DNA of 53,079 nucleotides from Comamonadaceae bacterium. Its GTDB lineage: Bacteria > Pseudomonadota > Gammaproteobacteria > Burkholderiales > Burkholderiaceae_C. The translations under genes were made by a program, and so were the position numbers. Each line of letters starts with the position of its first letter. Within the stretch, counting starts at the first letter, position 1. Under the pieces are notes generated by a model. That model ran no database searches. It saw only the letters and a program-made list of their open reading frames with translations, and had not been told where the DNA came from. Of this stretch, positions 1 through 53,079 are shown one piece after another. The stretch is taken from NCBI GenBank assembly GCA_043757205.1, contig JAYVPU010000226.1:1-53079 (forward strand), read 5' to 3'.

Positions 1-1518
1 ATCGGCACGCTGTACCTGCTGTTCAGCTTCACGATGCTGATGTTTGGCGGTGTGCTGGCGCTGTTGATTCGCGCCGAGTTGTTCCAGCCGGGCCTGCAGC
101 TCGTCAATCCTGAACTGTTCAACCAGCTCACCACCATGCATGGCCTGATCATGGTGTTCGGCGCCATCATGCCGGCCTTTGTGGGTTTTGCGAACTGGAT
201 GGTTCCGCTGCAGATTGGCGCCTCGGACATGGCCTTTGCGCGCATGAATAACTTCAGCTTCTGGCTGATGATTCCGGCAGCGCTGATGCTCAGCACTTCT
301 TTCTTGCTGCCAGGCGGCGCGATGGCTGGGGGCTGGACGATGTATGCCCCCCTGTCATTACAGATGGGGCCGTCCATGGATGCCGGTATTTTTGCCATTC
401 ACCTGCTGGGCGCATCGTCCATCATGGGCTCGATCAACATCATCGTGACCATCCTGAACATGCGCGCACCCGGCATGACCTTGATGAAAATGCCGATGTT
501 CTGCTGGACTTGGCTGATCACGGCTTACCTCTTGATTGCCGTAATGCCGGTGCTGGCTGGTGCGATCACCATGACGCTGACCGACCGCCACTTTGGCACC
601 ACTTTCTTCAACCCCGCTGGCGGCGGTGATCCGGTGATGTTTCAGCACATTTTCTGGTTCTTCGGTCACCCCGAGGTGTACATCATGATCTTGCCGGCCT
701 TCGGCATCGTCAGCCAGATCGTGCCGGCCTTTGCACGCAAGAAGTTGTTCGGCTACGCCTCCATGGTCTATGCCACCTCGTCGATTGCCATTTTGAGCTT
801 CATCGTCTGGGCGCACCACATGTTCACCACCGGCATGCCGGTGACAGGTCAGCTGTTCTTCATGTACTCCACCATGTTGATCGCCGTGCCGACCGCCGTG
901 AAGATCTTCAACTGGATCGCCACCATGTGGAAGGGCTCGATGACATTTGAGACGCCCATGCTGTTTGCCGTCGGCTTCATCTTCGTGTTCACCATGGGCG
1001 GCTTCACAGGTTTGATTTTGGCCATGGCCCCGATTGACATCCAACTGCAAGACACCTATTACGTGGTGGCTCACTTCCACTACGTGCTGGTGGCGGGCTC
1101 ATTGTTCGCCATGTTTGCGGGCTACTACTACTGGGCTCCCAAGTGGATGGGTGTGATGTACAGCGAGCGACGCGGTCAGATCCACTTCTGGTGGTCGCTG
1201 ATTTCCTTCAACGTCACATTCTTCCCCATGCACTTCCTGGGTCTGGCCGGTATGCCCCGTCGCTATGCCGACTACCCCATGCAGTTTGCTGACTTCAATG
1301 CGCTGGCTTCGGTAGGTGCGTTTGCTTTCGGTACGGCGCAGGTGTATTTCTTCCTCGCCATCGTGTTGCCTGGCATGTTGGGCAAAGGCGCGAAAGCACC
1401 GCAAAAGCCCTGGGAAGGCGCTGAAGGCCTGGAGTGGGAGGTGCCCTCACCCGCACCTTTCCACACCTTCGAGACCCCTCCGAAGCTGAACGCCGACGCG
1501 ACTAAAATCGTTGCATAA
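1..1518 (+). CDS. ctaD: cytochrome c oxidase subunit I (aa3 type), 5' end cut by window edge
   Basis: Frame 1 is open from nt 1 ([11 protein letters not shown] precedes the listed Met at 34). Heme-copper oxidase hallmarks are present: [33 protein letters not shown]. The protein is polytopic and hydrophobic. Confidence 0.97.
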
Positions 1519-1542
1519 GCCCGCCCAAGCGAACAACCCGTC

Positions 1543-1653
1543 ATGACGCCCGAACAAAAAAAAGCCAACCGTAAAACCGGGCTTATCCTAGCCTCGGTGG
1601 CGGTGGTGTTTTTCATTGGCTTCATGGCCAAGATGATTTATCTGACGCGCTGA
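1543..1653 (+). CDS. small single-TM cytochrome oxidase-associated membrane peptide (36 aa), below the ORF-track cutoff
   Basis: ATG 1543 to TGA 1651-1653 encodes MTPEQKKANRKTGLILASVAVVFFIGFMAKMIYLTR. It is packed tightly between ctaD and ctaG. Small proteins are annotated at this position in other Burkholderiales cox clusters. Confidence 0.55.
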   Translation: MTPEQKKANRKTGLILASVAVVFFIGFMAKMIYLTR

Positions 1654-1655
1654 CC

Positions 1656-2276
1656 ATGAGCCTGAGTCGCGAAAATCTCAAAATGATGCGCAAGCTCGGC
1701 ATCGTGGCTGCGGGCATGTTTGCCTTTGGCTACGCGCTGATCCCCATCTACAAGACGATTTGCGAAATCACAGGCATCAACATTCTGGCGTTGGGCGAGC
1801 GTGACATTCCGGGGGCCAAGGCCACGATGCCTGCCAACACCCAGGTGGACACCAGCCGCACCATCACGGTCGAGTTTGACGCCAATGCGCGCGGCCCCTG
1901 GAGCTTCCAGCCCGCGCAGCGCTCGGTCAAGGTCCACCCCGGTGAAATGACCACGGTGATGTACGAGTTTCAGAACACGCAAGACCGTCGCATGTCAGCG
2001 CAAGCGATTCCGAGCTACGCACCGCACCAAGCCTCTCCCTATTTCAACAAGTTGGAGTGTTTTTGCTTTAACCAGTACACCCTGGAGCCGGGTGAAAAGA
2101 AAAGCTGGCCGGTGGTGTTTGTGATTGACCCCAAGCTGTCCAAAGACGTGGCCACCATCACCTTGTCCTATACCTTCTTTGAAGTGGGTAGCAAGACGCC
2201 GCCCGCACCGGGTTCCACTTCGGCTGCAACGCCTGCGGCCGTGGCAACCCCTGTTTCGACGAGGGTGGGCGTATGA
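1656..2276 (+). CDS. ctaG: cytochrome c oxidase assembly protein CtaG/Cox11 (copper delivery to CuB)
   Basis: N-terminal TM anchor followed by a Cox11-like soluble domain, with the motif FNKLECFCFNQYTLEPGE (CFCF copper site). Operon context supports the call. Confidence 0.93.
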   Translation: MSLSRENLKMMRKLGIVAAGMFAFGYALIPIYKTICEITGINILALGERDIPGAKATMPANTQVDTSRTITVEFDANARGPWSFQPAQRSVKVHPGEMTTVMYEFQNTQDRRMSAQAIPSYAPHQASPYFNKLECFCFNQYTLEPGEKKSWPVVFVIDPKLSKDVATITLSYTFFEVGSKTPPAPGSTSAATPAAVATPVSTRVGV

Positions 2277-2455
2277 GTATTTGGCGCACCTGCAAAGCCG
2301 TGGCTTGGTCCTTCTTTGGGGTGAGAAAAGCCTCGGAGTTTGATAAAGACATCGCTCAAATAAACCCCTTGCACATCATTGCCGTGGGCTTGCTGTCAAC
2401 GGCATTGTTTGTGGTCGGTTTGATTGTTTTTGTGAACTGGGTTGTGGCTCGCTGA
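2273..2455 (+). CDS. DUF2970-like small membrane protein
   Basis: 60-aa ORF overlapping the ctaG stop by 4 nt (ATGA). It has one or two hydrophobic segments and sits in the conserved slot between ctaG and ctaE. Confidence 0.65.
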   Translation: MSIWRTCKAVAWSFFGVRKASEFDKDIAQINPLHIIAVGLLSTALFVVGLIVFVNWVVAR

Positions 2456-2510
2456 AGTCAACATCCCACTGAAAGATTGAAAAGTTTAGATTAGGAAACA
2501 TGGAGCTGCT

Positions 2511-3428
2511 ATGAGTTCAACCACCCACGGAACCACCCCGTACTACTTTATCCCCGCGCCCTCACGTCACCCGGCCTTCGCGGCTCTGGGTTTGTTTTTT
2601 CTATTTTTCGGGGCTGCTCAATGGATCAATGGTGCTGACTGGGGCAAGTACAGCCTGATGTTTGGCATGGCCTTGTGGCTGTTTGTGCTGTACCAATGGT
2701 TCAGCCAGGCCATTGGCGAGAGCGAAGGTGGCCAGTATGGTCACAAGATCGACCTGTCTTTCCGTTGGAGCATGACTTGGTTCATCTTCTCCGAGGTGAT
2801 GTTCTTCGGTGCTTTCTTCACCGCCCTGTGGTGGGTGCGTGGGCACTCCATGCCGGCTTTGGGTAGCCTGGACAACGCACTGCTGTGGCCTGACTTCAAA
2901 GCCGTCTGGCCAACGCTGGCAGCGGGTGCCACGGCTTCGCCAGCAGGCATCATTGAGGACTTTACGGCCATGAAGCCACTGGCCGTGGGCGGTGGCATCT
3001 GGGCCAGCATCATGGGTTCTTTGCCCACCGTCAACACCGCCCTGCTATTGAGTTCGGGCGTCACCATCACCATCGCCCACCATGCTTTGATCGAAGGTAA
3101 GCGCGAAAAAACCATTCGCTTCATGTGGGCGACGGTTCTGCTCGGCTTGGTTTTCCTCTTTGTGCAGGGCTATGAGTACTTCCATGCCTACACTGAAATG
3201 AACCTCAAGCTGAGTTCAGGCGTTTATGGCTCCACCTTCTTTATGCTGACCGGCTTTCACGGCTTCCACGTGTTTGTCGGCATGTTGATGCTGCTGTTCA
3301 TCACGCTGCGTTTGCAAAAAGGCCACTTCACGGCAGATCGTCACTTCGGTTTTGAAGGCGCAGCCTGGTATTGGCACTTTGTGGACGTGGTGTGGTTGGG
3401 CCTGTACATCCTCGTGTATTGGCTGTAA
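2511..3428 (+). CDS. ctaE: cytochrome c oxidase subunit III
   Basis: 7-TM protein with the C-terminal FGFEGAAWYWHFVDVVWLGLY motif typical of Cox3. Confidence 0.95.
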   Translation: MSSTTHGTTPYYFIPAPSRHPAFAALGLFFLFFGAAQWINGADWGKYSLMFGMALWLFVLYQWFSQAIGESEGGQYGHKIDLSFRWSMTWFIFSEVMFFGAFFTALWWVRGHSMPALGSLDNALLWPDFKAVWPTLAAGATASPAGIIEDFTAMKPLAVGGGIWASIMGSLPTVNTALLLSSGVTITIAHHALIEGKREKTIRFMWATVLLGLVFLFVQGYEYFHAYTEMNLKLSSGVYGSTFFMLTGFHGFHVFVGMLMLLFITLRLQKGHFTADRHFGFEGAAWYWHFVDVVWLGLYILVYWL

Positions 3429-3464
3429 GCGAGACGGCTTCTGCGCAAGCGCACAGCGTTCTCC

Positions 3465-3498
3465 AAAACAAAAGCCGCATTCAGCGGCTTTTGTTTTT
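3465..3498. terminator. bidirectional rho-independent terminator
   Basis: Perfect hairpin aaaacaaaagccgc-attca-gcggcttttgtttt, flanked by A-run and T-run. It lies between the convergent ctaE (+) and the small minus-strand gene. Confidence 0.8.
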
Positions 3499-3511
3499 AG
3501 GGTGAGGCGAA

Positions 3512-3733
3512 TTACTTCCCGGCGGGAATGCCCGTCGGTTGGATGTAGCCCAGCTTCCAGGCCAGCAGAATGCACAGAAACAGCAGGATGGAAAAGCCGA
3601 CGCGAAACATCAGGGCGCGAGCCATGTGGCTGGTTTTGGGTTTGCCGTCGCGACCATCTTTCATCATGAAGTACAGGGCCGAACCCAGGCTGACAAAGAT
3701 GGCCACGAAGGCAAGTAGGATCAAATAGTTCAT
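3512..3733 (-). CDS. twin transmembrane helix small protein (HIG1/DUF2909-like)
   Basis: 73 aa with two hydrophobic helices separated by the charged loop KDGRDGKPKTSHMARA. Embedded in the cox cluster. Confidence 0.7.
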   Translation of the reverse strand: MNYLILLAFVAIFVSLGSALYFMMKDGRDGKPKTSHMARALMFRVGFSILLFLCILLAWKLGYIQPTGIPAGK

Positions 3734-3748
3734 GAATCGGATTATCGC

Positions 3749-4483
3749 GTGACAAACGCCAGCAAGCCTCGACCGAGCAGCCGTTTCTGGTTGCTGACCT
3801 TTGCTGCCTTGCTGGCGGTGGGGGTCACGCTGTCGCTGGGGCGTTGGCAGCTATCGCGTGCGGCCGAAAAGGAGCGTTTTCAAGCCAGTGTTGAGTTGCG
3901 CGGGCATCAACCCGTGCTGGCGGGCAGTGCGCTGCTGGAGGGCGACACAGGCGACGTATTAATCCATCGCCATATTGAGGTGCGCGGCCACTGGTTGGCA
4001 GACAAGACGGTGTTCCTGGACAACCGCCAGATGAATGCCAAACCCGGTTTTTACGTGTTGACGCCCCTGCGACTGGAGGGGCGCGATGAGGTCGTGTTGG
4101 TGCAACGCGGCTGGGTGGCCCGCAATTTCATCGACCGCGCCGTCTTGCCGCCGATTGAGAGCCCTGAGGGCGTGGTGACGGTGACCGGGCGCATTGCCCC
4201 GTCACCGGCCAAGTTATATGAGCTGGGTGAGACCCAGGGCGGCGCGATCCGGCAAAATCTCGACTGGGCGGAATTCAAGGCCGAAACGAAACTACCGTTG
4301 CTTGCGCTGTCCATTCAGCAGCAGGGCGCGCCCAGCCAGGGCTTGCTGCGTGAGTGGCCGCAGCCCGCCAGCGGTATCGACAAACACTATGGCTATGCGT
4401 TTCAATGGTTTGGCCTGAGTGCCCTGATCACACTACTTTATGTCTGGTTCCAACTTGTTAGACGATTCATCGCCCCTAAATGA
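3749..4483 (+). CDS. SURF1 family cytochrome oxidase biogenesis protein
   Basis: GTG start. SURF1 hallmarks are LGRWQLSRAAEK near the N-terminus and HYGYAFQWFGLSALI near the C-terminus, with two terminal TM helices. Confidence 0.87.
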   Translation: MTNASKPRPSSRFWLLTFAALLAVGVTLSLGRWQLSRAAEKERFQASVELRGHQPVLAGSALLEGDTGDVLIHRHIEVRGHWLADKTVFLDNRQMNAKPGFYVLTPLRLEGRDEVVLVQRGWVARNFIDRAVLPPIESPEGVVTVTGRIAPSPAKLYELGETQGGAIRQNLDWAEFKAETKLPLLALSIQQQGAPSQGLLREWPQPASGIDKHYGYAFQWFGLSALITLLYVWFQLVRRFIAPK

Positions 4484-4574
4484 CCGTGATCACAAGCGTG
4501 ACCCCGTCACGCAGCCCACTCAGGATCACCCCCTGGGCTTGACCGTGCACAGCTTGCCCGCGCCAGAGCAGTCC

Positions 4575-5189
4575 ATGGCCGACGACGCTGCGCGTGTCGT
4601 CCAAGGGCGCTGGCGCTTGGTGTTGCTTATGCTGGTGTGTGCCGCGCCCGTCATCGCCTCTTACTTCACCTACTACGTCGTGCGCCCCGATGCACGCCGC
4701 AATTTTGGGGACCTCATCCAACCGCAGCGCCCTGTGCCTGAACTGGCCGCCACGGCGCTAGACGGCCAAGCCCTGGCCTTGAGCACGCTCAAAGGTCAGT
4801 GGTTACTGGTCAGTGTGGGCAGCGGCGCTTGTGGCCCTGCCTGCGAGCAGCAGCTCTACTTGCAGCGCCAATTGCGTGAGAGCCTGGGCAAAGAAAAAGA
4901 GCGCGTTGACCGCGTCTGGTTGGTCACCGATGCGCAAGCCCTACCCACCACCCTGCAAGAGGGTTTAAAAGGTGCGACCGTGCTGCGCGTTGCGGCAGCC
5001 CAGTTGGCGCAGTGGCTAGAGCCTGCCCCGGGCCATACATTGGCCGAGCATCTGTACGTGGTCGATCCCATGGGCAACTGGATGATGCGCTTCCCCGCCC
5101 AGCTTGATCTCGCCTCAGCCGCCAAAGCCAAGCGCGATCTGGAGCGTCTCCTGCGTGCCTCAGCCTCTTGGGATCCGGCGGGGCGCTGA
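4575..5189 (+). CDS. membrane-anchored SCO-like thioredoxin-fold protein (CxxxC), cox-cluster associated
   Basis: ORF is open from 4440. The ATG at 4575 (MADDAARVV) avoids overlap with SURF1. It has the TM helix LVLLMLVCAAPVIASYF and GQWLLVSVGSGACGPACEQQLY, which resembles the SCO GxWxLxxFGYTxCPDVCP block. The start is uncertain. Confidence 0.55.
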   Translation: MADDAARVVQGRWRLVLLMLVCAAPVIASYFTYYVVRPDARRNFGDLIQPQRPVPELAATALDGQALALSTLKGQWLLVSVGSGACGPACEQQLYLQRQLRESLGKEKERVDRVWLVTDAQALPTTLQEGLKGATVLRVAAAQLAQWLEPAPGHTLAEHLYVVDPMGNWMMRFPAQLDLASAAKAKRDLERLLRASASWDPAGR

Positions 5190-5226
5190 AGCCTATCAGC
5201 ACCACGTCAAGGACACTTCAAATCGC

Positions 5227-6381
5227 ATGAACACGCCCGAGTTGTACAACCTCTCTCCCCTGCTGAGTCTGATGCTCATGGGACTGACCCTGGCCATCGG
5301 TCCGCTGGCTTGGGTTTGGTTGCGGCATCGCGATTCCCACAGGCAAAGCGTTACCCAGCATCGCTTGCACGCGCTCACTGTGCTGACTCTTTTTTTGACT
5401 TTTGATCTGGTGCTCTTCGGTGCCTTCACCCGTCTCACCGATTCGGGTCTGGGTTGCCCTGACTGGCCCGGTTGCTACGGCCACAGCAGCCCGGTCGGTG
5501 CGCAGGCCCACATCACGGCGGCACAAACCGCGCTGCCCACCGGTCCGGTCACGCACGGCAAGGCCTGGGTCGAGATGATTCACCGCTACCTAGCTACCAG
5601 TGTGGGCGTGCTGATTTTGGTGCTTGCTGCGGCCACATGGTGGGCGCGGCTGCACAAGCCCGAGGCCAAAACACTCAACCCGTGGTGGCCCACCTTGACG
5701 CTGATCTGGGTCTGCGTGCAGGGTGCGTTTGGTGCGCTCACCGTCACCATGAAGCTATTCCCCGCCATCGTCACCCTGCATCTGCTGGGCGGCCTGTTTT
5801 TGCTGGCCTTGCTGTGTGTGCAGGCTGTGCGCTACACACAGTCGGGCGCTCATGAAAACCGTGTTGTGATCAACAGCAGCCCAGGCCAAGGTCTGCGTGC
5901 GCTGATGGCGCTCAGTTTGGCCCTGTTGGTCGCGCAAATCGCCCTAGGCGGTTGGGTTAGCACCAACTATGCCGTGCTGGCCTGCACCGATTTCCCACTG
6001 TGTCAAAACAGCATCTGGCCCGCTATGAATTTTGCGCAAGGCTTCACGCTGTGGCGTGAACTCGGCTTAACGCCGCAGGGCCAGCCCATCGACTTTGAGG
6101 CCCTCACCGCCATCCACTACGCGCATCGTCTCATGGCCTACCTCGTCATCACCGTGCTGGCCGTACTGGCTTGGCGCATGCACGCTCAAGTGGTTTGGCA
6201 AAAGCCCGCACGCTGGCTTGACGCGCTGACGGTTCTGCAATTCCTCACCGGCCTGAGTAATGTCGTGCTGGACTGGCCCTTGTTCACAGCCGTTCTCCAC
6301 ACCGGGGGTGCCGCGGCCCTGGTCATCGTGTTAACGTGGTCCATGGCCTCCTTCAAATTTGTACCGAGACTTCGCTCATGA
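5227..6381 (+). CDS. ctaA: heme A synthase (COX15/CtaA)
   Basis: Polytopic protein with the motif [14 protein letters not shown] and conserved His in TM helices. The ORF extends upstream to 5104, but MNTPELYNL at 5227 fits a typical N-terminus. Confidence 0.9.
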
Positions 6382-7274
6382 GTGCCTCAATCGCCTCCCC
6401 ATCACCCTCCGTGTTCAGCCAGTTCTACGCGCTGACCAAACCCCGTGTAGTGCAACTCATCGTCTTCTGTGCCCTCATTGGCATGGTGCTGGCTGTGCCC
6501 GGCGTACCCACGCTGGCCGATGTGCGCTTAGGGCTGATCGCCTGCGCGGGCATCTGGCTGGTGGCCGGCGCCGCTGCGGCTTTCAATTGCATTGTTGAAA
6601 AAGGCATTGACGCCAAAATGAAGCGCACCGCCTGGCGTGCCACCGCCAAAGGCGAACTGGGTGACGCACAAACCCTGTTGTTTTCTGCTGCCCTGTGCGT
6701 GGCCGGCTCTCTGGTTTTGTACGTGTGGGTCAACCCCCTGACCATGTGGCTCACCTTCGCCACCTTTGTCGGCTACGCCGTCATCTACACCGTCATCCTC
6801 AAGCCACTCACGCCGCAAAACATCGTCATCGGCGGCGCATCAGGCGCCATGCCGCCCGTGCTGGGCTGGGCCGCCATGACGGGTGAAGTCGGGCCGCAAG
6901 CGCTCATTCTCTTCCTCATTATTTTCTTGTGGACACCGCCGCACTTCTGGGCGCTGGCCCTGTACCGCGTGGAGGACTACCGCAAGTCCGGTCTGCCCAT
7001 GCTGCCCGTCACGCACGGCAATGCGTTCACGCGCTTGCAAGTGCTGCTCTACACCTTGATTTTGTTTGCCGCCTGTCTGCTGCCCTTTATCTACGGCATG
7101 AACTCGTGGTTTTACCTGGTGGCCGCTGTGCTGCTGAACGCGGGTTTTGTGTTCTATGCTTGGCGTTTGTGGCGCAATTACTCGGACGAACTCGCGCGCC
7201 AAACCTTTCGTTTCTCGCTCATCCACCTCAGCATGCTGTTTGCGGCTCTGCTGGTAGATCACTATCTCTTTTGA
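6378..7274 (+). CDS. cyoE: protoheme IX farnesyltransferase (heme O synthase)
   Basis: UbiA-family prenyltransferase with the [11 protein letters not shown] motif. Its ATG overlaps the ctaA stop (ATGA at 6378-6381). Confidence 0.93.
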
Positions 7275-7279
7275 TACCT

Positions 7280-7888
7280 ATGTTGAAATTCAATGCTCTT
7301 AAATCAGTAGCAGCTTACGCACTATTTATAGTCTCCGCAGTCCTATTGACCGCTTGTTCTGGCGACAAGCCGAAGTTCTCTGCGATTGACGTTACTGGTG
7401 CCGACTACGCCAAAGACTTCGCGCTGACGGATCACAACGGCCAAGCCCGCAGCATCAAAGACTTCTCCGGCAAAGTCGTGGTGCTGTTCTTCGGCTATAC
7501 CCAGTGCCCGGACGTATGCCCCACCACCATGACCGAGCTGGCCGAGGTCAAGAAGCTGCTGGGTGCGGAGGGCGACAAACTGCAAGGCCTGTTTGTCACG
7601 GTTGATCCCGCGCGTGATACGCCTGCGGTCTTGAAGAGCTACATGGCCAATTTCGACCCCACGTTTCTGGCGCTCTATGCGGTACCCGAAGCGCTGGCTG
7701 TCGTCGCCAAAGACTACAAGGTCTATTACAAAAAGGCCGAAGGCAAAACCGCCACCAGCTACACCATGGACCATTCGGCGGGCAGCTACATCTATGACAC
7801 CCAGGGCAAGCTGCGCCTTTACACCCGCTATGGCAGCGGGGTGGCACCGCTGGCCGCTGACATCAAGCTGCTATTGAAGAATCTATAA
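7280..7888 (+). CDS. SCO family copper chaperone (SenC/PrrC), lipoprotein
   Basis: MLKFNALKS...LLTAC lipobox. GKVVVLFFGYTQCPDVCPTTM CxxxC copper site plus DHS motif. The track ORF 6929..7888 is over-extended into cyoE. Confidence 0.9.
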   Translation: MLKFNALKSVAAYALFIVSAVLLTACSGDKPKFSAIDVTGADYAKDFALTDHNGQARSIKDFSGKVVVLFFGYTQCPDVCPTTMTELAEVKKLLGAEGDKLQGLFVTVDPARDTPAVLKSYMANFDPTFLALYAVPEALAVVAKDYKVYYKKAEGKTATSYTMDHSAGSYIYDTQGKLRLYTRYGSGVAPLAADIKLLLKNL

Positions 7889-7915
7889 AGCAGGGGCCTT
7901 GAAGCCCTTACTCCC

Positions 7916-9319
<1,404 letters not shown>

Positions 9320-9637
9320 TCAACCGAAGTGGCAGATGTAGTGGTAGGCCTCAGCCACGCGGATCTCGAACTTCGAGTTGCCCGGCACATTGAATTTCTC
9401 GCCCGTGCTGGATTTGACCCACGTCTCGCTGCCTGCCAGCTTGTAGTCACAAGCGCCACCCACGCATTCCATGATCTCGGGCGCGCCGGTGTTGAAGGTC
9501 AGCGTGCTTGGCAAGACCACACCGACCGATTTTTTGGTGCCATCGGCCATGGTGAAGCTGTGGCTGACGCATTTGCCGTCGAAATAAACGTTGGCGGCGG
9601 TGGTCAGGGTGACGTTGGGGAAAGAAGAGGTGGTCAT
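9320..9637 (-). CDS. ppnP: pyrimidine/purine nucleoside phosphorylase PpnP (DUF1255 cupin)
   Basis: 105 aa. NVYFDGKCVSH...GVVLP...FNTGAPEIMECVGGAC...FEIRV is typical of the family. Confidence 0.88.
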   Translation of the reverse strand: MTTSSFPNVTLTTAANVYFDGKCVSHSFTMADGTKKSVGVVLPSTLTFNTGAPEIMECVGGACDYKLAGSETWVKSSTGEKFNVPGNSKFEIRVAEAYHYICHFG

Positions 9638-9742
9638 AGGCTAGGCGCTAAAAAGCAGTAAGGGTCAGGACCATCGATTTTACGGCTTGACCATCATGGC
9701 TCAGCGGGCCAGGCCCAGCCATGACTTTGCGCGGGTTGGACT

Positions 9743-10648
9743 TTAAGCGTCAGGTGCTACAGGGTGTTGTGCCAGAGCCTCCCAGGCTTTGACCAGTGCG
9801 GAATGGTCGGCTTGGGCGTGACCCAAGGCGGCGCAGGCCTGCATCTGCTGTGCCACACCCGCTGTTTGCGGCAGAGCAACATTCATGGCCTTGGCACCTT
9901 GCAGCGCCAAGTTGAGGTCTTTTTGGTGCAGGGCAATGCGAAAGCCCGGGTTAAACGTGCGCTTGATCATGCGCTCGCCGTGTACTTCCAGAATGCGCGA
10001 AGCGGCAAAACCGCCCATCAGGGCTTGACGAATCTTGGCGGGGTCAGCCCCGGCCTTGGACGCGAACACCAGCGCTTCGCTCACGGCGGCAATGTTCAGC
10101 GCCACGATGATCTGGTTGGCCACCTTGCAGGTTTGGCCGTCGCCGTTGCCGCCGATGAGCGTGATGTTCTTGCCCATCAGCTCAAACAGGGGCTTGACGC
10201 GCTCGAACACTTCGGGCGCGCCACCGATCATGATGGTGAGCGAAGCGGCCTTGGCACCGACTTCGCCGCCCGAGACGGGTGCGTCCAGGTAGTCGGCCCC
10301 CAGAGCGTTGATTTTTGCGGCAAAGGCCTTGGTGGCGATCGGGTCGATGGAGCTCATGTCTACCACCACTTTTCCCTTGCCGTTTTGGCCCAGGCCGCTA
10401 GCCACACCTTCAGCGCCAAACAGCACTTTGTCCACATCAGGGGTGTCGGGCACCATGGTGAAGATGATGTCGGCTTGGCTGGCCACGGTTGCTGGGCTGG
10501 CGCAGGCTGTGGCACCGGCTGCCAGCAGGTCTAGCGGGACCTGGCTGCGGGTGTTGACGAACAGCGTGTGTCCGCCTTTGATCAAGTTCAGGGCCATCGG
10601 CGTGCCCATGATGCCCAGGCCGATGAAGCCAAGTTTGAGTTGCGTCAT
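9743..10648 (-). CDS. garR: 2-hydroxy-3-oxopropionate (tartronate semialdehyde) reductase
   Basis: GFIGLGIMGTPMALNL Rossmann motif. End-to-end similarity to E. coli GarR: DAPVSGGEVGA, KVANQIIVALNIAAVSEAL, FNPGFRIALHQKDL, ADHSALV. Confidence 0.88.
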   Translation of the reverse strand: MTQLKLGFIGLGIMGTPMALNLIKGGHTLFVNTRSQVPLDLLAAGATACASPATVASQADIIFTMVPDTPDVDKVLFGAEGVASGLGQNGKGKVVVDMSSIDPIATKAFAAKINALGADYLDAPVSGGEVGAKAASLTIMIGGAPEVFERVKPLFELMGKNITLIGGNGDGQTCKVANQIIVALNIAAVSEALVFASKAGADPAKIRQALMGGFAASRILEVHGERMIKRTFNPGFRIALHQKDLNLALQGAKAMNVALPQTAGVAQQMQACAALGHAQADHSALVKAWEALAQHPVAPDA

Positions 10649-10774
10649 TTTTATCTCTCAGAGGTTCAAGGTTGGATTAACAAATGAACCGCTGATTTTG
10701 CCTGATCTCCCCAGGCAAGCTGAGCCTCTCAGGGGCAGAGAGTTACACGCAGTGAGCCAAGTTGGGGCCGTGTT

Positions 10775-11314
10775 TCAGGTCTGGCCTTCGGTCAACGTGT
10801 CTAGCTGGAAGCGCCCACTTTTGTGCCACAGCCAGGTGTCGGTGTAAGTAACACCGGCCATGCGGACTGGTGCCGGGAAGGGGGCCGCTTGGCGCACAGT
10901 GCGTTCGATGTCGGCCATCACTTCGGGGGCATGGCGGGGCGCGCGCATCCAGTTGGTGGACGTTACATTCCCGCGCTTGTCCACCTCTACCTGCAGCACA
11001 CCCACGGCGTACAGCAGGGGCGGCATTTTGCCCTTGAAGATCCGGTCGGAGTTTTTGCTGTAGAGGTGAGATGCCGCGTCACGGCGGTAGTCTTTGGGGT
11101 TCTGCGCTTCTGAGACCTTGTCTGGCCTGGGCAGGGGGGCTACGGGCGCAGGCGCGGCAACCTTGGGTGGCGGGGGTAGCGGGGGTGAGGGGGGCATCCG
11201 GGCAGAAGCAGCCGGTGCCGCCGGAGGTGGGGACTGGCAGGCGGCGAGCAGAGCTGCCACGCCAGCGGCTGCGGAGGTCCGTAAAAGTTTGCGCCGCTCA
11301 ATAAAGGGTTTCAT
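10775..11314 (-). CDS. TonB C-terminal-domain-like lipoprotein with Pro-rich linker
   Basis: MKPFIERRKLLRTSAAAGVAALLAAC is a Tat-like RR motif plus lipobox. A Pro-rich spacer follows, then a C-terminal domain resembling TonB_C (VLQVEVDKRGNVTS). The ORF extends to 11368. Confidence 0.55.
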   Translation of the reverse strand: MKPFIERRKLLRTSAAAGVAALLAACQSPPPAAPAASARMPPSPPLPPPPKVAAPAPVAPLPRPDKVSEAQNPKDYRRDAASHLYSKNSDRIFKGKMPPLLYAVGVLQVEVDKRGNVTSTNWMRAPRHAPEVMADIERTVRQAAPFPAPVRMAGVTYTDTWLWHKSGRFQLDTLTEGQT

Positions 11315-11500
11315 CGTGATTCCTGGCCGAAATGGGGGTGAATTGAACACGTCCGCCCTGAATGTCAAGGCAGCAGTCGCACTTTGCCATAAAGGACGTG
11401 TGCGCGGCGTGTTTAAGCGTATGCATTCGTGACAGCCTGTAAAGCTTTGCCGTCCTGAGTGAGACGCAACGCGGGATCACTTCTTGAACCATGCGGGCAC

Positions 11501-12484
11501 TCAATCCGCCGTGATGCCGGCCGCTTTGATGGTTTTGGACCAAAACTCAGTCTCACGCTTCACCAGATCATCCAGGGCGACGGGCGGCAAGTAGCGCAGC
11601 TCTATCCCTGCGTGATCAGCCCGTGCCTTGGTCTCGGGCAATTCCACGGCTTGCTTGATCTGGCCGCTGAGTTTGGTCACCACATCCGTCGGTGTGCCAG
11701 CCGGGGCGAAGATGCCGACCCAGGCTTCCAGCTCAAAGCCTTTGAGTCCCGCCTCCGCAGTCGTGGGTACATTGGGCAGGCCAGGGTGGCGCGATTTGCC
11801 TGCAATTGCCAGGCCTTTGAGTTTGCCCGCCTGTACATGGCCCATCACAGAAGGTGGCGTGGTGATGAAGACCTGCACCTGGCCCGAGAGCACGTCCTGC
11901 ACGGCCGGGCCGGAGCCCCGGTAAGGGATGTGCACCATGCTGGTGTGCGTCTGCATTTTGAACATCTCGGTGCCGATGTGCGAGAGCGAACCGTTGCCCT
12001 GCGAGGCGTAGCTCAGCTTGCCGGGGTTGGCTTTGAGATAGCTGATGAACTCGTTCAAATTATTGGCGGGCACTGACGGGTGCACGGCAATCACATTGGT
12101 GGCCACGGTGACCAGGGCCACGGGTACAAAATCTTTTTGCGCCCACGGCAGCTTGGGCGACAGCGAGGGGTTGCCCACGTGGTAGGCCGAGTAGGAGGTG
12201 AGCAGGGTGTAGCCATCGGGGTTGGCGCGCGCCACCAAGCTGTAGGCCACGTTGCCGCTGCCACCGCCCTTGTTGTCCACCACCACCGATTGGCCCATCA
12301 CGCGTGCCAGCGGCTCGCTCAGGAGACGTGCAGAGGCATCGACAAAGCCACCGGGCGGGTTGGGCACCACCAACGTGACGGCCTTGCTGGGGTAGCCCTG
12401 GGCCATGGCGATGCCGCACAAGAGGGTGCCGCAGGCCAAGGCCACCAGTGTGCGGAGGGACGTGAAAAGGCTGTGTCGTGTCAT
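11501..12484 (-). CDS. Bug/TctC family tripartite tricarboxylate transporter substrate-binding protein
   Basis: MTRHSLFTSLRTLVALACG signal peptide. YPSKAVTLVVPNPPGGFVDASARLL and PYRGSGPAVQDVLSGQV are Bug hallmarks. The track ORF 11501..13789 is a run-on. Confidence 0.9.
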   Translation of the reverse strand: MTRHSLFTSLRTLVALACGTLLCGIAMAQGYPSKAVTLVVPNPPGGFVDASARLLSEPLARVMGQSVVVDNKGGGSGNVAYSLVARANPDGYTLLTSYSAYHVGNPSLSPKLPWAQKDFVPVALVTVATNVIAVHPSVPANNLNEFISYLKANPGKLSYASQGNGSLSHIGTEMFKMQTHTSMVHIPYRGSGPAVQDVLSGQVQVFITTPPSVMGHVQAGKLKGLAIAGKSRHPGLPNVPTTAEAGLKGFELEAWVGIFAPAGTPTDVVTKLSGQIKQAVELPETKARADHAGIELRYLPPVALDDLVKRETEFWSKTIKAAGITAD

Positions 12485-12592
12485 GTGCGGTTTTCTCTGA
12501 TGGGGGTGGGTAAAATTTTGCTCAGTGCGCCAGTTTAGTATGAGCGAGTTTGCCGCGTTGGTGCGACATGAATCAAACCCTCTAGGATCCCC

Positions 12593-13660
12593 ATGAAAAC
12601 CTACAAAATCGCCTGCATTCCTGGTGACGGCATTGGCAAAGAAGTGGTGCCTGCGGGCCAGACCGTGCTGGCCACGTTGGCCAAGGCCGACGGCACCTTC
12701 AATTTTGACTTTGAGAGCTTCGGCTGGGGTGGTGATTGGTACCGCGCCCACGGGGAGATGATGCCCCAAGACGGTCTGGAGCCGTTGCGCAAGAAGGACG
12801 CTATTCTTTTTGGCTCGGCTGGCGACCCGCACATCCCCGACCACATCACCTTGTGGGGTTTGCGTCTGAAAATTTGCCAGGGTTTCGACCAGTACGCCAA
12901 CGTGCGGCCCACGCGTATTCTGCCGGGCATTGAGACGCCGCTGCGCAACTGCAAGCGCGAAGATTTGAACTGGGTCATCGTGCGCGAAAACTCCGAAGGT
13001 GAATACGCCGGAGTGGGAGGCCGCGCCCATCAAGGTCACCCCATTGAAGTGGCCACCGATGTGTGCATGATGACCCGCGTGGGCGTTGAGCGCGTGATGC
13101 GTTTCGCCTTCAAACTGGCCCAGTCGCGCCCGCGCAAGTTGCTCACCGTCGTCACCAAGTCCAACGCGCAGCGCCATGCGATGGTGATGTGGGACGAGAT
13201 TGCGTTGCAAATCAGCAAAGAGTTTCCCGACGTGACCTGGGACAAAATTTTGGTGGACGCCTGCACCGACCGCATGGTGAACCGCCCCGCGTCGCTGGAC
13301 ACGCTGGTGGCCACCAATTTGCACGCCGATGTGCTCTCCGACCTGGCCGCAGCGCTGGCGGGCAGTCTGGGCATTGCGCCCACCGGCAACATCGACCCCG
13401 AGCGCCGTTACCCCAGCATGTTCGAGCCCATTCACGGCTCGGCCTTTGACATCATGGGCAAGGGTCTGGCCAATCCGATTGGTACGTTCTGGTCGTGCGT
13501 GATGATGTTGGAGCATCTGGGGGAGCCTGTTGCTGCAGCCAAGCTGATGGCGGCGATTGAGTCGGTCACCGCTGACACTTCGCTTCACACGGCGGACTTG
13601 GGTGGCGCGGCGACGATGGATCAGGTGACGGCTGCGGTTTGTTCGCGTATTTCGGGTTGA
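12593..13660 (+). CDS. ttuC: tartrate dehydrogenase/decarboxylase (D-malate dehydrogenase family)
   Basis: Isocitrate/isopropylmalate dehydrogenase fold. MKTYKIACIPGDGIGKEV, VRENSEGEYAG and LVATNLHADVLSDL are closest in pattern to TtuC-type enzymes. Confidence 0.88.
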   Translation: MKTYKIACIPGDGIGKEVVPAGQTVLATLAKADGTFNFDFESFGWGGDWYRAHGEMMPQDGLEPLRKKDAILFGSAGDPHIPDHITLWGLRLKICQGFDQYANVRPTRILPGIETPLRNCKREDLNWVIVRENSEGEYAGVGGRAHQGHPIEVATDVCMMTRVGVERVMRFAFKLAQSRPRKLLTVVTKSNAQRHAMVMWDEIALQISKEFPDVTWDKILVDACTDRMVNRPASLDTLVATNLHADVLSDLAAALAGSLGIAPTGNIDPERRYPSMFEPIHGSAFDIMGKGLANPIGTFWSCVMMLEHLGEPVAAAKLMAAIESVTADTSLHTADLGGAATMDQVTAAVCSRISG

Positions 13661-13700
13661 ATGTAGTCTGATGGTTGGTGTGTGACCTTGGTCGCGGGGT

Positions 13701-13918
13701 CGCATCTGCGTAGTCCGCCCGCCCTCATACTGGGGTACCAGAAATCGGTCGGGCGGAATACGCAGATGCGCCTGCGAGGCGCGTGACACTTGACGGGTTC
13801 GACCTCGACCAACTGTGAGGAAACTACCGGTAGCGCGTCACTACGCTCGCTGCACGATTGGGCTTGCCTCGTCCGACCGATTTCTGGTACCCCAGCATGA
13901 GGGCGGGCGAGGCAAGCC
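13701..13918. repeat. pair of long hairpin modules in inverted orientation sharing a 37-nt core
   Basis: Core 13716-13752 equals the reverse complement of 13873-13909 at 36/37 nt. Each core is closed by its own unrelated perfect stem: 13701-13712/13759-13770 (12 bp) and 13861-13871/13908-13918 (11 bp). Confidence 0.85.
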
Positions 13919-14011
13919 CAAGCGTGCGAACCCACGAAGTCAGACACATTTCTCTCAGGGTATTCCTATGCCCACCACGACCAATGACTAGTCCAAAATA
14001 GCAAGCTCAAC

Positions 14012-14974
14012 ATGAGACTACAAGCCATGAAAAAACTGCTCTCAACTCTGCTCCTAGCGCTGCTGGCACCCCTAGCCCAAGCCCAAGCCTGCCCCGACAA
14101 AAATCTGCTCTACTGGCAAGCTTTTCCTCCAGGCGGCGAGTCTGATTTATCCGCGCGACATCAGCAAATCGTCCTGAAGAAAAAATGCGCCGCCATCGAC
14201 ACCATCATCCAGTACAAGGCCGGTGCCGGTGGCGGACTCATGTGGGGCCAGATGAACCAATTGCCGGGCGATGGCTTGAATGTGGTCGGCATTAACCTGC
14301 CGCACATCGTGTTCCAGCCGCTCGAAGGCCAGGTGCAGTACAAAACGGCTGACATCACGCCGGTGTTTTGGTTTCACTACACGCCCGACATTCTGGTCGT
14401 GCCCGAGCAAAGCCTCATCAAGACCTTTGCCGACTTCATCAAAGCCGCGCAGGCCGAGCCCGGCAAACTCAGCCTGGGCGGATCAGGTCTGAACTCGGCC
14501 AACCACGCCGCGCACGAGCGCCTGAACGCGGCCTTCAACGTCAAGACCAACTACATCCCCTTCAAAGGCACGGGCGACATGGCCACTGCCGTGATGGGCG
14601 CGCAGGTCAGTGGGGCCATCACCTACACCGCGTTTGCCATCAACAACAAAACCCGCATCCGCCCACTCGCCGTGGCCATGGAAAAACGCCACCCCCTGAT
14701 GCCCGATGTGCCCACTTTCAAAGAGCTGGGCGTGGACTGGGTGGATGGTGCTTACCGTGGCATCGGTGTGCCTAAATCCACCCCGCCTGATGCCCGAAAA
14801 CGCCTCTCCGATCTGTGGATGGCCTTGAATAACGAGCCCGAGATGAAAGAGCTGGCCGCCAAGAGCGGCTTTGAGCTGGTCAACATTGGCACGGAGCAGA
14901 TGGACACCTTCATGAAAGAAAAAACCAAGCTCTACATTGAAGGTGCGCAGCGCTTGGGGCTGGGCAAGAAGTAA
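14012..14974 (+). CDS. Bug/TctC family substrate-binding protein
   Basis: Signal peptide (MKKLLSTLLLALLAPLAQA; alternative start at 14027). FKGTGDMATAVMGAQVSG and overall Bug-like pattern. Confidence 0.88.
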   Translation: MRLQAMKKLLSTLLLALLAPLAQAQACPDKNLLYWQAFPPGGESDLSARHQQIVLKKKCAAIDTIIQYKAGAGGGLMWGQMNQLPGDGLNVVGINLPHIVFQPLEGQVQYKTADITPVFWFHYTPDILVVPEQSLIKTFADFIKAAQAEPGKLSLGGSGLNSANHAAHERLNAAFNVKTNYIPFKGTGDMATAVMGAQVSGAITYTAFAINNKTRIRPLAVAMEKRHPLMPDVPTFKELGVDWVDGAYRGIGVPKSTPPDARKRLSDLWMALNNEPEMKELAAKSGFELVNIGTEQMDTFMKEKTKLYIEGAQRLGLGKK

Positions 14975-14980
14975 GCGTTC

Positions 14981-15010
14981 TTGACAGTGGTGGGCCTGCG
15001 TGCGTACAGT
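14981..15010 (+). promoter_or_regulatory. candidate sigma70 promoter for the diguanylate cyclase gene
   Basis: TTGACA (14981-14986), 18-nt spacer, TACAGT (15005-15010), about 40 nt upstream of the ATG at 15052. Confidence 0.35.
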
Positions 15011-15051
15011 CCTGGCTTGCGTTCTGATAAGCCCAAAAAAGAGAGACGTCG

Positions 15052-16599
15052 ATGGACAAAAACAAACCCAAGCCAGCAGTGCGTAGCCTGTCTGAATCAG
15101 ATTTGACACTACGTACGCTCCAATTGGAAAAAACGCTGGAGAGTTCGGGTGAGTCGGTCGTCATCAAAGATTTGAACGCCGTCGTCACCTTCTGGAACCC
15201 ACAAGCCAGCGCCCTCTATGGATTCACGACAGAAGAGGCCCTTGGCCAGTCCTTGCGTGAACTGCACGCCGCTGACTTGAGCGAAGACGCTTACGCCCGG
15301 GTTTTGGCCCGCGTGCGCTCGGGCGAGCCCAGCATGTCCACCACCGAGCGCAAGAAAAAAAATGGCGACACCCTGCATGTGTTGATCCGAACCACCCCGT
15401 TGTTTGACGAAAACGGGGTGCTGGTGGCGGAGTCCACCATCACCCGTGACATCAGTGACATTCGCCGCGCCGAAGATGCCTTGGACGTCGCCAAGTCCGC
15501 GCTCAAAGACAAGCTGGCCGCCAATCGGAACCTCAAGACCGAGGTCGCCTCGCGTCGCAAATCCGAATTGGCCATGCGCGACATGAACCTGGCGATGGAA
15601 CGCACCATGCAAAAAATGGAGATGCTGCACCGCGAGAACGAAACGCTGCTGCACCTCTCCGAGCTTTTGCAGTCTTGTACCGATTGGGACGAGGCCCACG
15701 CCGCCGTGCTGGAGACCACCCAGCAACTCTTCCCCAGCATTCCCGGTGCGCTCTTCATTTACCGCGAATCGCGCGATGTCCTGATGCACGCCGTGTCATG
15801 GGGCGAAACCTCTACCGCCGTCACGCTGCCCGAGCCCTTGCACCCGGAGGACTGTTGGGCCCTGCGTTTGGGTCGCACCCACAGCGTCAACACCCCCAGC
15901 GCCTTCCGCTGCCGCCACCTGCACGGCAGCACGCAGCCGTCCATTTGCTTGCCCGTGCATGGTCAGGGGCAAGCCTTGGGCTTGCTGGTGTTGCGCGTGG
16001 ACGCCAACGAAGACATCAAAGATCGCCTGACTGCGCTGGCCAGCCGCATCGGCCCTGGCTTTGCCAACTTGAAGTTGCGCGAGTCATTGCGCTCACTGGC
16101 CTTGCGTGACACCCTGACGGGCTTGTACAACCGGCGCTACATGGAAGACGCTTTGAAGCGCCTGTTCATCAGCAGTCGCCACAGCAAAAAACCTTTCTCC
16201 ATCCTCATGGTGGACATCGACCATTTCAAACGCTTTAACGACACCTTTGGTCATGCTGCAGGCGACGCCGTGCTGGCGGCCATTGCCAAATGCCTCAAGA
16301 GCACGGTTCGTACCACCGACTTCGCCTGCCGCTATGGGGGTGAAGAACTCGTGGTGCTGATGCCCGACACCAACATGGATAGCGCGATGGAGCGCGCCGA
16401 GGCGATTCGTGTGGCCATTCGCGAGAGCAGCATCACCCATGACGGGCAAACCCTGCCCGCCTGCACGGCGTCCTTTGGTGTGGCCGTTTCCCCCACGCAC
16501 GGCGACAACACGCCGGACCTGTTCAAGGCGGCCGACGCCGCGTTGTACCGGGCCAAAGCCGAGGGGCGTGACCGGGTGTGTGCGGCGGAATCAACCTGA
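15052..16599 (+). CDS. PAS-GAF-GGDEF diguanylate cyclase
   Basis: N-terminal PAS (VVIKDLNAVVTFWNPQASALYGFT), coiled coil, GAF-like middle domain. C-terminal GGDEF domain has DIDHFKRFND, an RTTD I-site 5 residues before RYGGEEL, and AALYRAKAEGRDR. Confidence 0.9.
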   Translation: MDKNKPKPAVRSLSESDLTLRTLQLEKTLESSGESVVIKDLNAVVTFWNPQASALYGFTTEEALGQSLRELHAADLSEDAYARVLARVRSGEPSMSTTERKKKNGDTLHVLIRTTPLFDENGVLVAESTITRDISDIRRAEDALDVAKSALKDKLAANRNLKTEVASRRKSELAMRDMNLAMERTMQKMEMLHRENETLLHLSELLQSCTDWDEAHAAVLETTQQLFPSIPGALFIYRESRDVLMHAVSWGETSTAVTLPEPLHPEDCWALRLGRTHSVNTPSAFRCRHLHGSTQPSICLPVHGQGQALGLLVLRVDANEDIKDRLTALASRIGPGFANLKLRESLRSLALRDTLTGLYNRRYMEDALKRLFISSRHSKKPFSILMVDIDHFKRFNDTFGHAAGDAVLAAIAKCLKSTVRTTDFACRYGGEELVVLMPDTNMDSAMERAEAIRVAIRESSITHDGQTLPACTASFGVAVSPTHGDNTPDLFKAADAALYRAKAEGRDRVCAAEST

Positions 16600-16609
16600 T
16601 TGGGACTTG

Positions 16610-17953
16610 ATGAGCACCCCCCACGCCCACGCCAACCCGCAGACCCACCCCCGCGAATTTCTAACTTATTTGTACACCACCGCCGTGCAACGTTCCCTGC
16701 CGCTGCACACCATGGCGGCCCATTTGCCACCACCGCCCAAAGGTCGCACTGTGGTCATCGGCGCGGGCAAGGCCGGGGGCTCCATGGCTCAGGCGCTGGA
16801 GGCCTTGTGGCCCGCTGATGCGTCCCTGAGCGGCTTGGTGGTCACGCGCTACCACCACATACCGCCACGCCCGGCTGGCTTGGCCTCGCGCATTGAAATT
16901 GTCGAAGCGGCGCACCCGGTGCCTGACGCGGCGGGTCTGGCGGCCTCTCAACGCATTCTCGAATTGGTGCAGGGTCTGACCGCAGATGACCTGGTGTTGT
17001 GCCTGATCTCCGGCGGTGGCTCGTCCCTGCTCACGCTGCCGGCTGAGGGTTTGACGCTGGCCGAGAAGCAACGCATCAACAAAGACCTGCTCAACAGTGG
17101 CGCCAATATTGGCGAGATGAACTGCGTGCGCAAGCACCTCTCGCGCATCAAGGGTGGCCGCTTAGGCGCGGCCTGTGCGCCCGCCCGCGTGGTGACCTTG
17201 ACCATCAGCGACGTCCCGGGGGACGACCCCTCGGTCATTGCCAGCGGGCCGACCGTGGCGGACGCCAGCACCTGTGCCGACGCGCTGGCGATTTTGAAGC
17301 GTTACCGCATCGCCTTGCCACCCCCCCTGCACACCGCGCTGGAGCAGGGCGCGCTGGAAACGCCCAAGCCCGGCGACCTCGCCTTCAACGGCCATGCGGT
17401 TCACATGATTGCCACACCGCAAGAGTCGCTGGAGGCCGCCGCCGCCGCTGCGCGTGACGCAGGCCTCAACGCCTATATCTTGAGCGATGAGATGGAAGGC
17501 GAATCGCGCGAGGTGGGTAAGGTGCAGGCGGCGATGGCGCGCACGGTGGCGCGCACGGCTACTGCCTCCGCCAGCGTTGCCTTCATTAAACCCTGCGTCA
17601 TCCTCAGCGGCGGTGAAACCACGGTCTCGGTGCGCCCTGTGCCCGCAGAGGGGTTGCGAGGCAAGGGCGGGCGTGCGGGCGAGTTTTGCCTAGGTCTGGC
17701 GCTGGGCTTGCAGGGTCAGGCGGGTGTGTACGCCCTGGCGGCCGACACCGACGGCATTGACGGTATGGAAGACAACGCGGGTGCGTTTGTTGAGCCCGGC
17801 ACACTGTCGCGCGCGCAGGCCTTGGGGCTCAAGGTGACCGACAGCCTGGACCGCAACGACGCCTACGGCTACTTCCAGCCCCTGGGCGACCTGGTCATCA
17901 CCGGGCCGACCTACACCAACGTCAATGATTTCCGGGCCTTGTTGATCTTGTAG
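16610..17953 (+). CDS. ttuD: glycerate 2-kinase / hydroxypyruvate reductase family (MOFRL, TtuD-like)
   Basis: MSTPHAHA start 10 nt after the DGC stop. VIGAGKAGGSMAQALE, CLISGGGSSLL, KHLSRIKGGRL and GPTYTNVNDFRALLI are typical of DUF4147/MOFRL glycerate kinases. The track ORF start at 16409 is over-extended. Confidence 0.87.
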   Translation: MSTPHAHANPQTHPREFLTYLYTTAVQRSLPLHTMAAHLPPPPKGRTVVIGAGKAGGSMAQALEALWPADASLSGLVVTRYHHIPPRPAGLASRIEIVEAAHPVPDAAGLAASQRILELVQGLTADDLVLCLISGGGSSLLTLPAEGLTLAEKQRINKDLLNSGANIGEMNCVRKHLSRIKGGRLGAACAPARVVTLTISDVPGDDPSVIASGPTVADASTCADALAILKRYRIALPPPLHTALEQGALETPKPGDLAFNGHAVHMIATPQESLEAAAAAARDAGLNAYILSDEMEGESREVGKVQAAMARTVARTATASASVAFIKPCVILSGGETTVSVRPVPAEGLRGKGGRAGEFCLGLALGLQGQAGVYALAADTDGIDGMEDNAGAFVEPGTLSRAQALGLKVTDSLDRNDAYGYFQPLGDLVITGPTYTNVNDFRALLIL

Positions 17954-17971
17954 GCGGTTTCAGATCAAAGT

Positions 17972-17985
17972 TTGATCTTGCTCAA
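17972..17985. promoter_or_regulatory. FNR/CRP-family-like box TTGAT-N4-CTCAA upstream of the Crp/Fnr gene
   Basis: TTGATCTTGCTCAA matches the TTGAT-N4-ATCAA consensus at 9 of 10 positions, 36 nt upstream of the 18021 start. Extra TTGATCT half-sites lie at 17942-17948 and, inverted, at 17962-17968. Confidence 0.35.
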
Positions 17986-18020
17986 AGCGCATTTGGCGCA
18001 AGTCGGGCAAAGTCATCCCC

Positions 18021-18644
18021 ATGCTACCTTCAGGATTTATCGAGCAAGCCGGTGAAGTGCGCACTTTCGCGCCGGGCTCGGTGCTGCTTAAAAGAGGCAC
18101 CACGTCGGACAGCGTGATGCACGTCGAATCGGGCCGAGTGGCCATGGGCGTCACGGGCGCCGACGGCTTGACGCACCAGTTGGGCGAGGTCGAAGGCCCG
18201 TTCTGGCTGGACGCCACGGACGCTGTTCTGGCCCAGCCCAGCGTGGTCGATGCCGTGGCCGAATCTGAGGTGCGTCTGCGGCGCACGCCTTTGTCCAAAT
18301 TCCGCCAATCCATCACCGACTTGCCGCCCATGGCGCAAATGGTCTTGCACGATGTCGCCCAGGCGCACCGGCAGCAGACCGAGTTGGCGGTCAGCCGTCT
18401 GGCCAAAGATGCGGAAGCCCGTTGTGCGGAGTGGTTGCTCCAGCATGCGCAGCCCAGTGACGTCGGGGTTCAGGCCGTGCTACTGCGGCAAACCAAGGGC
18501 ACGCTGGCCGCGCAGTTGGGCATTGCGCCCGAAACCCTCTCACGCGTGCTGCGTCACTTGCGTGAGCGCAGCCTGATCAGCGGCACGGGTCGCGCTTTGA
18601 AACTACTCGATCCCAGAGGCCTGCGTCGCTTGGCAGGGATTTGA
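18021..18644 (+). CDS. Crp/Fnr family transcriptional regulator
   Basis: N-terminal cNMP-binding-like beta-barrel and C-terminal HTH (TKGTLAAQLGIAPETLSRVLRHLRERSLI). No N-terminal Cys cluster, so it is not a classical O2-sensing FNR. Confidence 0.85.
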   Translation: MLPSGFIEQAGEVRTFAPGSVLLKRGTTSDSVMHVESGRVAMGVTGADGLTHQLGEVEGPFWLDATDAVLAQPSVVDAVAESEVRLRRTPLSKFRQSITDLPPMAQMVLHDVAQAHRQQTELAVSRLAKDAEARCAEWLLQHAQPSDVGVQAVLLRQTKGTLAAQLGIAPETLSRVLRHLRERSLISGTGRALKLLDPRGLRRLAGI

Positions 18645-18694
18645 TCGCGGGCGTCATGGCCTGGATTCATGCCCTGCGAATCACGTCTTGCCAA

Positions 18695-19708
18695 TCAATC
18701 CGCCGAAATCTTTCTCTCTTTGATGATGGCTCCAAAGCGCTGGCTGTCCTCTGCTGCCTTGGCGGCAAACTCAGCTGGCGTGATGGGTAGCGCTTCACCG
18801 CCCAGCGCGGCAATGCGGTCTTTCACGGCCTGTGTGCCCAGAATGCGGTTGATCTCCTGGTTCAGCCGCGCAATCACCGTAGCGGGTGTGGCGGCGGGGG
18901 CGTAGAAGCCAAACACCGTGTCGGCGTCAAAGCCTTTGAGGCCCGCTTCGCTCAGAGTGGGTGCATCGGGGAACAGCGGGGAGCGTTTCGGACTGCCGAC
19001 CGCCAGCAGCTTGAGCTTGCCCGCACGCACCTGATTCAGGCCAATGCCGGGGTCAAAGTAGAAGTCAATCTGCCCAGCCAACAGGTCTTGCAGCGCGGGT
19101 GCCGCGCCCCGGTAGGGCACGTGCACAGCAAAAATGCCCGCCTGACTTTTCAACATTTCACCTGCCAGATGCGGTGAACTACCATTGCCGGGTGAGCCGT
19201 AAGACAGCTTGCCGGGGTTGGCTTTGGCGTAGCTGATGAACTCTGCCATGTTGTTGACCGGCAGACCTGGACGGCTGACCAGAAACACCAGGACGCGGGC
19301 CGCTGCCGCCACGGGGGTGAGGTCTTTGGCCGGCTCAAACGACATCTTGGCGTAGATGTGCGGATTGACCGACACCATGCCGCCGGAGCTCATCAATAGC
19401 GTGTACCCATCGGCGTGAGATTTAGCAACAAAGTCGCCGCCGATATTGCCGCCCGAGCCCGCTCGGTTTTCTACCACCACGGGCTGGCCGAGCGCCTCTT
19501 GCAAGGGCTGGGCCACGATCCGCGCAATCTGGTCGGCCGCGCCGCCGGGCGGGAAGTTGACGATGACCTTGATCGGCTTGGCGGGCCAGACCTGTCCTGA
19601 GCCTGTCGAAGCGGTTTGCGCGTGCGCGGCGGACATGAGGATGGGCAGTGCGCCCGCGCTCACGATCAGGGTCGTGATGAGCGTGCGGCGAATGAGATTG
19701 GCTTTCAT
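18695..19708 (-). CDS. Bug/TctC family substrate-binding protein
   Basis: MKANLIRRTLITTLIVSAGALPILMSAAHA signal peptide. KPIKVIVNFPPGGAADQIARIV and PYRGAAPALQDLLAGQI. The ORF extends to 19765. Confidence 0.9.
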   Translation of the reverse strand: MKANLIRRTLITTLIVSAGALPILMSAAHAQTASTGSGQVWPAKPIKVIVNFPPGGAADQIARIVAQPLQEALGQPVVVENRAGSGGNIGGDFVAKSHADGYTLLMSSGGMVSVNPHIYAKMSFEPAKDLTPVAAAARVLVFLVSRPGLPVNNMAEFISYAKANPGKLSYGSPGNGSSPHLAGEMLKSQAGIFAVHVPYRGAAPALQDLLAGQIDFYFDPGIGLNQVRAGKLKLLAVGSPKRSPLFPDAPTLSEAGLKGFDADTVFGFYAPAATPATVIARLNQEINRILGTQAVKDRIAALGGEALPITPAEFAAKAAEDSQRFGAIIKERKISAD

Positions 19709-19728
19709 TGAGGGTCTCCTTGTGTGTT

Positions 19729-21321
19729 TTATCGTGGCTTGCTCATGTGCGGGTTTTTCACCCATCGTATCGGTTGCGCTTTGATCGGGCGCGCTGTCAC
19801 GCCGTGCTGCACCAGGGTGCGGTCCAGCGCCTGGCCCGCGTCGTCCGCCAGGGCGGCGCTGCGGGCGGCGGCGATGGCTTGGACGCGCTCATCCTGAGGG
19901 GCAAAGTTTTGAGCCGTGGCCAGCTGTTCCATGATGTGCAGCAGGTTGTCCTTGCCGCGCTCATTGGTGCTGCCATAGCCTTTGATCAGACGTCCACATT
20001 GGGCCAGCTCAAAGCCGCTCTGCCAGTGCGTGCGCGTGCCTGCGACGACGCTGGCGAGCCACTGGTCAATCAAGGTCTGTTCGGTGTGAAAGCGGCTGCC
20101 AAACGGGCGCAACCACTTGAAGCTGGCCAAGGTGCGCAAGGCCAGCATGCCCAACACCGAGTGGGTGCCGATCTTGAGCGGCAGCGCCCACGGGTCTTGG
20201 CCCCGGTTGATGCGGGCACGGTCCCACTGCGTTAAGCGTTGAGCAAGACCACGGGGCAGCAGCGCAGCGAACTCTGGCACGCCGGGTTTGAAATGGTCAT
20301 AGACCTGTAATAAATCGGCATCGCCCAGCTTCACCTCGCCCTTGACCCGCGCCCAGCGCTGCGCGCGGCTCTTCAGATCCGCCACCCGCACGATGTCGTC
20401 AAACGCCATCCACAGCGCCAGCCAGCGCGTCATCTCCAGCGTGATCGCATAGTGGTGGGCGTTAGCCGGGTCGGCCGCACGCTCGGCTTGCAGCACCTGT
20501 TGCAGACGGGTGATGTAGCGCGCCGCGTAGGCTGGGCCCTGGTAGTCCAACAAGCGCGCATGGCTCAGTGCCAGCATTTCATGCACTTGGGGCGGGAAAA
20601 TAAGTGCCAAATCTGGCTGCAGCCCTTTATTAACTAGCACAGGAAGCTCTTCATTTGATAGCAACTCGTGCACCTGTCGGGCTTGCGTGAGCTGGCCTTG
20701 CAGCACTTCAAACCCGCTGGCAAAGCCGCGCAGGCTGGCCTCGGTGCCTTTACCCCCAGCCCGGATGGTCGCTTCATACGCCGCACGCGGGAAGGGGAAC
20801 AAGCCGCAGCCCGCAATCGCCCCCAGCATCACCGCGCTGACGATGGTGCCGCTGCTGCGCGCCATCTCGCCCATGTCAAACACATGGTGCTCACGGCTGT
20901 GGGCGCGCACGATCTCCAGCAGCATGGCGCTGTCGGTGCGGCCATCGCTCATCTGCATGCGCTCTTGCGTGGTGAAGCTGCGGTTGCTGGCGCTGATGAC
21001 CCGCGTGCGGGTCGCCGCACTCATGCTGTTGCCGATCTGGCGCGTGGTCTCCAGCAGCTCGGACGAGACCAACGCGTCCAAATTGCCCGGCACCGGATAC
21101 AGGCTGAGCACCGGGCGCTTGCCACCCAGTTCGCTCAAGGGAATCGGAAACACCTCGACGTAATAGGTCGTGGCCCCGGTGCGCTGCGCCACGCCGGGGA
21201 TGGACGTGCTTTGCGCCGCAAAGCCGCAGGCCCGCGCCGTGTCCATCAGCCATTCGGACAAAACGCCGCAGCCTTCGCCGCCGAGGGCGCAGATTAAGAG
21301 GGTGATGGGGTGTTGGGTCAT
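19729..21321 (-). CDS. iorB: indolepyruvate (2-oxoacid) ferredoxin oxidoreductase subunit beta
   Basis: N-terminus ITLLICALGGEGCGVLSEWL... is a POR gamma-like domain. The gene overlaps iorA by 4 nt, the typical paired arrangement. Confidence 0.82.
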   Translation of the reverse strand: MTQHPITLLICALGGEGCGVLSEWLMDTARACGFAAQSTSIPGVAQRTGATTYYVEVFPIPLSELGGKRPVLSLYPVPGNLDALVSSELLETTRQIGNSMSAATRTRVISASNRSFTTQERMQMSDGRTDSAMLLEIVRAHSREHHVFDMGEMARSSGTIVSAVMLGAIAGCGLFPFPRAAYEATIRAGGKGTEASLRGFASGFEVLQGQLTQARQVHELLSNEELPVLVNKGLQPDLALIFPPQVHEMLALSHARLLDYQGPAYAARYITRLQQVLQAERAADPANAHHYAITLEMTRWLALWMAFDDIVRVADLKSRAQRWARVKGEVKLGDADLLQVYDHFKPGVPEFAALLPRGLAQRLTQWDRARINRGQDPWALPLKIGTHSVLGMLALRTLASFKWLRPFGSRFHTEQTLIDQWLASVVAGTRTHWQSGFELAQCGRLIKGYGSTNERGKDNLLHIMEQLATAQNFAPQDERVQAIAAARSAALADDAGQALDRTLVQHGVTARPIKAQPIRWVKNPHMSKPR

Positions 21322-23480
21322 GACTGCATCCCCCGCACCAAGGCCCCGCGCAGCCCCGCCAGCAAACGCTCATGCCAGCGCGGGTTTTGAATAATTTCAG
21401 CCCGGTAGAACGACGGGCACAGCGTGGCGGCGTGGGCGTTTTCGCCGCACAGGCCGCAGCCGACGCAGCCGTCGATGACGGTGGCCACCGGGTCCACCTT
21501 GAGCGGGTCGGGGTTGTCTTTGAGGGTGAGCGTGGGGCAGCCAGACAGGCGGATGCAGGCGTGGTCGCCGGTGCACACGTCTTCGTCCACGCCGTACTTC
21601 ACGCGCACCACGCGCTTGCCTTTCTTCAGCAGACCTGCCAGCCAGGGCTTGATGCGGCGCTGGCGCTCTAGCTGGCACTCGCCTTCGGCAATGATGACTT
21701 TGAGGCCCATGAACTCGGTGGTGAAGGCCTCGTTCAGGGTCTTGCGCATCGCCTCCACTTTGTAGCTGTGCACGGTGCGCAGCCAGGTCACGCCCAGGCC
21801 TTGCAAGGTGGCCTCGATGGTGGTGTTGGTGCTGGTCAGGCTTTGCAGTTTGTCGGTGGCCACCAGCTTGGCATCCTGGCTTGGGGTGGAGATGATGTCT
21901 TGCGTGCCAGTGGCGGCGGAGTAGCCGTTCTTGAAAATCAACAACACCGCGTCGTCGTGGTTGAACAGAGCCGATTGCACGCCCGTCAGCAGCCCGTTGT
22001 GCCAAAAGCCACCGTCACCCATGATGGACAGGGTTCGCCGCGCCATCAGGGGCGAGACCCCGGCGCGGCTGGCCAGGCTCATGCCGTAGCCCAGGATGGA
22101 GTGGCCGGATGAGAAGGGCTCGAACGTGGCCAGCGCGTGGCAGCCAATGTCGGCCGCAATGTGCACCGGCCCGACGTCTTGCTGGGCCAGCTTCAAGGCC
22201 GAGAACACCGGGCGCTCCGGACAGCCGATGCAAAAGCCCGGCGGGCGGTTGGGTAGTGCGGCCACACCTTTGTCTTGCAGGTGCTGGCTCACAGCGGTAC
22301 GGCGCTCGGCATTGCCCGCCAGCCAGGCGCGGGCGGATGACACGCCCACGTCGCTTGCGTGTTGTTGCAAGAAGGCCAGCAGACCGGCAGTGAGCGTCTC
22401 CACGTTGTACTCGCCGCCGCTGGGCAGCAGGTCTTTGCCGTGCAACCGGGTGTTGATGTCGCGCCGCCTCAGAAAGCTGGCGATTTCATGTTCGATGTAT
22501 TCGGGCTGGCCTTCTTCCACCACCAGCACGGCGCGTTTGCCCAGGGCAAATTCAGCCACCTGCTCGGGCACCAGTGGGTAGGTGACGTTGAGCACCAGCA
22601 GGGGGATCTCACTCGCGCCAAACGCATCGGCCAGGCCAAACTGTTGCAGCGCACGAATCAGCGCGTTGTAGATGCCGCCTTGCACGATCAGGCCCAGCTC
22701 TTGGCGCGGGCCATCCATCAGCTCATTGAGTTTGTGCTCCACGATGTACTGGCGCGCGGCAGGCAGGCGCTGCTCCACTTTCAGCTTCTCTTGGCGAAAA
22801 GTCACGGGCGGGTGCGCCAGCTTCATGTAGTCAAAGCGGGCGGGCTCGGCCATCAGTGCGCGGGTCGAGATGGCGGGCGGAGCGTTGTCCTTGCACTCAA
22901 AGCTGCCGCGCACATGGCAGGCGCGGATGCGCAGCACCATCATGGCGGGCATGTTGGACGCCTCGGACAGGCGAAAGCCGTGTTCCACCATGGCCACCAT
23001 CTGGCTCAGCTCCGGGCGCGGATCCAGCAGCGCCATGCAAGACTTGAGGGCGTAGGCGTGGCTGCGCTCCTGGATCACGCTGGCGCCTTCGCCGTAGTCC
23101 TCGCCCACCACAATCAGCACGCCGCCGGTGACGCCGGGCGAGGCCAGATTGCTTAAAGCATCGGCAGCCACATTGGTGCCGACGATGGACTTCCACGTGA
23201 CCGCGCCGCGCAACGGGTAGTGGATGGACGCGCCCAACATGGCGGCCGCCGACGCCTCATTCGCGCAGGCCTCCACATGCACGCCGAGTTCGTCCATATA
23301 GGGCTTGGCCTGCACCATCACGTCCAAGAGGTGCGACACCGGCGCGCCCTGGTAGCCGCCCACATAGGCCACGCCCGATTGCAACAGCGCCTTGGTGATG
23401 GCCAAAATGCCCTCGCCGTGAAAGGTGTCGCCCGCGCCCAGGCGCAGGGATTTGATCTCTTGGGTGAATGAAACTTCCAC
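21318..23480 (-). CDS. iorA: indolepyruvate ferredoxin oxidoreductase subunit alpha (TPP-dependent, with 4Fe-4S domain)
   Basis: 720 aa with pyrimidine- and TPP-binding domains (IMGDGGFWHNG) and a C-terminal ferredoxin-type Cys cluster (CVGCGLCGE). Confidence 0.88.
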   Translation of the reverse strand: MEVSFTQEIKSLRLGAGDTFHGEGILAITKALLQSGVAYVGGYQGAPVSHLLDVMVQAKPYMDELGVHVEACANEASAAAMLGASIHYPLRGAVTWKSIVGTNVAADALSNLASPGVTGGVLIVVGEDYGEGASVIQERSHAYALKSCMALLDPRPELSQMVAMVEHGFRLSEASNMPAMMVLRIRACHVRGSFECKDNAPPAISTRALMAEPARFDYMKLAHPPVTFRQEKLKVEQRLPAARQYIVEHKLNELMDGPRQELGLIVQGGIYNALIRALQQFGLADAFGASEIPLLVLNVTYPLVPEQVAEFALGKRAVLVVEEGQPEYIEHEIASFLRRRDINTRLHGKDLLPSGGEYNVETLTAGLLAFLQQHASDVGVSSARAWLAGNAERRTAVSQHLQDKGVAALPNRPPGFCIGCPERPVFSALKLAQQDVGPVHIAADIGCHALATFEPFSSGHSILGYGMSLASRAGVSPLMARRTLSIMGDGGFWHNGLLTGVQSALFNHDDAVLLIFKNGYSAATGTQDIISTPSQDAKLVATDKLQSLTSTNTTIEATLQGLGVTWLRTVHSYKVEAMRKTLNEAFTTEFMGLKVIIAEGECQLERQRRIKPWLAGLLKKGKRVVRVKYGVDEDVCTGDHACIRLSGCPTLTLKDNPDPLKVDPVATVIDGCVGCGLCGENAHAATLCPSFYRAEIIQNPRWHERLLAGLRGALVRGMQS

Positions 23481-23592
23481 GGGGACTCCTCTTTGTCACT
23501 AGACCGCGACTATAAGGGTACTAACTTTGGCTCGTTTCCGGGAATTTACACAGGCGACAGCTAAGCCGCTGTAGCGGTCATTTCAAGCTATT

Positions 23593-23620
23593 TGGCGCAG
23601 AGGGGGGATTCGAACCCACG
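23593..23620 (-). other. tRNA 3'-end-like fragment (T-arm plus acceptor 3' strand), not a complete tRNA
   Basis: The minus strand reads CGTGGGTTCGAATCCCCCCTCTGCGCCA, which is a GGTTCGAATCC T-loop consensus, an acceptor-like strand and a GCCA end. No matching 5' acceptor, D-arm or anticodon arm can be folded, and the LysR coding sequence begins 12 nt away. Confidence 0.5.
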
Positions 23621-23631
23621 CTAGCTTGCCG

Positions 23632-24540
23632 TTAGATCCGCTGCTGTAGCCACCTCTTTGATTCCGTGAGGAGGTGCTCCTGAAACACCTTGGCAATCGG
23701 CGAGAGCTTTCTACCTATAGGATGCACAACGTGCCATTGGGAGTTAATTGGAAAACCGCTCACATTGAGTACGGTGACCGCAGCGTCGGACGAGTTGGCG
23801 TAGAGCGCATGGCGCGAGACAACGGCAATACCAAGGCCTCCAGCAACAGCTTCCCTGATCGCTTCATTGCTCCCTAATTCCAGACGAAGTTGCGGTTTGA
23901 ATTTTTGACGTTTGAAAAATGTGTCTATGGCCATGCGCGTTCCGGATCCCAACTCACGCAGAATGAAACGCTGAGGACTCAATTCGGCGAGCTCGATGTG
24001 TTGGCGGCTGGCCATGGGGTGTGCATTGGCAGCTATCACCACCAGGGGGTTGGGCATGAAGACCTGATCGGCTAACTCGATATCGGTGGGTGGCATGGAC
24101 ATGATGCATAGGTCGTCCAAGTTTTCGCGCAGCCGTTGCAGGACGCCATCTCGGTTGAGCACTTCGAGTGCGATTTCGATCTCAGGGTAGATGGCGCAAA
24201 AGGAGCCGAGCAAGCGTGGCACAAAGTATTTGGCCGTGCTGACGACAGCTACTTTCAATTTGCCACGCTTGAGCCCTTTGGTTTCGTCTACCTTTTGTTC
24301 GAATGCATCCCATTCATTGGCGATGTTGCGTGCTGAACGCGCCAATTCCTGGCCAGCGTCAGTCAGGTGCACGCGCCTGGCAATGACTTCATAGAGCGGC
24401 AAGCCCACTGCGTTAGACACCGCTCGAAGCTGCATGGATGCCGTGGGCTGGCTGACGTGCGTGACACGGGCTGCGCCGCCGACACTGCCTGTTTCGGCCA
24501 GCGCAAGAAAGAGTCGCAGTTGACGGAAAGTGATATTCAT
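23632..24540 (-). CDS. LysR family transcriptional regulator (CbbR/CmpR-like)
   Basis: MNITFRQLRLFLALAETGSVGGAARVTHVSQPTASMQLR HTH region with a LysR substrate-binding domain. Divergent from the transporter gene. Confidence 0.9.
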   Translation of the reverse strand: MNITFRQLRLFLALAETGSVGGAARVTHVSQPTASMQLRAVSNAVGLPLYEVIARRVHLTDAGQELARSARNIANEWDAFEQKVDETKGLKRGKLKVAVVSTAKYFVPRLLGSFCAIYPEIEIALEVLNRDGVLQRLRENLDDLCIMSMPPTDIELADQVFMPNPLVVIAANAHPMASRQHIELAELSPQRFILRELGSGTRMAIDTFFKRQKFKPQLRLELGSNEAIREAVAGGLGIAVVSRHALYANSSDAAVTVLNVSGFPINSQWHVVHPIGRKLSPIAKVFQEHLLTESKRWLQQRI

Positions 24541-24576
24541 AGTGTTTTATCTATATGAAAGCATCAAACAATGGAT

Positions 24577-24605
24577 TTTACTTTACCTCACTATTTCCAT
24601 AGCAT
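24577..24605 (+). promoter_or_regulatory. candidate sigma70 promoter for the sbtA-like gene
   Basis: TTTACT (24577-24582), 17-nt spacer, TAGCAT (24600-24605). AAGGA Shine-Dalgarno at about 24614, before the ATG at 24626. Lies inside the LysR-divergent intergenic region. Confidence 0.3.
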
Positions 24606-24625
24606 CGAAGTCAAGGACAACTTCT

Positions 24626-25642
24626 ATGCAAAATCTTCTCGATCCAGCCATTCTTTTCTTCATTTTTGGTGCCCTTGCTGGCGCTCTGAAATCAAACCTG
24701 GAGATCCCGCAGCCGATCTCCCGATTCCTGTCGCTGTATCTGCTGATGGCCCTGGGTCTGAAAGGCGGATTTGCGCTCGCCCATTCCGGGTTTACGAGTC
24801 AGGTTGCAACGAGTCTCGGGTGCGCCCTTTTACTTGCCGTGGTGGTGCCTTTGTTTGGGTACGGCTTGTTGCGGCGTTTTTTGTCAGGCTTTGATGCGGC
24901 TGCGGTGGCTGCAACCTACGGATCCGTCAGTGCGGTGACCTTCGTGACTGCGGTCCAGACACTCGAAAACCAGCAGGTAGTGTTTGGCGGATACATGTCC
25001 GCTGCGATGGCCATCATGGAATCCCCTGCCATTATTTTTGCTGTCTTGTTAGCCAACGCATTGCGGCGCAAACAGGCTGCGCCTTTCGCCGTGATTTCCG
25101 GCGGAGGTGCTGCAGTGCTTGCGATAGGCCCACAGACAGGACGGTCAGGGAGCCCGCTTGGGAAAATCCTTCATGAATCACTGACTGACGGCGCACAACT
25201 GCTACTTTTGGGCGCTATGGTCATAGGCATGCTGAGTGGTGACACGGGCAAGGTTGCCATGCAGCCGTTCTCGGGAGATCTCTTCAAGGGGATGCTGGCG
25301 TTCTTCCTTCTTGACATGGGGTTGCTAACCGCGCGCAGTTTGCCGCAGCTACGTGACAAGTCCCTATGGCTCATTGCCTATGCAGTGGTGGGGCCCCTGA
25401 CACATGCGGCTCTGGCCTTGGGCTTAGCCTGGTTGTTTGAGATACCGGCAGGTGATGCAACACTATTGATGGTGTTGGCCTCCAGTGCGTCCTACATCGC
25501 AGTGCCTGCCGTGTTGCGGTATGCGATTCCAGAGGCGAGCCCCTCGCTGTATTTTGGGTTGTCACTGGGCATCACATTTCCTTTGAACCTCATTTTCGGT
25601 ATTCCGTTGTACACGTACGCCGCCCAGCGGGCGCTGGGTTGA
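24626..25642 (+). CDS. SbtA-like sodium-dependent bicarbonate transport family permease (DUF897/Sbt_1)
   Basis: MQNLLDPAILFFIFGALAGALKSNLEIPQPISRFLSLYLLMALGLKGG is the characteristic N-terminus of this permease family. Polytopic with internal two-fold repeat. The track ORF start at 24530 is over-extended. Confidence 0.75.
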   Translation: MQNLLDPAILFFIFGALAGALKSNLEIPQPISRFLSLYLLMALGLKGGFALAHSGFTSQVATSLGCALLLAVVVPLFGYGLLRRFLSGFDAAAVAATYGSVSAVTFVTAVQTLENQQVVFGGYMSAAMAIMESPAIIFAVLLANALRRKQAAPFAVISGGGAAVLAIGPQTGRSGSPLGKILHESLTDGAQLLLLGAMVIGMLSGDTGKVAMQPFSGDLFKGMLAFFLLDMGLLTARSLPQLRDKSLWLIAYAVVGPLTHAALALGLAWLFEIPAGDATLLMVLASSASYIAVPAVLRYAIPEASPSLYFGLSLGITFPLNLIFGIPLYTYAAQRALG

Positions 25643-25699
25643 TAAAGCAACATCTACTCTGTAAATTTCGATTGTGGTTCTCCGTACGGCATCGTTGCA

Positions 25700-25727
25700 C
25701 TGGATTCCCTCCTGCGCGGGAATGACG
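25700..25727. repeat. REP-like palindromic element (ATTCCC-N8-GGGAAT type), copy 1
   Basis: ctggATTCCCtcctgcgcGGGAATgacg. The palindrome arms are 25704-25709 and 25718-25723. Confidence 0.7.
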
Positions 25728-25802
25728 CAAGTAAATCCGACATTGCCACTGTCGCCGTCTTTCTCGGTATAGCTTCCCCTTCACGGTATTGCTGTCCCTT
25801 CC

Positions 25803-25838
25803 CGTCATTCCCGTGTTCCCGCGCAGGCGAGAATCCAG
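25803..25838. repeat. REP-like palindromic element, copy 2 (inverted orientation, 8-nt insertion)
   Basis: The reverse complement, ctggattctcgcctgcgcgggaACACGGGAatgacg, aligns to copy 1 with 2 substitutions and one 8-nt duplication. Confidence 0.7.
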
Positions 25839-25917
25839 TTCCCTACAATCCCGGCTTCAACAGGAATACAGCGTCAAGAGTGTTTGGAACTTTCCTACCA
25901 CCTCAACGGAGCGCCCC

Positions 25918-26106
25918 ATGGACTCAAATACAGTTTGTTTATTGAACCTGCAAACCATGCTCGATACCCTGTCACCGCGCCGTCTGGATATGCTGCGTCA
26001 TGTGCGTCAGCACGGGGCCGGGAATGTGCGCGAACTGGCGCAAGCTCTCCGCGCCCTGGGACGAATTGCAGACCAACGTGTCCTTGATGGCCGCGTGAAC
26101 GATTGA
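25918..26106 (+). pseudogene. remnant of a winged-HTH (MarR-like antitoxin-type) DNA-binding protein gene
   Basis: The 62-aa ORF MDSNTV...LSPRRLDMLRHVRQHGAGNVRELAQALR resembles the central HTH part of small regulators. Normal N- and C-terminal portions are missing. The upstream part of track ORF 25789.. is only a read-through of the REP element. Confidence 0.3.
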
Positions 26107-26126
26107 ATTAACTGAAAGACAAAACG

Positions 26127-26702
26127 ATGAGCATCAAAAGCGACAAATGGATACGCCGCATGGCGGAGCAGCACGGCATGATCGAGCCCTTTGAGCCGGG
26201 CCAGGTGCGTCAGGCCGCCGACGGTAAAAAAATCGTCAGCTACGGCACCAGCAGCTATGGCTACGACATCCGCTGCGCGCCCGAGTTCAAGGTGTTCACC
26301 AACATCCACAGCACGGTTGTGGACCCGAAGAACTTTGATGAAAAAAGCTTTGTCGATTTCAACGAAGACGTCTGCATCATCCCGCCCAACAGTTTCGCGC
26401 TGGCCCGCACGATGGAGTACTTCCGCATTCCGCGCAATGTGCTCACCATCTGCCTGGGCAAAAGCACCTACGCGCGCTGCGGCATCATCGTCAACGTGAC
26501 GCCGTTTGAGCCCGAGTGGGAAGGTTATGTGACGCTGGAGTTCTCCAACACCACGCCGCTGCCCGCCAAAATTTACGCCGGTGAGGGTTGCGCCCAGGTG
26601 CTGTTTTTTGAGAGCGATGCGGATGACGTGTGTGAGGTCAGCTACAAAGACCGGGGTGGCAAGTACCAAGGCCAGCGCGGTGTGACGCTGCCCAAGGCAT
26701 GA
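26127..26702 (+). CDS. dcd: dCTP deaminase
   Basis: [23 protein letters not shown]...SSYGYDIR...[11 protein letters not shown]...[18 protein letters not shown] shows full-length Dcd similarity. Confidence 0.95.
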
Positions 26703-26715
26703 TGAAAGTACCCCG

Positions 26716-27681
26716 ATGATTTACCGACTACTTTGCGCTGTATTCAGTTTCTTGCTTCTGGGTCAGGCCACTGCGCAAACTGACGCTTTCCCCAATCGCC
26801 CCATCAAGCTGATGGTGGGTTTTGCCCCCGGTGGCAGCTCCGACACAGTGGCGCGCATCATGGTGCCGCGCTTGTCGGAACTGCTCAAGCAAAGCGTGGT
26901 GGTGGACAACAAGCCGGGCGCGGGGGGCAACATTGCCTCCGACGCGCTCATCAAGGCCCCGGCCGATGGCTACACCATCATGCTGGGCACCATCGGCTCG
27001 CTGGCGGTGAATCAGCACTTGTCTAAGTTGGCCTACAACCCGGTGACGGACATGGCGGCGCTGTCGCTGGCGGTCACGTTCACCAATGTGCTGGTGGTCA
27101 ACGCCAACAGCCCCATTCGCGGCTTTGACGACTACCTGCGTCAAAGCCGCCTGCCTGCCAGCAACGTGGCGTTTGGCTCCTCTGGCATTGGCGGCAGCGG
27201 GCATTTGGCAGGCGAGTTGCTCAACGTGGCTGCGGGGCTGAAGAACCAGCACGTCGCTTACCGGGGTGGCGCACCGGCCATGAATGATCTGCTGGGTGGC
27301 GTGTTGCCTTCCATCTTCTCCAGCCCGACCGATGCGCTGCAACACATCCAGGCCGGCAAGCTGCGTGCACTGGCCACCACGGGCCCCAAGCGGCTTGATG
27401 CCCTGCCTCAGGTGCCCACGATTGCCGAGTCCGGCTACCCCGGTTTTGACGCCAGCAACTGGTACGCCTTCACCGCCCCGCTGCGCACGCCGCCCGAGGT
27501 GGTGCAGCGCTTGAACGCAGCCCTCGTGGCGGCTTTGAACGACCCCGGCGTGGTGGCGCAACTGCGCAAGCTCGGGCTGGATCCGGCACCCAGCAGCCCG
27601 CAGGAGGCGGCGCAATATATTCGCAAAGAGAGCGACAAATGGGGCGCGCTGGTGCGCAGGGTCGGCATCAAAAGTGAATGA
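26716..27681 (+). CDS. Bug/TctC family substrate-binding protein
   Basis: Signal peptide. FPNRPIKLMVGFAPGGSSDTVARIM and AYRGGAPAMNDLLGGVL. Confidence 0.9.
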   Translation: MIYRLLCAVFSFLLLGQATAQTDAFPNRPIKLMVGFAPGGSSDTVARIMVPRLSELLKQSVVVDNKPGAGGNIASDALIKAPADGYTIMLGTIGSLAVNQHLSKLAYNPVTDMAALSLAVTFTNVLVVNANSPIRGFDDYLRQSRLPASNVAFGSSGIGGSGHLAGELLNVAAGLKNQHVAYRGGAPAMNDLLGGVLPSIFSSPTDALQHIQAGKLRALATTGPKRLDALPQVPTIAESGYPGFDASNWYAFTAPLRTPPEVVQRLNAALVAALNDPGVVAQLRKLGLDPAPSSPQEAAQYIRKESDKWGALVRRVGIKSE

Positions 27682-27697
27682 AACAACAGAGGCCAAG

Positions 27698-28984
27698 ATG
27701 AGCTCAACCATTGCAGAAAAAATACTCGCCCACAAAGCGGGCAAAGGTCACGTCAAACCCGGTGACATCGTCATCGCCAAGGTCGATTTCGCCATGGTGC
27801 ACGACGCGCGCGCGCCCAACGCCATCCGCATGGTGGACAAGATGGGTGCGACCCAATTGCCCTTCGCCAGCAAGACGGCCTGGGTGCTGGACCATTACTC
27901 GCCTCCGCCCAACCTGGAGGCCGCGCAAACCCATACCGCCATGCGCCAGTTTGCCGACGATCACGGCAGCCCGCTCTACGACATTGGCGACGGCATTTGC
28001 CACCAGGTGCTGCCCGTGGGCGGCCACCTGACCAGTGGTGACCTGGTGGTGGGCACCGACACGCACAGCACCACCTACGGCGCGTTCAACGCCTTTGGCA
28101 CCGGCATTGAAGGCTCGGACGTGAGCGCGGTCATGGCCACCGGCAAGGTGTGGCTGCGCGTGCCCGAGTCGGTGCGCGTGCAGCTCAATGGCCGCTTGCA
28201 ACCCGGCGTGTGGGCCAAAGATTTGACGCTGCACATGCTGGGCCGCTTTGGGGCCGAGGGGCTGAACTACCGTGCCATTGAGTACGTGGGCTCGGCCGTG
28301 GCCGCCATGGAAATTGACGACCGCATGACCCTGTCCAACCACGCCGCTGAGCTGGGGGCCAAGGCCGCGCTGCTGGAGGCGGACGACAAAACCATTGCCT
28401 GGCTGGCCGCGCATGGGGCCAAAGTCCCCAAGCCGGTGTTTGCCGACGCCGATGCGGTGTACGCGGAGTGCATCGTGATCGACGCGTCCGCACTCGCCCC
28501 CCAAGTGGCGCGCCGCCATGCGGTGGACGACATCGTGGCCGCACACGAGGTGGTTGGGCAAAAGATCAACTTTGCCTTGATTGGCACCTGCACCAACGGG
28601 CGGCTCGACGACATCCGCCAAGCGGCGGCCATCCTCAAAGGCAAGCGCCTGGCCAAGGGCGTGCGCATGATCATCACGCCCGCCTCGCGCCAGATTTACC
28701 TGGCCGCTCTGCGTGAGGGTTTGTTTGAAATCTTGACTGAAGCCGGGGCCTCGGTGGAGGCCGCAGGCTGCGGTACCTGCGTGGGCATTACCAACCACCT
28801 GATCCCGGGCGACCGCGAGGTGGTGATCTCCAGCGCCAACCGCAATTTCAAAGGCCGCCTTGGCAACCACGACGCTGAAATTTGGTTGGGTTCAGCGGCC
28901 ACGGTGGCCGCTTCGGCCTTGACCGGCATCATTACTGATCCGCGCACGGTGGTGGGCGGGCAATGGGAGGCTTCACATGCTTAA
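27698..28984 (+). CDS. aconitase-family hydro-lyase large subunit (LeuC/HacA/DmdA-like)
   Basis: MSSTIAEKILAHKAG..., VGTDTHSTTYGAFNAFGTG, and the Fe-S ligand region IGTCTNGRLDD...GCGTCVG...SSANRNFKGR. An alternative start lies at 27674. Confidence 0.85.
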   Translation: MSSTIAEKILAHKAGKGHVKPGDIVIAKVDFAMVHDARAPNAIRMVDKMGATQLPFASKTAWVLDHYSPPPNLEAAQTHTAMRQFADDHGSPLYDIGDGICHQVLPVGGHLTSGDLVVGTDTHSTTYGAFNAFGTGIEGSDVSAVMATGKVWLRVPESVRVQLNGRLQPGVWAKDLTLHMLGRFGAEGLNYRAIEYVGSAVAAMEIDDRMTLSNHAAELGAKAALLEADDKTIAWLAAHGAKVPKPVFADADAVYAECIVIDASALAPQVARRHAVDDIVAAHEVVGQKINFALIGTCTNGRLDDIRQAAAILKGKRLAKGVRMIITPASRQIYLAALREGLFEILTEAGASVEAAGCGTCVGITNHLIPGDREVVISSANRNFKGRLGNHDAEIWLGSAATVAASALTGIITDPRTVVGGQWEASHA

Positions 28985-29471
28985 TCGAGCTTATGTCTTG
29001 GGTAACGACGTCAACACCGACCTGTGCTGTTCGGGAAAATACCTGCCGGGCAAAGATGAAGCTTTTATTGCTTCTCAAGCCTTCGAGGCCATCTCTCCGG
29101 GTTTTGCGGCGCGGTTTGTGAGTGGCGGCGTGATCGTCGCGGGTCAGCACTTTGGCATCAACTCCTCGCGGGAACAGGCCGTGCACATCTTGCGCCGCAT
29201 GGGTGTGGCGGCGATTGTGGCGCCCTCGTTTGGGCGGCAATTTTTTCGCAACGCCATCAACAACGGCTTGTTGGTGGTGGAGTGCGACACGGCAGGCATT
29301 GAAGAGGGCGACCAGATCGCTCTGGATTTGGAGGCTTCGGTTTTGAGCGTGGCGCAGCGTCAGATCACACGCCCTTTGCCCGTCGTGCCTGAGGCCATTC
29401 GCGCGATTTTGCGTGAAGGCGGCTTGATTCCTTTCCTTAAAAAATACCCGGATTGGCAGGTGGCCGCATGA
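28977..29471 (+). CDS. aconitase-family hydro-lyase small subunit (LeuD/DmdB-like)
   Basis: 164 aa, overlapping the large-subunit stop by 8 nt. GQHFGINSSREQAV (GxGSSRE-type swivel-domain motif). Confidence 0.85.
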   Translation: MLNRAYVLGNDVNTDLCCSGKYLPGKDEAFIASQAFEAISPGFAARFVSGGVIVAGQHFGINSSREQAVHILRRMGVAAIVAPSFGRQFFRNAINNGLLVVECDTAGIEEGDQIALDLEASVLSVAQRQITRPLPVVPEAIRAILREGGLIPFLKKYPDWQVAA

Positions 29472-30388
29472 GCCAACCTGAGGCAACCCGGCCCAACGCG
29501 AGCCAACTGCGCCAAGCTCTGCGCCAACGCTTGATCCAAGCGCAGCAGGGCGGTACGGCCTTAATCGCGCCCGGCATTTTTGATGGCTACGGCGCGCGCA
29601 TGGTGATGCAGGGCGGCTTTGAGGCCGCTTACATGACGGGCAATGGCGTGTCGGCCAGCCTGCTGGGCACGCCCGATGTGGGCTTGATCGACCTGAGCTT
29701 GATGGCCAACCACGCGCGTCATGTGGCCGCGTGCATCGCCATCCCCCTGATTTGTGACGCCGACACCGGCTACGGCGGCGTGGTCGGCGTGCGGCGCACC
29801 GTGCAAGAGTTTGAGGCCGCCGGTGTGGCCGCCATCCACATGGAAGACCAACTCTCGCCCAAGCGCTGCGCTCAGTTCCCTGGTGCACGTTCGGTGTTGG
29901 AGTTTGATGAAGCGGTCGCCAAAATTGCCGCTGCCGTGGCCGCACGCAGTGACCCCGACTTCATGGTGATTGCGCGCACCGACAGTGCCGGTTCCATGGG
30001 TCTTGGCGAGGCGATCAAACGCGCGCAAGCCTTTGAACGCGTGGGCGCAGGCGCGGTGTTTGTGGAGCTGAAAGCGCACGACGGCATCCTGGATGACTTG
30101 CGCCGCGTGGCCGACGCGGTGAGCATCCCCTGTCTGGTCAACATCGACGCGGGTGGCCCCTTGGCCGCGCTGCATGCCGATGACTTGCATCGCCACGGCA
30201 TTGCCTTGGCCATCTACCCCGCGCTGATTCGCAACACCGTCGGCTTTGCCATGCGCGAGGCTTTGCAGCACCTCAAACTTGATGGCTCCACCACCGCCAT
30301 GCGGCCCCGTATGATCAGCGGCGCGGAGTACAACGCTTATCTGGGTTTGGCCGAGGTGGAGCGTTGGGAAACGCGTTTTCCTTTTTGA
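29468..30388 (+). CDS. isocitrate lyase/PEP mutase family protein (methylisocitrate or dimethylmalate lyase-like)
   Basis: PGIFDGYGARMV, PLICDADTGYGG, AAIHMEDQLSPKRC, IARTD. Overlaps the leuD-like stop. An alternative start lies at 29453. Confidence 0.85.
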   Translation: MSQPEATRPNASQLRQALRQRLIQAQQGGTALIAPGIFDGYGARMVMQGGFEAAYMTGNGVSASLLGTPDVGLIDLSLMANHARHVAACIAIPLICDADTGYGGVVGVRRTVQEFEAAGVAAIHMEDQLSPKRCAQFPGARSVLEFDEAVAKIAAAVAARSDPDFMVIARTDSAGSMGLGEAIKRAQAFERVGAGAVFVELKAHDGILDDLRRVADAVSIPCLVNIDAGGPLAALHADDLHRHGIALAIYPALIRNTVGFAMREALQHLKLDGSTTAMRPRMISGAEYNAYLGLAEVERWETRFPF

Positions 30389-30403
30389 ATTCATTGGAAG
30401 AAA

Positions 30404-31171
30404 TTGACCATGAAGAATCGTTTGTTGAATGCTGTGGCCTCCATCACTTTGGCGATGGCTTGCAGCAACGCCGCATTGGCCGTTGAAATCAAAGTACTCA
30501 GCGGCAACGGGGCCAAGGCCGCCGTGACCGAGTTGGGTGCGCAGTTTGAGCGTCTCAGCGGGCACAAGGTGACGATCCACTTTGAGGTCAACCCCGGTGT
30601 CAAAAAACGCATAGACGATGGCGAGGCCTTTGATGTGGCGGTGCTCAACCCCCCGTTTTTGGACGAGCAAATCAAGGCCGGCAAGGTGGTGGCCAGCACG
30701 CGCACGGTGCTGGGTCGCGCGGGCATAGGCGCGGCGATTCGTGCGGGCGCGCCCAAGCCGGATATTTCGACGATAGAGGATTTTAAAAACGCGCTCTTGG
30801 CCAGCAAGTCGGTGGCCTATCCAGGCGAGGGTTCCAGCGGGCGCTACTTCGTGACGGTCATCGAGCGCATGGGTCTGACCCAGGCCATGGCCAGCAAGAT
30901 GCGCCCGATGCCTGCCGAGTACAACGTGGAGGTGGTGGCCAGCGGTGAGGTAGACATGGTGGTGGTTGTGGCCTCTCGCATCAACGGTGTGCCCGGTGTG
31001 CAATCGCTGGGCACTATTCCCGCCGCGTTGCAAACCTGGATCGGCTTTACGGCGGGTCTGTCTGCGCAGGCCAAACAAGCCGCTGCTGCGCGTGAGATGC
31101 TGACCTTTTTTACCTCACCCGCCGCCGAGAAAATTTTGCGGGACAAGGGTGTCGAGCCCTTTGTGGAGTGA
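30404..31171 (+). CDS. ModA-like periplasmic substrate-binding protein (PBP2 fold), orphan
   Basis: Signal peptide MKNRLLNAVASITLAMACSNAALA. IKVLSGNGAKAAVTELGAQFE pattern as in molybdate/anion-binding proteins. No permease or ATPase gene is adjacent. Confidence 0.7.
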   Translation: MTMKNRLLNAVASITLAMACSNAALAVEIKVLSGNGAKAAVTELGAQFERLSGHKVTIHFEVNPGVKKRIDDGEAFDVAVLNPPFLDEQIKAGKVVASTRTVLGRAGIGAAIRAGAPKPDISTIEDFKNALLASKSVAYPGEGSSGRYFVTVIERMGLTQAMASKMRPMPAEYNVEVVASGEVDMVVVVASRINGVPGVQSLGTIPAALQTWIGFTAGLSAQAKQAAAAREMLTFFTSPAAEKILRDKGVEPFVE

Positions 31172-31197
31172 GCGGCCCAAGGCCAACTCAACGCCAT

Positions 31198-31980
31198 TTA
31201 CTCCGCCAAGAACCCCGTCGCCCGAAAATGTTGGAGAGCCACCTCGCTGGCTAAATAAGTCATCAACACATTCGCGGCGGCTTGTGGACTCGTTTGCGCT
31301 GCGGCATAGCCGGTGCTCAAGGCCAGTGGCACGGGCAAAGGCCCCACCATGGTGATGCCGGGGTGCTGCAAAATTTCGCTCGATTGGCTCACGCCCAGTG
31401 CATATTTGCCGTGCGACACATCCTTGATCACCTCCACGCCGAAGGGCAGCACGGTGATGCGCGGTTGCAGGGTTTGGCTAAGACCCAGCGTGTCCAGCAC
31501 CTTGGCAAAGTGAGTGCCTGCTGTGGCACCGCGCGCCGGGTCGGCGTACGCGATGCTGGGTGCCGCCAACAAGGTTTGTTTGAGTGCTTGCGGGCTGGAG
31601 ATGTCAGGCACGGGTGCACCCTGCGGCACGGCCAGCGAGACCGACACCACACCGAGGTTCCGTGCGCTGTCTTGGTTCAGCCGCCCGGCGCTGCGCAGTT
31701 GTGTGATGACCGCATGGCTCAAGATCACCACATCGGCCACCGTACCCGGCGCCCCGTTCAGCACGCGGTCGCGCTGTGCGCCCACGGTGTCAAACGTGGC
31801 GTTCAAAGTGTGGCCGGTCTGGCGGGTGAATTCGGGGGCGATGCGTTCCACCGCCGCTTTGGCGGCCCCTGCGGCCAGCACGCGGATGTTGTCAGCCCTT
31901 GCGGCGTTGGACACAGCGGCGCAGAGCATGAACGCGGCGCTGAAAGTGAGGGTGTTTTTGATGGAACGTAAGCGTGTCAT
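31198..31980 (-). CDS. ModA-like periplasmic substrate-binding protein, paralogue of 30404..31171
   Basis: MTRLRSIKNTLTFSAAFMLCAAVSNAARA signal peptide. IRVLAAGAAKAAVERIAPEFT aligns with its neighbour. The ORF extends to 32010. Confidence 0.7.
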   Translation of the reverse strand: MTRLRSIKNTLTFSAAFMLCAAVSNAARADNIRVLAAGAAKAAVERIAPEFTRQTGHTLNATFDTVGAQRDRVLNGAPGTVADVVILSHAVITQLRSAGRLNQDSARNLGVVSVSLAVPQGAPVPDISSPQALKQTLLAAPSIAYADPARGATAGTHFAKVLDTLGLSQTLQPRITVLPFGVEVIKDVSHGKYALGVSQSSEILQHPGITMVGPLPVPLALSTGYAAAQTSPQAAANVLMTYLASEVALQHFRATGFLAE

Positions 31981-32030
31981 GAGTGGGCGTGAAGTAGTAC
32001 GATGGCCCAACTTTAACGCAGGAGCTGGTG

Positions 32031-32927
32031 ATGAAATGGGAAGGTAACCGTGAATCGGACAATGTCGAAGACCGCCGCGACGGTGGTGGCGACAGCAGCG
32101 GTGGTGGCGGATTGCTGGGCGCTTTGCTCGGTGGGCGCGGCCTGAGTGTGGGCGCCATCGTGATTGCCTTGGCGGGCGGCTGGTTGTTTGGCATCAATCC
32201 GCTGACCATTTTGAGCATGCTCAGTGGCGATGGCACACCTACCGCGCAAGTGCAGCAGGCACCCGCGCACAGGCCGCCAGCGGATGACCAGATGGCCAAA
32301 TTCGTGTCCACCATTCTGGCCGACACCGAAGACGTTTGGAAGGACGTGTTTGCCAAAGGCGGTGCGACTTACAAAGAGCCCAAGTTGGTGTTGTTTCGCG
32401 GGGCCACACCCACCGCCTGCGGCCAAGGCCAGTCGGCCATGGGGCCGTTTTATTGCCCCGGTGATCAGAAGGTTTACATCGACCTCGGCTTCTATGAAAC
32501 ACTTAAAAATAGGCTGGGTGCGCCCGGTGATTTTGCGCAGGCTTATGTGATTGCGCATGAGGTCGGCCACCATGTGCAAAACCTCTTGGGCATCAGCGCC
32601 AAGATGGAGCAGATGCGCAGCCGCGTCAGCGCCACCGAGGCCAACGCCTTGAGCGTGCGTCTGGAGTTGCAAGCCGATTGCCTGGCGGGTGTGTGGGCTT
32701 TCCACGCCCAGAATGCCCGCCAACTACTGGAGCAGGGTGACGTGGAAGAGGCCATGAACGCGGCCGCAAAAATTGGCGACGATGCCTTGCAACGCGGCAG
32801 TGGCCGCGCCGTGGTGCCCGAGAGCTTCACCCATGGCAGCAGCGCACAACGCCAGCGCTGGTTTGGCAACGGCATGAAAAACGGCAGCGTCAAGGCCTGC
32901 GACATCTTTTCCAGCCGCTCTTTGTGA
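32031..32927 (+). CDS. ypfJ: YpfJ family neutral zinc metallopeptidase
   Basis: MKWEGNRESDNVEDRR N-terminus, Gly-rich/TM segment, HEVGHH zinc motif. AGGAG lies 6 nt before the ATG at 32031. Confidence 0.87.
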   Translation: MKWEGNRESDNVEDRRDGGGDSSGGGGLLGALLGGRGLSVGAIVIALAGGWLFGINPLTILSMLSGDGTPTAQVQQAPAHRPPADDQMAKFVSTILADTEDVWKDVFAKGGATYKEPKLVLFRGATPTACGQGQSAMGPFYCPGDQKVYIDLGFYETLKNRLGAPGDFAQAYVIAHEVGHHVQNLLGISAKMEQMRSRVSATEANALSVRLELQADCLAGVWAFHAQNARQLLEQGDVEEAMNAAAKIGDDALQRGSGRAVVPESFTHGSSAQRQRWFGNGMKNGSVKACDIFSSRSL

Positions 32928-32990
32928 TAAGAGTGGATAATAGGGGTTTGCCCTGAAGCGGGGCCCCTTTGACCCGAAGCCCAAGACTTG

Positions 32991-34499
32991 ATGACCTCAA
33001 CTGCTACCGAACCCCTCGCCACCGAACTCACGGCAGTTGCCGAACCTGCGGCCATCGTCGAACACCGCCTCGATGCCTTTGCGCAATTGCAACTGGCTGA
33101 ACCCTTGGCCCGTGCCGTGGCTGAGATGGGTTACGAGTCGATGACGCCCATCCAGGCGCAGGCCATCCCCGTGGTGTTGCAGGGCCGAGACGTCATGGGC
33201 GCTGCCCAGACCGGCACCGGCAAAACGGCCGCTTTCTCGCTGCCCCTGCTGCAACGCATGCTCAAACACGAAAACAGCTCCACCTCGCCTGCGCGCCACC
33301 CGGTGCGCGCCCTGGTGTTGTTGCCCACGCGTGAGTTGGCCGACCAGGTGGCCCAGCAGGTCAAGCTCTACGCCAAGTACACCAACCTGCGCTGCGCCGT
33401 GGTGTTTGGCGGCATCGACATGAAGCCGCAAACGCTGGAGCTGAAAAAAGGCGTTGAAGTGTTGGTGGCCACACCGGGCCGCTTGCTCGATCACATTGAA
33501 GCCAAAAACGCGGTCCTCAACCAAGTGGAGTACGTCGTGCTGGACGAGGCCGACCGCATGCTCGACATCGGCTTCCTGCCCGATCTGCAACGCATCCTGA
33601 GCTACCTGCCCAAGCAGCGCACCACGCTCTTGTTCAGCGCCACCTTCTCGCCCGAGATCAAGCGCCTGGCCAGCAGCTACCTGCAAGACCCGGTGACGAT
33701 TGAAGTGGCGCGCTCCAACGCCACCGCCTCCACCGTGGAGCAGCATTTTTACAGCGTGCCTGAAGACGACAAGCGCCGCGCCCTGCACCAGATTTTGAAG
33801 TCGCGTGGCATGAAGCAGGCCTTTGTGTTTGTGAACAGCAAACTCGGCTGCGCCCGCTTGGCCCGCTCGCTGGAGCGCGAAGGTCTCAAGACCACCGCCT
33901 TGCATGGCGACAAGAGCCAGGACGAGCGCCTCAAAGCACTGGAGTCCTTCAAAAAAGGCGAAGTGGATTTGCTGGTGTGTACCGATGTGGCCGCGCGCGG
34001 TCTGGACATCAAGGACGTGCCCGCCGTCTTCAACTTTGACGTGCCCTTCAACGCCGAAGACTATGTGCACCGCATTGGCCGCACCGGTCGCGCGGGGGCC
34101 TCTGGCCTGGCCGTGAGCTTTGTCTCGGCCAAAGATGCACGCTTGGTGAGCGATATCGAAAAACTCATCAAAACCAAGATTGAGCTGGAAGCGGTGGAGT
34201 TTGATGAAGACCAGCCCGACATCCACAAACAAGGTCGCATCAACGATGGGCGCCGCATGTACTCGCCTGAGCGCGAAGAAATCGTGCGCCGTGAGCGCGC
34301 CTCCCCGCGCGATTACGCTCGCCCGATGCAGGCGGCGCGCGATCCGTTTTTTGACAAGCCTTATGAGGCGAGCGTTGCTGCCACTGAGGACATCAAACCC
34401 ACCTGGGAGTCAACGCAGCGCGCCGGTGGCCGCAGCCTGTCGGCTAACATCAAATCCAAGCGCAAGGTGGCCGCCTTGTTCACGGCGTCGAGCACTTGA
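32991..34499 (+). CDS. rhlE: DEAD-box ATP-dependent RNA helicase (RhlE-like)
   Basis: Q-motif, AQTGTGKT, PTRELA, DEAD (VLDEADRMLD), SAT, HRIGRTGRAG. Basic C-terminal tail. Confidence 0.93.
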   Translation: MTSTATEPLATELTAVAEPAAIVEHRLDAFAQLQLAEPLARAVAEMGYESMTPIQAQAIPVVLQGRDVMGAAQTGTGKTAAFSLPLLQRMLKHENSSTSPARHPVRALVLLPTRELADQVAQQVKLYAKYTNLRCAVVFGGIDMKPQTLELKKGVEVLVATPGRLLDHIEAKNAVLNQVEYVVLDEADRMLDIGFLPDLQRILSYLPKQRTTLLFSATFSPEIKRLASSYLQDPVTIEVARSNATASTVEQHFYSVPEDDKRRALHQILKSRGMKQAFVFVNSKLGCARLARSLEREGLKTTALHGDKSQDERLKALESFKKGEVDLLVCTDVAARGLDIKDVPAVFNFDVPFNAEDYVHRIGRTGRAGASGLAVSFVSAKDARLVSDIEKLIKTKIELEAVEFDEDQPDIHKQGRINDGRRMYSPEREEIVRRERASPRDYARPMQAARDPFFDKPYEASVAATEDIKPTWESTQRAGGRSLSANIKSKRKVAALFTASST

Positions 34500-35316
34500 C
34501 CTGAATCAGGTGGTGCGGACGATTCGGCACGGAATCGTCCAGGCGGATGGCGCTCAAACAACCGCCCCACACACATCCCGTGTCCAGCGCCAGCAGGTGC
34601 GGGTGCTCCAACCAGCCTAGCTGTGACCAATGTCCGAATGCGACCGTGACACTGGCCGTGTGCCGCCCCGGTGCATCAAACCAGGGTAGGTAGCCCGGCG
34701 GCGCTGTGTCGGGGCCGCCGTGATGCGCAAACTCCATCTGGCCGTCCGGCGTGCAAAAACGCAAGCGGGTGAGGGCGTTCACGATCACCCGCAAGCGATC
34801 CGCACCCCGCAGTGACTCATCCCAAGCCACAGGCGAATTACCGTACATGTGGTGCAAAAAATCAGCCAGATCGGGGCCACGCAGCACGGCCTCGACTTCA
34901 TGGGCAAGTGCTATTGTTTTCGTAGCTGTCCACGCAGGTAATACGCCCGCGTGCACCATTAAGATGTCTTCACCCCGGAAGTTGTCGAAGATCGCCAAGC
35001 GCTGCTGACACAGCCAGGCCAGCAGGCCGGGACGGTCTGCTGCGCTCAAGATGCCGTCCAGCGTGTCGTGCTGGTGGGCCGGTCGCACACCGTGGGCCAC
35101 GGCCAGCAAGTGCAGATCATGGTTACCCAGCAGGCAGTGGGCTGAATCCCCCAAGGCCATCAAGCGACGCAACACTGCTAAAGGTTTTGGCCCCCGGTTC
35201 ACCAGGTCGCCCAGCAGGTAGAGCGTGTCGCGGCTGGGAGAAAAAGAAATTTTATCCAGCAAGCGCTGTAGTGCGCCGTCGCAGCCCTGGATGTCGCCAA
35301 TCAAGTAAAGTGCCAT
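34480..35316 (-). CDS. apaH: symmetrical bis(5'-nucleosyl)-tetraphosphatase
   Basis: MALYLIGDIQGCDGALQRLLDKI...LGDLVNRGP...GNHDLHLL metallophosphatase motifs. The track ORF 34480..35721 is over-extended upstream. Confidence 0.92.
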   Translation of the reverse strand: MALYLIGDIQGCDGALQRLLDKISFSPSRDTLYLLGDLVNRGPKPLAVLRRLMALGDSAHCLLGNHDLHLLAVAHGVRPAHQHDTLDGILSAADRPGLLAWLCQQRLAIFDNFRGEDILMVHAGVLPAWTATKTIALAHEVEAVLRGPDLADFLHHMYGNSPVAWDESLRGADRLRVIVNALTRLRFCTPDGQMEFAHHGGPDTAPPGYLPWFDAPGRHTASVTVAFGHWSQLGWLEHPHLLALDTGCVWGGCLSAIRLDDSVPNRPHHLIQVKCSTP

Positions 35317-35340
35317 GGTGTTTATTTTCGCTTGTGTTCC

Positions 35341-36648
35341 ATGGAATTTTTTCTGATTGTTTTTCTGACCCTGCTCAACGGCGTGTTTGCCATGTCCGAG
35401 CTGGCGTTGGCGGCCAGCCGCAAGGCGCGGCTCTCGGCCATGGCGGAGGAGGGCGACAAGGGTGCGCAGGCGGCGCTCACGCTGCTGGGCAATCCCAATC
35501 AATTTCTCTCCACGGTGCAGGTCGGCATCACCTCGATTGGTGTGCTCAACGGCATCGTGGGCGAGGCTGCATTCAGCGAAGGTGTGGCCCGCTGGTTCAT
35601 GGGTTGGGGTGTGTCCGCCAGCGCTGCGGCCATCTCTGCCACTGCGCTGGTGGTGACCTTGATCACCTTCACCACCATTATTTTTGGTGAACTGGTGCCC
35701 AAGCGCATTGGGCAACTCCACCCTGAATTGGTGTCCCGCTGGGTGTCGCGCCCCATGCTCTGGCTGGCCACGGCGGTCAAGCCTTTTGTCAAGCTCCTGT
35801 CGGCCACCACGCAGGGCACGCTCATGCTATTGCGAATTGACACGACCGCAATCCGTACCATGACCGAGGAAGAAATCACGGCCAACTTGGAAGAGGGGGT
35901 TGATGCGGGCGTGATTGAGCAACACGAGCATCAAATGGTGCAAAACGTCTTTCAACTTGATGAGCGGCCCCTCACCTCCCTGATGGTGCCGGTGACGGAT
36001 GTGGCATGGCTGGAGGCGTCGCTCACGGTGCGCGAGTGTTTGCAGATCGTCGGCGTGGCGGGTGAGCGGGGTGCGCATTCCTGGTACCCGGTGTGTCGCC
36101 ATTCCATGGAGCATGTGGTGGGGCTCATCAGTGTGGGTAAGTTACTGGAACTTGGGCCAGAACACACCGGCAGCATAGAGGCCCATGCGCAGCCCGCCAA
36201 CTTTGTGCCGGAGACGCTCTCGGGCATGGAGTTGCTGGAGCAGTTTCGCGCGCGCTCAGGGCGCCTGGTGTTTGTGGTGGACGAGTACGGCGTGGTGCAA
36301 GGGCTGGTCACGCCGGTTGATTTGCTCGAAGCCATCACGGGTGAATTGCAACCCGTGGCGCAAGTGGACGCCTGGGCCACCCTGCGTGAAGACGGCTCCT
36401 GGCTGCTGGATGGCTTGATGCCTGTCAGCGAGTTAAAGGCGCGACTGTCTATCAAGAGCTTGCCGGATGAAGACCGTGGGCGCTACAACACCCTGGCGGG
36501 CTTGCTCCAGTCCGTGAGCGGCCATCTCCCCGCCGAGGGTGAGCGCATGGCGTGCGGTGGCTGGGTATTTGAGGTGGTGGATCTGGACAGCCGCCGCATT
36601 GACAAAGTGCTGGCTAGCTTGCTACTTAAAGATAAGGAAAAGGAATAA
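35341..36648 (+). CDS. CNNM/TlyC-family membrane protein (DUF21-CBS pair-CorC_HlyC)
   Basis: MEFFLIVFLTLLNGVFAMSELAL DUF21 N-terminus, a CBS pair, and a C-terminal CorC_HlyC-like domain. Confidence 0.88.
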   Translation: MEFFLIVFLTLLNGVFAMSELALAASRKARLSAMAEEGDKGAQAALTLLGNPNQFLSTVQVGITSIGVLNGIVGEAAFSEGVARWFMGWGVSASAAAISATALVVTLITFTTIIFGELVPKRIGQLHPELVSRWVSRPMLWLATAVKPFVKLLSATTQGTLMLLRIDTTAIRTMTEEEITANLEEGVDAGVIEQHEHQMVQNVFQLDERPLTSLMVPVTDVAWLEASLTVRECLQIVGVAGERGAHSWYPVCRHSMEHVVGLISVGKLLELGPEHTGSIEAHAQPANFVPETLSGMELLEQFRARSGRLVFVVDEYGVVQGLVTPVDLLEAITGELQPVAQVDAWATLREDGSWLLDGLMPVSELKARLSIKSLPDEDRGRYNTLAGLLQSVSGHLPAEGERMACGGWVFEVVDLDSRRIDKVLASLLLKDKEKE

Positions 36649-36696
36649 CCCTCCACAAATTCGCTTTAGACTCAAAGAAAAAATGAGGAGTAAGCG

Positions 36697-37494
36697 TTGG
36701 ACATTCTGACTTTAGAAATCCTGGCAGCATCGCTGCTCGGAGCCACTTTGGGGATTTTGTTTTATCGAAGCCGGATAGTTTCGTGGAAGAAAAAAGAAAA
36801 ACAACTTCCCACCCATTGGAGCCTCAGGCTAAGGCCGATTTTTAGCGACGTTGATCATGCGGTGTGGCTCTGGTTGAAACAGGTTTTTCCTGAACACGAG
36901 GTGCTCGTCAAAGTTCCGGTGCTTCGTTTCTTGAGTGGGTCTTCGGGTGATTTGAAAGCAATGATTCAGATCAAGGACATCTACTGCAGTTTTACAGTGT
37001 GCTCACCCAAAGGCAGGGTGCTGGGCTGTATTGACGTCCCCGGTGCCAAGGGGCTCAAAGCAAGTCGACGCGACCTCAAGAAAAAACTCTTTGAGAGCTG
37101 TGGTTTGCCCTATGCCGTTTTTGGGGCTCAAGACCTCCCAACCCACGAAGCCTTGCGTACTTTTTTCTTGAATGAGGACATGCCGTCTCCCGCTATTACC
37201 AGTCAATTTGAGGCAGTACATTCATCTCAGACGTCCGAATTTGACGAGGCTGAAGCCATGCCAGTCATTGAGAGCGTAATAACTGCAAAATCTGATGATG
37301 CTGCCAGCGTCCGTAACAGTTTGCACGTCAAACTCGACGGTAATCGCAAGAGGCGGCTAGCCGCAATGGAGAGTCTGAAAATGAGTGCGGAGGTTGTCGA
37401 AGACAACGCTGAACAAGGTCTTGCGCCGCGCTGGGACGACTCTTTCATCATGGGCGAAGGCAATGACGCATACCCATCAAGGCCTAACGCCTAA
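36697..37494 (+). CDS. membrane-anchored DUF2726-like (nuclease-fold-related) protein
   Basis: TTG start 6 nt after a strong AGGAG. N-terminal TM helix, then HAVWLWLKQVFPEHEVLVKVPVLRFL...CSFTVCSPKGRVLGCIDV, resembling DUF2726. The C-terminal half is acidic and low-complexity. The DNA is visibly AT-richer. Confidence 0.5.
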   Translation: MDILTLEILAASLLGATLGILFYRSRIVSWKKKEKQLPTHWSLRLRPIFSDVDHAVWLWLKQVFPEHEVLVKVPVLRFLSGSSGDLKAMIQIKDIYCSFTVCSPKGRVLGCIDVPGAKGLKASRRDLKKKLFESCGLPYAVFGAQDLPTHEALRTFFLNEDMPSPAITSQFEAVHSSQTSEFDEAEAMPVIESVITAKSDDAASVRNSLHVKLDGNRKRRLAAMESLKMSAEVVEDNAEQGLAPRWDDSFIMGEGNDAYPSRPNA

Positions 37495-38232
37495 CGCCTT
37501 TGAGTTTGAGTTTGAGTTTGAGTTTGATTTCGCATTGAAGTCATCTGAAAAGCGCAAAAAAATGGTTGCTTCGTTGGTGGTTTTTGGCGTTTGGTGTTGA
37601 TAAGTGGCAGAAACAATGCCGGGTGCTAGCGCTATCAACTGCGTGCCCATGGCGATTGCGGCCTCGCTGCTCATAAAACCCGCCAGCAGCAGTTGCCAAG
37701 TCACGACTCCCTTTTTCTCCAGGCTTTGTTCCGCTTTAACGGGGTAGCCACTTTTTCGCAAGAAGAGAACCAATCTTTGCGCGTTAACTTCCTGCTCGCC
37801 CGCCTCCAGGATCAAGGTCCACGGCGCGTTGGCATAAAGCCGAACGGGCCCATCACCCATTGGCCCACCCTCTAGTGGCAGGCTTTTTGCCGAGGGGCTG
37901 CCGACACGAACGCGACCCTGCATCGCGTTACCTGTGCTGCCACTGCCCTGGTCTTGCCATTCCCACATGCTGTTCTCATGCAACTCAACCTGCTCCTGGT
38001 CCAGTCGCACCAGCACTTTGCCTGCGCGCCCCGTGGTGATCAAAGTCTGACCGGTAATCGGCGTGCCCGCTTGGGCGGGCTCATTTCCAAGCCGTGTTTC
38101 AACCCACGCGGGGGGGCTCACCCATTCGATAAAAGGCGCACCCGTTGCGTCGTTCAGCAGGGCGCAGAACACAAGGAAGACATAGAACTTTGGTATGCTT
38201 CGCGTTTTTAGAAAATGCAAGGAATTGATCAT
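37477..38232 (-). CDS. exported FecR-like / SPOR-like two-domain protein
   Basis: Signal peptide KTRSIPKFYVFLVFCALLNDATGA. FecR-like stretch AQAGTPITGQTLITTGRAGKVLVRLDQEQVELHENS. C-terminal beta-alpha-beta-beta-alpha-beta segment WTLILEAGEQEVNAQRLVLFLRKSGYPVKAE...TWQLLLAGFMSSEAAIAMG is SPOR-like. The tail is (SN)4. Confidence 0.55.
   Translation of the reverse strand: MINSLHFLKTRSIPKFYVFLVFCALLNDATGAPFIEWVSPPAWVETRLGNEPAQAGTPITGQTLITTGRAGKVLVRLDQEQVELHENSMWEWQDQGSGSTGNAMQGRVRVGSPSAKSLPLEGGPMGDGPVRLYANAPWTLILEAGEQEVNAQRLVLFLRKSGYPVKAEQSLEKKGVVTWQLLLAGFMSSEAAIAMGTQLIALAPGIVSATYQHQTPKTTNEATIFLRFSDDFNAKSNSNSNSNSKALGVRP
37482..37530. repeat. two adjacent microsatellites: (GCCTAAC)x2.6 and (TTTGAG)x4 plus one degenerate unit
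   Basis: gcctaac gcctaac gcct (37482-37499), then tttgag x4 and tttgat (37499-37528). They lie in the overlapping 3' ends of the two convergent ORFs. Confidence 0.9.
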
Positions 38233-38947
38233 GAGTAGCGTGATGTTTTACGAAAAACCAGTGGCTGTTAACCGCGATCAACATCGCAGCAGCAAAATTG
38301 GTTCCGTCCCCAACTTTTCATTTTCCGGAAAAACCAATTCAGTGCCTCTGTCAGGCGTTGAGTTTATCGAAGCCTGCAAAGAGTATCCGATTGTGTTTGC
38401 CAAAGTGGGCGACCGCAAAGTCCCCGTGGCCCTGTTAGGCCTGCGCGACAACGACAACCTCTATGTCAAAGCTGACGGCACATGGGACGCCCGCTACATC
38501 CCCGCCTTTGTGCGCCGCTATCCCTTTGTGCTGGCTGAAAAAGGCGCTGACGAATTCGTCGTCTGCATTGATGAAGCCTCATCCGCCTTCAACGCGCCCG
38601 AGGGCCAAGCCCTGTTTGACAAAGACGGTGTCAACACCCCTTTCCTCGACGGTGCGTTGAACTTCCTCAACTCCTACCAAGCGCAAACCCAGCGCACGAA
38701 TGCCTTTTGCAAGCAACTGGACGACATGGGCCTGTTCACCGAGATGTCGGCCAAGTCGGAGCTGGTGGACGGTCGTACCTTCCTCTTCAGCGGCCTGTAT
38801 GTGGTTGACGAAGCCAAGCTGATGGCGCTCACCGCCAAGGCCGCCGTGAACCTGCTCAAATCAGGCGAAGCCGGTTGGATCTATGCCCACCTCATTTCCC
38901 TGTCCAACATGAGTCGCTTGGTCGATCGCATCTCGACCAAGGCCTGA
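38231..38947 (+). CDS. SapC family protein
   Basis: MFYEKPVAVNRDQHRSSKI...YPIVFAK...VPVALLGL...YIPAFVRRYPFVL...FLNSYQ fits SapC (PF07277) along its length. The start may be 38243. The ORF is open from 38195. Confidence 0.8.
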   Translation: MSSVMFYEKPVAVNRDQHRSSKIGSVPNFSFSGKTNSVPLSGVEFIEACKEYPIVFAKVGDRKVPVALLGLRDNDNLYVKADGTWDARYIPAFVRRYPFVLAEKGADEFVVCIDEASSAFNAPEGQALFDKDGVNTPFLDGALNFLNSYQAQTQRTNAFCKQLDDMGLFTEMSAKSELVDGRTFLFSGLYVVDEAKLMALTAKAAVNLLKSGEAGWIYAHLISLSNMSRLVDRISTKA

Positions 38948-38948
38948 G

Positions 38949-40058
38949 CTACAGATCGCCGATCATCACCGCAGTGAGCATCGGCTGATCCAGCATTGCC
39001 CCTGGCTGTTTAACAGTCGCGCCCGCCGCCTCGGCGTCGGCGCGACTCGCAAAAACTCCATAAAAAACCCGCAAACGTCCGCCTGGGGCGGGCAATACAA
39101 ACAGCGGCCGGTCTGGGGGCAGGCTGCTCAGCACATCCAGCGAGGCGGTAACCGGCAGGCTACCCACCTCCAGCGTGAACCCCGTGGCCATTTGCTCGGA
39201 CAAACGTGCCCGGCTGATGTCGATGGCCGCTTGCGTAGCTTCTGGAACCACCACAGGGGGTGGGGGCGGCGTTGGCGTCGGCACCACAGGGGTGGGCATC
39301 ACCTTCTCTGGTGTGGCGGTACTCAAGCGCGTGGGCTCCAAGGTTCGAACAAACGACCAGGCCAGCAATGCCAAACCCACGGCACCCAGCATTAACCAGA
39401 GGACAGCCGTTTTGTCCGCGCCTTTGCGGGGCAACACGGCAGGCGGTGTGGCTGGTAAAGCTAGGCTCGGCAGTTCAGGCCTGGGCTCGTCCACAGGCAG
39501 CGGTATCGTGTTTTCCCAGACGACGTCTTCCTCAGCCGGCAAAACTGGGTCGAGCGGTTTTGCCGCCGCCAGTGGCTTGGCGGCAATCACGTCCACCCGC
39601 ATGGGGGCGGGCGACGAGCGGGCCACCTGCTGAGACTGAATCACCTGATTCAACATCGAATCAAAATCAACATGGTCCAGCAAAACCGGCTGAAACCCGG
39701 CTGAAACCGCCATATTCGCCAAGTCCTTGCGGGCAAACGGGAACAAAATGGCCGGCGCCACCTGGCGCACAAAGCGATGGGCCTCGGCCATGTCGGGCAG
39801 CTCCAGCTCAAAAATCCCGGCCACCGACACCTCAATCAAAAACACATTGCGCCCTGCCAGCCGCGCATGCAGCGAAATGCGCAACACACACTCCATGGCC
39901 CCTGGCCAAGCGGGCTCGGCCAAAGTCTGCATGTCCAGCCCCACCTCGGGCGAAATCGCCTGCTTGGGCAACTCCGCCATGTGAGGCACCTCAACCGAGG
40001 CACCTTTCAGGTAAATGCGAACAATCTTGTACGGCGTGCTGACGGGAACTGAAGTCAT
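38949..40058 (-). CDS. SecB-like chaperone domain fused to Pro-rich linker, one TM helix and a periplasmic SPOR-like domain
   Basis: Residues about 9-150 align by eye with E. coli SecB: YKIVRIYLKGASVE / PEVGLDMQT / ECVLRISLHARL / FLIEVSVAGIFEL / APAILFPFARKDLANMAVSAGFQPVLLDHVDFDSML. The TM helix is AVLWLMLGAVGLALLAWSFV. A PTPVVPTPTPPPPPVVVP spacer follows. The C-terminus is FTLEVGSL...LRVFYGVFASRADAEAAGATV. The ATG at 40058 lies 10 nt after the upstream gene stop. Confidence 0.75.
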   Translation of the reverse strand: MTSVPVSTPYKIVRIYLKGASVEVPHMAELPKQAISPEVGLDMQTLAEPAWPGAMECVLRISLHARLAGRNVFLIEVSVAGIFELELPDMAEAHRFVRQVAPAILFPFARKDLANMAVSAGFQPVLLDHVDFDSMLNQVIQSQQVARSSPAPMRVDVIAAKPLAAAKPLDPVLPAEEDVVWENTIPLPVDEPRPELPSLALPATPPAVLPRKGADKTAVLWLMLGAVGLALLAWSFVRTLEPTRLSTATPEKVMPTPVVPTPTPPPPPVVVPEATQAAIDISRARLSEQMATGFTLEVGSLPVTASLDVLSSLPPDRPLFVLPAPGGRLRVFYGVFASRADAEAAGATVKQPGAMLDQPMLTAVMIGDL

Positions 40059-40068
40059 AAAGTCGGGC

Positions 40069-41178
40069 TCAGCGAGGATCGTAAATGGCCGCAAAGTTTT
40101 GCTGACCCGCGTCAAAGCGCAAATTGCTAAAAGACAAGGAACTGGGTGAAAACTGGTAGTTGTTGCGGCTCACCCGTATCCGCCCAGACCAGCCGGACGG
40201 CATGGAGCAGACATAGCGACCCTGGTTGTCAGTGGGTGCACACTGCGCGCCATCGGCACTCAGCTGCACATTCGCCAGCGCCTCGCCCGTGGCCGCAGAC
40301 CCTGCCCCACCAAACCCGGACGACAAACGCACCACCCCGCTCACGCTCACAGGTGCCGGGGTAAAAGCAGGGGAGAGGACAGGAGGAGGCGCAGGCGCGA
40401 CGGCGGGCACCGCTACCGCGACCGGCACTGCGGGTGCCGCCGCCACGGCCCGCTCAGGCACCGCCAGAGGGGTGGGCGGCGTCTGCACGGGTAGTGTCGG
40501 TGTCGGTGCCGATGCCGATGCCGATGCCGGTGCAGATGCCACAGCCACCATCACCTTGTACCCGGTCACAGGGTTGGGCTGTGCATCACCCGCACCCCAT
40601 CGCAACACGGTGTTCTTGCTCTTCTTTTTGGTTTTGTCGGGGGTGCCCGTCAATGCCAGCAAGAAATCATCCCCCCCTGATAGCCCGACCACGCGCGTGA
40701 GCCCGGACACCCGCATCGGCGTGCTTTGAATCCTGAAAATATCAACCGGGCTGCGACCCAGCTGCCCCTTGTTATTGGCACCCCAGACCCAAACCGTGCC
40801 ATCGGCCAGCAACGCAGCACTGTGCTGCGTGCCCGCACTCACCGCCAAAGCCTGCCCGGCCAGGCCCGTGACCAGCGACGCCCCCGCCACGGGCCGAGAG
40901 TGGCCCAAGCCCAATTGCCCGCTGCTGTTGTCACCCCAGGCCCACACCTTGCCTGCGGCGTCCACCCCGAGTGAATGCCGCGCACCCTTCGCAAGCGCAG
41001 CCCATTTGCGGTCTGCCAGGGGCGCGGGCGCGCTACTCCCCCAAACGGGGGATAGCACAACACATAAAGCGGCCAACATTGCAAGCCAGCGCATGCAGCC
41101 AGACGCCAAAGCTGCCCTAACAAATTGATACATCCGTGATCCAAAAAAGACGGGTCGGGCCCGCTCTGCCCAGCCCAT
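40069..41178 (-). CDS. secreted RCC1-repeat protein with Ala/Pro/Thr linker and carboxypeptidase-regulatory-like C-terminal domain
   Basis: RCC1-type repeats HSLGVDAAGKVWAWGDNSSGQLGLG and HSAALLADGTVWVWGANNKGQLG. (AS)n/PT-rich linker. The C-terminus VSGVVRL...ANVQLSADGAQCAPTDNQGRYVCSMPSGWSGRIRVS resembles a CarboxypepD_reg beta-sandwich. Three in-frame ATGs are possible starts (41178, 41133, 41094). Confidence 0.68.
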   Translation of the reverse strand: MGWAERARPVFFGSRMYQFVRAALASGCMRWLAMLAALCVVLSPVWGSSAPAPLADRKWAALAKGARHSLGVDAAGKVWAWGDNSSGQLGLGHSRPVAGASLVTGLAGQALAVSAGTQHSAALLADGTVWVWGANNKGQLGRSPVDIFRIQSTPMRVSGLTRVVGLSGGDDFLLALTGTPDKTKKKSKNTVLRWGAGDAQPNPVTGYKVMVAVASAPASASASAPTPTLPVQTPPTPLAVPERAVAAAPAVPVAVAVPAVAPAPPPVLSPAFTPAPVSVSGVVRLSSGFGGAGSAATGEALANVQLSADGAQCAPTDNQGRYVCSMPSGWSGRIRVSRNNYQFSPSSLSFSNLRFDAGQQNFAAIYDPR

Positions 41179-41328
41179 ACCTGATTAATGCGGTCGATGC
41201 TAACACCAGCCCCAAGGTCTTCTTTCATTCGCGCCAACACGTATTCAGGGTTCTCCCTTGGTTTGATTACTGAGTGGCGTGTTGTTGATCAAGTAGTGAG
41301 TTTTTGAAAGAAATTTTTGACTTTCGCA

Positions 41329-41337
41329 TGGTATAAA
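41329..41337 (+). promoter_or_regulatory. candidate extended -10 promoter (TGgTATAAA) facing the tpsBA operon
   Basis: TGGTATAAA at 41329-41337, inside the AT-rich 300-bp divergent intergenic region. No good -35 is present. Confidence 0.3.
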
Positions 41338-41380
41338 AGCGGCTGTAAATTTTCGTAACGAGTGTGTCCTGCACACTTTA

Positions 41381-41406
41381 AGGGGGTTTTGCCCCCTCAT
41401 TTTTTG
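41381..41406 (+). terminator. intrinsic-terminator-like hairpin plus T-run in the tpsB leader (possible attenuator or small-RNA end)
   Basis: aggggg-ttttg-ccccct followed by cattttttgattgattt. It is preceded by a second hairpin, agtgtg-tcctg-cacact (41361-41377). It works only in the + orientation. No upstream + strand gene exists for it to terminate. Confidence 0.45.
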
Positions 41407-41483
41407 ATTGATTTGCGCCTGATTCCCCAGCGGGCGTTCAAAGTTTGTGGTTTTTTGTGAAATGAGCGGAGGGGTATTAAAAA

Positions 41484-43262
41484 ATGTTTTTAAAAGAAAG
41501 TCATCCCATGGAATCAACGTTGAATAAAAGCACCCTGTCCCAAGCCATCGGCTTGCTGATTGCGCTGGGTGCGTTCGGTTTAAACCCAGCCCTGGCCCAA
41601 GTTCAACCCGATGCAGGCTCTCTAATGACCACGCCTGCTGCGCCCATGACGGCTCCCCCCAAAGCCCCTGTTTTTGAAATCCAGCAAGACGTGCGTCCCG
41701 TGCTGGTGGTGCCGGGTGGCGTCAAGGTCAAAGTCAATGGCTTCAAAGTCACGGGCAACACCGCTTACCCCTCCGCTGAGCTTGAAGGCCTGCTGAGCAT
41801 GCAAGTTGGCAAAGAGCTTGACCTGGCCGGGCTGGACGAAGCCGCCAGCCTCATCAGCCAGTACTACCGCAACCAGGGCTACTTTGTGGCCCGCGCCTAC
41901 CTGCCCGCCCAAGAAGTGGCCAGCGGCAACATCGAAATCTCCGTCATTGAAGGCCGCCTGGGTGCCGTCAAGCTGGAGCGCAAAGGCGAAACTCGCCTGA
42001 TGGACGAAGTCGCCCAAGGCATCGTGGCTGACGCCTCCCCTATTGGCTCCCCCATTAAAGACCGCAGCATTGAGCGCGGCCTCATGCTCCTCAACGACCT
42101 GCCCGGCGTTGAAGTCAAATCCACGCTGGTGCCCGGTGCCAGCGTCGGTACCTCTGACCTCGTGGTTGAAACCACCCAAGGCCCGCTGATCAATGGCGCG
42201 GTTGACGCCGACAACTTTGGCAACAGATTCACCGGTGCTACCCGTGTGGGCGGCACCGTCAACATCAACGACCCCTCCGGCCGCGGCGACCAGGTCATCC
42301 TGCGCGGCATGGCCTCTGGCCTGGGCGGCGCCAACGGCGACGGTGGCATGCGCTACTTCCGCGGTGCCTACAGCCTGCCCGTGGGCACGGCCGGCACCAA
42401 GCTGGGCGTGGCTTACACCGGCATGAACTACACACTGGGCCAAGACTTTGCAGCGCTCAACGCCAACGGCACCTCCAGCATTGGCAGCCTCTTTGCGGTT
42501 CACCCCTTCGTGCGCTCACGCAACGCCAACCTGTATGGCACGGCCAGCTTTGACAACAAGCGCATCCAAGACAATCAAAACGGCATCAACACCGCCGACA
42601 AAGGCATCAACGTCCTGGCCTTGGGCCTATCCGGTGACTCGCGCGACGGCTACGGCGGCGGCGGCATGACCAGCGGCAGCCTGACCGTCTCTGGCGGCAA
42701 CATCACACTGGACAACGCCAACTTCAACGCCAACGACGCCATCACTGCCCAAACCAGCGGCAGCTACGGCAAATTGACCTACGGCCTCACCCGCTTGCAG
42801 CGTGTGGACGACGACTGGTCTATGTACGCTGCCTTCAGTGGCCAAGCCGCCAACAAAAACCTCGACTCCTCTGAGAAATTCGTCCTGGGCGGCATGGGCG
42901 TGCGCGCCTACCCCCAGGGTGAAGCCGCTGGCGACGAAGGCCAGTTGCTCAACCTTGAAGCCCGCTACAACGTGCCCGGCCTCAAGCTCCAGCTCACCGG
43001 CTTCTTTGACATGGGCCGTGTCAACCTGCACAAAAACACCTGGACCGGCTGGCAGCCTGTCGGCCTGCCCGGCTTCCCCAACAGCTACAACCTGGCCGGT
43101 TTTGGCTTGGGTGCCAACTTCTACGAAGAATCCAACTACACCATCCGCGCCAGCCTGGCCTGGAAGATCGGTAGCAACCCTGGTGCATCGGCCACCGGGC
43201 TTGACTCTGACAACAACAACACCAGCCCACGTCTGTGGCTGCAAGCCACCAAACAGTTCTGA
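41484..43262 (+). CDS. ShlB/FhaC/HecB family two-partner secretion outer-membrane transporter (TpsB)
   Basis: Signal peptide ...LIALGAFGLNPALA. POTRA region VNGFKVTGNTAYPSAELEGLL...ISQYYRNQGYFVARAYLPAQEV..GNIEISVIEGRLG. C-terminal beta-barrel ending in ...WLQATKQF. The start is 41484 (GGAGG upstream) or 41508. Confidence 0.92.
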   Translation: MFLKESHPMESTLNKSTLSQAIGLLIALGAFGLNPALAQVQPDAGSLMTTPAAPMTAPPKAPVFEIQQDVRPVLVVPGGVKVKVNGFKVTGNTAYPSAELEGLLSMQVGKELDLAGLDEAASLISQYYRNQGYFVARAYLPAQEVASGNIEISVIEGRLGAVKLERKGETRLMDEVAQGIVADASPIGSPIKDRSIERGLMLLNDLPGVEVKSTLVPGASVGTSDLVVETTQGPLINGAVDADNFGNRFTGATRVGGTVNINDPSGRGDQVILRGMASGLGGANGDGGMRYFRGAYSLPVGTAGTKLGVAYTGMNYTLGQDFAALNANGTSSIGSLFAVHPFVRSRNANLYGTASFDNKRIQDNQNGINTADKGINVLALGLSGDSRDGYGGGGMTSGSLTVSGGNITLDNANFNANDAITAQTSGSYGKLTYGLTRLQRVDDDWSMYAAFSGQAANKNLDSSEKFVLGGMGVRAYPQGEAAGDEGQLLNLEARYNVPGLKLQLTGFFDMGRVNLHKNTWTGWQPVGLPGFPNSYNLAGFGLGANFYEESNYTIRASLAWKIGSNPGASATGLDSDNNNTSPRLWLQATKQF

Positions 43263-43285
43263 TTCATACCGTGAGCAAGCACACC

Positions 43286-46200
43286 ATGACCAACACCACA
43301 GCATCCAACGCATCTAACAGTCGCAACAACGCATCCGGGAGCAACGCAGTGAATCAAGCAAAAACGGGTAACAAAACCTTCAATAAGATCAAAGCCACTG
43401 TTTATAAAGTCAAAGTCTCAGGCGGCAAAACCCTCACCTACATCTTCCGTCCGCGCCTGCGCATCAGCGCCCTGCTGCGGGCACTGCTCAGCACCTTCAT
43501 CGCCACCATCTCTGGCCACGCCCTGGCGCTAGACGTCAACGCACTGCCCACCGGCGGCGCGGTAGGCGCAGGCAGTGGCAACATCACCACCACCGGCAAC
43601 GCCATGCAGGTGACCCAGGCCACCCAGAACATGGTGGTCAACTGGAACACCTTCAACATCGGTGCCAACTCAGCAGTCAATTTTGCGCAGCCCAACAGCA
43701 GCGCCGTGGCCCTGAACCGCGTCACCAGCACAGACCCCTCCCTCATCTTCGGTAGCCTCACCTCCAACGGCCAGGTCTTCTTAACCAACCCCTCTGGCGT
43801 GCTCTTCGGTGCCACGGCCCGGGTAGACGTGGGCGGCCTGGTGGCCACCACCCTCAGCATCTCTGACGGCGACTTCCTCGCCGGTGCCAGCACCGGCAAA
43901 TACACCTTCTCTGGCAACGGCACGGCTTCCGTCGTCAACCTCGGCACCATCAACGCGGCCCAAGGCGGCTACATCGCCCTGCTGGCCCCTGAAGTCCGCA
44001 ACGAAGGCATCATCACCGCCCGCATGGGCACCGTGGCCCTGGCCGGTGGCAACAGCGTCACGCTCGACATGGCTGGCGACGGCCTCATTAAAGTGGCTGT
44101 GAATACCGGTGCCGTTAACGCCCTGGCCAGCAACAAAGGCCTCATCCAGGCCGACGGCGGCATGGTGTACCTGGGTGCCAAAGGCGCGGGTGATCTGGCT
44201 GCAACGGTGGTGAACAACGAAGGCATCATTGAAGCCAAAAGCCTGGTTGAGCGCGGCGGCAAGATCATGCTGGAGGCGCTGGGCGCTGGCGCAGTGGCCA
44301 CCAACAGCGGCACGCTTGATACGTCTGGTGTGGGCTCGGCCAGTGGTGGTGATATCCGCGTATTGGCGATGGACGGCACGGCTACACTGGATGCCAACTC
44401 TGTCATTTTGGCAAAGGGTGGTGACCAGGGTGGTAATGGTGGTGTCGTCGAACTCTCCGGTAAACACTTCAACTACGCCGGTGTGGTGAACACATTGGCA
44501 CCGCAAGGGCAAACCGGTCAACTGATTATTGACCCGGCCAACGTGTTGATTACTGATGGTGCTTCTGCCGGGGGTTATACGGCTACGCCTGGCAATGTGG
44601 GCACCGATACGATTACCGCCGGGACGATTCAATTCATCACGGGCACTACCGGGTTGAATCTTCAGGCCACAGATGGGATTGCATCAGTCGCTACCAGTAT
44701 CACGGGCGGGGGGCAGAACCTTGGCTTGACATTGATCGCTGGTGGCACACCGACCTCCATTAACGTGGGTACCACGCCCATCGCTTTGGGTACAGGTGCA
44801 TTGACGGTCACGGCCATTGGTACGGCTAACGTGATCGTGGGTGGTGTTACAGGTGCAGGTTTGACGGTGACATCGGGCACTGGTCAGATTACCTTGAACA
44901 ATGCAGTGAATGTGGGTACGGGTGCAATTTCCGTCACTGGTGGTGGCATTGTCGGCACATCAGGTGCAGCAACATTGACCGGTGGAAATGTTTCCCTGAC
45001 CTCGGGTGGCACACAAAATCTGGCAATCGGTGCTGCCGTCACGGCTTCAGGTGCTACAACCTTGACCGGTGCACATGACCTAACCATTGGCGGCGCCTTG
45101 TCTTCCGGTGGTACGGTGAACCTGACTTCATCCAATGTGATTGCAGTCAATAGCAACGTTACCGCAACGAATCAGACGATTAACTTCAACGGCATGAACA
45201 CGCTCACGACCGCAGGGTCAGTGAATGCGGGTGCTGGAACGATCAACATCCTGCCTACCGCTGGAACAACAGTGGGTCTGGGTGGTGGTACAGGTGCCGT
45301 GCAAATTTCGGATGCTAATCTCACGGCCATGACCGCCACAACGGTCAATATCGGCACAGGTGGTGCGACCACCAACAATACAACGGTTGGGACTTTGAGC
45401 CCAGCAGCCACGATTGGTACCTTGAATATTAAGGCAGGTAATGCGGGTACGATCACGCAAGACGGTGGCACGGGTATTGATATTTCTGCAGTTGCAACCA
45501 ACGTCAACTTCATCGCAGGTGCGGGCGTAGGCACCGGCGCTACCCCAATACTGTTTAATACGGCTGTTGGCAAAGGCACCCTGGGTGCAAACACTTCGGG
45601 TGGCACGGGTGACATTTACCTCCATTCCGCAGCCAACGTCGATACGGGTACGTTGGCTATTACCACGGCCGCAGGTGCTCAAAACATTCGTGTTTCTACT
45701 GCAGGCACCTTGACGGTTCCCGTGGCTGGCCTGTCTGCCGCAACCGACAACGTCACTTTGCGCGCTGACAATGAAACCATCAGCGGCACAGTCACAGCCA
45801 ACAGTGTCACGCTGGATCAGTTCAACACAGCTACAACCGTTAATGTCGGTGGCGCTGATGGCGTTGGCGTTTTGGGCGTTAACGCAGCCGAACAGGCACT
45901 GCTCGCCGCAGCCACCGTGCGCTTGGGTCGCTCTGATGGCGGTGCGCTGAATGTGTCTGCTAACACCGGTTTGAATGGTGCAACCACTGCGCTGCATCTG
46001 AAATCAGGCTCAACCGTGGGTCAGTCAGCGGCCACCGTCATCAATGTGGCTGGCTTGGCCGTCACGGCTGGTGGCACGGTGACTTTGGATCAAGCCAACA
46101 CCGTCAACAATTTCGCAGCTTCGGCTGCTAGTCAGCGTGTGGACTTCAAGAACACTGGCAGCATCGATGTGGGGCAGACGGTTGACAGCGTGGCAGGCAT

Positions 46201-49200
46201 TACCGCCACCACCGTCAACCTCATCAGCAACACCGGTGTCATTACCCAAGGTGCGGCGGGCATTACCGCCACCAATCTGTCGGCCACCACCAACGCGGCG
46301 GGCAAGTCCATCACACTGGGCTCCAGCAACAACGCTGTCAGCAACTTCGCGGCAGCCACCACTGGCGGAGCCGTCACTTACGTCAATAAAAACGGCTTCA
46401 CCGTGGCCGATCTGACTGCTAGCGGCGGTGCCAATGGCGTCTCCTCGGCTGGTGGCAACGTTAGCCTGACGGCGGGCGGCACGGGCAAAACCCTGACCGT
46501 TTCCGCCAATGTCAGTAGCGGTGCAGGCAACATTACCTATGTTGCCGACGATATGGTGCTGACAGGTACGACGACCAGCACGGGTACGGTCACCCTCAAC
46601 AGCAGCACCGCTTCCCAGGGCATCGTTCTGGGCGCGGGCGGCTCCGGCCTGGGCTTGTCCAGCGCCGAGTTGCAGACCATCACCACCACCGGCCCGTTGG
46701 TCATCGGTAGCACCACCCACACCGGCTCCATCACGGCCGATGCCGTCGTGACCGGGGTCACCAACCCCAGCGGCGCTTGGTCCATGCTGACCAGTGGCGG
46801 CGCAGTGAACTTCAGCACCTATGCCGTAACCACGCCGGGCAACCTGACCATCAACACCAAAGGCTCGGGCGCGGCCACCGGCGGCGCAGTCTCCGGCACC
46901 GGCGCTTTGACCATAGGCGCAGGCGGTGCCAGTGGGCTGACCGTGTCGGCCGATGGCGGCATTGACCTGACCAACGTGGGCAACCTGGCCAATGCGGTTT
47001 CCCTGACCAACAGCGGCAGCAGTAACATCAGCTACAAAAACAACCGCAACATGACCCTGGCCGCCAGCAATACTGCGGCCGGCGGCACCATTACGGTGGT
47101 CAACGCCAGTGGTACGCTGGATACCGCAGGCACCGGAGTAACCACCGGCATTGGTGCAGCAAACATTGATCTGCAAACCGCTGGCCTGTTGACTGTCGCC
47201 TTGGCGGCTCCCGTCACGGCGGGTGGCACCGGCTCAGTCAACCTTAAAGGTGCAGGTATAACTGTCGCCGGCATAGTCACCGGCCCTGGTGGCATCACTG
47301 CCGACAGCGGCGCTGTCGCATTCAGCAACACTGGCACGCTGACCAATGGCGCTGGCGCTTCAGCCATCTCAATCAAATCTGACGATCTGGTATTGACCGG
47401 CGGCACCATCACGGGCGGTACGGGCACTGTCACGCTGGGTCGCAGCACGGCGGGCGGCACGATTGCATTGGGCTCAGCAATTGCAGGCGGACTGGATACT
47501 GCTGAACTGGCAACTGTCACCGCAACCAATCTGGTCATTGGTGGCTCCGGCTTCACCGGCACCATCGACACAGTCGCAGCCGTATCACTCGCTACCTCGA
47601 CCCCTAATGTCAAGCTGCAAGCCGACGGCGCGTCGGGCCGCATCACCAACTCGGGCGGAGCAGCCGCCATTGTCACCACCAATGCAGATAGCCTGACCAT
47701 GTTGGCATCTGCGGGTATCGGTGCAGCGGGTGGAGCGAATGCAATGCAAATCTCCCCCGGCCTAGGCTCGATTGCAGCGACCAACAGCACGATAGGTGAC
47801 CTTAATATCAATGTCACTGGCAACTTTACGGTGGGCGGCGGAAGCATCGCGCAGAACGGTTCTGGAAATCTGGGTTTGTCAGCCACGCAAAATGTGATCA
47901 TTGACGGCAATGTTGACTTGAAAAACAGCGGCACGATCACGTTGAACGCGGGTGGTGCAGGATTCACCATTACCGAAGGCACCACCGGCGGCACCCTGCG
48001 CACTGGCGCGAGCGTGAATGGCCTGACCGGCAGCGTGGCGCTGGGCGGCGGCGTAACCACTGACTCTATCGGTACGCTGCTCAAGCCGATCCTGACCAAA
48101 ACCTCGGGCCTGACGGCCACCTCCGCCAGCGGTGGTTTGTTCGTCAGCAACACCGGTGCCTTGTCAATCGCGGGTGCCACCAACGCCACCGGCGGTAACT
48201 TGAACATCGCTGCCACCGGTGCTTTGAGCGTGGACGCCGCCGTCACCCAAAACTCGGCTGCCAATACGTTGACGCTGAGCGGTGTCGGCCTGACCAATAA
48301 CAACACCATCACCGGCACTCCCGGTGGCTTGACGATAGATGCCGGCACCGGCACCTTAACCAACGCCGCTCTCAATATCATTGCCAACGGCGGCAGCGCA
48401 GGTGCAGTCAACCTGACCGGCGACAGCATGAATCTGGTCGCCACCAGTTCGGTAACAGCAGGCTCTGGCCGCGTGACTGTGGCGCAGAAAACGGCAGGCA
48501 CGGCCATCAACCTGGGTACCGCCACCGGTGCGCTGGACCTCACCACCGCTGAACTCGGCACCATCACCACTACCGGCGTCTTGCAGGTGGGTAATAGCGC
48601 ATCCGGTGCGGTCAACGTTTCGTCCGCCATCGCCCCGGCCGCGACCAAGCTGGACATCGAGTCTGGCAGCACCATCAGTGGCGCAGGCTCCATCACCGTC
48701 ACTAACTTGGCCCTGCGCTCGGTCGGCGCCGTGGACTTGACCACCGCCGCCAGCAGCGTCGCCAATCTGTCTGCCAATGTCAGCGGTGCGGGCAACGCTT
48801 TTGCATTTAAAGATGGCATGGCTTTGTCAGTAGGCACCGTGGATAGCTTGGCCGGCATCACCACCAACACTGGCAACGTCACGCTGACTGCTGCCGGACT
48901 ACTGAGCCAAACCGCTGCAATCAGCGGTGCCACCCTGAGCACCAGTTCCACCACCGGCACCACGCTAAACAGCGCCAACACCGTCACCGGCTTCACCGCC
49001 AGCAACACCGTCAGCGGCAACATTGCGCTGACCAACACGGCAGCACCGCTGACCATTACCTTGGGCGGTATTACCGAACTGGTGGGCGGTACCGTCAACA
49101 TCCAGAACACCGGTGCACTGGTTCTTACTGGCAGCACCAATGCAGGCGTGGCTGGCACGGTGACCTTGGACACCACTGGTGCGGGAACCATCACCGGTGC

Positions 49201-52200
49201 TGGCCTGATTACGGCTGACACCATCAATCTGCAAACCACCGCCAACAGTTCGGGTGCCGTAGGCGCGACCGGCGCTGGCAATTCGGCCAACACGGCCGGC
49301 ACCACCACGCTGAATCTGGGCCAAGGCAGCACCTTGGCCGGCGCCTACATCAACCACGCGGGGGCCTTGGCCCTTGCTGCACCCAGCCTGGCCACCAATG
49401 CGCCTTTGCATGTGGTCTCCAGTGGCGGCCTCACGTTACCGGGTTCGGTCATCAGCACCGGCACCGGTGAGCTGTACCTGGAAAGCGGTACTTCGCTGTC
49501 CACTGCAGCCAACCTCACCACCACCAGTGGTGCACTGACGCTTAAAGCCGCTACCGGCGTGACGGTGGCCAATGCGTTGCAATCGGGTTCTGGCCCCATC
49601 GTCATCACCAGCACTGGTATTGGTACGGTTGCACTGAATGCCGGCGGCACGGTGACATCCACCAGCGGCACGGTAACCCTGTTGGCCAACGGTGCGACCA
49701 GCGACGTGCTGATCAACGCAGCGGTCAGCAGCACCAGCGGTGCGGTCAACGTAACGGCGGGCAGGACGATTACCGAAGGCGGAGCAGGTGCAGGCACCAT
49801 CGGCACGAGCGGCTTGCTGACGACCAATTCGGGTGGCGCAGTCGGTGCATTGGCTGGCGGCACATCCCTTGGCAATGCCAACACGGTGGGCAGCTTCACC
49901 GCCACCAACGCGGTGACGGGCAACGTGAACCTGGTCAACACGGCAGCGCCGCTGACCATTACCGGCATCACCAACACCGCCGCTAACGGCAACGACACGG
50001 TGACGAACACCGGCGCGATCACCACCACGGGTGCGATCACGACGGCAGCCAACGGGCTGATCAACCTGACCGCAAGCGGCACCGAGACCATTGGTGCAGC
50101 AGTCACGGCAGGCGGTTCTGGTTCTGTCTCGCTCAACGCAACGGGCCTGCTGACAGTCAACCAGGCTGTATCAAGCACCACGGGTGCATTGATCCTCACG
50201 GGCGGCACGGGCGTGACGCACGCTGTAGCCGGTACGCTGGCCACGACTGGTGCAGGCACGATTGACGTGACGGCCACCACAGGTGACGTGACCATGGCCA
50301 ACGGGACGACCTACACAACGGCTGGCGGTACGGTGAACGTGACAGCGGGCACTAACATCGCTCTCGGCCAAGTGACCAGCACCGGCGGCATCGTCAACCT
50401 GACGGCTACGGGCGGCAACATCACCGACAACAACGGTGCCACCAACAACGTAACGGCCACGACCTTGAATGCCACGGCAGCCAACAAGATTGGCAACGTC
50501 TTGCCCGGCAGCGTGCTGACCGGCCCGGCCGATGCGCTGGAAACCGCAGTTTCCAACCTCTCCGTCACCACCACGGGCGCTGGCGTGAACGAAATCGCCA
50601 TCACCAACACCCTCGTTGGCACTTTGACCCCCACGGTGACGCTCAACGGCGGTGGCAGCAGCCATGTTTACATCAGTAACGTCGGTAGCCCGGCCAGCAA
50701 CACGGGCAACCTGAATGTGTCTGGCGTGGCCATGAACCAGAACAACAGCTACGGCTTTGTTGCGGGCGGCACCTTGACCCTGCCCAACGCGGCCATCAGC
50801 GTGGGCACGGGTTCGCTGAACCTTCAGGGTGCGACAGACATCGTCAACACCGCCTCTACGTTCTTGTCGGGTAACCGCATCACGGCGGCTAATTTGCTGT
50901 TCAAGTCGGGCGCTTCGGAGTCACTGCTGACCAACGTGACCAATGCCGACGTGGCGATCACGGGTGCAGGTAACACCTTCACCTTGGTACAAGATGCAAA
51001 TGGCGCTACGGGTACGGCCGATGGTGCCAGCAGCATCACGTTCAAAGACTTGGACGCCAACACCTTCTCGCTGCAAACGGCCAGCGGTGCGGTGAGCCTG
51101 ACCAACAAGCACAGCAACAGCAGCATCACGCTGGCTGATAAGGTGAATCTGGCTTCTGCGGGTGCAGGTGCCAATTTGACTTCGATGGTGCTTCAGACGG
51201 GTGTGGGTTCGGGTACCAACCTGGGTGGCGGCTATGCTGCGGTTGCGGGTACCGATAACAGCGGTGGCAATACGATTGCCACAGGCGCAACGGTGACTTT
51301 GGGCAGTGCGACTACCAACTTCGGTACGCTGGATATCCAGGGTCGCTTTACCAACACGGGTACGCTAAACGTCAGCACGGGGACGACGGCTACCTTCTCG
51401 GCTCCGTCGGCAGACATTGTGTTCACCTCGGCCACCACGGCGGCGGGTAACGTGACCTTGTCACCTGGCCTGTCTAACGACGTGGTGATTCAAAACGGTG
51501 CTTCGCTGAATGTGACTTCCACCGGCACGGGCACGGGCACGTTGACGATTCAAAATGCGGATCAATTGATCTTGCAAACCGGTGGTGCACCAGCCTCGAT
51601 CGACGTGGCAGGTTCCATGGTGGTGAAGAATGTGTACGCCGTGGACATGCAGGTAGGTACCAGCATCAAAGTGGGTACCAACGCTGCAACCAGCGGTGCT
51701 GACGTGTTCCTGGCGACTAACGGTGTGGGTTCGTTCACGATGGGGGCCGGTAGCTCCATTACTGCACCGGGTTCGATCCTGATCAAGGCATCTACCGTGG
51801 CCCGCAATGGCACGGCAACCGACAACGTGGCGGGCGCCCCTGCGGTGGCTACAGGTTTGGTGACGGTGAATAACCTGCAAGTGGACAGCGACGGCGATGG
51901 CGGCATCTATGGTCTGCCAGGTGGTGTGGCCACAGCGCTGGTGGGTACTGCTCGCTTGGCGGTTGAGGGCAGTGGCGTGACCATGACAGGTCTGATCACC
52001 TCGGGTAATGCCAGCAGTTCTTTGGTGCCTTATATCGGTGCAACCACGGGCGGCATCACTACTAGTGGAACGCAGAATTTCACCAATTTTGCAGGCGTAG
52101 AGCTGCAAAGCACCACGGGCAGCATCGGTACACTGGCCAACCCGGTCAGCATGGGTGTGGCCAAGGTGGCTGCCACCACAACGGGTGGCGACATCTATAT

Positions 52201-53079
52201 CAAGGAAGCCGGTCTGGCCGGTGGGCTGGAGGTGGCGAGCTTGTCCACCTTTGACGTGGCAGGTGCCGCCAAGGCGATTTCTGGTGTGACGGTGACGACC
52301 GCTGCCAATGGCACCAAAAACATCAACATCCGGGCCAGCAGCCCGCTGGTGGTGAATGCGGCCGTGACGGACAGCAGCGGTGGCAACATCGTGCTGGCGG
52401 CTGAAGGCAATGCCGTGACCGACAACCTCACGCTCAATGCCAACGTGACTGCAACCGGTGGCAACGGCAATATCAGCCTGTACTCGGGCAATGGCACTTC
52501 CATCTCCAACGGTGTGGCGGTGAATGCAGCGGGTTCGGGTGCGGTGCTGGTGTCTGCGGGCACCAATTACAACGGCGGTACGCCTGCCAATGGCTACGAC
52601 GGCGGCACAGTCGGCAATGGCAGCGCGGGTAGCACGATCGGCATGGCCGGCACCTCGACCATCACGTCAGGCACGGGCAGCATCACTTTGCAAGCACCTG
52701 GCGATATCTCGCTCACCAAGCTGACCACCACTGGCGGTGCGGTGATCGTTAACGCGGCCTACACCGGCCCAGGTGCGACACTGACGGCAACGGGTGCAAT
52801 CTCTGATGTGCTGGCAGCTGAAACCGCCAACATCACGGGCGGTGCAGTGACCTTGAATGCCATGAAGGGCATCGGTGTGGCTGACAACATCAACGTAACA
52901 GCCACCAGCATTGCAGCCAGCAATACCACCAGCGGTGGTATCAACCTGGGCATCATAGGTGCGTCGGCACTGAATGCCATTACCGCTGCGGGTCAGACAG
53001 TGACGCTGGACGCCAGCGGCGCGCTGACGGATGGCAACGGTGCGGCAATGAACATCACGGCCACGAGCTTGGAGTTCAA
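43286..53079 (+). CDS. giant TpsA exoprotein (filamentous hemagglutinin N-terminal/TPS domain plus very long beta-helical repeat region), 3' end beyond window
   Basis: ATG at 43286, 23 nt after the tpsB stop. The frame (position mod 3 = 2) has no listed terminated ORF and reads through to nt 53079, more than 3,264 codons. N-terminus: long N/S-rich extension, hydrophobic signal ...LLSTFIATISGHALA, then TPS motifs NWNTFNIG (43640-43663) and NPSG (43787-43798), then GGDIRV...GGVVELSG...LIIDP. The remainder is a G/T/A/N/V-rich repeat region. Confidence 0.93.
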   Translation, partial: MTNTTASNASNSRNNASGSNAVNQAKTGNKTFNKIKATVYKVKVSGGKTLTYIFRPRLRISALLRALLSTFIATISGHALALDVNALPTGGAVGAGSGNITTTGNAMQVTQATQNMVVNWNTFNIGANSAVNFAQPNSSAVALNRVTSTDPSLIFGSLTSNGQVFLTNPSGVLFGATARVDVGGLVATTLSISDGDFLAGASTGKYTFSGNGTASVVNLGTINAAQGGYIALLAPEVRNEGIITARMGTVALAGGNSVTLDMAGDGLIKVAVNTGAVNALASNKGLIQADGGMVYLGAKGAGDLAATVVNNEGIIEAKSLVERGGKIMLEALGAGAVATNSGTLDTSGVGSASGGDIRVLAMDGTATLDANSVILAKGGDQGGNGGVVELSGKHFNYAGVVNTLAPQGQTGQLIIDPANVLITDGASAGGYTATPGNVGTDTITAGTIQFITGTTGLNLQATDGIASVATSITGGGQNLGLTLIAGGTPTSINVGTTPIALGTGALTVTAIGTANVIVGGVTGAGLTVTSGTGQITLNNAVNVGTGAISVTGGGIVGTSGAATLTGGNVSLTSGGTQNLAIGAAVTASGATTLTGAHDLTIGGALSSGGTVNLTSSNVIAVNSNVTATNQTINFNGMNTLTTAGSVNAGAGTINILPTAGTTVGLGGGTGAVQISDANLTAMTATTVNIGTGGATTNNTTVGTLSPAATIGTLNIKAGNAGTITQDGGTGIDISAVATNVNFIAGAGVGTGATPILFNTAVGKGTLGANTSGGTGDIYLHSAANVDTGTLAITTAAGAQNIRVSTAGTLTVPVAGLSAATDNVTLRADNETISGTVTANSVTLDQFNTATTVNVGGADGVGVLGVNAAEQALLAAATVRLGRSDGGALNVSANTGLNGATTALHLKSGSTVGQSAATVINVAGLAVTAGGTVTLDQANTVNNFAASAASQRVDFKNTGSIDVGQTVDSVAGITATTVNLISNTGVITQGAAGITATNLSATTNAAGKSITLGSSNNAVSNFAAATTGGAVTYVNKNGFTVADLTASGGANGVSSAGGNVSLTAGGTGKTLTVSANVSSGAGNITYVADDMVLTGTTTSTGTVTLNSSTASQGIVLGAGGSGLGLSSAELQTITTTGPLVIGSTTHTGSITADAVVTGVTNPSGAWSMLTSGGAVNFSTYAVTTPGNLTINTKGSGAATGGAVSGTGALTIGAGGASGLTVSADGGIDLTNVGNLANAVSLTNSGSSNISYKNNRNMTLAASNTAAGGTITVVNASGTLDTAGTGVTTGIGAANIDLQTAGLLTVALAAPVTAGGTGSVNLKGAGITVAGIVTGPGGITADSGAVAFSNTGTLTNGAGASAISIKSDDLVLTGGTITGGTGTVTLGRSTAGGTIALGSAIAGGLDTAELATVTATNLVIGGSGFTGTIDTVAAVSLATSTPNVKLQADGASGRITNSGGAAAIVTTNADSLTMLASAGIGAAGGANAMQISPGLGSIAATNSTIGDLNINVTGNFTVGGGSIAQNGSGNLGLSATQNVIIDGNVDLKNSGTITLNAGGAGFTITEGTTGGTLRTGASVNGLTGSVALGGGVTTDSIGTLLKPILTKTSGLTATSASGGLFVSNTGALSIAGATNATGGNLNIAATGALSVDAAVTQNSAANTLTLSGVGLTNNNTITGTPGGLTIDAGTGTLTNAALNIIANGGSAGAVNLTGDSMNLVATSSVTAGSGRVTVAQKTAGTAINLGTATGALDLTTAELGTITTTGVLQVGNSASGAVNVSSAIAPAATKLDIESGSTISGAGSITVTNLALRSVGAVDLTTAASSVANLSANVSGAGNAFAFKDGMALSVGTVDSLAGITTNTGNVTLTAAGLLSQTAAISGATLSTSSTTGTTLNSANTVTGFTASNTVSGNIALTNTAAPLTITLGGITELVGGTVNIQNTGALVLTGSTNAGVAGTVTLDTTGAGTITGAGLITADTINLQTTANSSGAVGATGAGNSANTAGTTTLNLGQGSTLAGAYINHAGALALAAPSLATNAPLHVVSSGGLTLPGSVISTGTGELYLESGTSLSTAANLTTTSGALTLKAATGVTVANALQSGSGPIVITSTGIGTVALNAGGTVTSTSGTVTLLANGATSDVLINAAVSSTSGAVNVTAGRTITEGGAGAGTIGTSGLLTTNSGGAVGALAGGTSLGNANTVGSFTATNAVTGNVNLVNTAAPLTITGITNTAANGNDTVTNTGAITTTGAITTAANGLINLTASGTETIGAAVTAGGSGSVSLNATGLLTVNQAVSSTTGALILTGGTGVTHAVAGTLATTGAGTIDVTATTGDVTMANGTTYTTAGGTVNVTAGTNIALGQVTSTGGIVNLTATGGNITDNNGATNNVTATTLNATAANKIGNVLPGSVLTGPADALETAVSNLSVTTTGAGVNEIAITNTLVGTLTPTVTLNGGGSSHVYISNVGSPASNTGNLNVSGVAMNQNNSYGFVAGGTLTLPNAAISVGTGSLNLQGATDIVNTASTFLSGNRITAANLLFKSGASESLLTNVTNADVAITGAGNTFTLVQDANGATGTADGASSITFKDLDANTFSLQTASGAVSLTNKHSNSSITLADKVNLASAGAGANLTSMVLQTGVGSGTNLGGGYAAVAGTDNSGGNTIATGATVTLGSATTNFGTLDIQGRFTNTGTLNVSTGTTATFSAPSADIVFTSATTAAGNVTLSPGLSNDVVIQNGASLNVTSTGTGTGTLTIQNADQLILQTGGAPASIDVAGSMVVKNVYAVDMQVGTSIKVGTNAATSGADVFLATNGVGSFTMGAGSSITAPGSILIKASTVARNGTATDNVAGAPAVATGLVTVNNLQVDSDGDGGIYGLPGGVATALVGTARLAVEGSGVTMTGLITSGNASSSLVPYIGATTGGITTSGTQNFTNFAGVELQSTTGSIGTLANPVSMGVAKVAATTTGGDIYIKEAGLAGGLEVASLSTFDVAGAAKAISGVTVTTAANGTKNINIRASSPLVVNAAVTDSSGGNIVLAAEGNAVTDNLTLNANVTATGGNGNISLYSGNGTSISNGVAVNAAGSGAVLVSAGTNYNGGTPANGYDGGTVGNGSAGSTIGMAGTSTITSGTGSITLQAPGDISLTKLTTTGGAVIVNAAYTGPGATLTATGAISDVLAAETANITGGAVTLNAMKGIGVADNINVTATSIAASNTTSGGINLGIIGASALNAITAAGQTVTLDASGALTDGNGAAMNITATSLEF

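What the first reader, a model, noticed from the sequence alone, without database searches (positions are those of the whole stretch)
36697..53079. Locus-level view: a two-partner secretion system embedded with SecB-like, SPOR-like, FecR-like, RCC1 and SapC genes. This is a candidate undescribed accessory set.
Classical TPS loci consist of tpsB and tpsA, plus an immunity gene for CdiA-type loci. Here the pair is preceded, within 4.8 kb, by five genes that all encode envelope-directed proteins of unclear function:
- a TM-anchored DUF2726-like protein;
- an exported FecR-like/SPOR-like protein;
- SapC;
- a SecB-TM-SPOR-like fusion;
- a secreted RCC1/CarboxypepD_reg-like protein.

Two of them appear to carry SPOR-like (septal peptidoglycan-binding) modules, and one carries a cytoplasmic export-chaperone domain. 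FecR-domain genes are known to accompany some FHA-like/ShlB loci in other phyla. The combination seen here, especially the tethered SecB, is not one I can match to a described system. It suggests a machinery that localises or gates export of a multi-thousand-residue beta-helical exoprotein at a defined envelope site. The region looks accessory: AT-richer stretches, microsatellites, overlapping gene ends and no housekeeping genes.
Basis: inference. Interest (0 to 1): 0.7.

Follow-up and report, generated by a model that had tools for sequence, protein, structure and literature searches.

The report
Giant-adhesin secretion locus with tethered SecB
A two-partner secretion gene pair for a giant surface protein is consistently accompanied, in a small group of freshwater and soil betaproteobacteria, by a rare membrane-anchored copy of the export chaperone SecB, an exported RCC1-repeat protein and usually a SapC protein, which suggests an undescribed helper module for exporting very large proteins.

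Summary
All seven genes exist as described. They are DUF2726, an exported SPOR-like protein, SapC, a SecB–TM–SPOR-like fusion, an exported RCC1 protein, TpsB, and a TpsA that runs off the window at more than 3,264 aa.

Comparative genomics splits the five "accessory" genes into two groups.
- **Linked to tpsBA:** the RCC1 gene and the SecB-fusion gene form an operon. It lies next to tpsB–tpsA in every informative locus, about 11 lineages, with fusion identity falling to 23–32%. This holds in a Gallionella contig where the pair sits downstream of tpsA instead of upstream of tpsB.
- **Usually present:** SapC is in most of these loci. It also occurs without TPS and beside other giant adhesin genes.
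- **Not conserved:** DUF2726 and the SPOR-like gene are lineage-restricted neighbours. The "FecR-like" label is unsupported.

The fusion family is rare, about 30 clusters among 1.84 billion representatives. Sources name it only "SecB", and I found no paper describing it. TpsAs of this clade share a conserved pre-signal motif (GGKxLTYxFRPR) that is not ESPR.

The best reading is a dedicated, inner-membrane-tethered SecB paralog plus periplasmic partners that assist export of giant TpsA. The linkage is shown; the mechanism is inferred. I rate it a new variant of a known kind, interest about 0.68.

The parts
36697..37494 (+). DUF2726 protein with an N-terminal membrane anchor. It is a neighbour and not part of the conserved module.
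   Evidence: Pfam DUF2726 at 33.8 bits against a cut-off of 24.7. Homologs appear next to the cassette only in L012-L014. GC is 0.50 and GC3 is 0.54.
37477..38232 (-). Exported 251-aa protein with a C-terminal SPOR-like domain and an (SN)5 tail. It is a lineage-restricted neighbour.
   Evidence: Weak SPOR match, E 0.005; the L020 homolog reaches E 6e-4. It is present only in L012-14 and L020. FecR similarity is not significant. The hexanucleotide array lies at 37499-37527.
38231..38947 (+). SapC family protein. It is cytoplasmic, highly conserved and a frequent member of the module.
   Evidence: Pfam SapC, E 1e-71. Identity across cassette loci is 65-94%. The AlphaFold model has pLDDT 84.7 and pTM 0.79, with no PDB fold match at E<0.1. 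It also occurs outside TPS loci.
38949..40058 (-). Tethered SecB paralog. It has a cytoplasmic SecB domain (aa ~10-148), a linker, one TM helix (aa ~216-239), a Pro-rich linker and a periplasmic SPOR-like domain (aa ~270-369).
   Evidence: Pfam SecB at 95 bits, but the TIGR00809 equivalog scores below its cut-off. The model's Foldseek top hits are E. coli and H. influenzae SecB (1e-8) and Rv1957. K/R bias around the TM is 58 on the N-side and 24 on the C-side. The C-terminal domain is supported by SPOR and DamX matches. The architecture is conserved in 18 aligned homologs.
40069..41178 (-). Exported RCC1-repeat protein. It has a signal peptide, about 3 blades here, an Ala/Pro linker and a conserved C-terminal ~90-aa two-Cys beta-sandwich-like domain. 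It lies in an operon with the SecB fusion.
   Evidence: Pfam RCC1, E 5e-21. The C-terminal domain gives CarboxypepD_reg at E 0.036. Alignment A6 shows invariant Cys residues and a GWSGR motif. The gene is always immediately upstream of the SecB-fusion gene.
41179..41483 (.). Divergent intergenic region between the RCC1 gene and tpsB. It holds a TTGAC-N9-TATAAA motif and a G5T4GC5 hairpin followed by a T-run (41381-41406) in the tpsB leader.
   Evidence: Similar motifs and hairpins occur in the L012, L007 and L026 leaders. Function was not tested.
41484..43262 (+). TpsB outer-membrane transporter (Omp85 family).
   Evidence: POTRA_2 at E 2e-18 and ShlB at E 6e-20. Homologs at 47-91% identity sit in cassette loci.
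43286..53079 (+). TpsA giant exoprotein. The N-terminal 3,264 aa are present and the gene runs off the window.
   Evidence: TPS domain at E 4e-37 and adhes_NPXG at E 2e-23. The remainder has no Pfam domains, is rich in T, G, A, S and N, and has no Cys. Complete relatives are 5,981 aa and 8,298 aa.
43382..43456 (+). Conserved pre-signal motif of the TpsA (aa 33-57, NKIKATVYKVKVSGGKTLTYIFRPR). It lies just before the signal-peptide hydrophobic core (aa 58-81).
   Evidence: Conserved in the TpsAs of the window, L006, L007, L011, L012, L015, L016, L017 and L026, and absent in the distant L024 TpsA. There is no ESPR or other Pfam hit at E<=10.

Best explanation
The locus encodes a two-partner (type Vb) secretion system for a giant beta-helical exoprotein. 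The system has acquired a dedicated accessory module with the following parts.

1. A SecB paralog whose chaperone domain stays in the cytoplasm. It is tethered to the inner membrane by one TM helix and carries a periplasmic SPOR-like (DamX-type) domain.
2. An exported RCC1-propeller/beta-sandwich protein encoded in the same operon.
3. Usually, a cytoplasmic SapC protein.

**Proposed mechanism (inferred).** The tethered SecB captures the very long, slowly translocating TpsA precursor at the membrane, and possibly the TpsB precursor too. Capture may occur through the clade-specific GGKxLTYxFRPR pre-signal motif. The chaperone then hands the precursor to SecA/SecYEG. Its periplasmic domain, together with the RCC1 protein, anchors the export site to peptidoglycan and/or receives the emerging chain, so that it reaches TpsB without aggregating or being degraded. 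SapC acts in the cytoplasm on giant secreted proteins in a way not yet known.

**Shown:** gene content, domain architecture, topology bias, and conserved co-localisation with tpsBA.

**Inferred:** client identity, SecA hand-off, peptidoglycan binding, and the roles of RCC1 and SapC.
For: **Linkage.**
- The RCC1 gene is immediately upstream of the SecB-fusion gene, with tpsB-tpsA adjacent, in L003, L005-L009, L011-L015, L019-L021 and L026.
- Across these loci SecB-fusion identity falls to about 32% and TpsB identity to 48%.
- In Gallionella contig JAXMKV010000047 the order is tpsB-tpsA-sapC-...-RCC1-SecB fusion. The association therefore survives rearrangement.
- An IS inserted between tpsB and the RCC1 gene in L006 has not dispersed the genes.
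- No fusion locus with enough flank lacks TPS.

**Rarity.** About 30 full-length fusion clusters were found among 1.84e9 representatives, against about 2,000 SecB hits.

**SecB domain.**
- Pfam gives 95 bits, and Foldseek matches 1QYN/1FX3/1OZB at 1e-8.
- The two acidic residues corresponding to E. coli E24 and E77 are invariant.

**Topology and periplasmic parts.**
- There is no signal peptide, and K/R counts are 58 on the N-side versus 24 on the C-side of the TM.
- The C-terminal domain is modelled at pLDDT>90 with a beta-alpha-beta-beta-alpha-beta core, and it gives recurrent SPOR and DamX matches.
- The RCC1 protein has a signal peptide and two invariant Cys.

**TpsA.**
- TpsAs of the clade are giant, at 5,981 and 8,298 aa.
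- They share a unique pre-signal motif.

**Background.**
- FhaB is targeted post-translationally by SecA/SecB, and no T5SS-specific cytoplasmic chaperone is known (review PMC8151025).
- SapC genes also sit beside other giant secreted proteins (bioRxiv 10.64898/2026.03.19.712371).
Against: - There are no experimental data of any kind.
- All related loci are metagenome contigs from one part of the betaproteobacteria (Rhodoferax, Polaromonas, Rhodocyclaceae, Gallionella). Shared ancestry therefore contributes to the synteny.
- The SPOR and CarboxypepD_reg assignments are below the curated thresholds.
- E. coli D20, one SecA-binding residue, is Gly in most fusions.
- The three transcription units are not one operon: tpsBA, RCC1-SecB fusion, and sapC.
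- SapC is absent within 10 kb in L006 and L026, and it occurs without TPS in L023.
- Whether the client is TpsA, TpsB or the RCC1 protein is unknown.
- One clade member (L017) could not be checked downstream of its fragmented tpsA.
Confidence: 0.5

Rival explanations
1. This is neighbourhood by descent only. The RCC1, SecB-fusion and SapC genes sit beside tpsBA because all sampled loci descend from one ancestral chromosome arrangement, and they serve an unrelated envelope function.
For: All loci come from related betaproteobacterial MAGs. The CNNM flank is also conserved in L012-14 and L020. That shows synteny here can persist without any functional link, as it does for DUF2726 and the 251-aa protein.
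Against: The flanks differ completely between lineages: a CoA ligase and two-component genes in L006, ManC and FecR in L007, chemotaxis genes in L026, RF3 in L022, and PKD/YdjY in L015. The four genes stay together in all of them. The gene order is rearranged in Gallionella yet the linkage is kept. Fusion identity drops to 23-32% while adjacency persists.
Confidence: 0.12
2. The RCC1 and tethered-SecB pair is a trans-envelope sensing or protective module rather than an export chaperone. It might regulate tpsBA expression, control quality, or confer self-protection against the exoprotein. In this reading the SecB fold sequesters a cytoplasmic partner, as the SecB-like chaperone of the TAC toxin-antitoxin systems does.
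For: SecB-like proteins can be dedicated to non-secretory clients; Rv1957 (5MTW) is among the Foldseek hits. The bitopic architecture with a periplasmic domain resembles signalling and anti-sigma-type proteins. The pair is transcribed divergently from tpsBA through a shared intergenic region that carries conserved motifs. D20 is replaced by Gly.
Against: No sigma factor, regulator or toxin/antitoxin gene is conserved in the cassette. The SecB domain is closer to canonical SecB (E 1e-8) than to Rv1957 (E 6e-6). It keeps E24 and E77. The Gallionella TpsA C-terminus shows DUF5649 repeats and no toxin domain, so there is nothing obvious to be immune against.
Confidence: 0.15
3. The fusion is a DamX/DedD-like cell-division or peptidoglycan-associated protein that happens to carry a SecB fold. 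Its link to TPS is indirect, for example polar or septal envelope remodelling needed for any large surface structure.
For: The C-terminal domain aligns in register with the DamX SPOR domain. The overall bitopic N-in/TM/SPOR layout matches DamX, DedD and FtsN (established knowledge). A second SPOR-like protein is encoded nearby in this lineage.
Against: Division SPOR proteins are near-universal single-copy housekeeping genes. This family is rare, at about 30 clusters, and was found only in TPS loci. The SPOR match is sub-threshold.
Confidence: 0.08
4. SapC is the generic factor for giant secreted or surface proteins, whether type I or type Vb substrates. The RCC1 and SecB-fusion pair is a clade-specific add-on with a minor or redundant role.
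For: SapC is far more conserved (57-94%) than the other accessory proteins. It is abundant, with 5,730 hits. It lies beside giant cadherin/Big_9 adhesins plus a distant TPS pair in L024. It also lies beside giant hemagglutinin-repeat proteins in Chlorobium chlorochromatii, where it is co-expressed with them.
Against: SapC also occurs in a peptide-transport and urease context with no giant gene within 10 kb (L023). Its fold has no PDB match, so no activity can be assigned. It is absent within 10 kb of the cassette in L006 and L026.
Confidence: 0.15

Closest known systems
Classical two-partner secretion systems (FhaB/FhaC, ShlA/ShlB, HMW1A/HMW1B(+HMW1C), CdiBAI)
   Same: A TpsB with POTRA_2 and a ShlB barrel, followed 23 bp later by a TpsA with an N-terminal TPS domain and a long beta-helical body.
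   Different: Described systems have no dedicated inner-membrane or cytoplasmic chaperone component. Known third genes are glycosyltransferases (HMW1C) or immunity genes (CdiI) (review PMC8151025; own knowledge). Here an RCC1 and tethered-SecB operon, and usually SapC, are conserved. The TpsA carries a non-ESPR pre-signal motif. No toxin or immunity pair was detected in the complete relative.
Canonical SecB and the SecA/SecB targeting route (used by FhaB)
   Same: The SecB fold is the same (Pfam 95 bits; Foldseek 1QYN/1FX3/1OZB at 1e-8). The residues equivalent to E24 and E77 are conserved.
   Different: The score is below the NCBIfam equivalog cut-off (89.9 < 102.8). The domain is fused to a linker, a TM helix and a periplasmic domain, giving 330-460 aa against about 155 aa. 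D20 is Gly. The gene lies in a TPS locus instead of the housekeeping context.
TAC (toxin-antitoxin-chaperone) SecB-like chaperone Rv1957
   Same: It is a SecB paralog dedicated to one client encoded next to it and recognised through a short client segment. It is a structural match (5MTW, E 6e-6).
   Different: The TAC chaperone is soluble, its client is a cytoplasmic antitoxin, and no secretion is involved. The present protein is membrane-anchored with a periplasmic domain and has no TA genes conserved nearby.
Bitopic SPOR proteins DamX/DedD/FtsN
   Same: The topology is N-in, one TM, a Pro-rich linker and a C-terminal SPOR-type domain. The domain aligns in register with DamX 2LFV, and 8 of 17 members hit Pfam SPOR.
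   Different: All matches are below Pfam's cut-off. The cytoplasmic part is a SecB domain. The family is rare and restricted to TPS loci, whereas division SPOR proteins are housekeeping genes.
ExeA/GspA-type secretion accessory proteins (own knowledge)
   Same: They work in a similar way: an inner-membrane protein with a cytoplasmic functional domain and a periplasmic peptidoglycan-binding domain helps an outer-membrane secretion pore function.
   Different: There is no sequence or domain homology. ExeA has an AAA+ ATPase and a PF01471 peptidoglycan-binding domain, and it serves a type II secretin.
sapC of the Campylobacter fetus sapCDEF locus and Cag_662 of Chlorobium chlorochromatii
   Same: A SapC-family gene sits beside genes for very large secreted or surface proteins (Pfam SapC).
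   Different: Those loci are type I (ABC/MFP/TolC) systems, whereas this one is type Vb. The biochemical role of SapC is unknown in all cases. The model has no PDB fold match.

Membership tests
Two-partner secretion (type Vb) | Omp85-type TpsB with POTRA domains and a ShlB/FhaC barrel | tested here: met
   POTRA_2 at 66 bits (cut-off 24) and ShlB at 72 bits (cut-off 22.7).
Two-partner secretion (type Vb) | TpsA with an N-terminal TPS (NPNG-type) secretion domain, encoded next to tpsB | tested here: met
   TPS at 129 bits (cut-off 33.5) and TIGR01901 at 82 bits (cut-off 29.1). The gap after tpsB is 23 bp.
Contact-dependent inhibition (CdiBAI) subtype | C-terminal polymorphic toxin after a pretoxin motif, with an immunity gene immediately downstream | not testable with these tools
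   The TpsA C-terminus lies outside the window. In the complete Gallionella relative, the last 1,000 aa show only DUF5649 repeats and the next gene is sapC. That argues against CDI but is not a test of this gene.
SecB (PF02556 / TIGR00809) | SecB fold and sequence family | tested here: met
   Pfam at 95.1 bits (cut-off 26). Foldseek against E. coli and H. influenzae SecB gives E 1e-8 and TM(target) 0.7-0.76.
SecB (PF02556 / TIGR00809) | Equivalog of the housekeeping chaperone (curated NCBIfam cut-off; stand-alone protein of about 155 aa) | tested here: not met
   TIGR00809 scores 89.9 bits against a cut-off of 102.8, and all NF0043xx models score below their cut-offs. The protein is 369 aa with a TM helix and an extra domain.
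SecB (PF02556 / TIGR00809) | Binds unfolded precursors and SecA | not testable with these tools
   Only residue conservation could be checked.
SPOR domain (PF05036) | Sequence match above the curated threshold; beta-alpha-beta-beta-alpha-beta fold | tested here: inconclusive
   For the fusion C-terminus: 16.1 bits (cut-off 21); 8 of 17 members hit, best E 3.7e-4; DamX 2LFV E 0.09; the modelled topology is compatible. For the 251-aa protein: 17.5 bits, and its L020 homolog 20.5 bits.
FecR (PF04773) | FecR domain in the 251-aa exported protein | tested here: not met
   There is no Pfam hit at E<=0.1. hhalign of its family against a bona fide FecR protein gives E 0.47 and probability 0.1%.
SapC (PF07277) | Full-length match to the family model | tested here: met
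   241 bits (cut-off 28.9), covering model positions 2-220 of 220.
RCC1 repeat propeller | RCC1 repeats; a complete seven-bladed RLD | tested here: inconclusive
   RCC1 at 75.5 bits and RCC1_2 at 68.6 bits are above their cut-offs. WD40_RLD at 96 bits is below its cut-off of 150 and covers only positions 31-170 of 363. That gives about 3 blades here and more in relatives of 430-604 aa.
ESPR extended signal peptide (PF13018) | ESPR motif at the TpsA N-terminus | tested here: not met
   There is no Pfam hit at E<=10 on the first 105 aa. A different conserved motif is present instead.

The most novel reading that the evidence does not exclude
This clade of type Vb systems is not a two-component system. 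It is an envelope-spanning, four-to-five-component machine built around a client-dedicated, inner-membrane-tethered SecB. The SecB recognises a clade-specific pre-signal tag (GGKxLTYxFRPR) on 6,000-8,000-residue TpsAs. Through its periplasmic SPOR-like domain and the RCC1 protein, it physically couples the Sec translocon to peptidoglycan and TpsB. It would be the first dedicated cytoplasmic or inner-membrane component described for any type V secretion system.
Probability: 0.3. Interest if true: 0.85.

Novelty: new variant of a known kind. Interest (0 to 1): 0.68.

Why it matters
Type V secretion is taught as the minimal pathway: general Sec export followed by a single outer-membrane partner. 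How precursors of several thousand residues stay export-competent in the cytoplasm and survive the periplasm remains an open question. The review notes that chaperone specificity for T5SS substrates is unknown.

A conserved, locus-encoded, membrane-tethered SecB paralog with periplasmic partners would give that question a concrete, genetically tractable handle. It would also be a new example of a SecB fold recruited to a dedicated client. In addition, it gives SapC, a widespread family of unknown function, a testable context as a factor for giant secreted proteins.

Tried and rejected
- **FecR-like assignment of the 251-aa protein.** Rejected. There is no Pfam hit and hhalign gives E 0.47.
- **DUF2726 and the 251-aa protein as parts of the system.** Rejected. 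They are present only in the closest lineages, together with the CNNM flank.
- **Recently acquired island.** Not supported. The core genes have native GC and the flanks are housekeeping and syntenic.
- **ESPR in TpsA.** Not found.
- **CDI-type toxin.** Not detectable in the window. The complete relative shows only DUF5649 repeats.
- **SapC fold assignment.** The model is confident, but there is no PDB match at E<0.1.
- **Foldseek on the full SecB-fusion model.** It returned only SecB-domain matches and nothing for the C-terminal domain. No separate model of that domain was made, because the second and last structure job went to SapC.
- **Scans of genome contigs and metagenome contigs seeded on the fusion.** They gave only 5 and 4 loci.
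- **Small 170-aa protein.** It is shared by L015 and L022 (38% identity) but is absent from the window and the other loci.
- **Rfam scan of the whole window.** Nothing reached gathering score.
- **Literature searches.** Searches for SecB+TPS+SapC, SecB-like+TM+SPOR, SapC+FHA+RCC1, SapC family/PF07277, SapC+TonB+Xanthomonas, and membrane-anchored SecB paralog found no description of this module.

Full report
**1. What is in the sequence**

The region 36697-53079 holds seven ORFs.

| Coordinates | Strand | Product | Evidence |
|---|---|---|---|
| 36697-37494 | + | DUF2726 protein, 265 aa, N-terminal hydrophobic anchor | 33.8 bits, cut-off 24.7 |
| 37477-38232 | - | 251-aa signal-peptide protein | SPOR E 0.005, below cut-off |
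| 38231-38947 | + | SapC | E 1e-71, full-length model match |
| 38949-40058 | - | SecB-domain protein, 369 aa | SecB E 4.5e-27 |
| 40069-41178 | - | RCC1-repeat protein with signal peptide | RCC1 E 5e-21 |
| 41484-43262 | + | TpsB | POTRA_2 + ShlB |
| 43286->53079 | + | TpsA, open to the window end | TPS E 4e-37; adhes_NPXG E 2e-23 |

The visible part of TpsA is 3,264 residues. It is rich in T, G, A, S and N, has no Cys, and has no further Pfam domain.

- "FecR-like" has no support. There is no Pfam hit, and hhalign against a real FecR protein gives E 0.47.
- "CarboxypepD_reg-like" reaches only E 0.036.
- The SPOR assignments are sub-threshold.

**2. The tethered SecB**

An alignment of 18 homologs (A1) shows a conserved architecture:
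- a SecB domain of about 150 aa;
- a cytoplasmic linker carrying two short conserved motifs (PMRLDVIAAKP and WxDTxP);
- one TM helix;
- a Pro-rich linker;
- a C-terminal domain of about 100 aa.

The AlphaFold model gives the SecB part pLDDT 85-96, a TM helix at residues 216-239, and a C-terminal domain at pLDDT above 90. That domain has a helix followed by a beta-alpha-beta-beta-alpha-beta core.

Foldseek against the PDB returns E. coli and H. influenzae SecB at about 1e-8. The hits include the SecB-SecA-tail complex 1OZB, followed by the TAC chaperone Rv1957.

The residues equivalent to E. coli SecB E24 and E77 are invariant, while D20 is Gly.

The protein scores below every NCBIfam SecB equivalog cut-off, so it is a paralog and not the housekeeping SecB. 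It has no signal peptide. K/R residues flanking the TM are 58 on the N-side and 24 on the C-side across the family. This places the SecB domain in the cytoplasm and the C-terminal domain in the periplasm.

The C-terminal domain hits Pfam SPOR in 8 of 17 members (best E 3.7e-4). It aligns in register with the DamX SPOR domain 2LFV at E 0.09. I call it SPOR-like (DamX-type) and treat family membership as inconclusive.

**3. The RCC1 protein**

Alignment A6 shows the layout:
- a signal peptide;
- three RCC1 blades here, and more in relatives of 430-604 aa;
- an Ala/Pro-rich linker;
- a well-conserved C-terminal domain of about 90 aa with two invariant Cys and a GWSGR motif. This domain is duplicated in L015, L022 and L026.

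The invariant Cys pair fits an oxidising, periplasmic location. The gene ends 10 bp before the SecB-fusion start codon here and 2-25 bp before it elsewhere, so the two form an operon.

**4. Is the set really linked to tpsBA?**

I seeded on the fusion and read the neighbourhoods. I then ran tblastn of the window proteins against all fetched loci.

The RCC1 gene is immediately upstream of the fusion gene in every locus. tpsB-tpsA lie divergently beyond it wherever the contig reaches that far. This holds for L003, L005-L009, L011-L015, L019-L021 and L026, which represent about 11 distinct lineages. Across them fusion identity runs from 74% down to about 32%, and TpsB identity from 85% down to 48%.

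The outer flanks differ completely between lineages:
- CoA-ligase and two-component genes in L006;
- ManC and an 839-aa FecR protein in L007;
- chemotaxis genes in L026;
- PKD and YdjY genes in L015.

In the reverse direction, I looked up TpsB homologs:
- At 53% identity (L015) the locus carries SapC, a 342-aa fusion and RCC1. The fusion gives hhalign probability 100 and 35% identity. The TpsA there is 8,298 aa.
- At 47% identity in Gallionella (L016) no accessory gene lies upstream. The same contig, however, carries them downstream of the 5,981-aa tpsA. The order there is sapC, a Sel1-repeat gene, small ORFs, RCC1 (522 aa) and a 373-aa fusion. That fusion gives Pfam SecB E 5.7e-25 and full-length hhalign probability 99.7 at 23% identity.
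- A second 47% locus (L017) could not be read past its fragmented tpsA.

Linkage that survives a change of gene order, an IS insertion (L006) and complete turnover of the flanks argues for a functional association.

Equal longest-contig lengths in the three protein hit lists suggest that many further short contigs carry two or three of the genes together. Examples are 11190, 7801, 6628, 6922, 3687, 5792, 8140, 10919 and 9570 bp. This is indirect evidence.

**5. What is not part of it**

- DUF2726 is found only in L012-L014.
- The 251-aa SPOR-like protein is found only in L012-L014 and L020. In each case it sits with the CNNM/CorC gene that flanks the locus in the window. These behave as lineage neighbours.
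- SapC is intermediate:
  - It is present in most cassette loci and is very conserved (57-94%).
  - It is missing within 10 kb in L006 and L026.
  - At 63% identity it sits in a peptide-transport and urease context (L023).
  - At 57% identity it lies between giant cadherin/Big_9 adhesin genes and a distant TPS pair with no RCC1 or SecB fusion (L024).
- A preprint reports a sapC homolog beside the giant hemagglutinin-repeat proteins of Chlorobium chlorochromatii and co-expressed with them. It also notes that sapC occurs in type I secretion operons (10.64898/2026.03.19.712371).
- The SapC model is confident (pLDDT 84.7, pTM 0.79) but has no PDB fold match.

**6. Rarity and prior description**

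An exhaustive profile search of 1.84 billion representatives found 1,981 SecB-like proteins. Only about 30 of them are full-length fusions of 320-445 aa.

Where sources name these proteins, they call them "protein-export chaperone SecB". Six full-text searches found no paper describing a membrane-anchored SecB, or a TPS locus with SecB, RCC1 or SapC partners.

The type V folding review states that FhaB uses SecA/SecB post-translationally. It also states that the chaperone specificity for these large substrates is unknown (PMC8151025).

**7. An extra feature: the TpsA pre-sequence**

TpsAs of the clade share a strongly conserved motif directly before the hydrophobic core of the signal peptide. 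The motif is [FY]xV[KR]xxGGKx[LM]TYx[FY]RPR. It occupies window residues 33-57 (nt 43382-43456). It is present in the window, L006, L007, L011, L012, L015, L016, L017 and L026.

The distant L024 TpsA lacks it, and Pfam finds no ESPR. The motif sits where ESPR sits in other type V proteins but is a different sequence. I propose it, as an inference only, as the element recognised by the dedicated SecB. The analogy is the chaperone-addiction segment of TAC antitoxins.

**8. Context**

The rest of the window is ordinary chromosome. It carries:
- an aa3 cytochrome oxidase operon;
- argG;
- several TctC/Bug receptors;
- aconitase;
- a LysR regulator;
- a DEAD-box helicase;
- a metallophosphatase;
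- CNNM.

Only the first two genes of the region are AT-richer (GC 0.50 and 0.55). The core genes match the window mean. I therefore do not read this as a recent island.

The divergent 305-bp region between the RCC1 gene and tpsB holds a TTGAC-N9-TATAAA motif. It also holds a G5T4GC5 hairpin with a T-run in the tpsB leader. Similar elements occur in L012, L007 and L026. I did not pursue them.

**9. Mechanism and verdict**

Gene content, architecture, topology bias and conserved linkage of RCC1 + tethered SecB with tpsBA are shown.

The following steps are inferred:
- The cytoplasmic SecB domain holds the giant TpsA precursor, and perhaps TpsB, at the membrane and passes it to SecA.
- The periplasmic SPOR-like domain and the RCC1 protein tie the export site to peptidoglycan and/or shepherd the chain to TpsB.
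- SapC acts on giant secreted proteins in the cytoplasm.

The rivals cannot be excluded without experiments: inherited synteny, a sensing or protective module, a DamX-like division protein, and SapC as the generic factor.

The system works like a TPS system with a dedicated chaperone relay. It meets the defining features of type Vb secretion. The fusion meets the SecB family criteria but not the equivalog criteria.

I rate it a new variant of a known kind. Interest is 0.68, and confidence in the proposed mechanism is about 0.5.

Noticed in passing
window 43382-43456 (TpsA aa 33-57); also L006, L007, L011, L012, L015, L016, L017, L026: A conserved pre-signal motif, [FY]xV[KR]xxGGKx[LM]TYx[FY]RPR, lies just before the signal-peptide hydrophobic core of all TpsAs in this clade. 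It is absent from the distant L024 TpsA and gives no ESPR or other Pfam match.
   Followed up: partly
window 41381-41406: There is a terminator-like hairpin (AGGGGGTTTTGCCCCCT) plus a T-run inside the tpsB 5' leader. Similar GGGG(G)TTTT(T)CCCC hairpins occur in the leaders of L012 and L026. It may be an attenuator or a protein-binding element.
   Followed up: partly
window 41310-41335; L012, L007 intergenic regions: A TTGAC(A)-N9-11-TATAAA motif is conserved upstream of tpsB. The spacing is too short for a standard sigma-70 -35/-10 pair, and the consensus promoter scan found nothing in 36500-43500.
   Followed up: no
window 37499-37527 and 40507-40540: There are two hexanucleotide arrays. The first, TTTGAG x4.8, encodes an (SN)5 tail on the 251-aa protein, and this tail is absent in the L012/L013 homologs. 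The second, TGCCGA x5.7, lies in the Ala/Ser/Pro linker of the RCC1 protein.
   Followed up: partly
window 38230-38233: The annotated start codons of the divergent 251-aa gene (minus strand) and sapC (plus strand) overlap, and relatives leave only about 43 bp between them. One start may be mis-assigned, or each promoter may lie inside the other gene.
   Followed up: no
L015 6369-6881 and L022 13700-14215: A small cytoplasmic protein of about 170 aa (MKINQVNxTY...) is shared at 38% identity by the two most divergent cassette loci. It is absent from the window and the other loci and has no Pfam family.
   Followed up: partly
L006 3657-4724: An IS element (DDE_Tnp_ISAZ013 transposase) is inserted between tpsB and the RCC1 gene in one relative.
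   Followed up: no
L007 12459-14978 (and L008): A bona fide 839-aa FecR-domain protein (E 1.8e-11) lies two genes beyond sapC in one lineage, after a ManC gene. It is unrelated to the window's 251-aa protein.
   Followed up: partly
window 29561-31078 (-): A 505-aa ORF with typical codon bias has no Pfam match at E<=1e-5.
   Followed up: no
window 11501-13789 (-), 14012-14974, 18695-19765, 26716-27681: There are four TctC/Bug-family periplasmic receptor genes within 16 kb. One is a 762-aa protein with the TctC domain only in its C-terminal third. This is typical of Burkholderiales chromosomes.
   Followed up: no
L017 11889-14127: The TpsA of this 47%-identity TPS locus is broken into fragments of 171, 588 and 745 aa ahead of a gene of 4,958+ aa. 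This could be a pseudogene or an assembly frameshift.
   Followed up: no

Follow-up and report, generated by a model that had tools for sequence, protein, structure and literature searches.

A SecB-type chaperone domain joined to a predicted membrane anchor and a SPOR-like domain in a conserved betaproteobacterial secretion module

The 53,079-nucleotide contig of a Comamonadaceae bacterium analyzed here (hereafter, the window) carries a secB gene whose product is best explained, as far as its sequence and gene neighborhood indicate, as a specialized SecB paralogue within a conserved secretion module. SecB is a soluble chaperone, and its domain is here the first of five parts, being followed by a disordered Pro-rich linker, a transmembrane (TM) helix in N-in orientation, a Pro/Thr spacer, and a folded C-terminal domain (Table 1). 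The predicted topology is best explained by a bitopic inner-membrane protein with the SecB domain in the cytoplasm and a SPOR-derived domain in the periplasm. We propose that this protein, which we call long SecB, serves as a membrane-tethered SecB-type holdase dedicated to its module, acting in Sec export of a giant TpsA exoprotein and possibly of an RCC1-repeat protein. This reading rests on synteny, and we put its probability at about 0.5.

Table 1. Features of the long secB locus (positions in the window; residues refer to the encoded protein).
Feature	Coordinates	Strand	Evidence
Exported 251-aa protein, weakly SPOR-like, divergent from SapC; variable member of the module	37477..38232	-	Pfam SPOR E 0.005, below cut-off
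SapC-family gene, convergent with long secB; its end is 1 nt away from that gene's stop codon	38195..38947	+	Pfam PF07277, E 1e-71
Long secB gene, 369 aa	38949..40058	-	ORF; start backed by homologue N-termini and gene calls on other contigs; full-length AF2 model
C-terminal SPOR-like (DamX-type) domain, residues 272-369, predicted periplasmic	38952..39245	-	AF2, PDB profile search, Foldseek, Pfam
Pro/Thr-rich spacer, residues 240-271, predicted periplasmic	39246..39341	-	34% Pro; model
Single predicted TM helix, residues 216-239	39342..39413	-	Kyte-Doolittle; model
Variable Pro/Ala-rich linker, residues 164-213, predicted cytoplasmic	39420..39569	-	Alignments, composition, model
Post-SecB motif S-P-A-P-M-R-V-D-V-I-A-A-K-P, residues 149-163	39570..39614	-	Conservation; monomer model
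SecB domain, residues 9-148, predicted cytoplasmic	39615..40034	-	Pfam PF02556 95.3 bits; PDB SecB; Foldseek 1QYN; pLDDT above 90
RCC1-repeat gene: signal peptide, RCC1 blades, Pro/Ala linker, C-terminal beta-sandwich-like domain	40069..41178	-	Pfam RCC1, RCC1_2, WD40_RLD
tpsB, two-partner secretion transporter of the Omp85 type, divergently oriented to the RCC1-secB pair	41484..43262	+	Pfam ShlB 72 bits, POTRA_2 66 bits
tpsA, encoding a giant exoprotein (3,264 aa or more), its frame still open where the window ends	43286..53079	+	Reading frame; TPS domain
TpsA motif Y-K-V-K-V-S-G-G-K-T-L-T-Y-I-F-R-P-R, residues 40-57, directly before the signal-peptide core	43403..43456	+	12 TpsA N-termini

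Homologues begin at the ATG corresponding to position 40058, which gene callers also chose on four other contigs, and an alternative, longer form beginning with TTG at 40115 is unlikely. An earlier reading of the DNA, made from the sequence only, had assigned residues 1-150 to a SecB domain, and both profile and fold agree with that assignment. Specifically, the match to PF02556 spans residues 10-142 and model positions 8-140 of 141 (E 4e-27, against a score cut-off of 26), and all members of the long SecB family, including distant ones, also pass the Pfam SecB gathering score. Escherichia coli SecB is 29 per cent identical to long SecB, with no gaps inside the domain, and a PDB sequence search retrieved SecB with an E value of 2e-14. 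Residues 10-148 of the AF2 model, all in the high-confidence range listed in Table 1, form the four-stranded sheet and long helix that define the SecB fold, and Foldseek aligned this domain with 1QYN (E 3e-9, target TM 0.76); the fold TM to E. coli SecB is likewise 0.76.

The residues of SecB that contact SecA are D20, E24, L75, and E77 (PMC4257090). Across 56 long SecB members, E24 and E77 are invariant, L75 is L, M, or V, and D20 is replaced by G or S. Of the residues at the tetramer interface of SecB, V78 is invariant in the family, C76 is I, V, or L, and Q80 is V or E. The acidic C-terminal tail of canonical SecB has given way to the linker. Long SecB scores under the cut-offs of all seven NCBIfam SecB equivalog models (for TIGR00809, 90.1 versus 102.8).

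Long forms make up more than 80 protein clusters of about 330-460 aa, all of them from betaproteobacterial MAGs and metagenomes (Rhodoferax, Polaromonas, Gallionella); GCA_014377925.1 (Polaromonas) and GCA_040384425.1 are among the assemblies that carry the gene. The canonical relatives retrieved in the searches are mostly about 140-200 aa. The identity of long SecB to any canonical representative is at most 36 per cent, compared to an average of 44 per cent among the canonical SecBs of the same sample. The long forms group as one clade in 36 of 50 bootstraps when a single 141-aa sequence, probably a fragment, is tolerated within the group. A scan for a long-SecB motif found it in only 5 of 185,579 species-representative genomes of GTDB. 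A metagenome scan with an alignment of distant members was swamped by canonical SecBs sharing the motif GFQPVLL: the SecB ORF was shorter than 175 aa in 78 of the 80 loci, and only L020 and L058 were useful. No second secB was found within the 53-kb window, and querying with a canonical SecB from a related locus returned Methylophilales-type SecBs only, none of them from the MAGs that carry long forms.

Between the SecB domain and the membrane, the linker region (residues 149-213) is 23 per cent Pro, and the spacer beyond the helix is richer still, in agreement with the Pro-rich linker and PT-rich spacer described earlier. The motif that directly follows the SecB domain has a mean conservation of 0.72, versus 0.34 in the linker after it, and is conserved in the close subfamily only. 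Docking of this motif into the SecB groove was considered; the motif is disordered in the AF2 monomer model, in which pLDDT is below 50 from residue 153. The remainder of the linker is also disordered in the model and carries a small conserved W-x-[DN]-T-x-P motif, as seen in alignments. The single TM helix of the sequence-only reading was borne out: long SecB has one hydrophobic segment (residues 214-240, Kyte-Doolittle maximum 2.22), within which AF2 predicts the helix, and nearly every family member has one such segment with net positive charge on its N-terminal side. A search for an N-terminal signal peptide in long SecB found none. The spacer is disordered in the model at residues 242-257 and varies in length among family members.

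The C-terminal 98 or so residues are modeled as a helix followed by a beta-alpha-beta-beta-alpha-beta array (E-H-E-E-H-E) with a pLDDT of 88.8, the RNP-like arrangement that, over about 70 aa, characterizes the SPOR fold; a SPOR-like domain would fit the periplasmic location predicted for it. The best PDB match to a profile of the domain is the SPOR domain of DamX (2LFV, E 0.006), which also tops the Foldseek results (probability 0.89), where the other matches include many RRM folds. In Pfam, long SecB itself falls short of the SPOR cut-off of 21 (PF05036; 13.5 bits for the whole protein and 16.1 for the isolated domain). Matches at E<=1 occur in 19 of 26 long SecB members, and the distant members P0081 (22.3) and P0101 (23.0) exceed the cut-off; jackhmmer ties their C-terminal domains to that of long SecB with an E value of about 1e-22. 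The earlier proposal of a SPOR-like module is supported by the DamX match and by these two members, but it was overstated with respect to the protein's own score, which is sub-threshold. Its corollary, a tether to the cell wall, is doubtful because the Gln that contacts denuded glycan in SPOR domains (RlpA Q270, FtsN Q251, DamX Q351; PMC6895207) is replaced: DamX Q351 aligns with E in long SecB (FTLEVG) and with D in the close-family consensus, and the same position in strand 1 is K, E, or A in the distant members whose sequences were inspected.

The genes around long secB include a two-partner secretion system, in which TpsB combines POTRA and ShlB-barrel domains and TpsA has an N-terminal TPS domain (residues 87-330, E 9e-38, 131 bits), as the description of a divergent tpsB-tpsA pair with a giant TpsA had anticipated. 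Pfam detected the TPS domain only in a separate scan of the first 500 aa; a scan of the whole 3,264 aa gave no match, TPS included, and no other Pfam domain was found in TpsA. All 12 recovered TpsA N-termini, including that of the most distant locus (L100), carry the motif YKVKVxGGKTLTYIFRPR, which the Pfam ESPR model does not match. The 10-nt gap reported between long secB and the RCC1-repeat gene upstream is real. In the divergent intergenic region, a search for sigma-70 promoters gave no match, and terminator-like matches were not informatively above shuffled expectation. On the other side, the SapC-family protein is probably cytoplasmic, as judged from its sequence, since it lacks a signal peptide, and homologues of the 251-aa protein adjoin SapC in loci L012-L015, L016-L019, and L058. 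No kinship between the 251-aa protein and the C-terminal domain of long SecB is detectable (hhalign probability 0.6 per cent). PDB sequence searches with SapC and with the 251-aa protein gave no informative match, and literature searches for SapC returned papers on saposin C and SAPCD2 only, or none.

Conservation of this arrangement was assessed in 17 distinct long SecB members with SecB-domain identities down to about 30 per cent. An exported RCC1-repeat gene lies directly upstream of long secB in all 17, mostly at gaps of 0-25 nt, which suggest translational coupling. Among the members with a divergent arrangement, 11 lie on contigs that continue beyond the RCC1 gene on its upstream side, and each of these has the tpsB/tpsA pair, including one with about 34 per cent SecB-domain identity. 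Fusions occurring irrespective of TPS neighbors would have told against the earlier interpretation, and this is not what is seen. In two further members, the C-terminus of a giant repeat protein is encoded upstream of SapC, directly so in one and with a mobile-element insertion between them in the other; in these two distant loci, only DUF5649 repeats suggest its TPS identity. SapC belongs to the module in 13 of the 17 members, is absent from 2, and could not be assessed in 2. Gene order within the module and its outer flanks differ between members, even at about 30 per cent identity. Part of the synteny could nevertheless stem from shared descent, because all members are Betaproteobacteria.

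In the mechanism that we propose, the SecB domain, which probably forms a tetramer like that of SecB, would act at the membrane and catch the precursor of the Sec-exported cargo of the module while it is unfolded. The leading candidate for this cargo is TpsA (more than 3,200 aa), perhaps recognized via its conserved N-terminal extension, and those acidic SecA-contact residues that are retained would mediate transfer of the precursor to SecA. The periplasmic domain may keep long SecB at a fixed site by attaching either to the cell wall or to a partner in the periplasm, for which the co-transcribed RCC1 protein is one possibility. A post-translational SecA/SecB route is taken by FhaB and by several autotransporters with extended signal peptides (PMC8151025). 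A bolder version, which we consider speculative and rather unlikely, joins long SecB and the exported RCC1 protein in a trans-envelope accessory complex: the holdase would take pre-TpsA by its N-terminal extension and feed it to SecA/SecYEG, with the Pro-rich arm, the SPOR-derived domain, and the RCC1 protein aligning the translocon with TpsB in the outer membrane. Two-partner secretion is viewed as a pair of uncoupled steps that lacks a dedicated inner-membrane component; on this version, the steps would instead form one conduit, coupled in space.

The partner bound most closely to long secB is the RCC1 gene (17/17), not tpsA, and this invariable neighbor may itself encode the client. Long SecB would then act with or for the RCC1-repeat protein, either keeping a fast-folding beta-propeller precursor export-competent or docking the mature protein through its periplasmic domain, in an inner-membrane-anchored complex with a role other than TpsA export. 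The short intergenic gaps fit this view, as do the signal-peptide-like N-termini of the RCC1 partners and the Pro-rich spacers present in both proteins. However, a dedicated chaperone would be unusual for a periplasmic protein of 370-630 aa, whereas an exoprotein longer than 3,000 aa plainly poses a substrate problem, and the conserved TpsA extension would be left unexplained. We regard an RCC1-centered role as a possible but unlikely account; it is compatible with one for TpsA. By analogy to the SecB-like chaperones that control antitoxins in toxin-antitoxin-chaperone (TAC) systems, long SecB might instead be a transmembrane regulator, in which the SPOR-like domain senses an envelope cue or a periplasmic partner. 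A client would then be sequestered or set free by the SecB domain, so that TpsA export is gated or another cytoplasmic protein, such as SapC, is controlled. The layout of long SecB is that of bitopic sensors, which pair a ligand-binding fold outside the cytoplasm with an effector domain inside it; the cytoplasmic linker contains short conserved linear motifs; SapC has been counted as the most conserved member of the module; and SecB-like chaperones do control non-secretory clients (PMC4257090). Yet a lone TM helix with disordered Pro-rich linkers on both sides would transmit signals poorly, the conserved SecA-contact residues point to export, and the module includes no conserved transcription factor, sigma factor, or toxin-antitoxin pair, all of which makes such a regulator improbable.

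Long SecB might also be the housekeeping SecB of its organism with an acquired C-terminal extension, its proximity to TPS genes being inherited synteny without function. Source databases do label the long forms plain 'protein-export chaperone SecB', and the window holds no other secB, but the sub-threshold equivalog scores, the divergence from canonical SecBs, the rarity of the motif among species representatives, and the persistence of the module despite shuffled order and different flanks make this very improbable. Least credible of all, and rejected here, is a TAC or anti-phage chaperone. The fold also matches Rv1957 in Foldseek, and PADLOC reports a weak match to PD-T4-9_C, a SecB-like defense chaperone (33.5 bits), whereas the match to canonical SecB is far stronger (95 bits; Foldseek E 3e-9 versus 4e-6). 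TAC chaperones are soluble, and no locus has an adjacent toxin or antitoxin gene, the only such genes lying within a mobile insertion in L103.

The holdase reading for TpsA would have consequences for how this secretion pathway is viewed. To our knowledge, accounts of two-partner (type Vb) secretion call for just TpsA, TpsB, and general Sec factors. A review of type V folding names only the general chaperones SecB and DnaK in the cytoplasm, with no dedicated cytoplasmic or inner-membrane one (PMC8151025). A literature search for a fused or membrane-anchored SecB yielded no description, in line with what the sequence-only reading had stated. If the holdase reading is correct, long SecB would be the first membrane-spanning SecB, and two-partner secretion would gain in it a first dedicated accessory factor of the cytoplasm or inner membrane. 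It would offer a way into how exoproteins of more than 3,000 aa stay export-competent and whether Sec export and outer-membrane translocation are spatially coupled. Database entries under the plain SecB name conceal its distinct architecture.

Compared to canonical SecB (E. coli and Haemophilus influenzae; PF02556, TIGR00809), long SecB retains the fold, the full-length domain, E24, E77 (and L75), and V78. Unlike the soluble canonical protein of 155-170 aa encoded at a housekeeping locus, it has a predicted TM anchor and a second folded, putatively periplasmic domain, carries G or S for D20, has lost the acidic tail, falls in a separate clade, and is encoded inside a TPS/RCC1/SapC module. Extra SecB copies with specific clients, proposed or demonstrated, include the solitary SecB1 and SecB2 of Francisella and the TAC chaperone Rv1957 of Mycobacterium tuberculosis (PMC4257090). 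Long SecB would resemble them as an additional copy for particular clients, but they are soluble single-domain proteins, with TAC chaperones adjoining a toxin-antitoxin pair, whereas long SecB is predicted to be membrane-anchored and has no such partner. Its predicted layout is that of bitopic SPOR proteins such as DamX, FtsN, and DedD, in which a single TM helix separates an N-terminus in the cytoplasm from a Pro-rich spacer and a C-terminal SPOR-type domain in the periplasm; long SecB differs from them in its cytoplasmic part, which is a SecB chaperone domain, in the E, D, K, or A that takes the place of the glycan-contacting Gln, and in having no link to division genes. Known accessory factors of two-partner secretion include the glycosyltransferase HMW1C and, for FHA, the periplasmic proteins DegP and Par27; as is proposed here for long SecB, they are additional proteins encoded with TpsA or acting on it in transit.

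The long secB gene encodes a member of the SecB superfamily, as judged by both its Pfam match and its fold. Although the ORF could start at a TTG at 40115, we prefer the ATG at 40058, as it agrees with the N-termini of all homologues and is the start called by gene finders on four independent contigs. A search with the Pfam profile PF02556 recovered a complete SecB domain at residues 10–142 (E-value 4e-27; 95.3 bits, cut-off 26), and among PDB sequences the SecBs of Haemophilus influenzae and E. coli match the protein at about 2e-14. The first 150 or so residues do follow E. coli SecB block by block, as a sequence-only reading of this DNA had claimed: the alignment has 29 per cent identity, far beyond chance, and zero gaps inside the domain. 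AlphaFold2 modelling of the full-length protein, from 56 family members, gives a confident SecB fold at residues 10–148; in Foldseek this fold matches E. coli SecB (1QYN; E-value 3e-9, target TM-score 0.76) better than the toxin–antitoxin-associated (TAC) chaperone Rv1957. SecB holds precursors unfolded and passes them to SecA via an acidic surface, of which D20, E24, L75, and E77 are part (PMC4257090). E24 and E77 do not vary across the long family; position 75 (L75) is L, M, or V, and D20 is replaced by G or S; the interface residue V78 is also invariant. All seven NCBIfam SecB 'equivalog' models match the protein below their cut-offs (for TIGR00809, 90.1 versus 102.8), which on these scores is the signature of a diverged SecB paralogue. 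Both score and architecture place the protein outside the housekeeping SecB equivalog.

Beyond the SecB domain, the model comprises a disordered stretch (residues 153–214), a helix (216–239), a second disordered stretch (242–257), and a confident domain (273–369). The two linkers are rich in proline (23 and 34 per cent) and poorly conserved, whereas the SecB and C-terminal domains are well conserved (0.82 and 0.61, respectively); directly after the SecB domain, the close subfamily conserves a PAPMR(V/L)DVIAAKP motif. Nearly every long-family member sampled has a single segment of transmembrane (TM) grade hydropathy at the equivalent position. The N-terminal flank of this segment is net positively charged, and an N-terminal signal peptide is absent. 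Together, these features predict that the SecB domain is cytoplasmic and the C-terminal domain periplasmic.

Modelled alone (pLDDT of 88.8), the C-terminal domain has an N-terminal helix followed by a beta-alpha-beta-beta-alpha-beta arrangement. The best PDB sequence match to a profile of 26 family C-termini is the SPOR domain of DamX (2LFV; E-value 0.006), with the CwlC SPOR domain lower in the same list (E-value 0.37). 2LFV is also the top Foldseek match (probability 0.89, TM-score 0.44), and RRM/RNP-type folds are common among the others; SPOR domains belong to the RRM/RNP-type fold superfamily. Alignment to DamX with hhalign gives an E-value of 1e-4, 19 of the 26 long-family members reach Pfam SPOR at E-values of 1 or lower, and in two distant members the homologue of this domain exceeds the Pfam cut-off (22.3 and 23.0 versus 21). 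Taken together, these lines of evidence support a divergent, SPOR-derived domain. The sequence-only reading had anticipated the layout of this half of the protein, with its Pro-rich linker, one TM helix, and SPOR-like module. The one highly conserved side chain with which SPOR domains contact denuded glycan is a Gln (RlpA Q270, equivalent to FtsN Q251 and DamX Q351; PMC6895207). At this position, the window protein has E, the close-family consensus D, and distant members, by inspection of their sequences, K, E, or A. Peptidoglycan binding by the C-terminal domain is only putative.

A first homology search yielded 74 protein clusters. PF02556 is present in each, and the full-length ones are, with few exceptions, 330–460 aa long and share the layout of the window protein. 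With only the SecB domain as the query, an exhaustive HMMER search added more distant long forms (P0075–P0107; 26–48 per cent identity) that likewise combine SecB, TM, and SPOR-like parts; ranked below them were ordinary SecBs, mostly of about 140–200 aa. Neighbour-joining of 30 long and 167 short SecB domains places the long ones in a single clade (bootstrap support of 36/50), with the exception of a probable fragment of 141 aa, and the window domain is at most 36 per cent identical to any canonical representative. Carriers are rare: a motif scan found five among 185,579 species-representative genomes, all metagenome-assembled and labelled Rhodoferax or uncultured betaproteobacterium. A metagenome scan returned mostly canonical SecBs. 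Polaromonas (MBC7608512.1) and Gallionella (MDO9011755.1) entries from metagenome-assembled genomes carry the NCBI name 'protein-export chaperone SecB'. Canonical SecBs of about 155–170 aa from metagenome loci L021–L099, whose nearest named relatives are Methylophilaceae and Methylophilales, have AGFQPVLLNP where the long family has AGFQPVLLDH; the shared AGFQPVLL hints at a betaproteobacterial SecB as the ancestor of the long form. Two relatives have a different layout: P0069 (267 aa; a DUF3137 [PF11335] match combined with SecB) and P0074 (256 aa; ~100 additional residues ahead of the SecB domain). They could be additional architectures, or else fragments or mis-called genes.

Features of the long secB neighbourhood in the window
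Feature	Position	Strand	Remarks
Exported protein gene	37477-38232	-	Divergent from SapC; sub-threshold SPOR match (E-value 0.005)
SapC-family gene	38195-38947	+	Converges on long secB; 1 nt between stop codons
long secB	38949-40058	-	369 aa
tpsB			Divergent from RCC1-long secB; POTRA_2 and ShlB
tpsA	43286-53079	+	At least 3,264 codons, running to the window end; TPS domain at residues 87-330
TpsA N-terminal motif	43403-43456	+	Y-K-V-K-V-x-G-G-K-T-L-T-Y-I-F-R-P-R

The sequence-only reading also described the neighbourhood correctly: a 10-nt gap separates the RCC1-repeat gene from long secB downstream of it, and the divergent tpsB-tpsA pair encodes a product of more than 3,260 aa. We recovered the genomic context of 17 distinct long SecBs. 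In all 17, an RCC1-repeat gene, usually encoding a signal peptide, lies immediately upstream. When we surveyed co-occurrence with the two-partner secretion genes, tpsB/tpsA accompanied every one of the 11 divergently arranged members with contigs reaching upstream of the RCC1 gene, including L100, whose SecB domain is only ~34 per cent identical to the window's. In two further distant members, L101 and L103, the genes lie, rearranged, on a single strand in the order C-terminal end of a giant repeat protein (with DUF5649 repeats), SapC, small ORF (two in L101), RCC1, and long SecB; L103 also encodes a beta-sandwich as a separate ORF beside RCC1. The giant protein end is directly upstream of SapC in L101, and a mobile-element insertion separates them in L103. 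SapC is present in 13 of the 17 modules and absent from 2, with two short contigs not assessable. The outer flanks vary by locus (CNNM/DUF2726, ManC/FecR, prenyltransferase, CoA ligase, epimerase, and ribosomal proteins), and mobile elements lie inside two modules that are not dispersed. The persistence of these neighbours through rearrangement, differing flanks, and insertions is the pattern of a functional module and not merely of an inherited neighbourhood, with the caveat that all carriers are Betaproteobacteria. A sigma-70 scan of the divergent intergenic region found no promoter consensus.

Both insertions leave the other module genes intact: an ISAZ013-type transposase between tpsB and the RCC1 gene (L006, 3657–4724) and a HipA, integrase, and ParE block (L103, 1760–5066). 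The RCC1-long SecB pair is accompanied by a Sel1-repeat protein in one distant subgroup and by a conserved protein of ~170 aa (DRLLFR..EFR..LTRAMSI) in L101 and L103 (positions for the two proteins together: L101, 8930–9898; L105, 3–656; L103, 10173–10385); both are possible further module components. The SapC-family protein, which lacks a signal peptide, is the best-conserved module product (65–93 per cent identity where long SecB has 42–71 per cent); PDB sequence and literature searches gave no informative match to it. Its maximal ORF overlaps that of the neighbouring exported protein by 38 nt. Homologues of the latter lie beside SapC in several loci but not all, and no relation to the C-terminal domain of long SecB was detectable.

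In the window TpsA (at least 3,264 aa), we found no Pfam families beyond the TPS domain, haemagglutinin repeats included, unlike the DUF5649-containing giant proteins of L101 and L103. Even the TPS match was concealed in a scan of the whole protein and emerged only from one limited to the first 500 aa. Each of the 12 TpsA N-termini that we recovered carries the motif [YF]-x-K-[VI]-K-[VL]-x-G-G-K-[TS]-L-T-Y-I-[FL]-R-P-R, which follows a variable Ser/Thr/Asn-rich leader and immediately precedes the signal peptide's hydrophobic core; it occurs in the window and in L003, L006–L009, L011–L015, L058, and L100, the most distant locus. This motif, which we consider a candidate recognition element, is not matched by the Pfam ESPR model.

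Given the domains, topology signals, clade, and synteny observed, we propose, with a probability of about 0.5, that long SecB is a membrane-tethered SecB-type holdase dedicated to its module. In this model, whose client, SecA hand-over, oligomeric state, and periplasmic ligand we infer, long SecB would act right at the membrane to maintain the export competence of the giant pre-TpsA, and possibly of the RCC1 precursor, and hand this cargo to SecA; the SPOR-derived domain would anchor or position the protein via the wall or a periplasmic partner. The RCC1 protein, encoded by the only neighbour that never varies, could instead be the true partner or client, a rather unlikely alternative that is compatible with the holdase model. 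Less probable still is a transmembrane regulator that sequesters its client and releases it on a periplasmic cue, for which no conserved regulator gene speaks.

That long SecB is simply a housekeeping SecB with an extension would fit the lack of a second secB in the window, and a homology search with a canonical SecB query returned only Methylophilales-type SecBs, none of them from genomes that carry the long form; the sub-equivalog scores, rarity, separate clade, and module conservation contradict this reading, and we regard it as very improbable. A role as a TAC or defence chaperone is hardly credible, as PADLOC matches are weak only and there are no toxin–antitoxin neighbours.

For a classic chaperone, we regard both the architecture of long SecB and its conserved genomic association as new. 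The sequence-only reading was aware of no SecB fused to a membrane anchor, and our literature search (SecB with two-partner secretion, SPOR, membrane anchor, or paralogue) likewise found no such protein described; a SecB review contains neither 'fused' nor 'transmembrane' (PMC4257090). The post-translational SecA/SecB route serves FhaB and several autotransporters whose signal peptides are extended, and the cytoplasmic chaperones listed in a review of type V secretion system folding are only general ones (SecB and DnaK), with no dedicated one (PMC8151025). The TpsA motif lies where other type V proteins have the ESPR extension, from which it differs in sequence. Although it lacks the glycan-contacting Gln, long SecB has a predicted periplasmic half laid out like those of DamX- and FtsN-type bitopic SPOR proteins.
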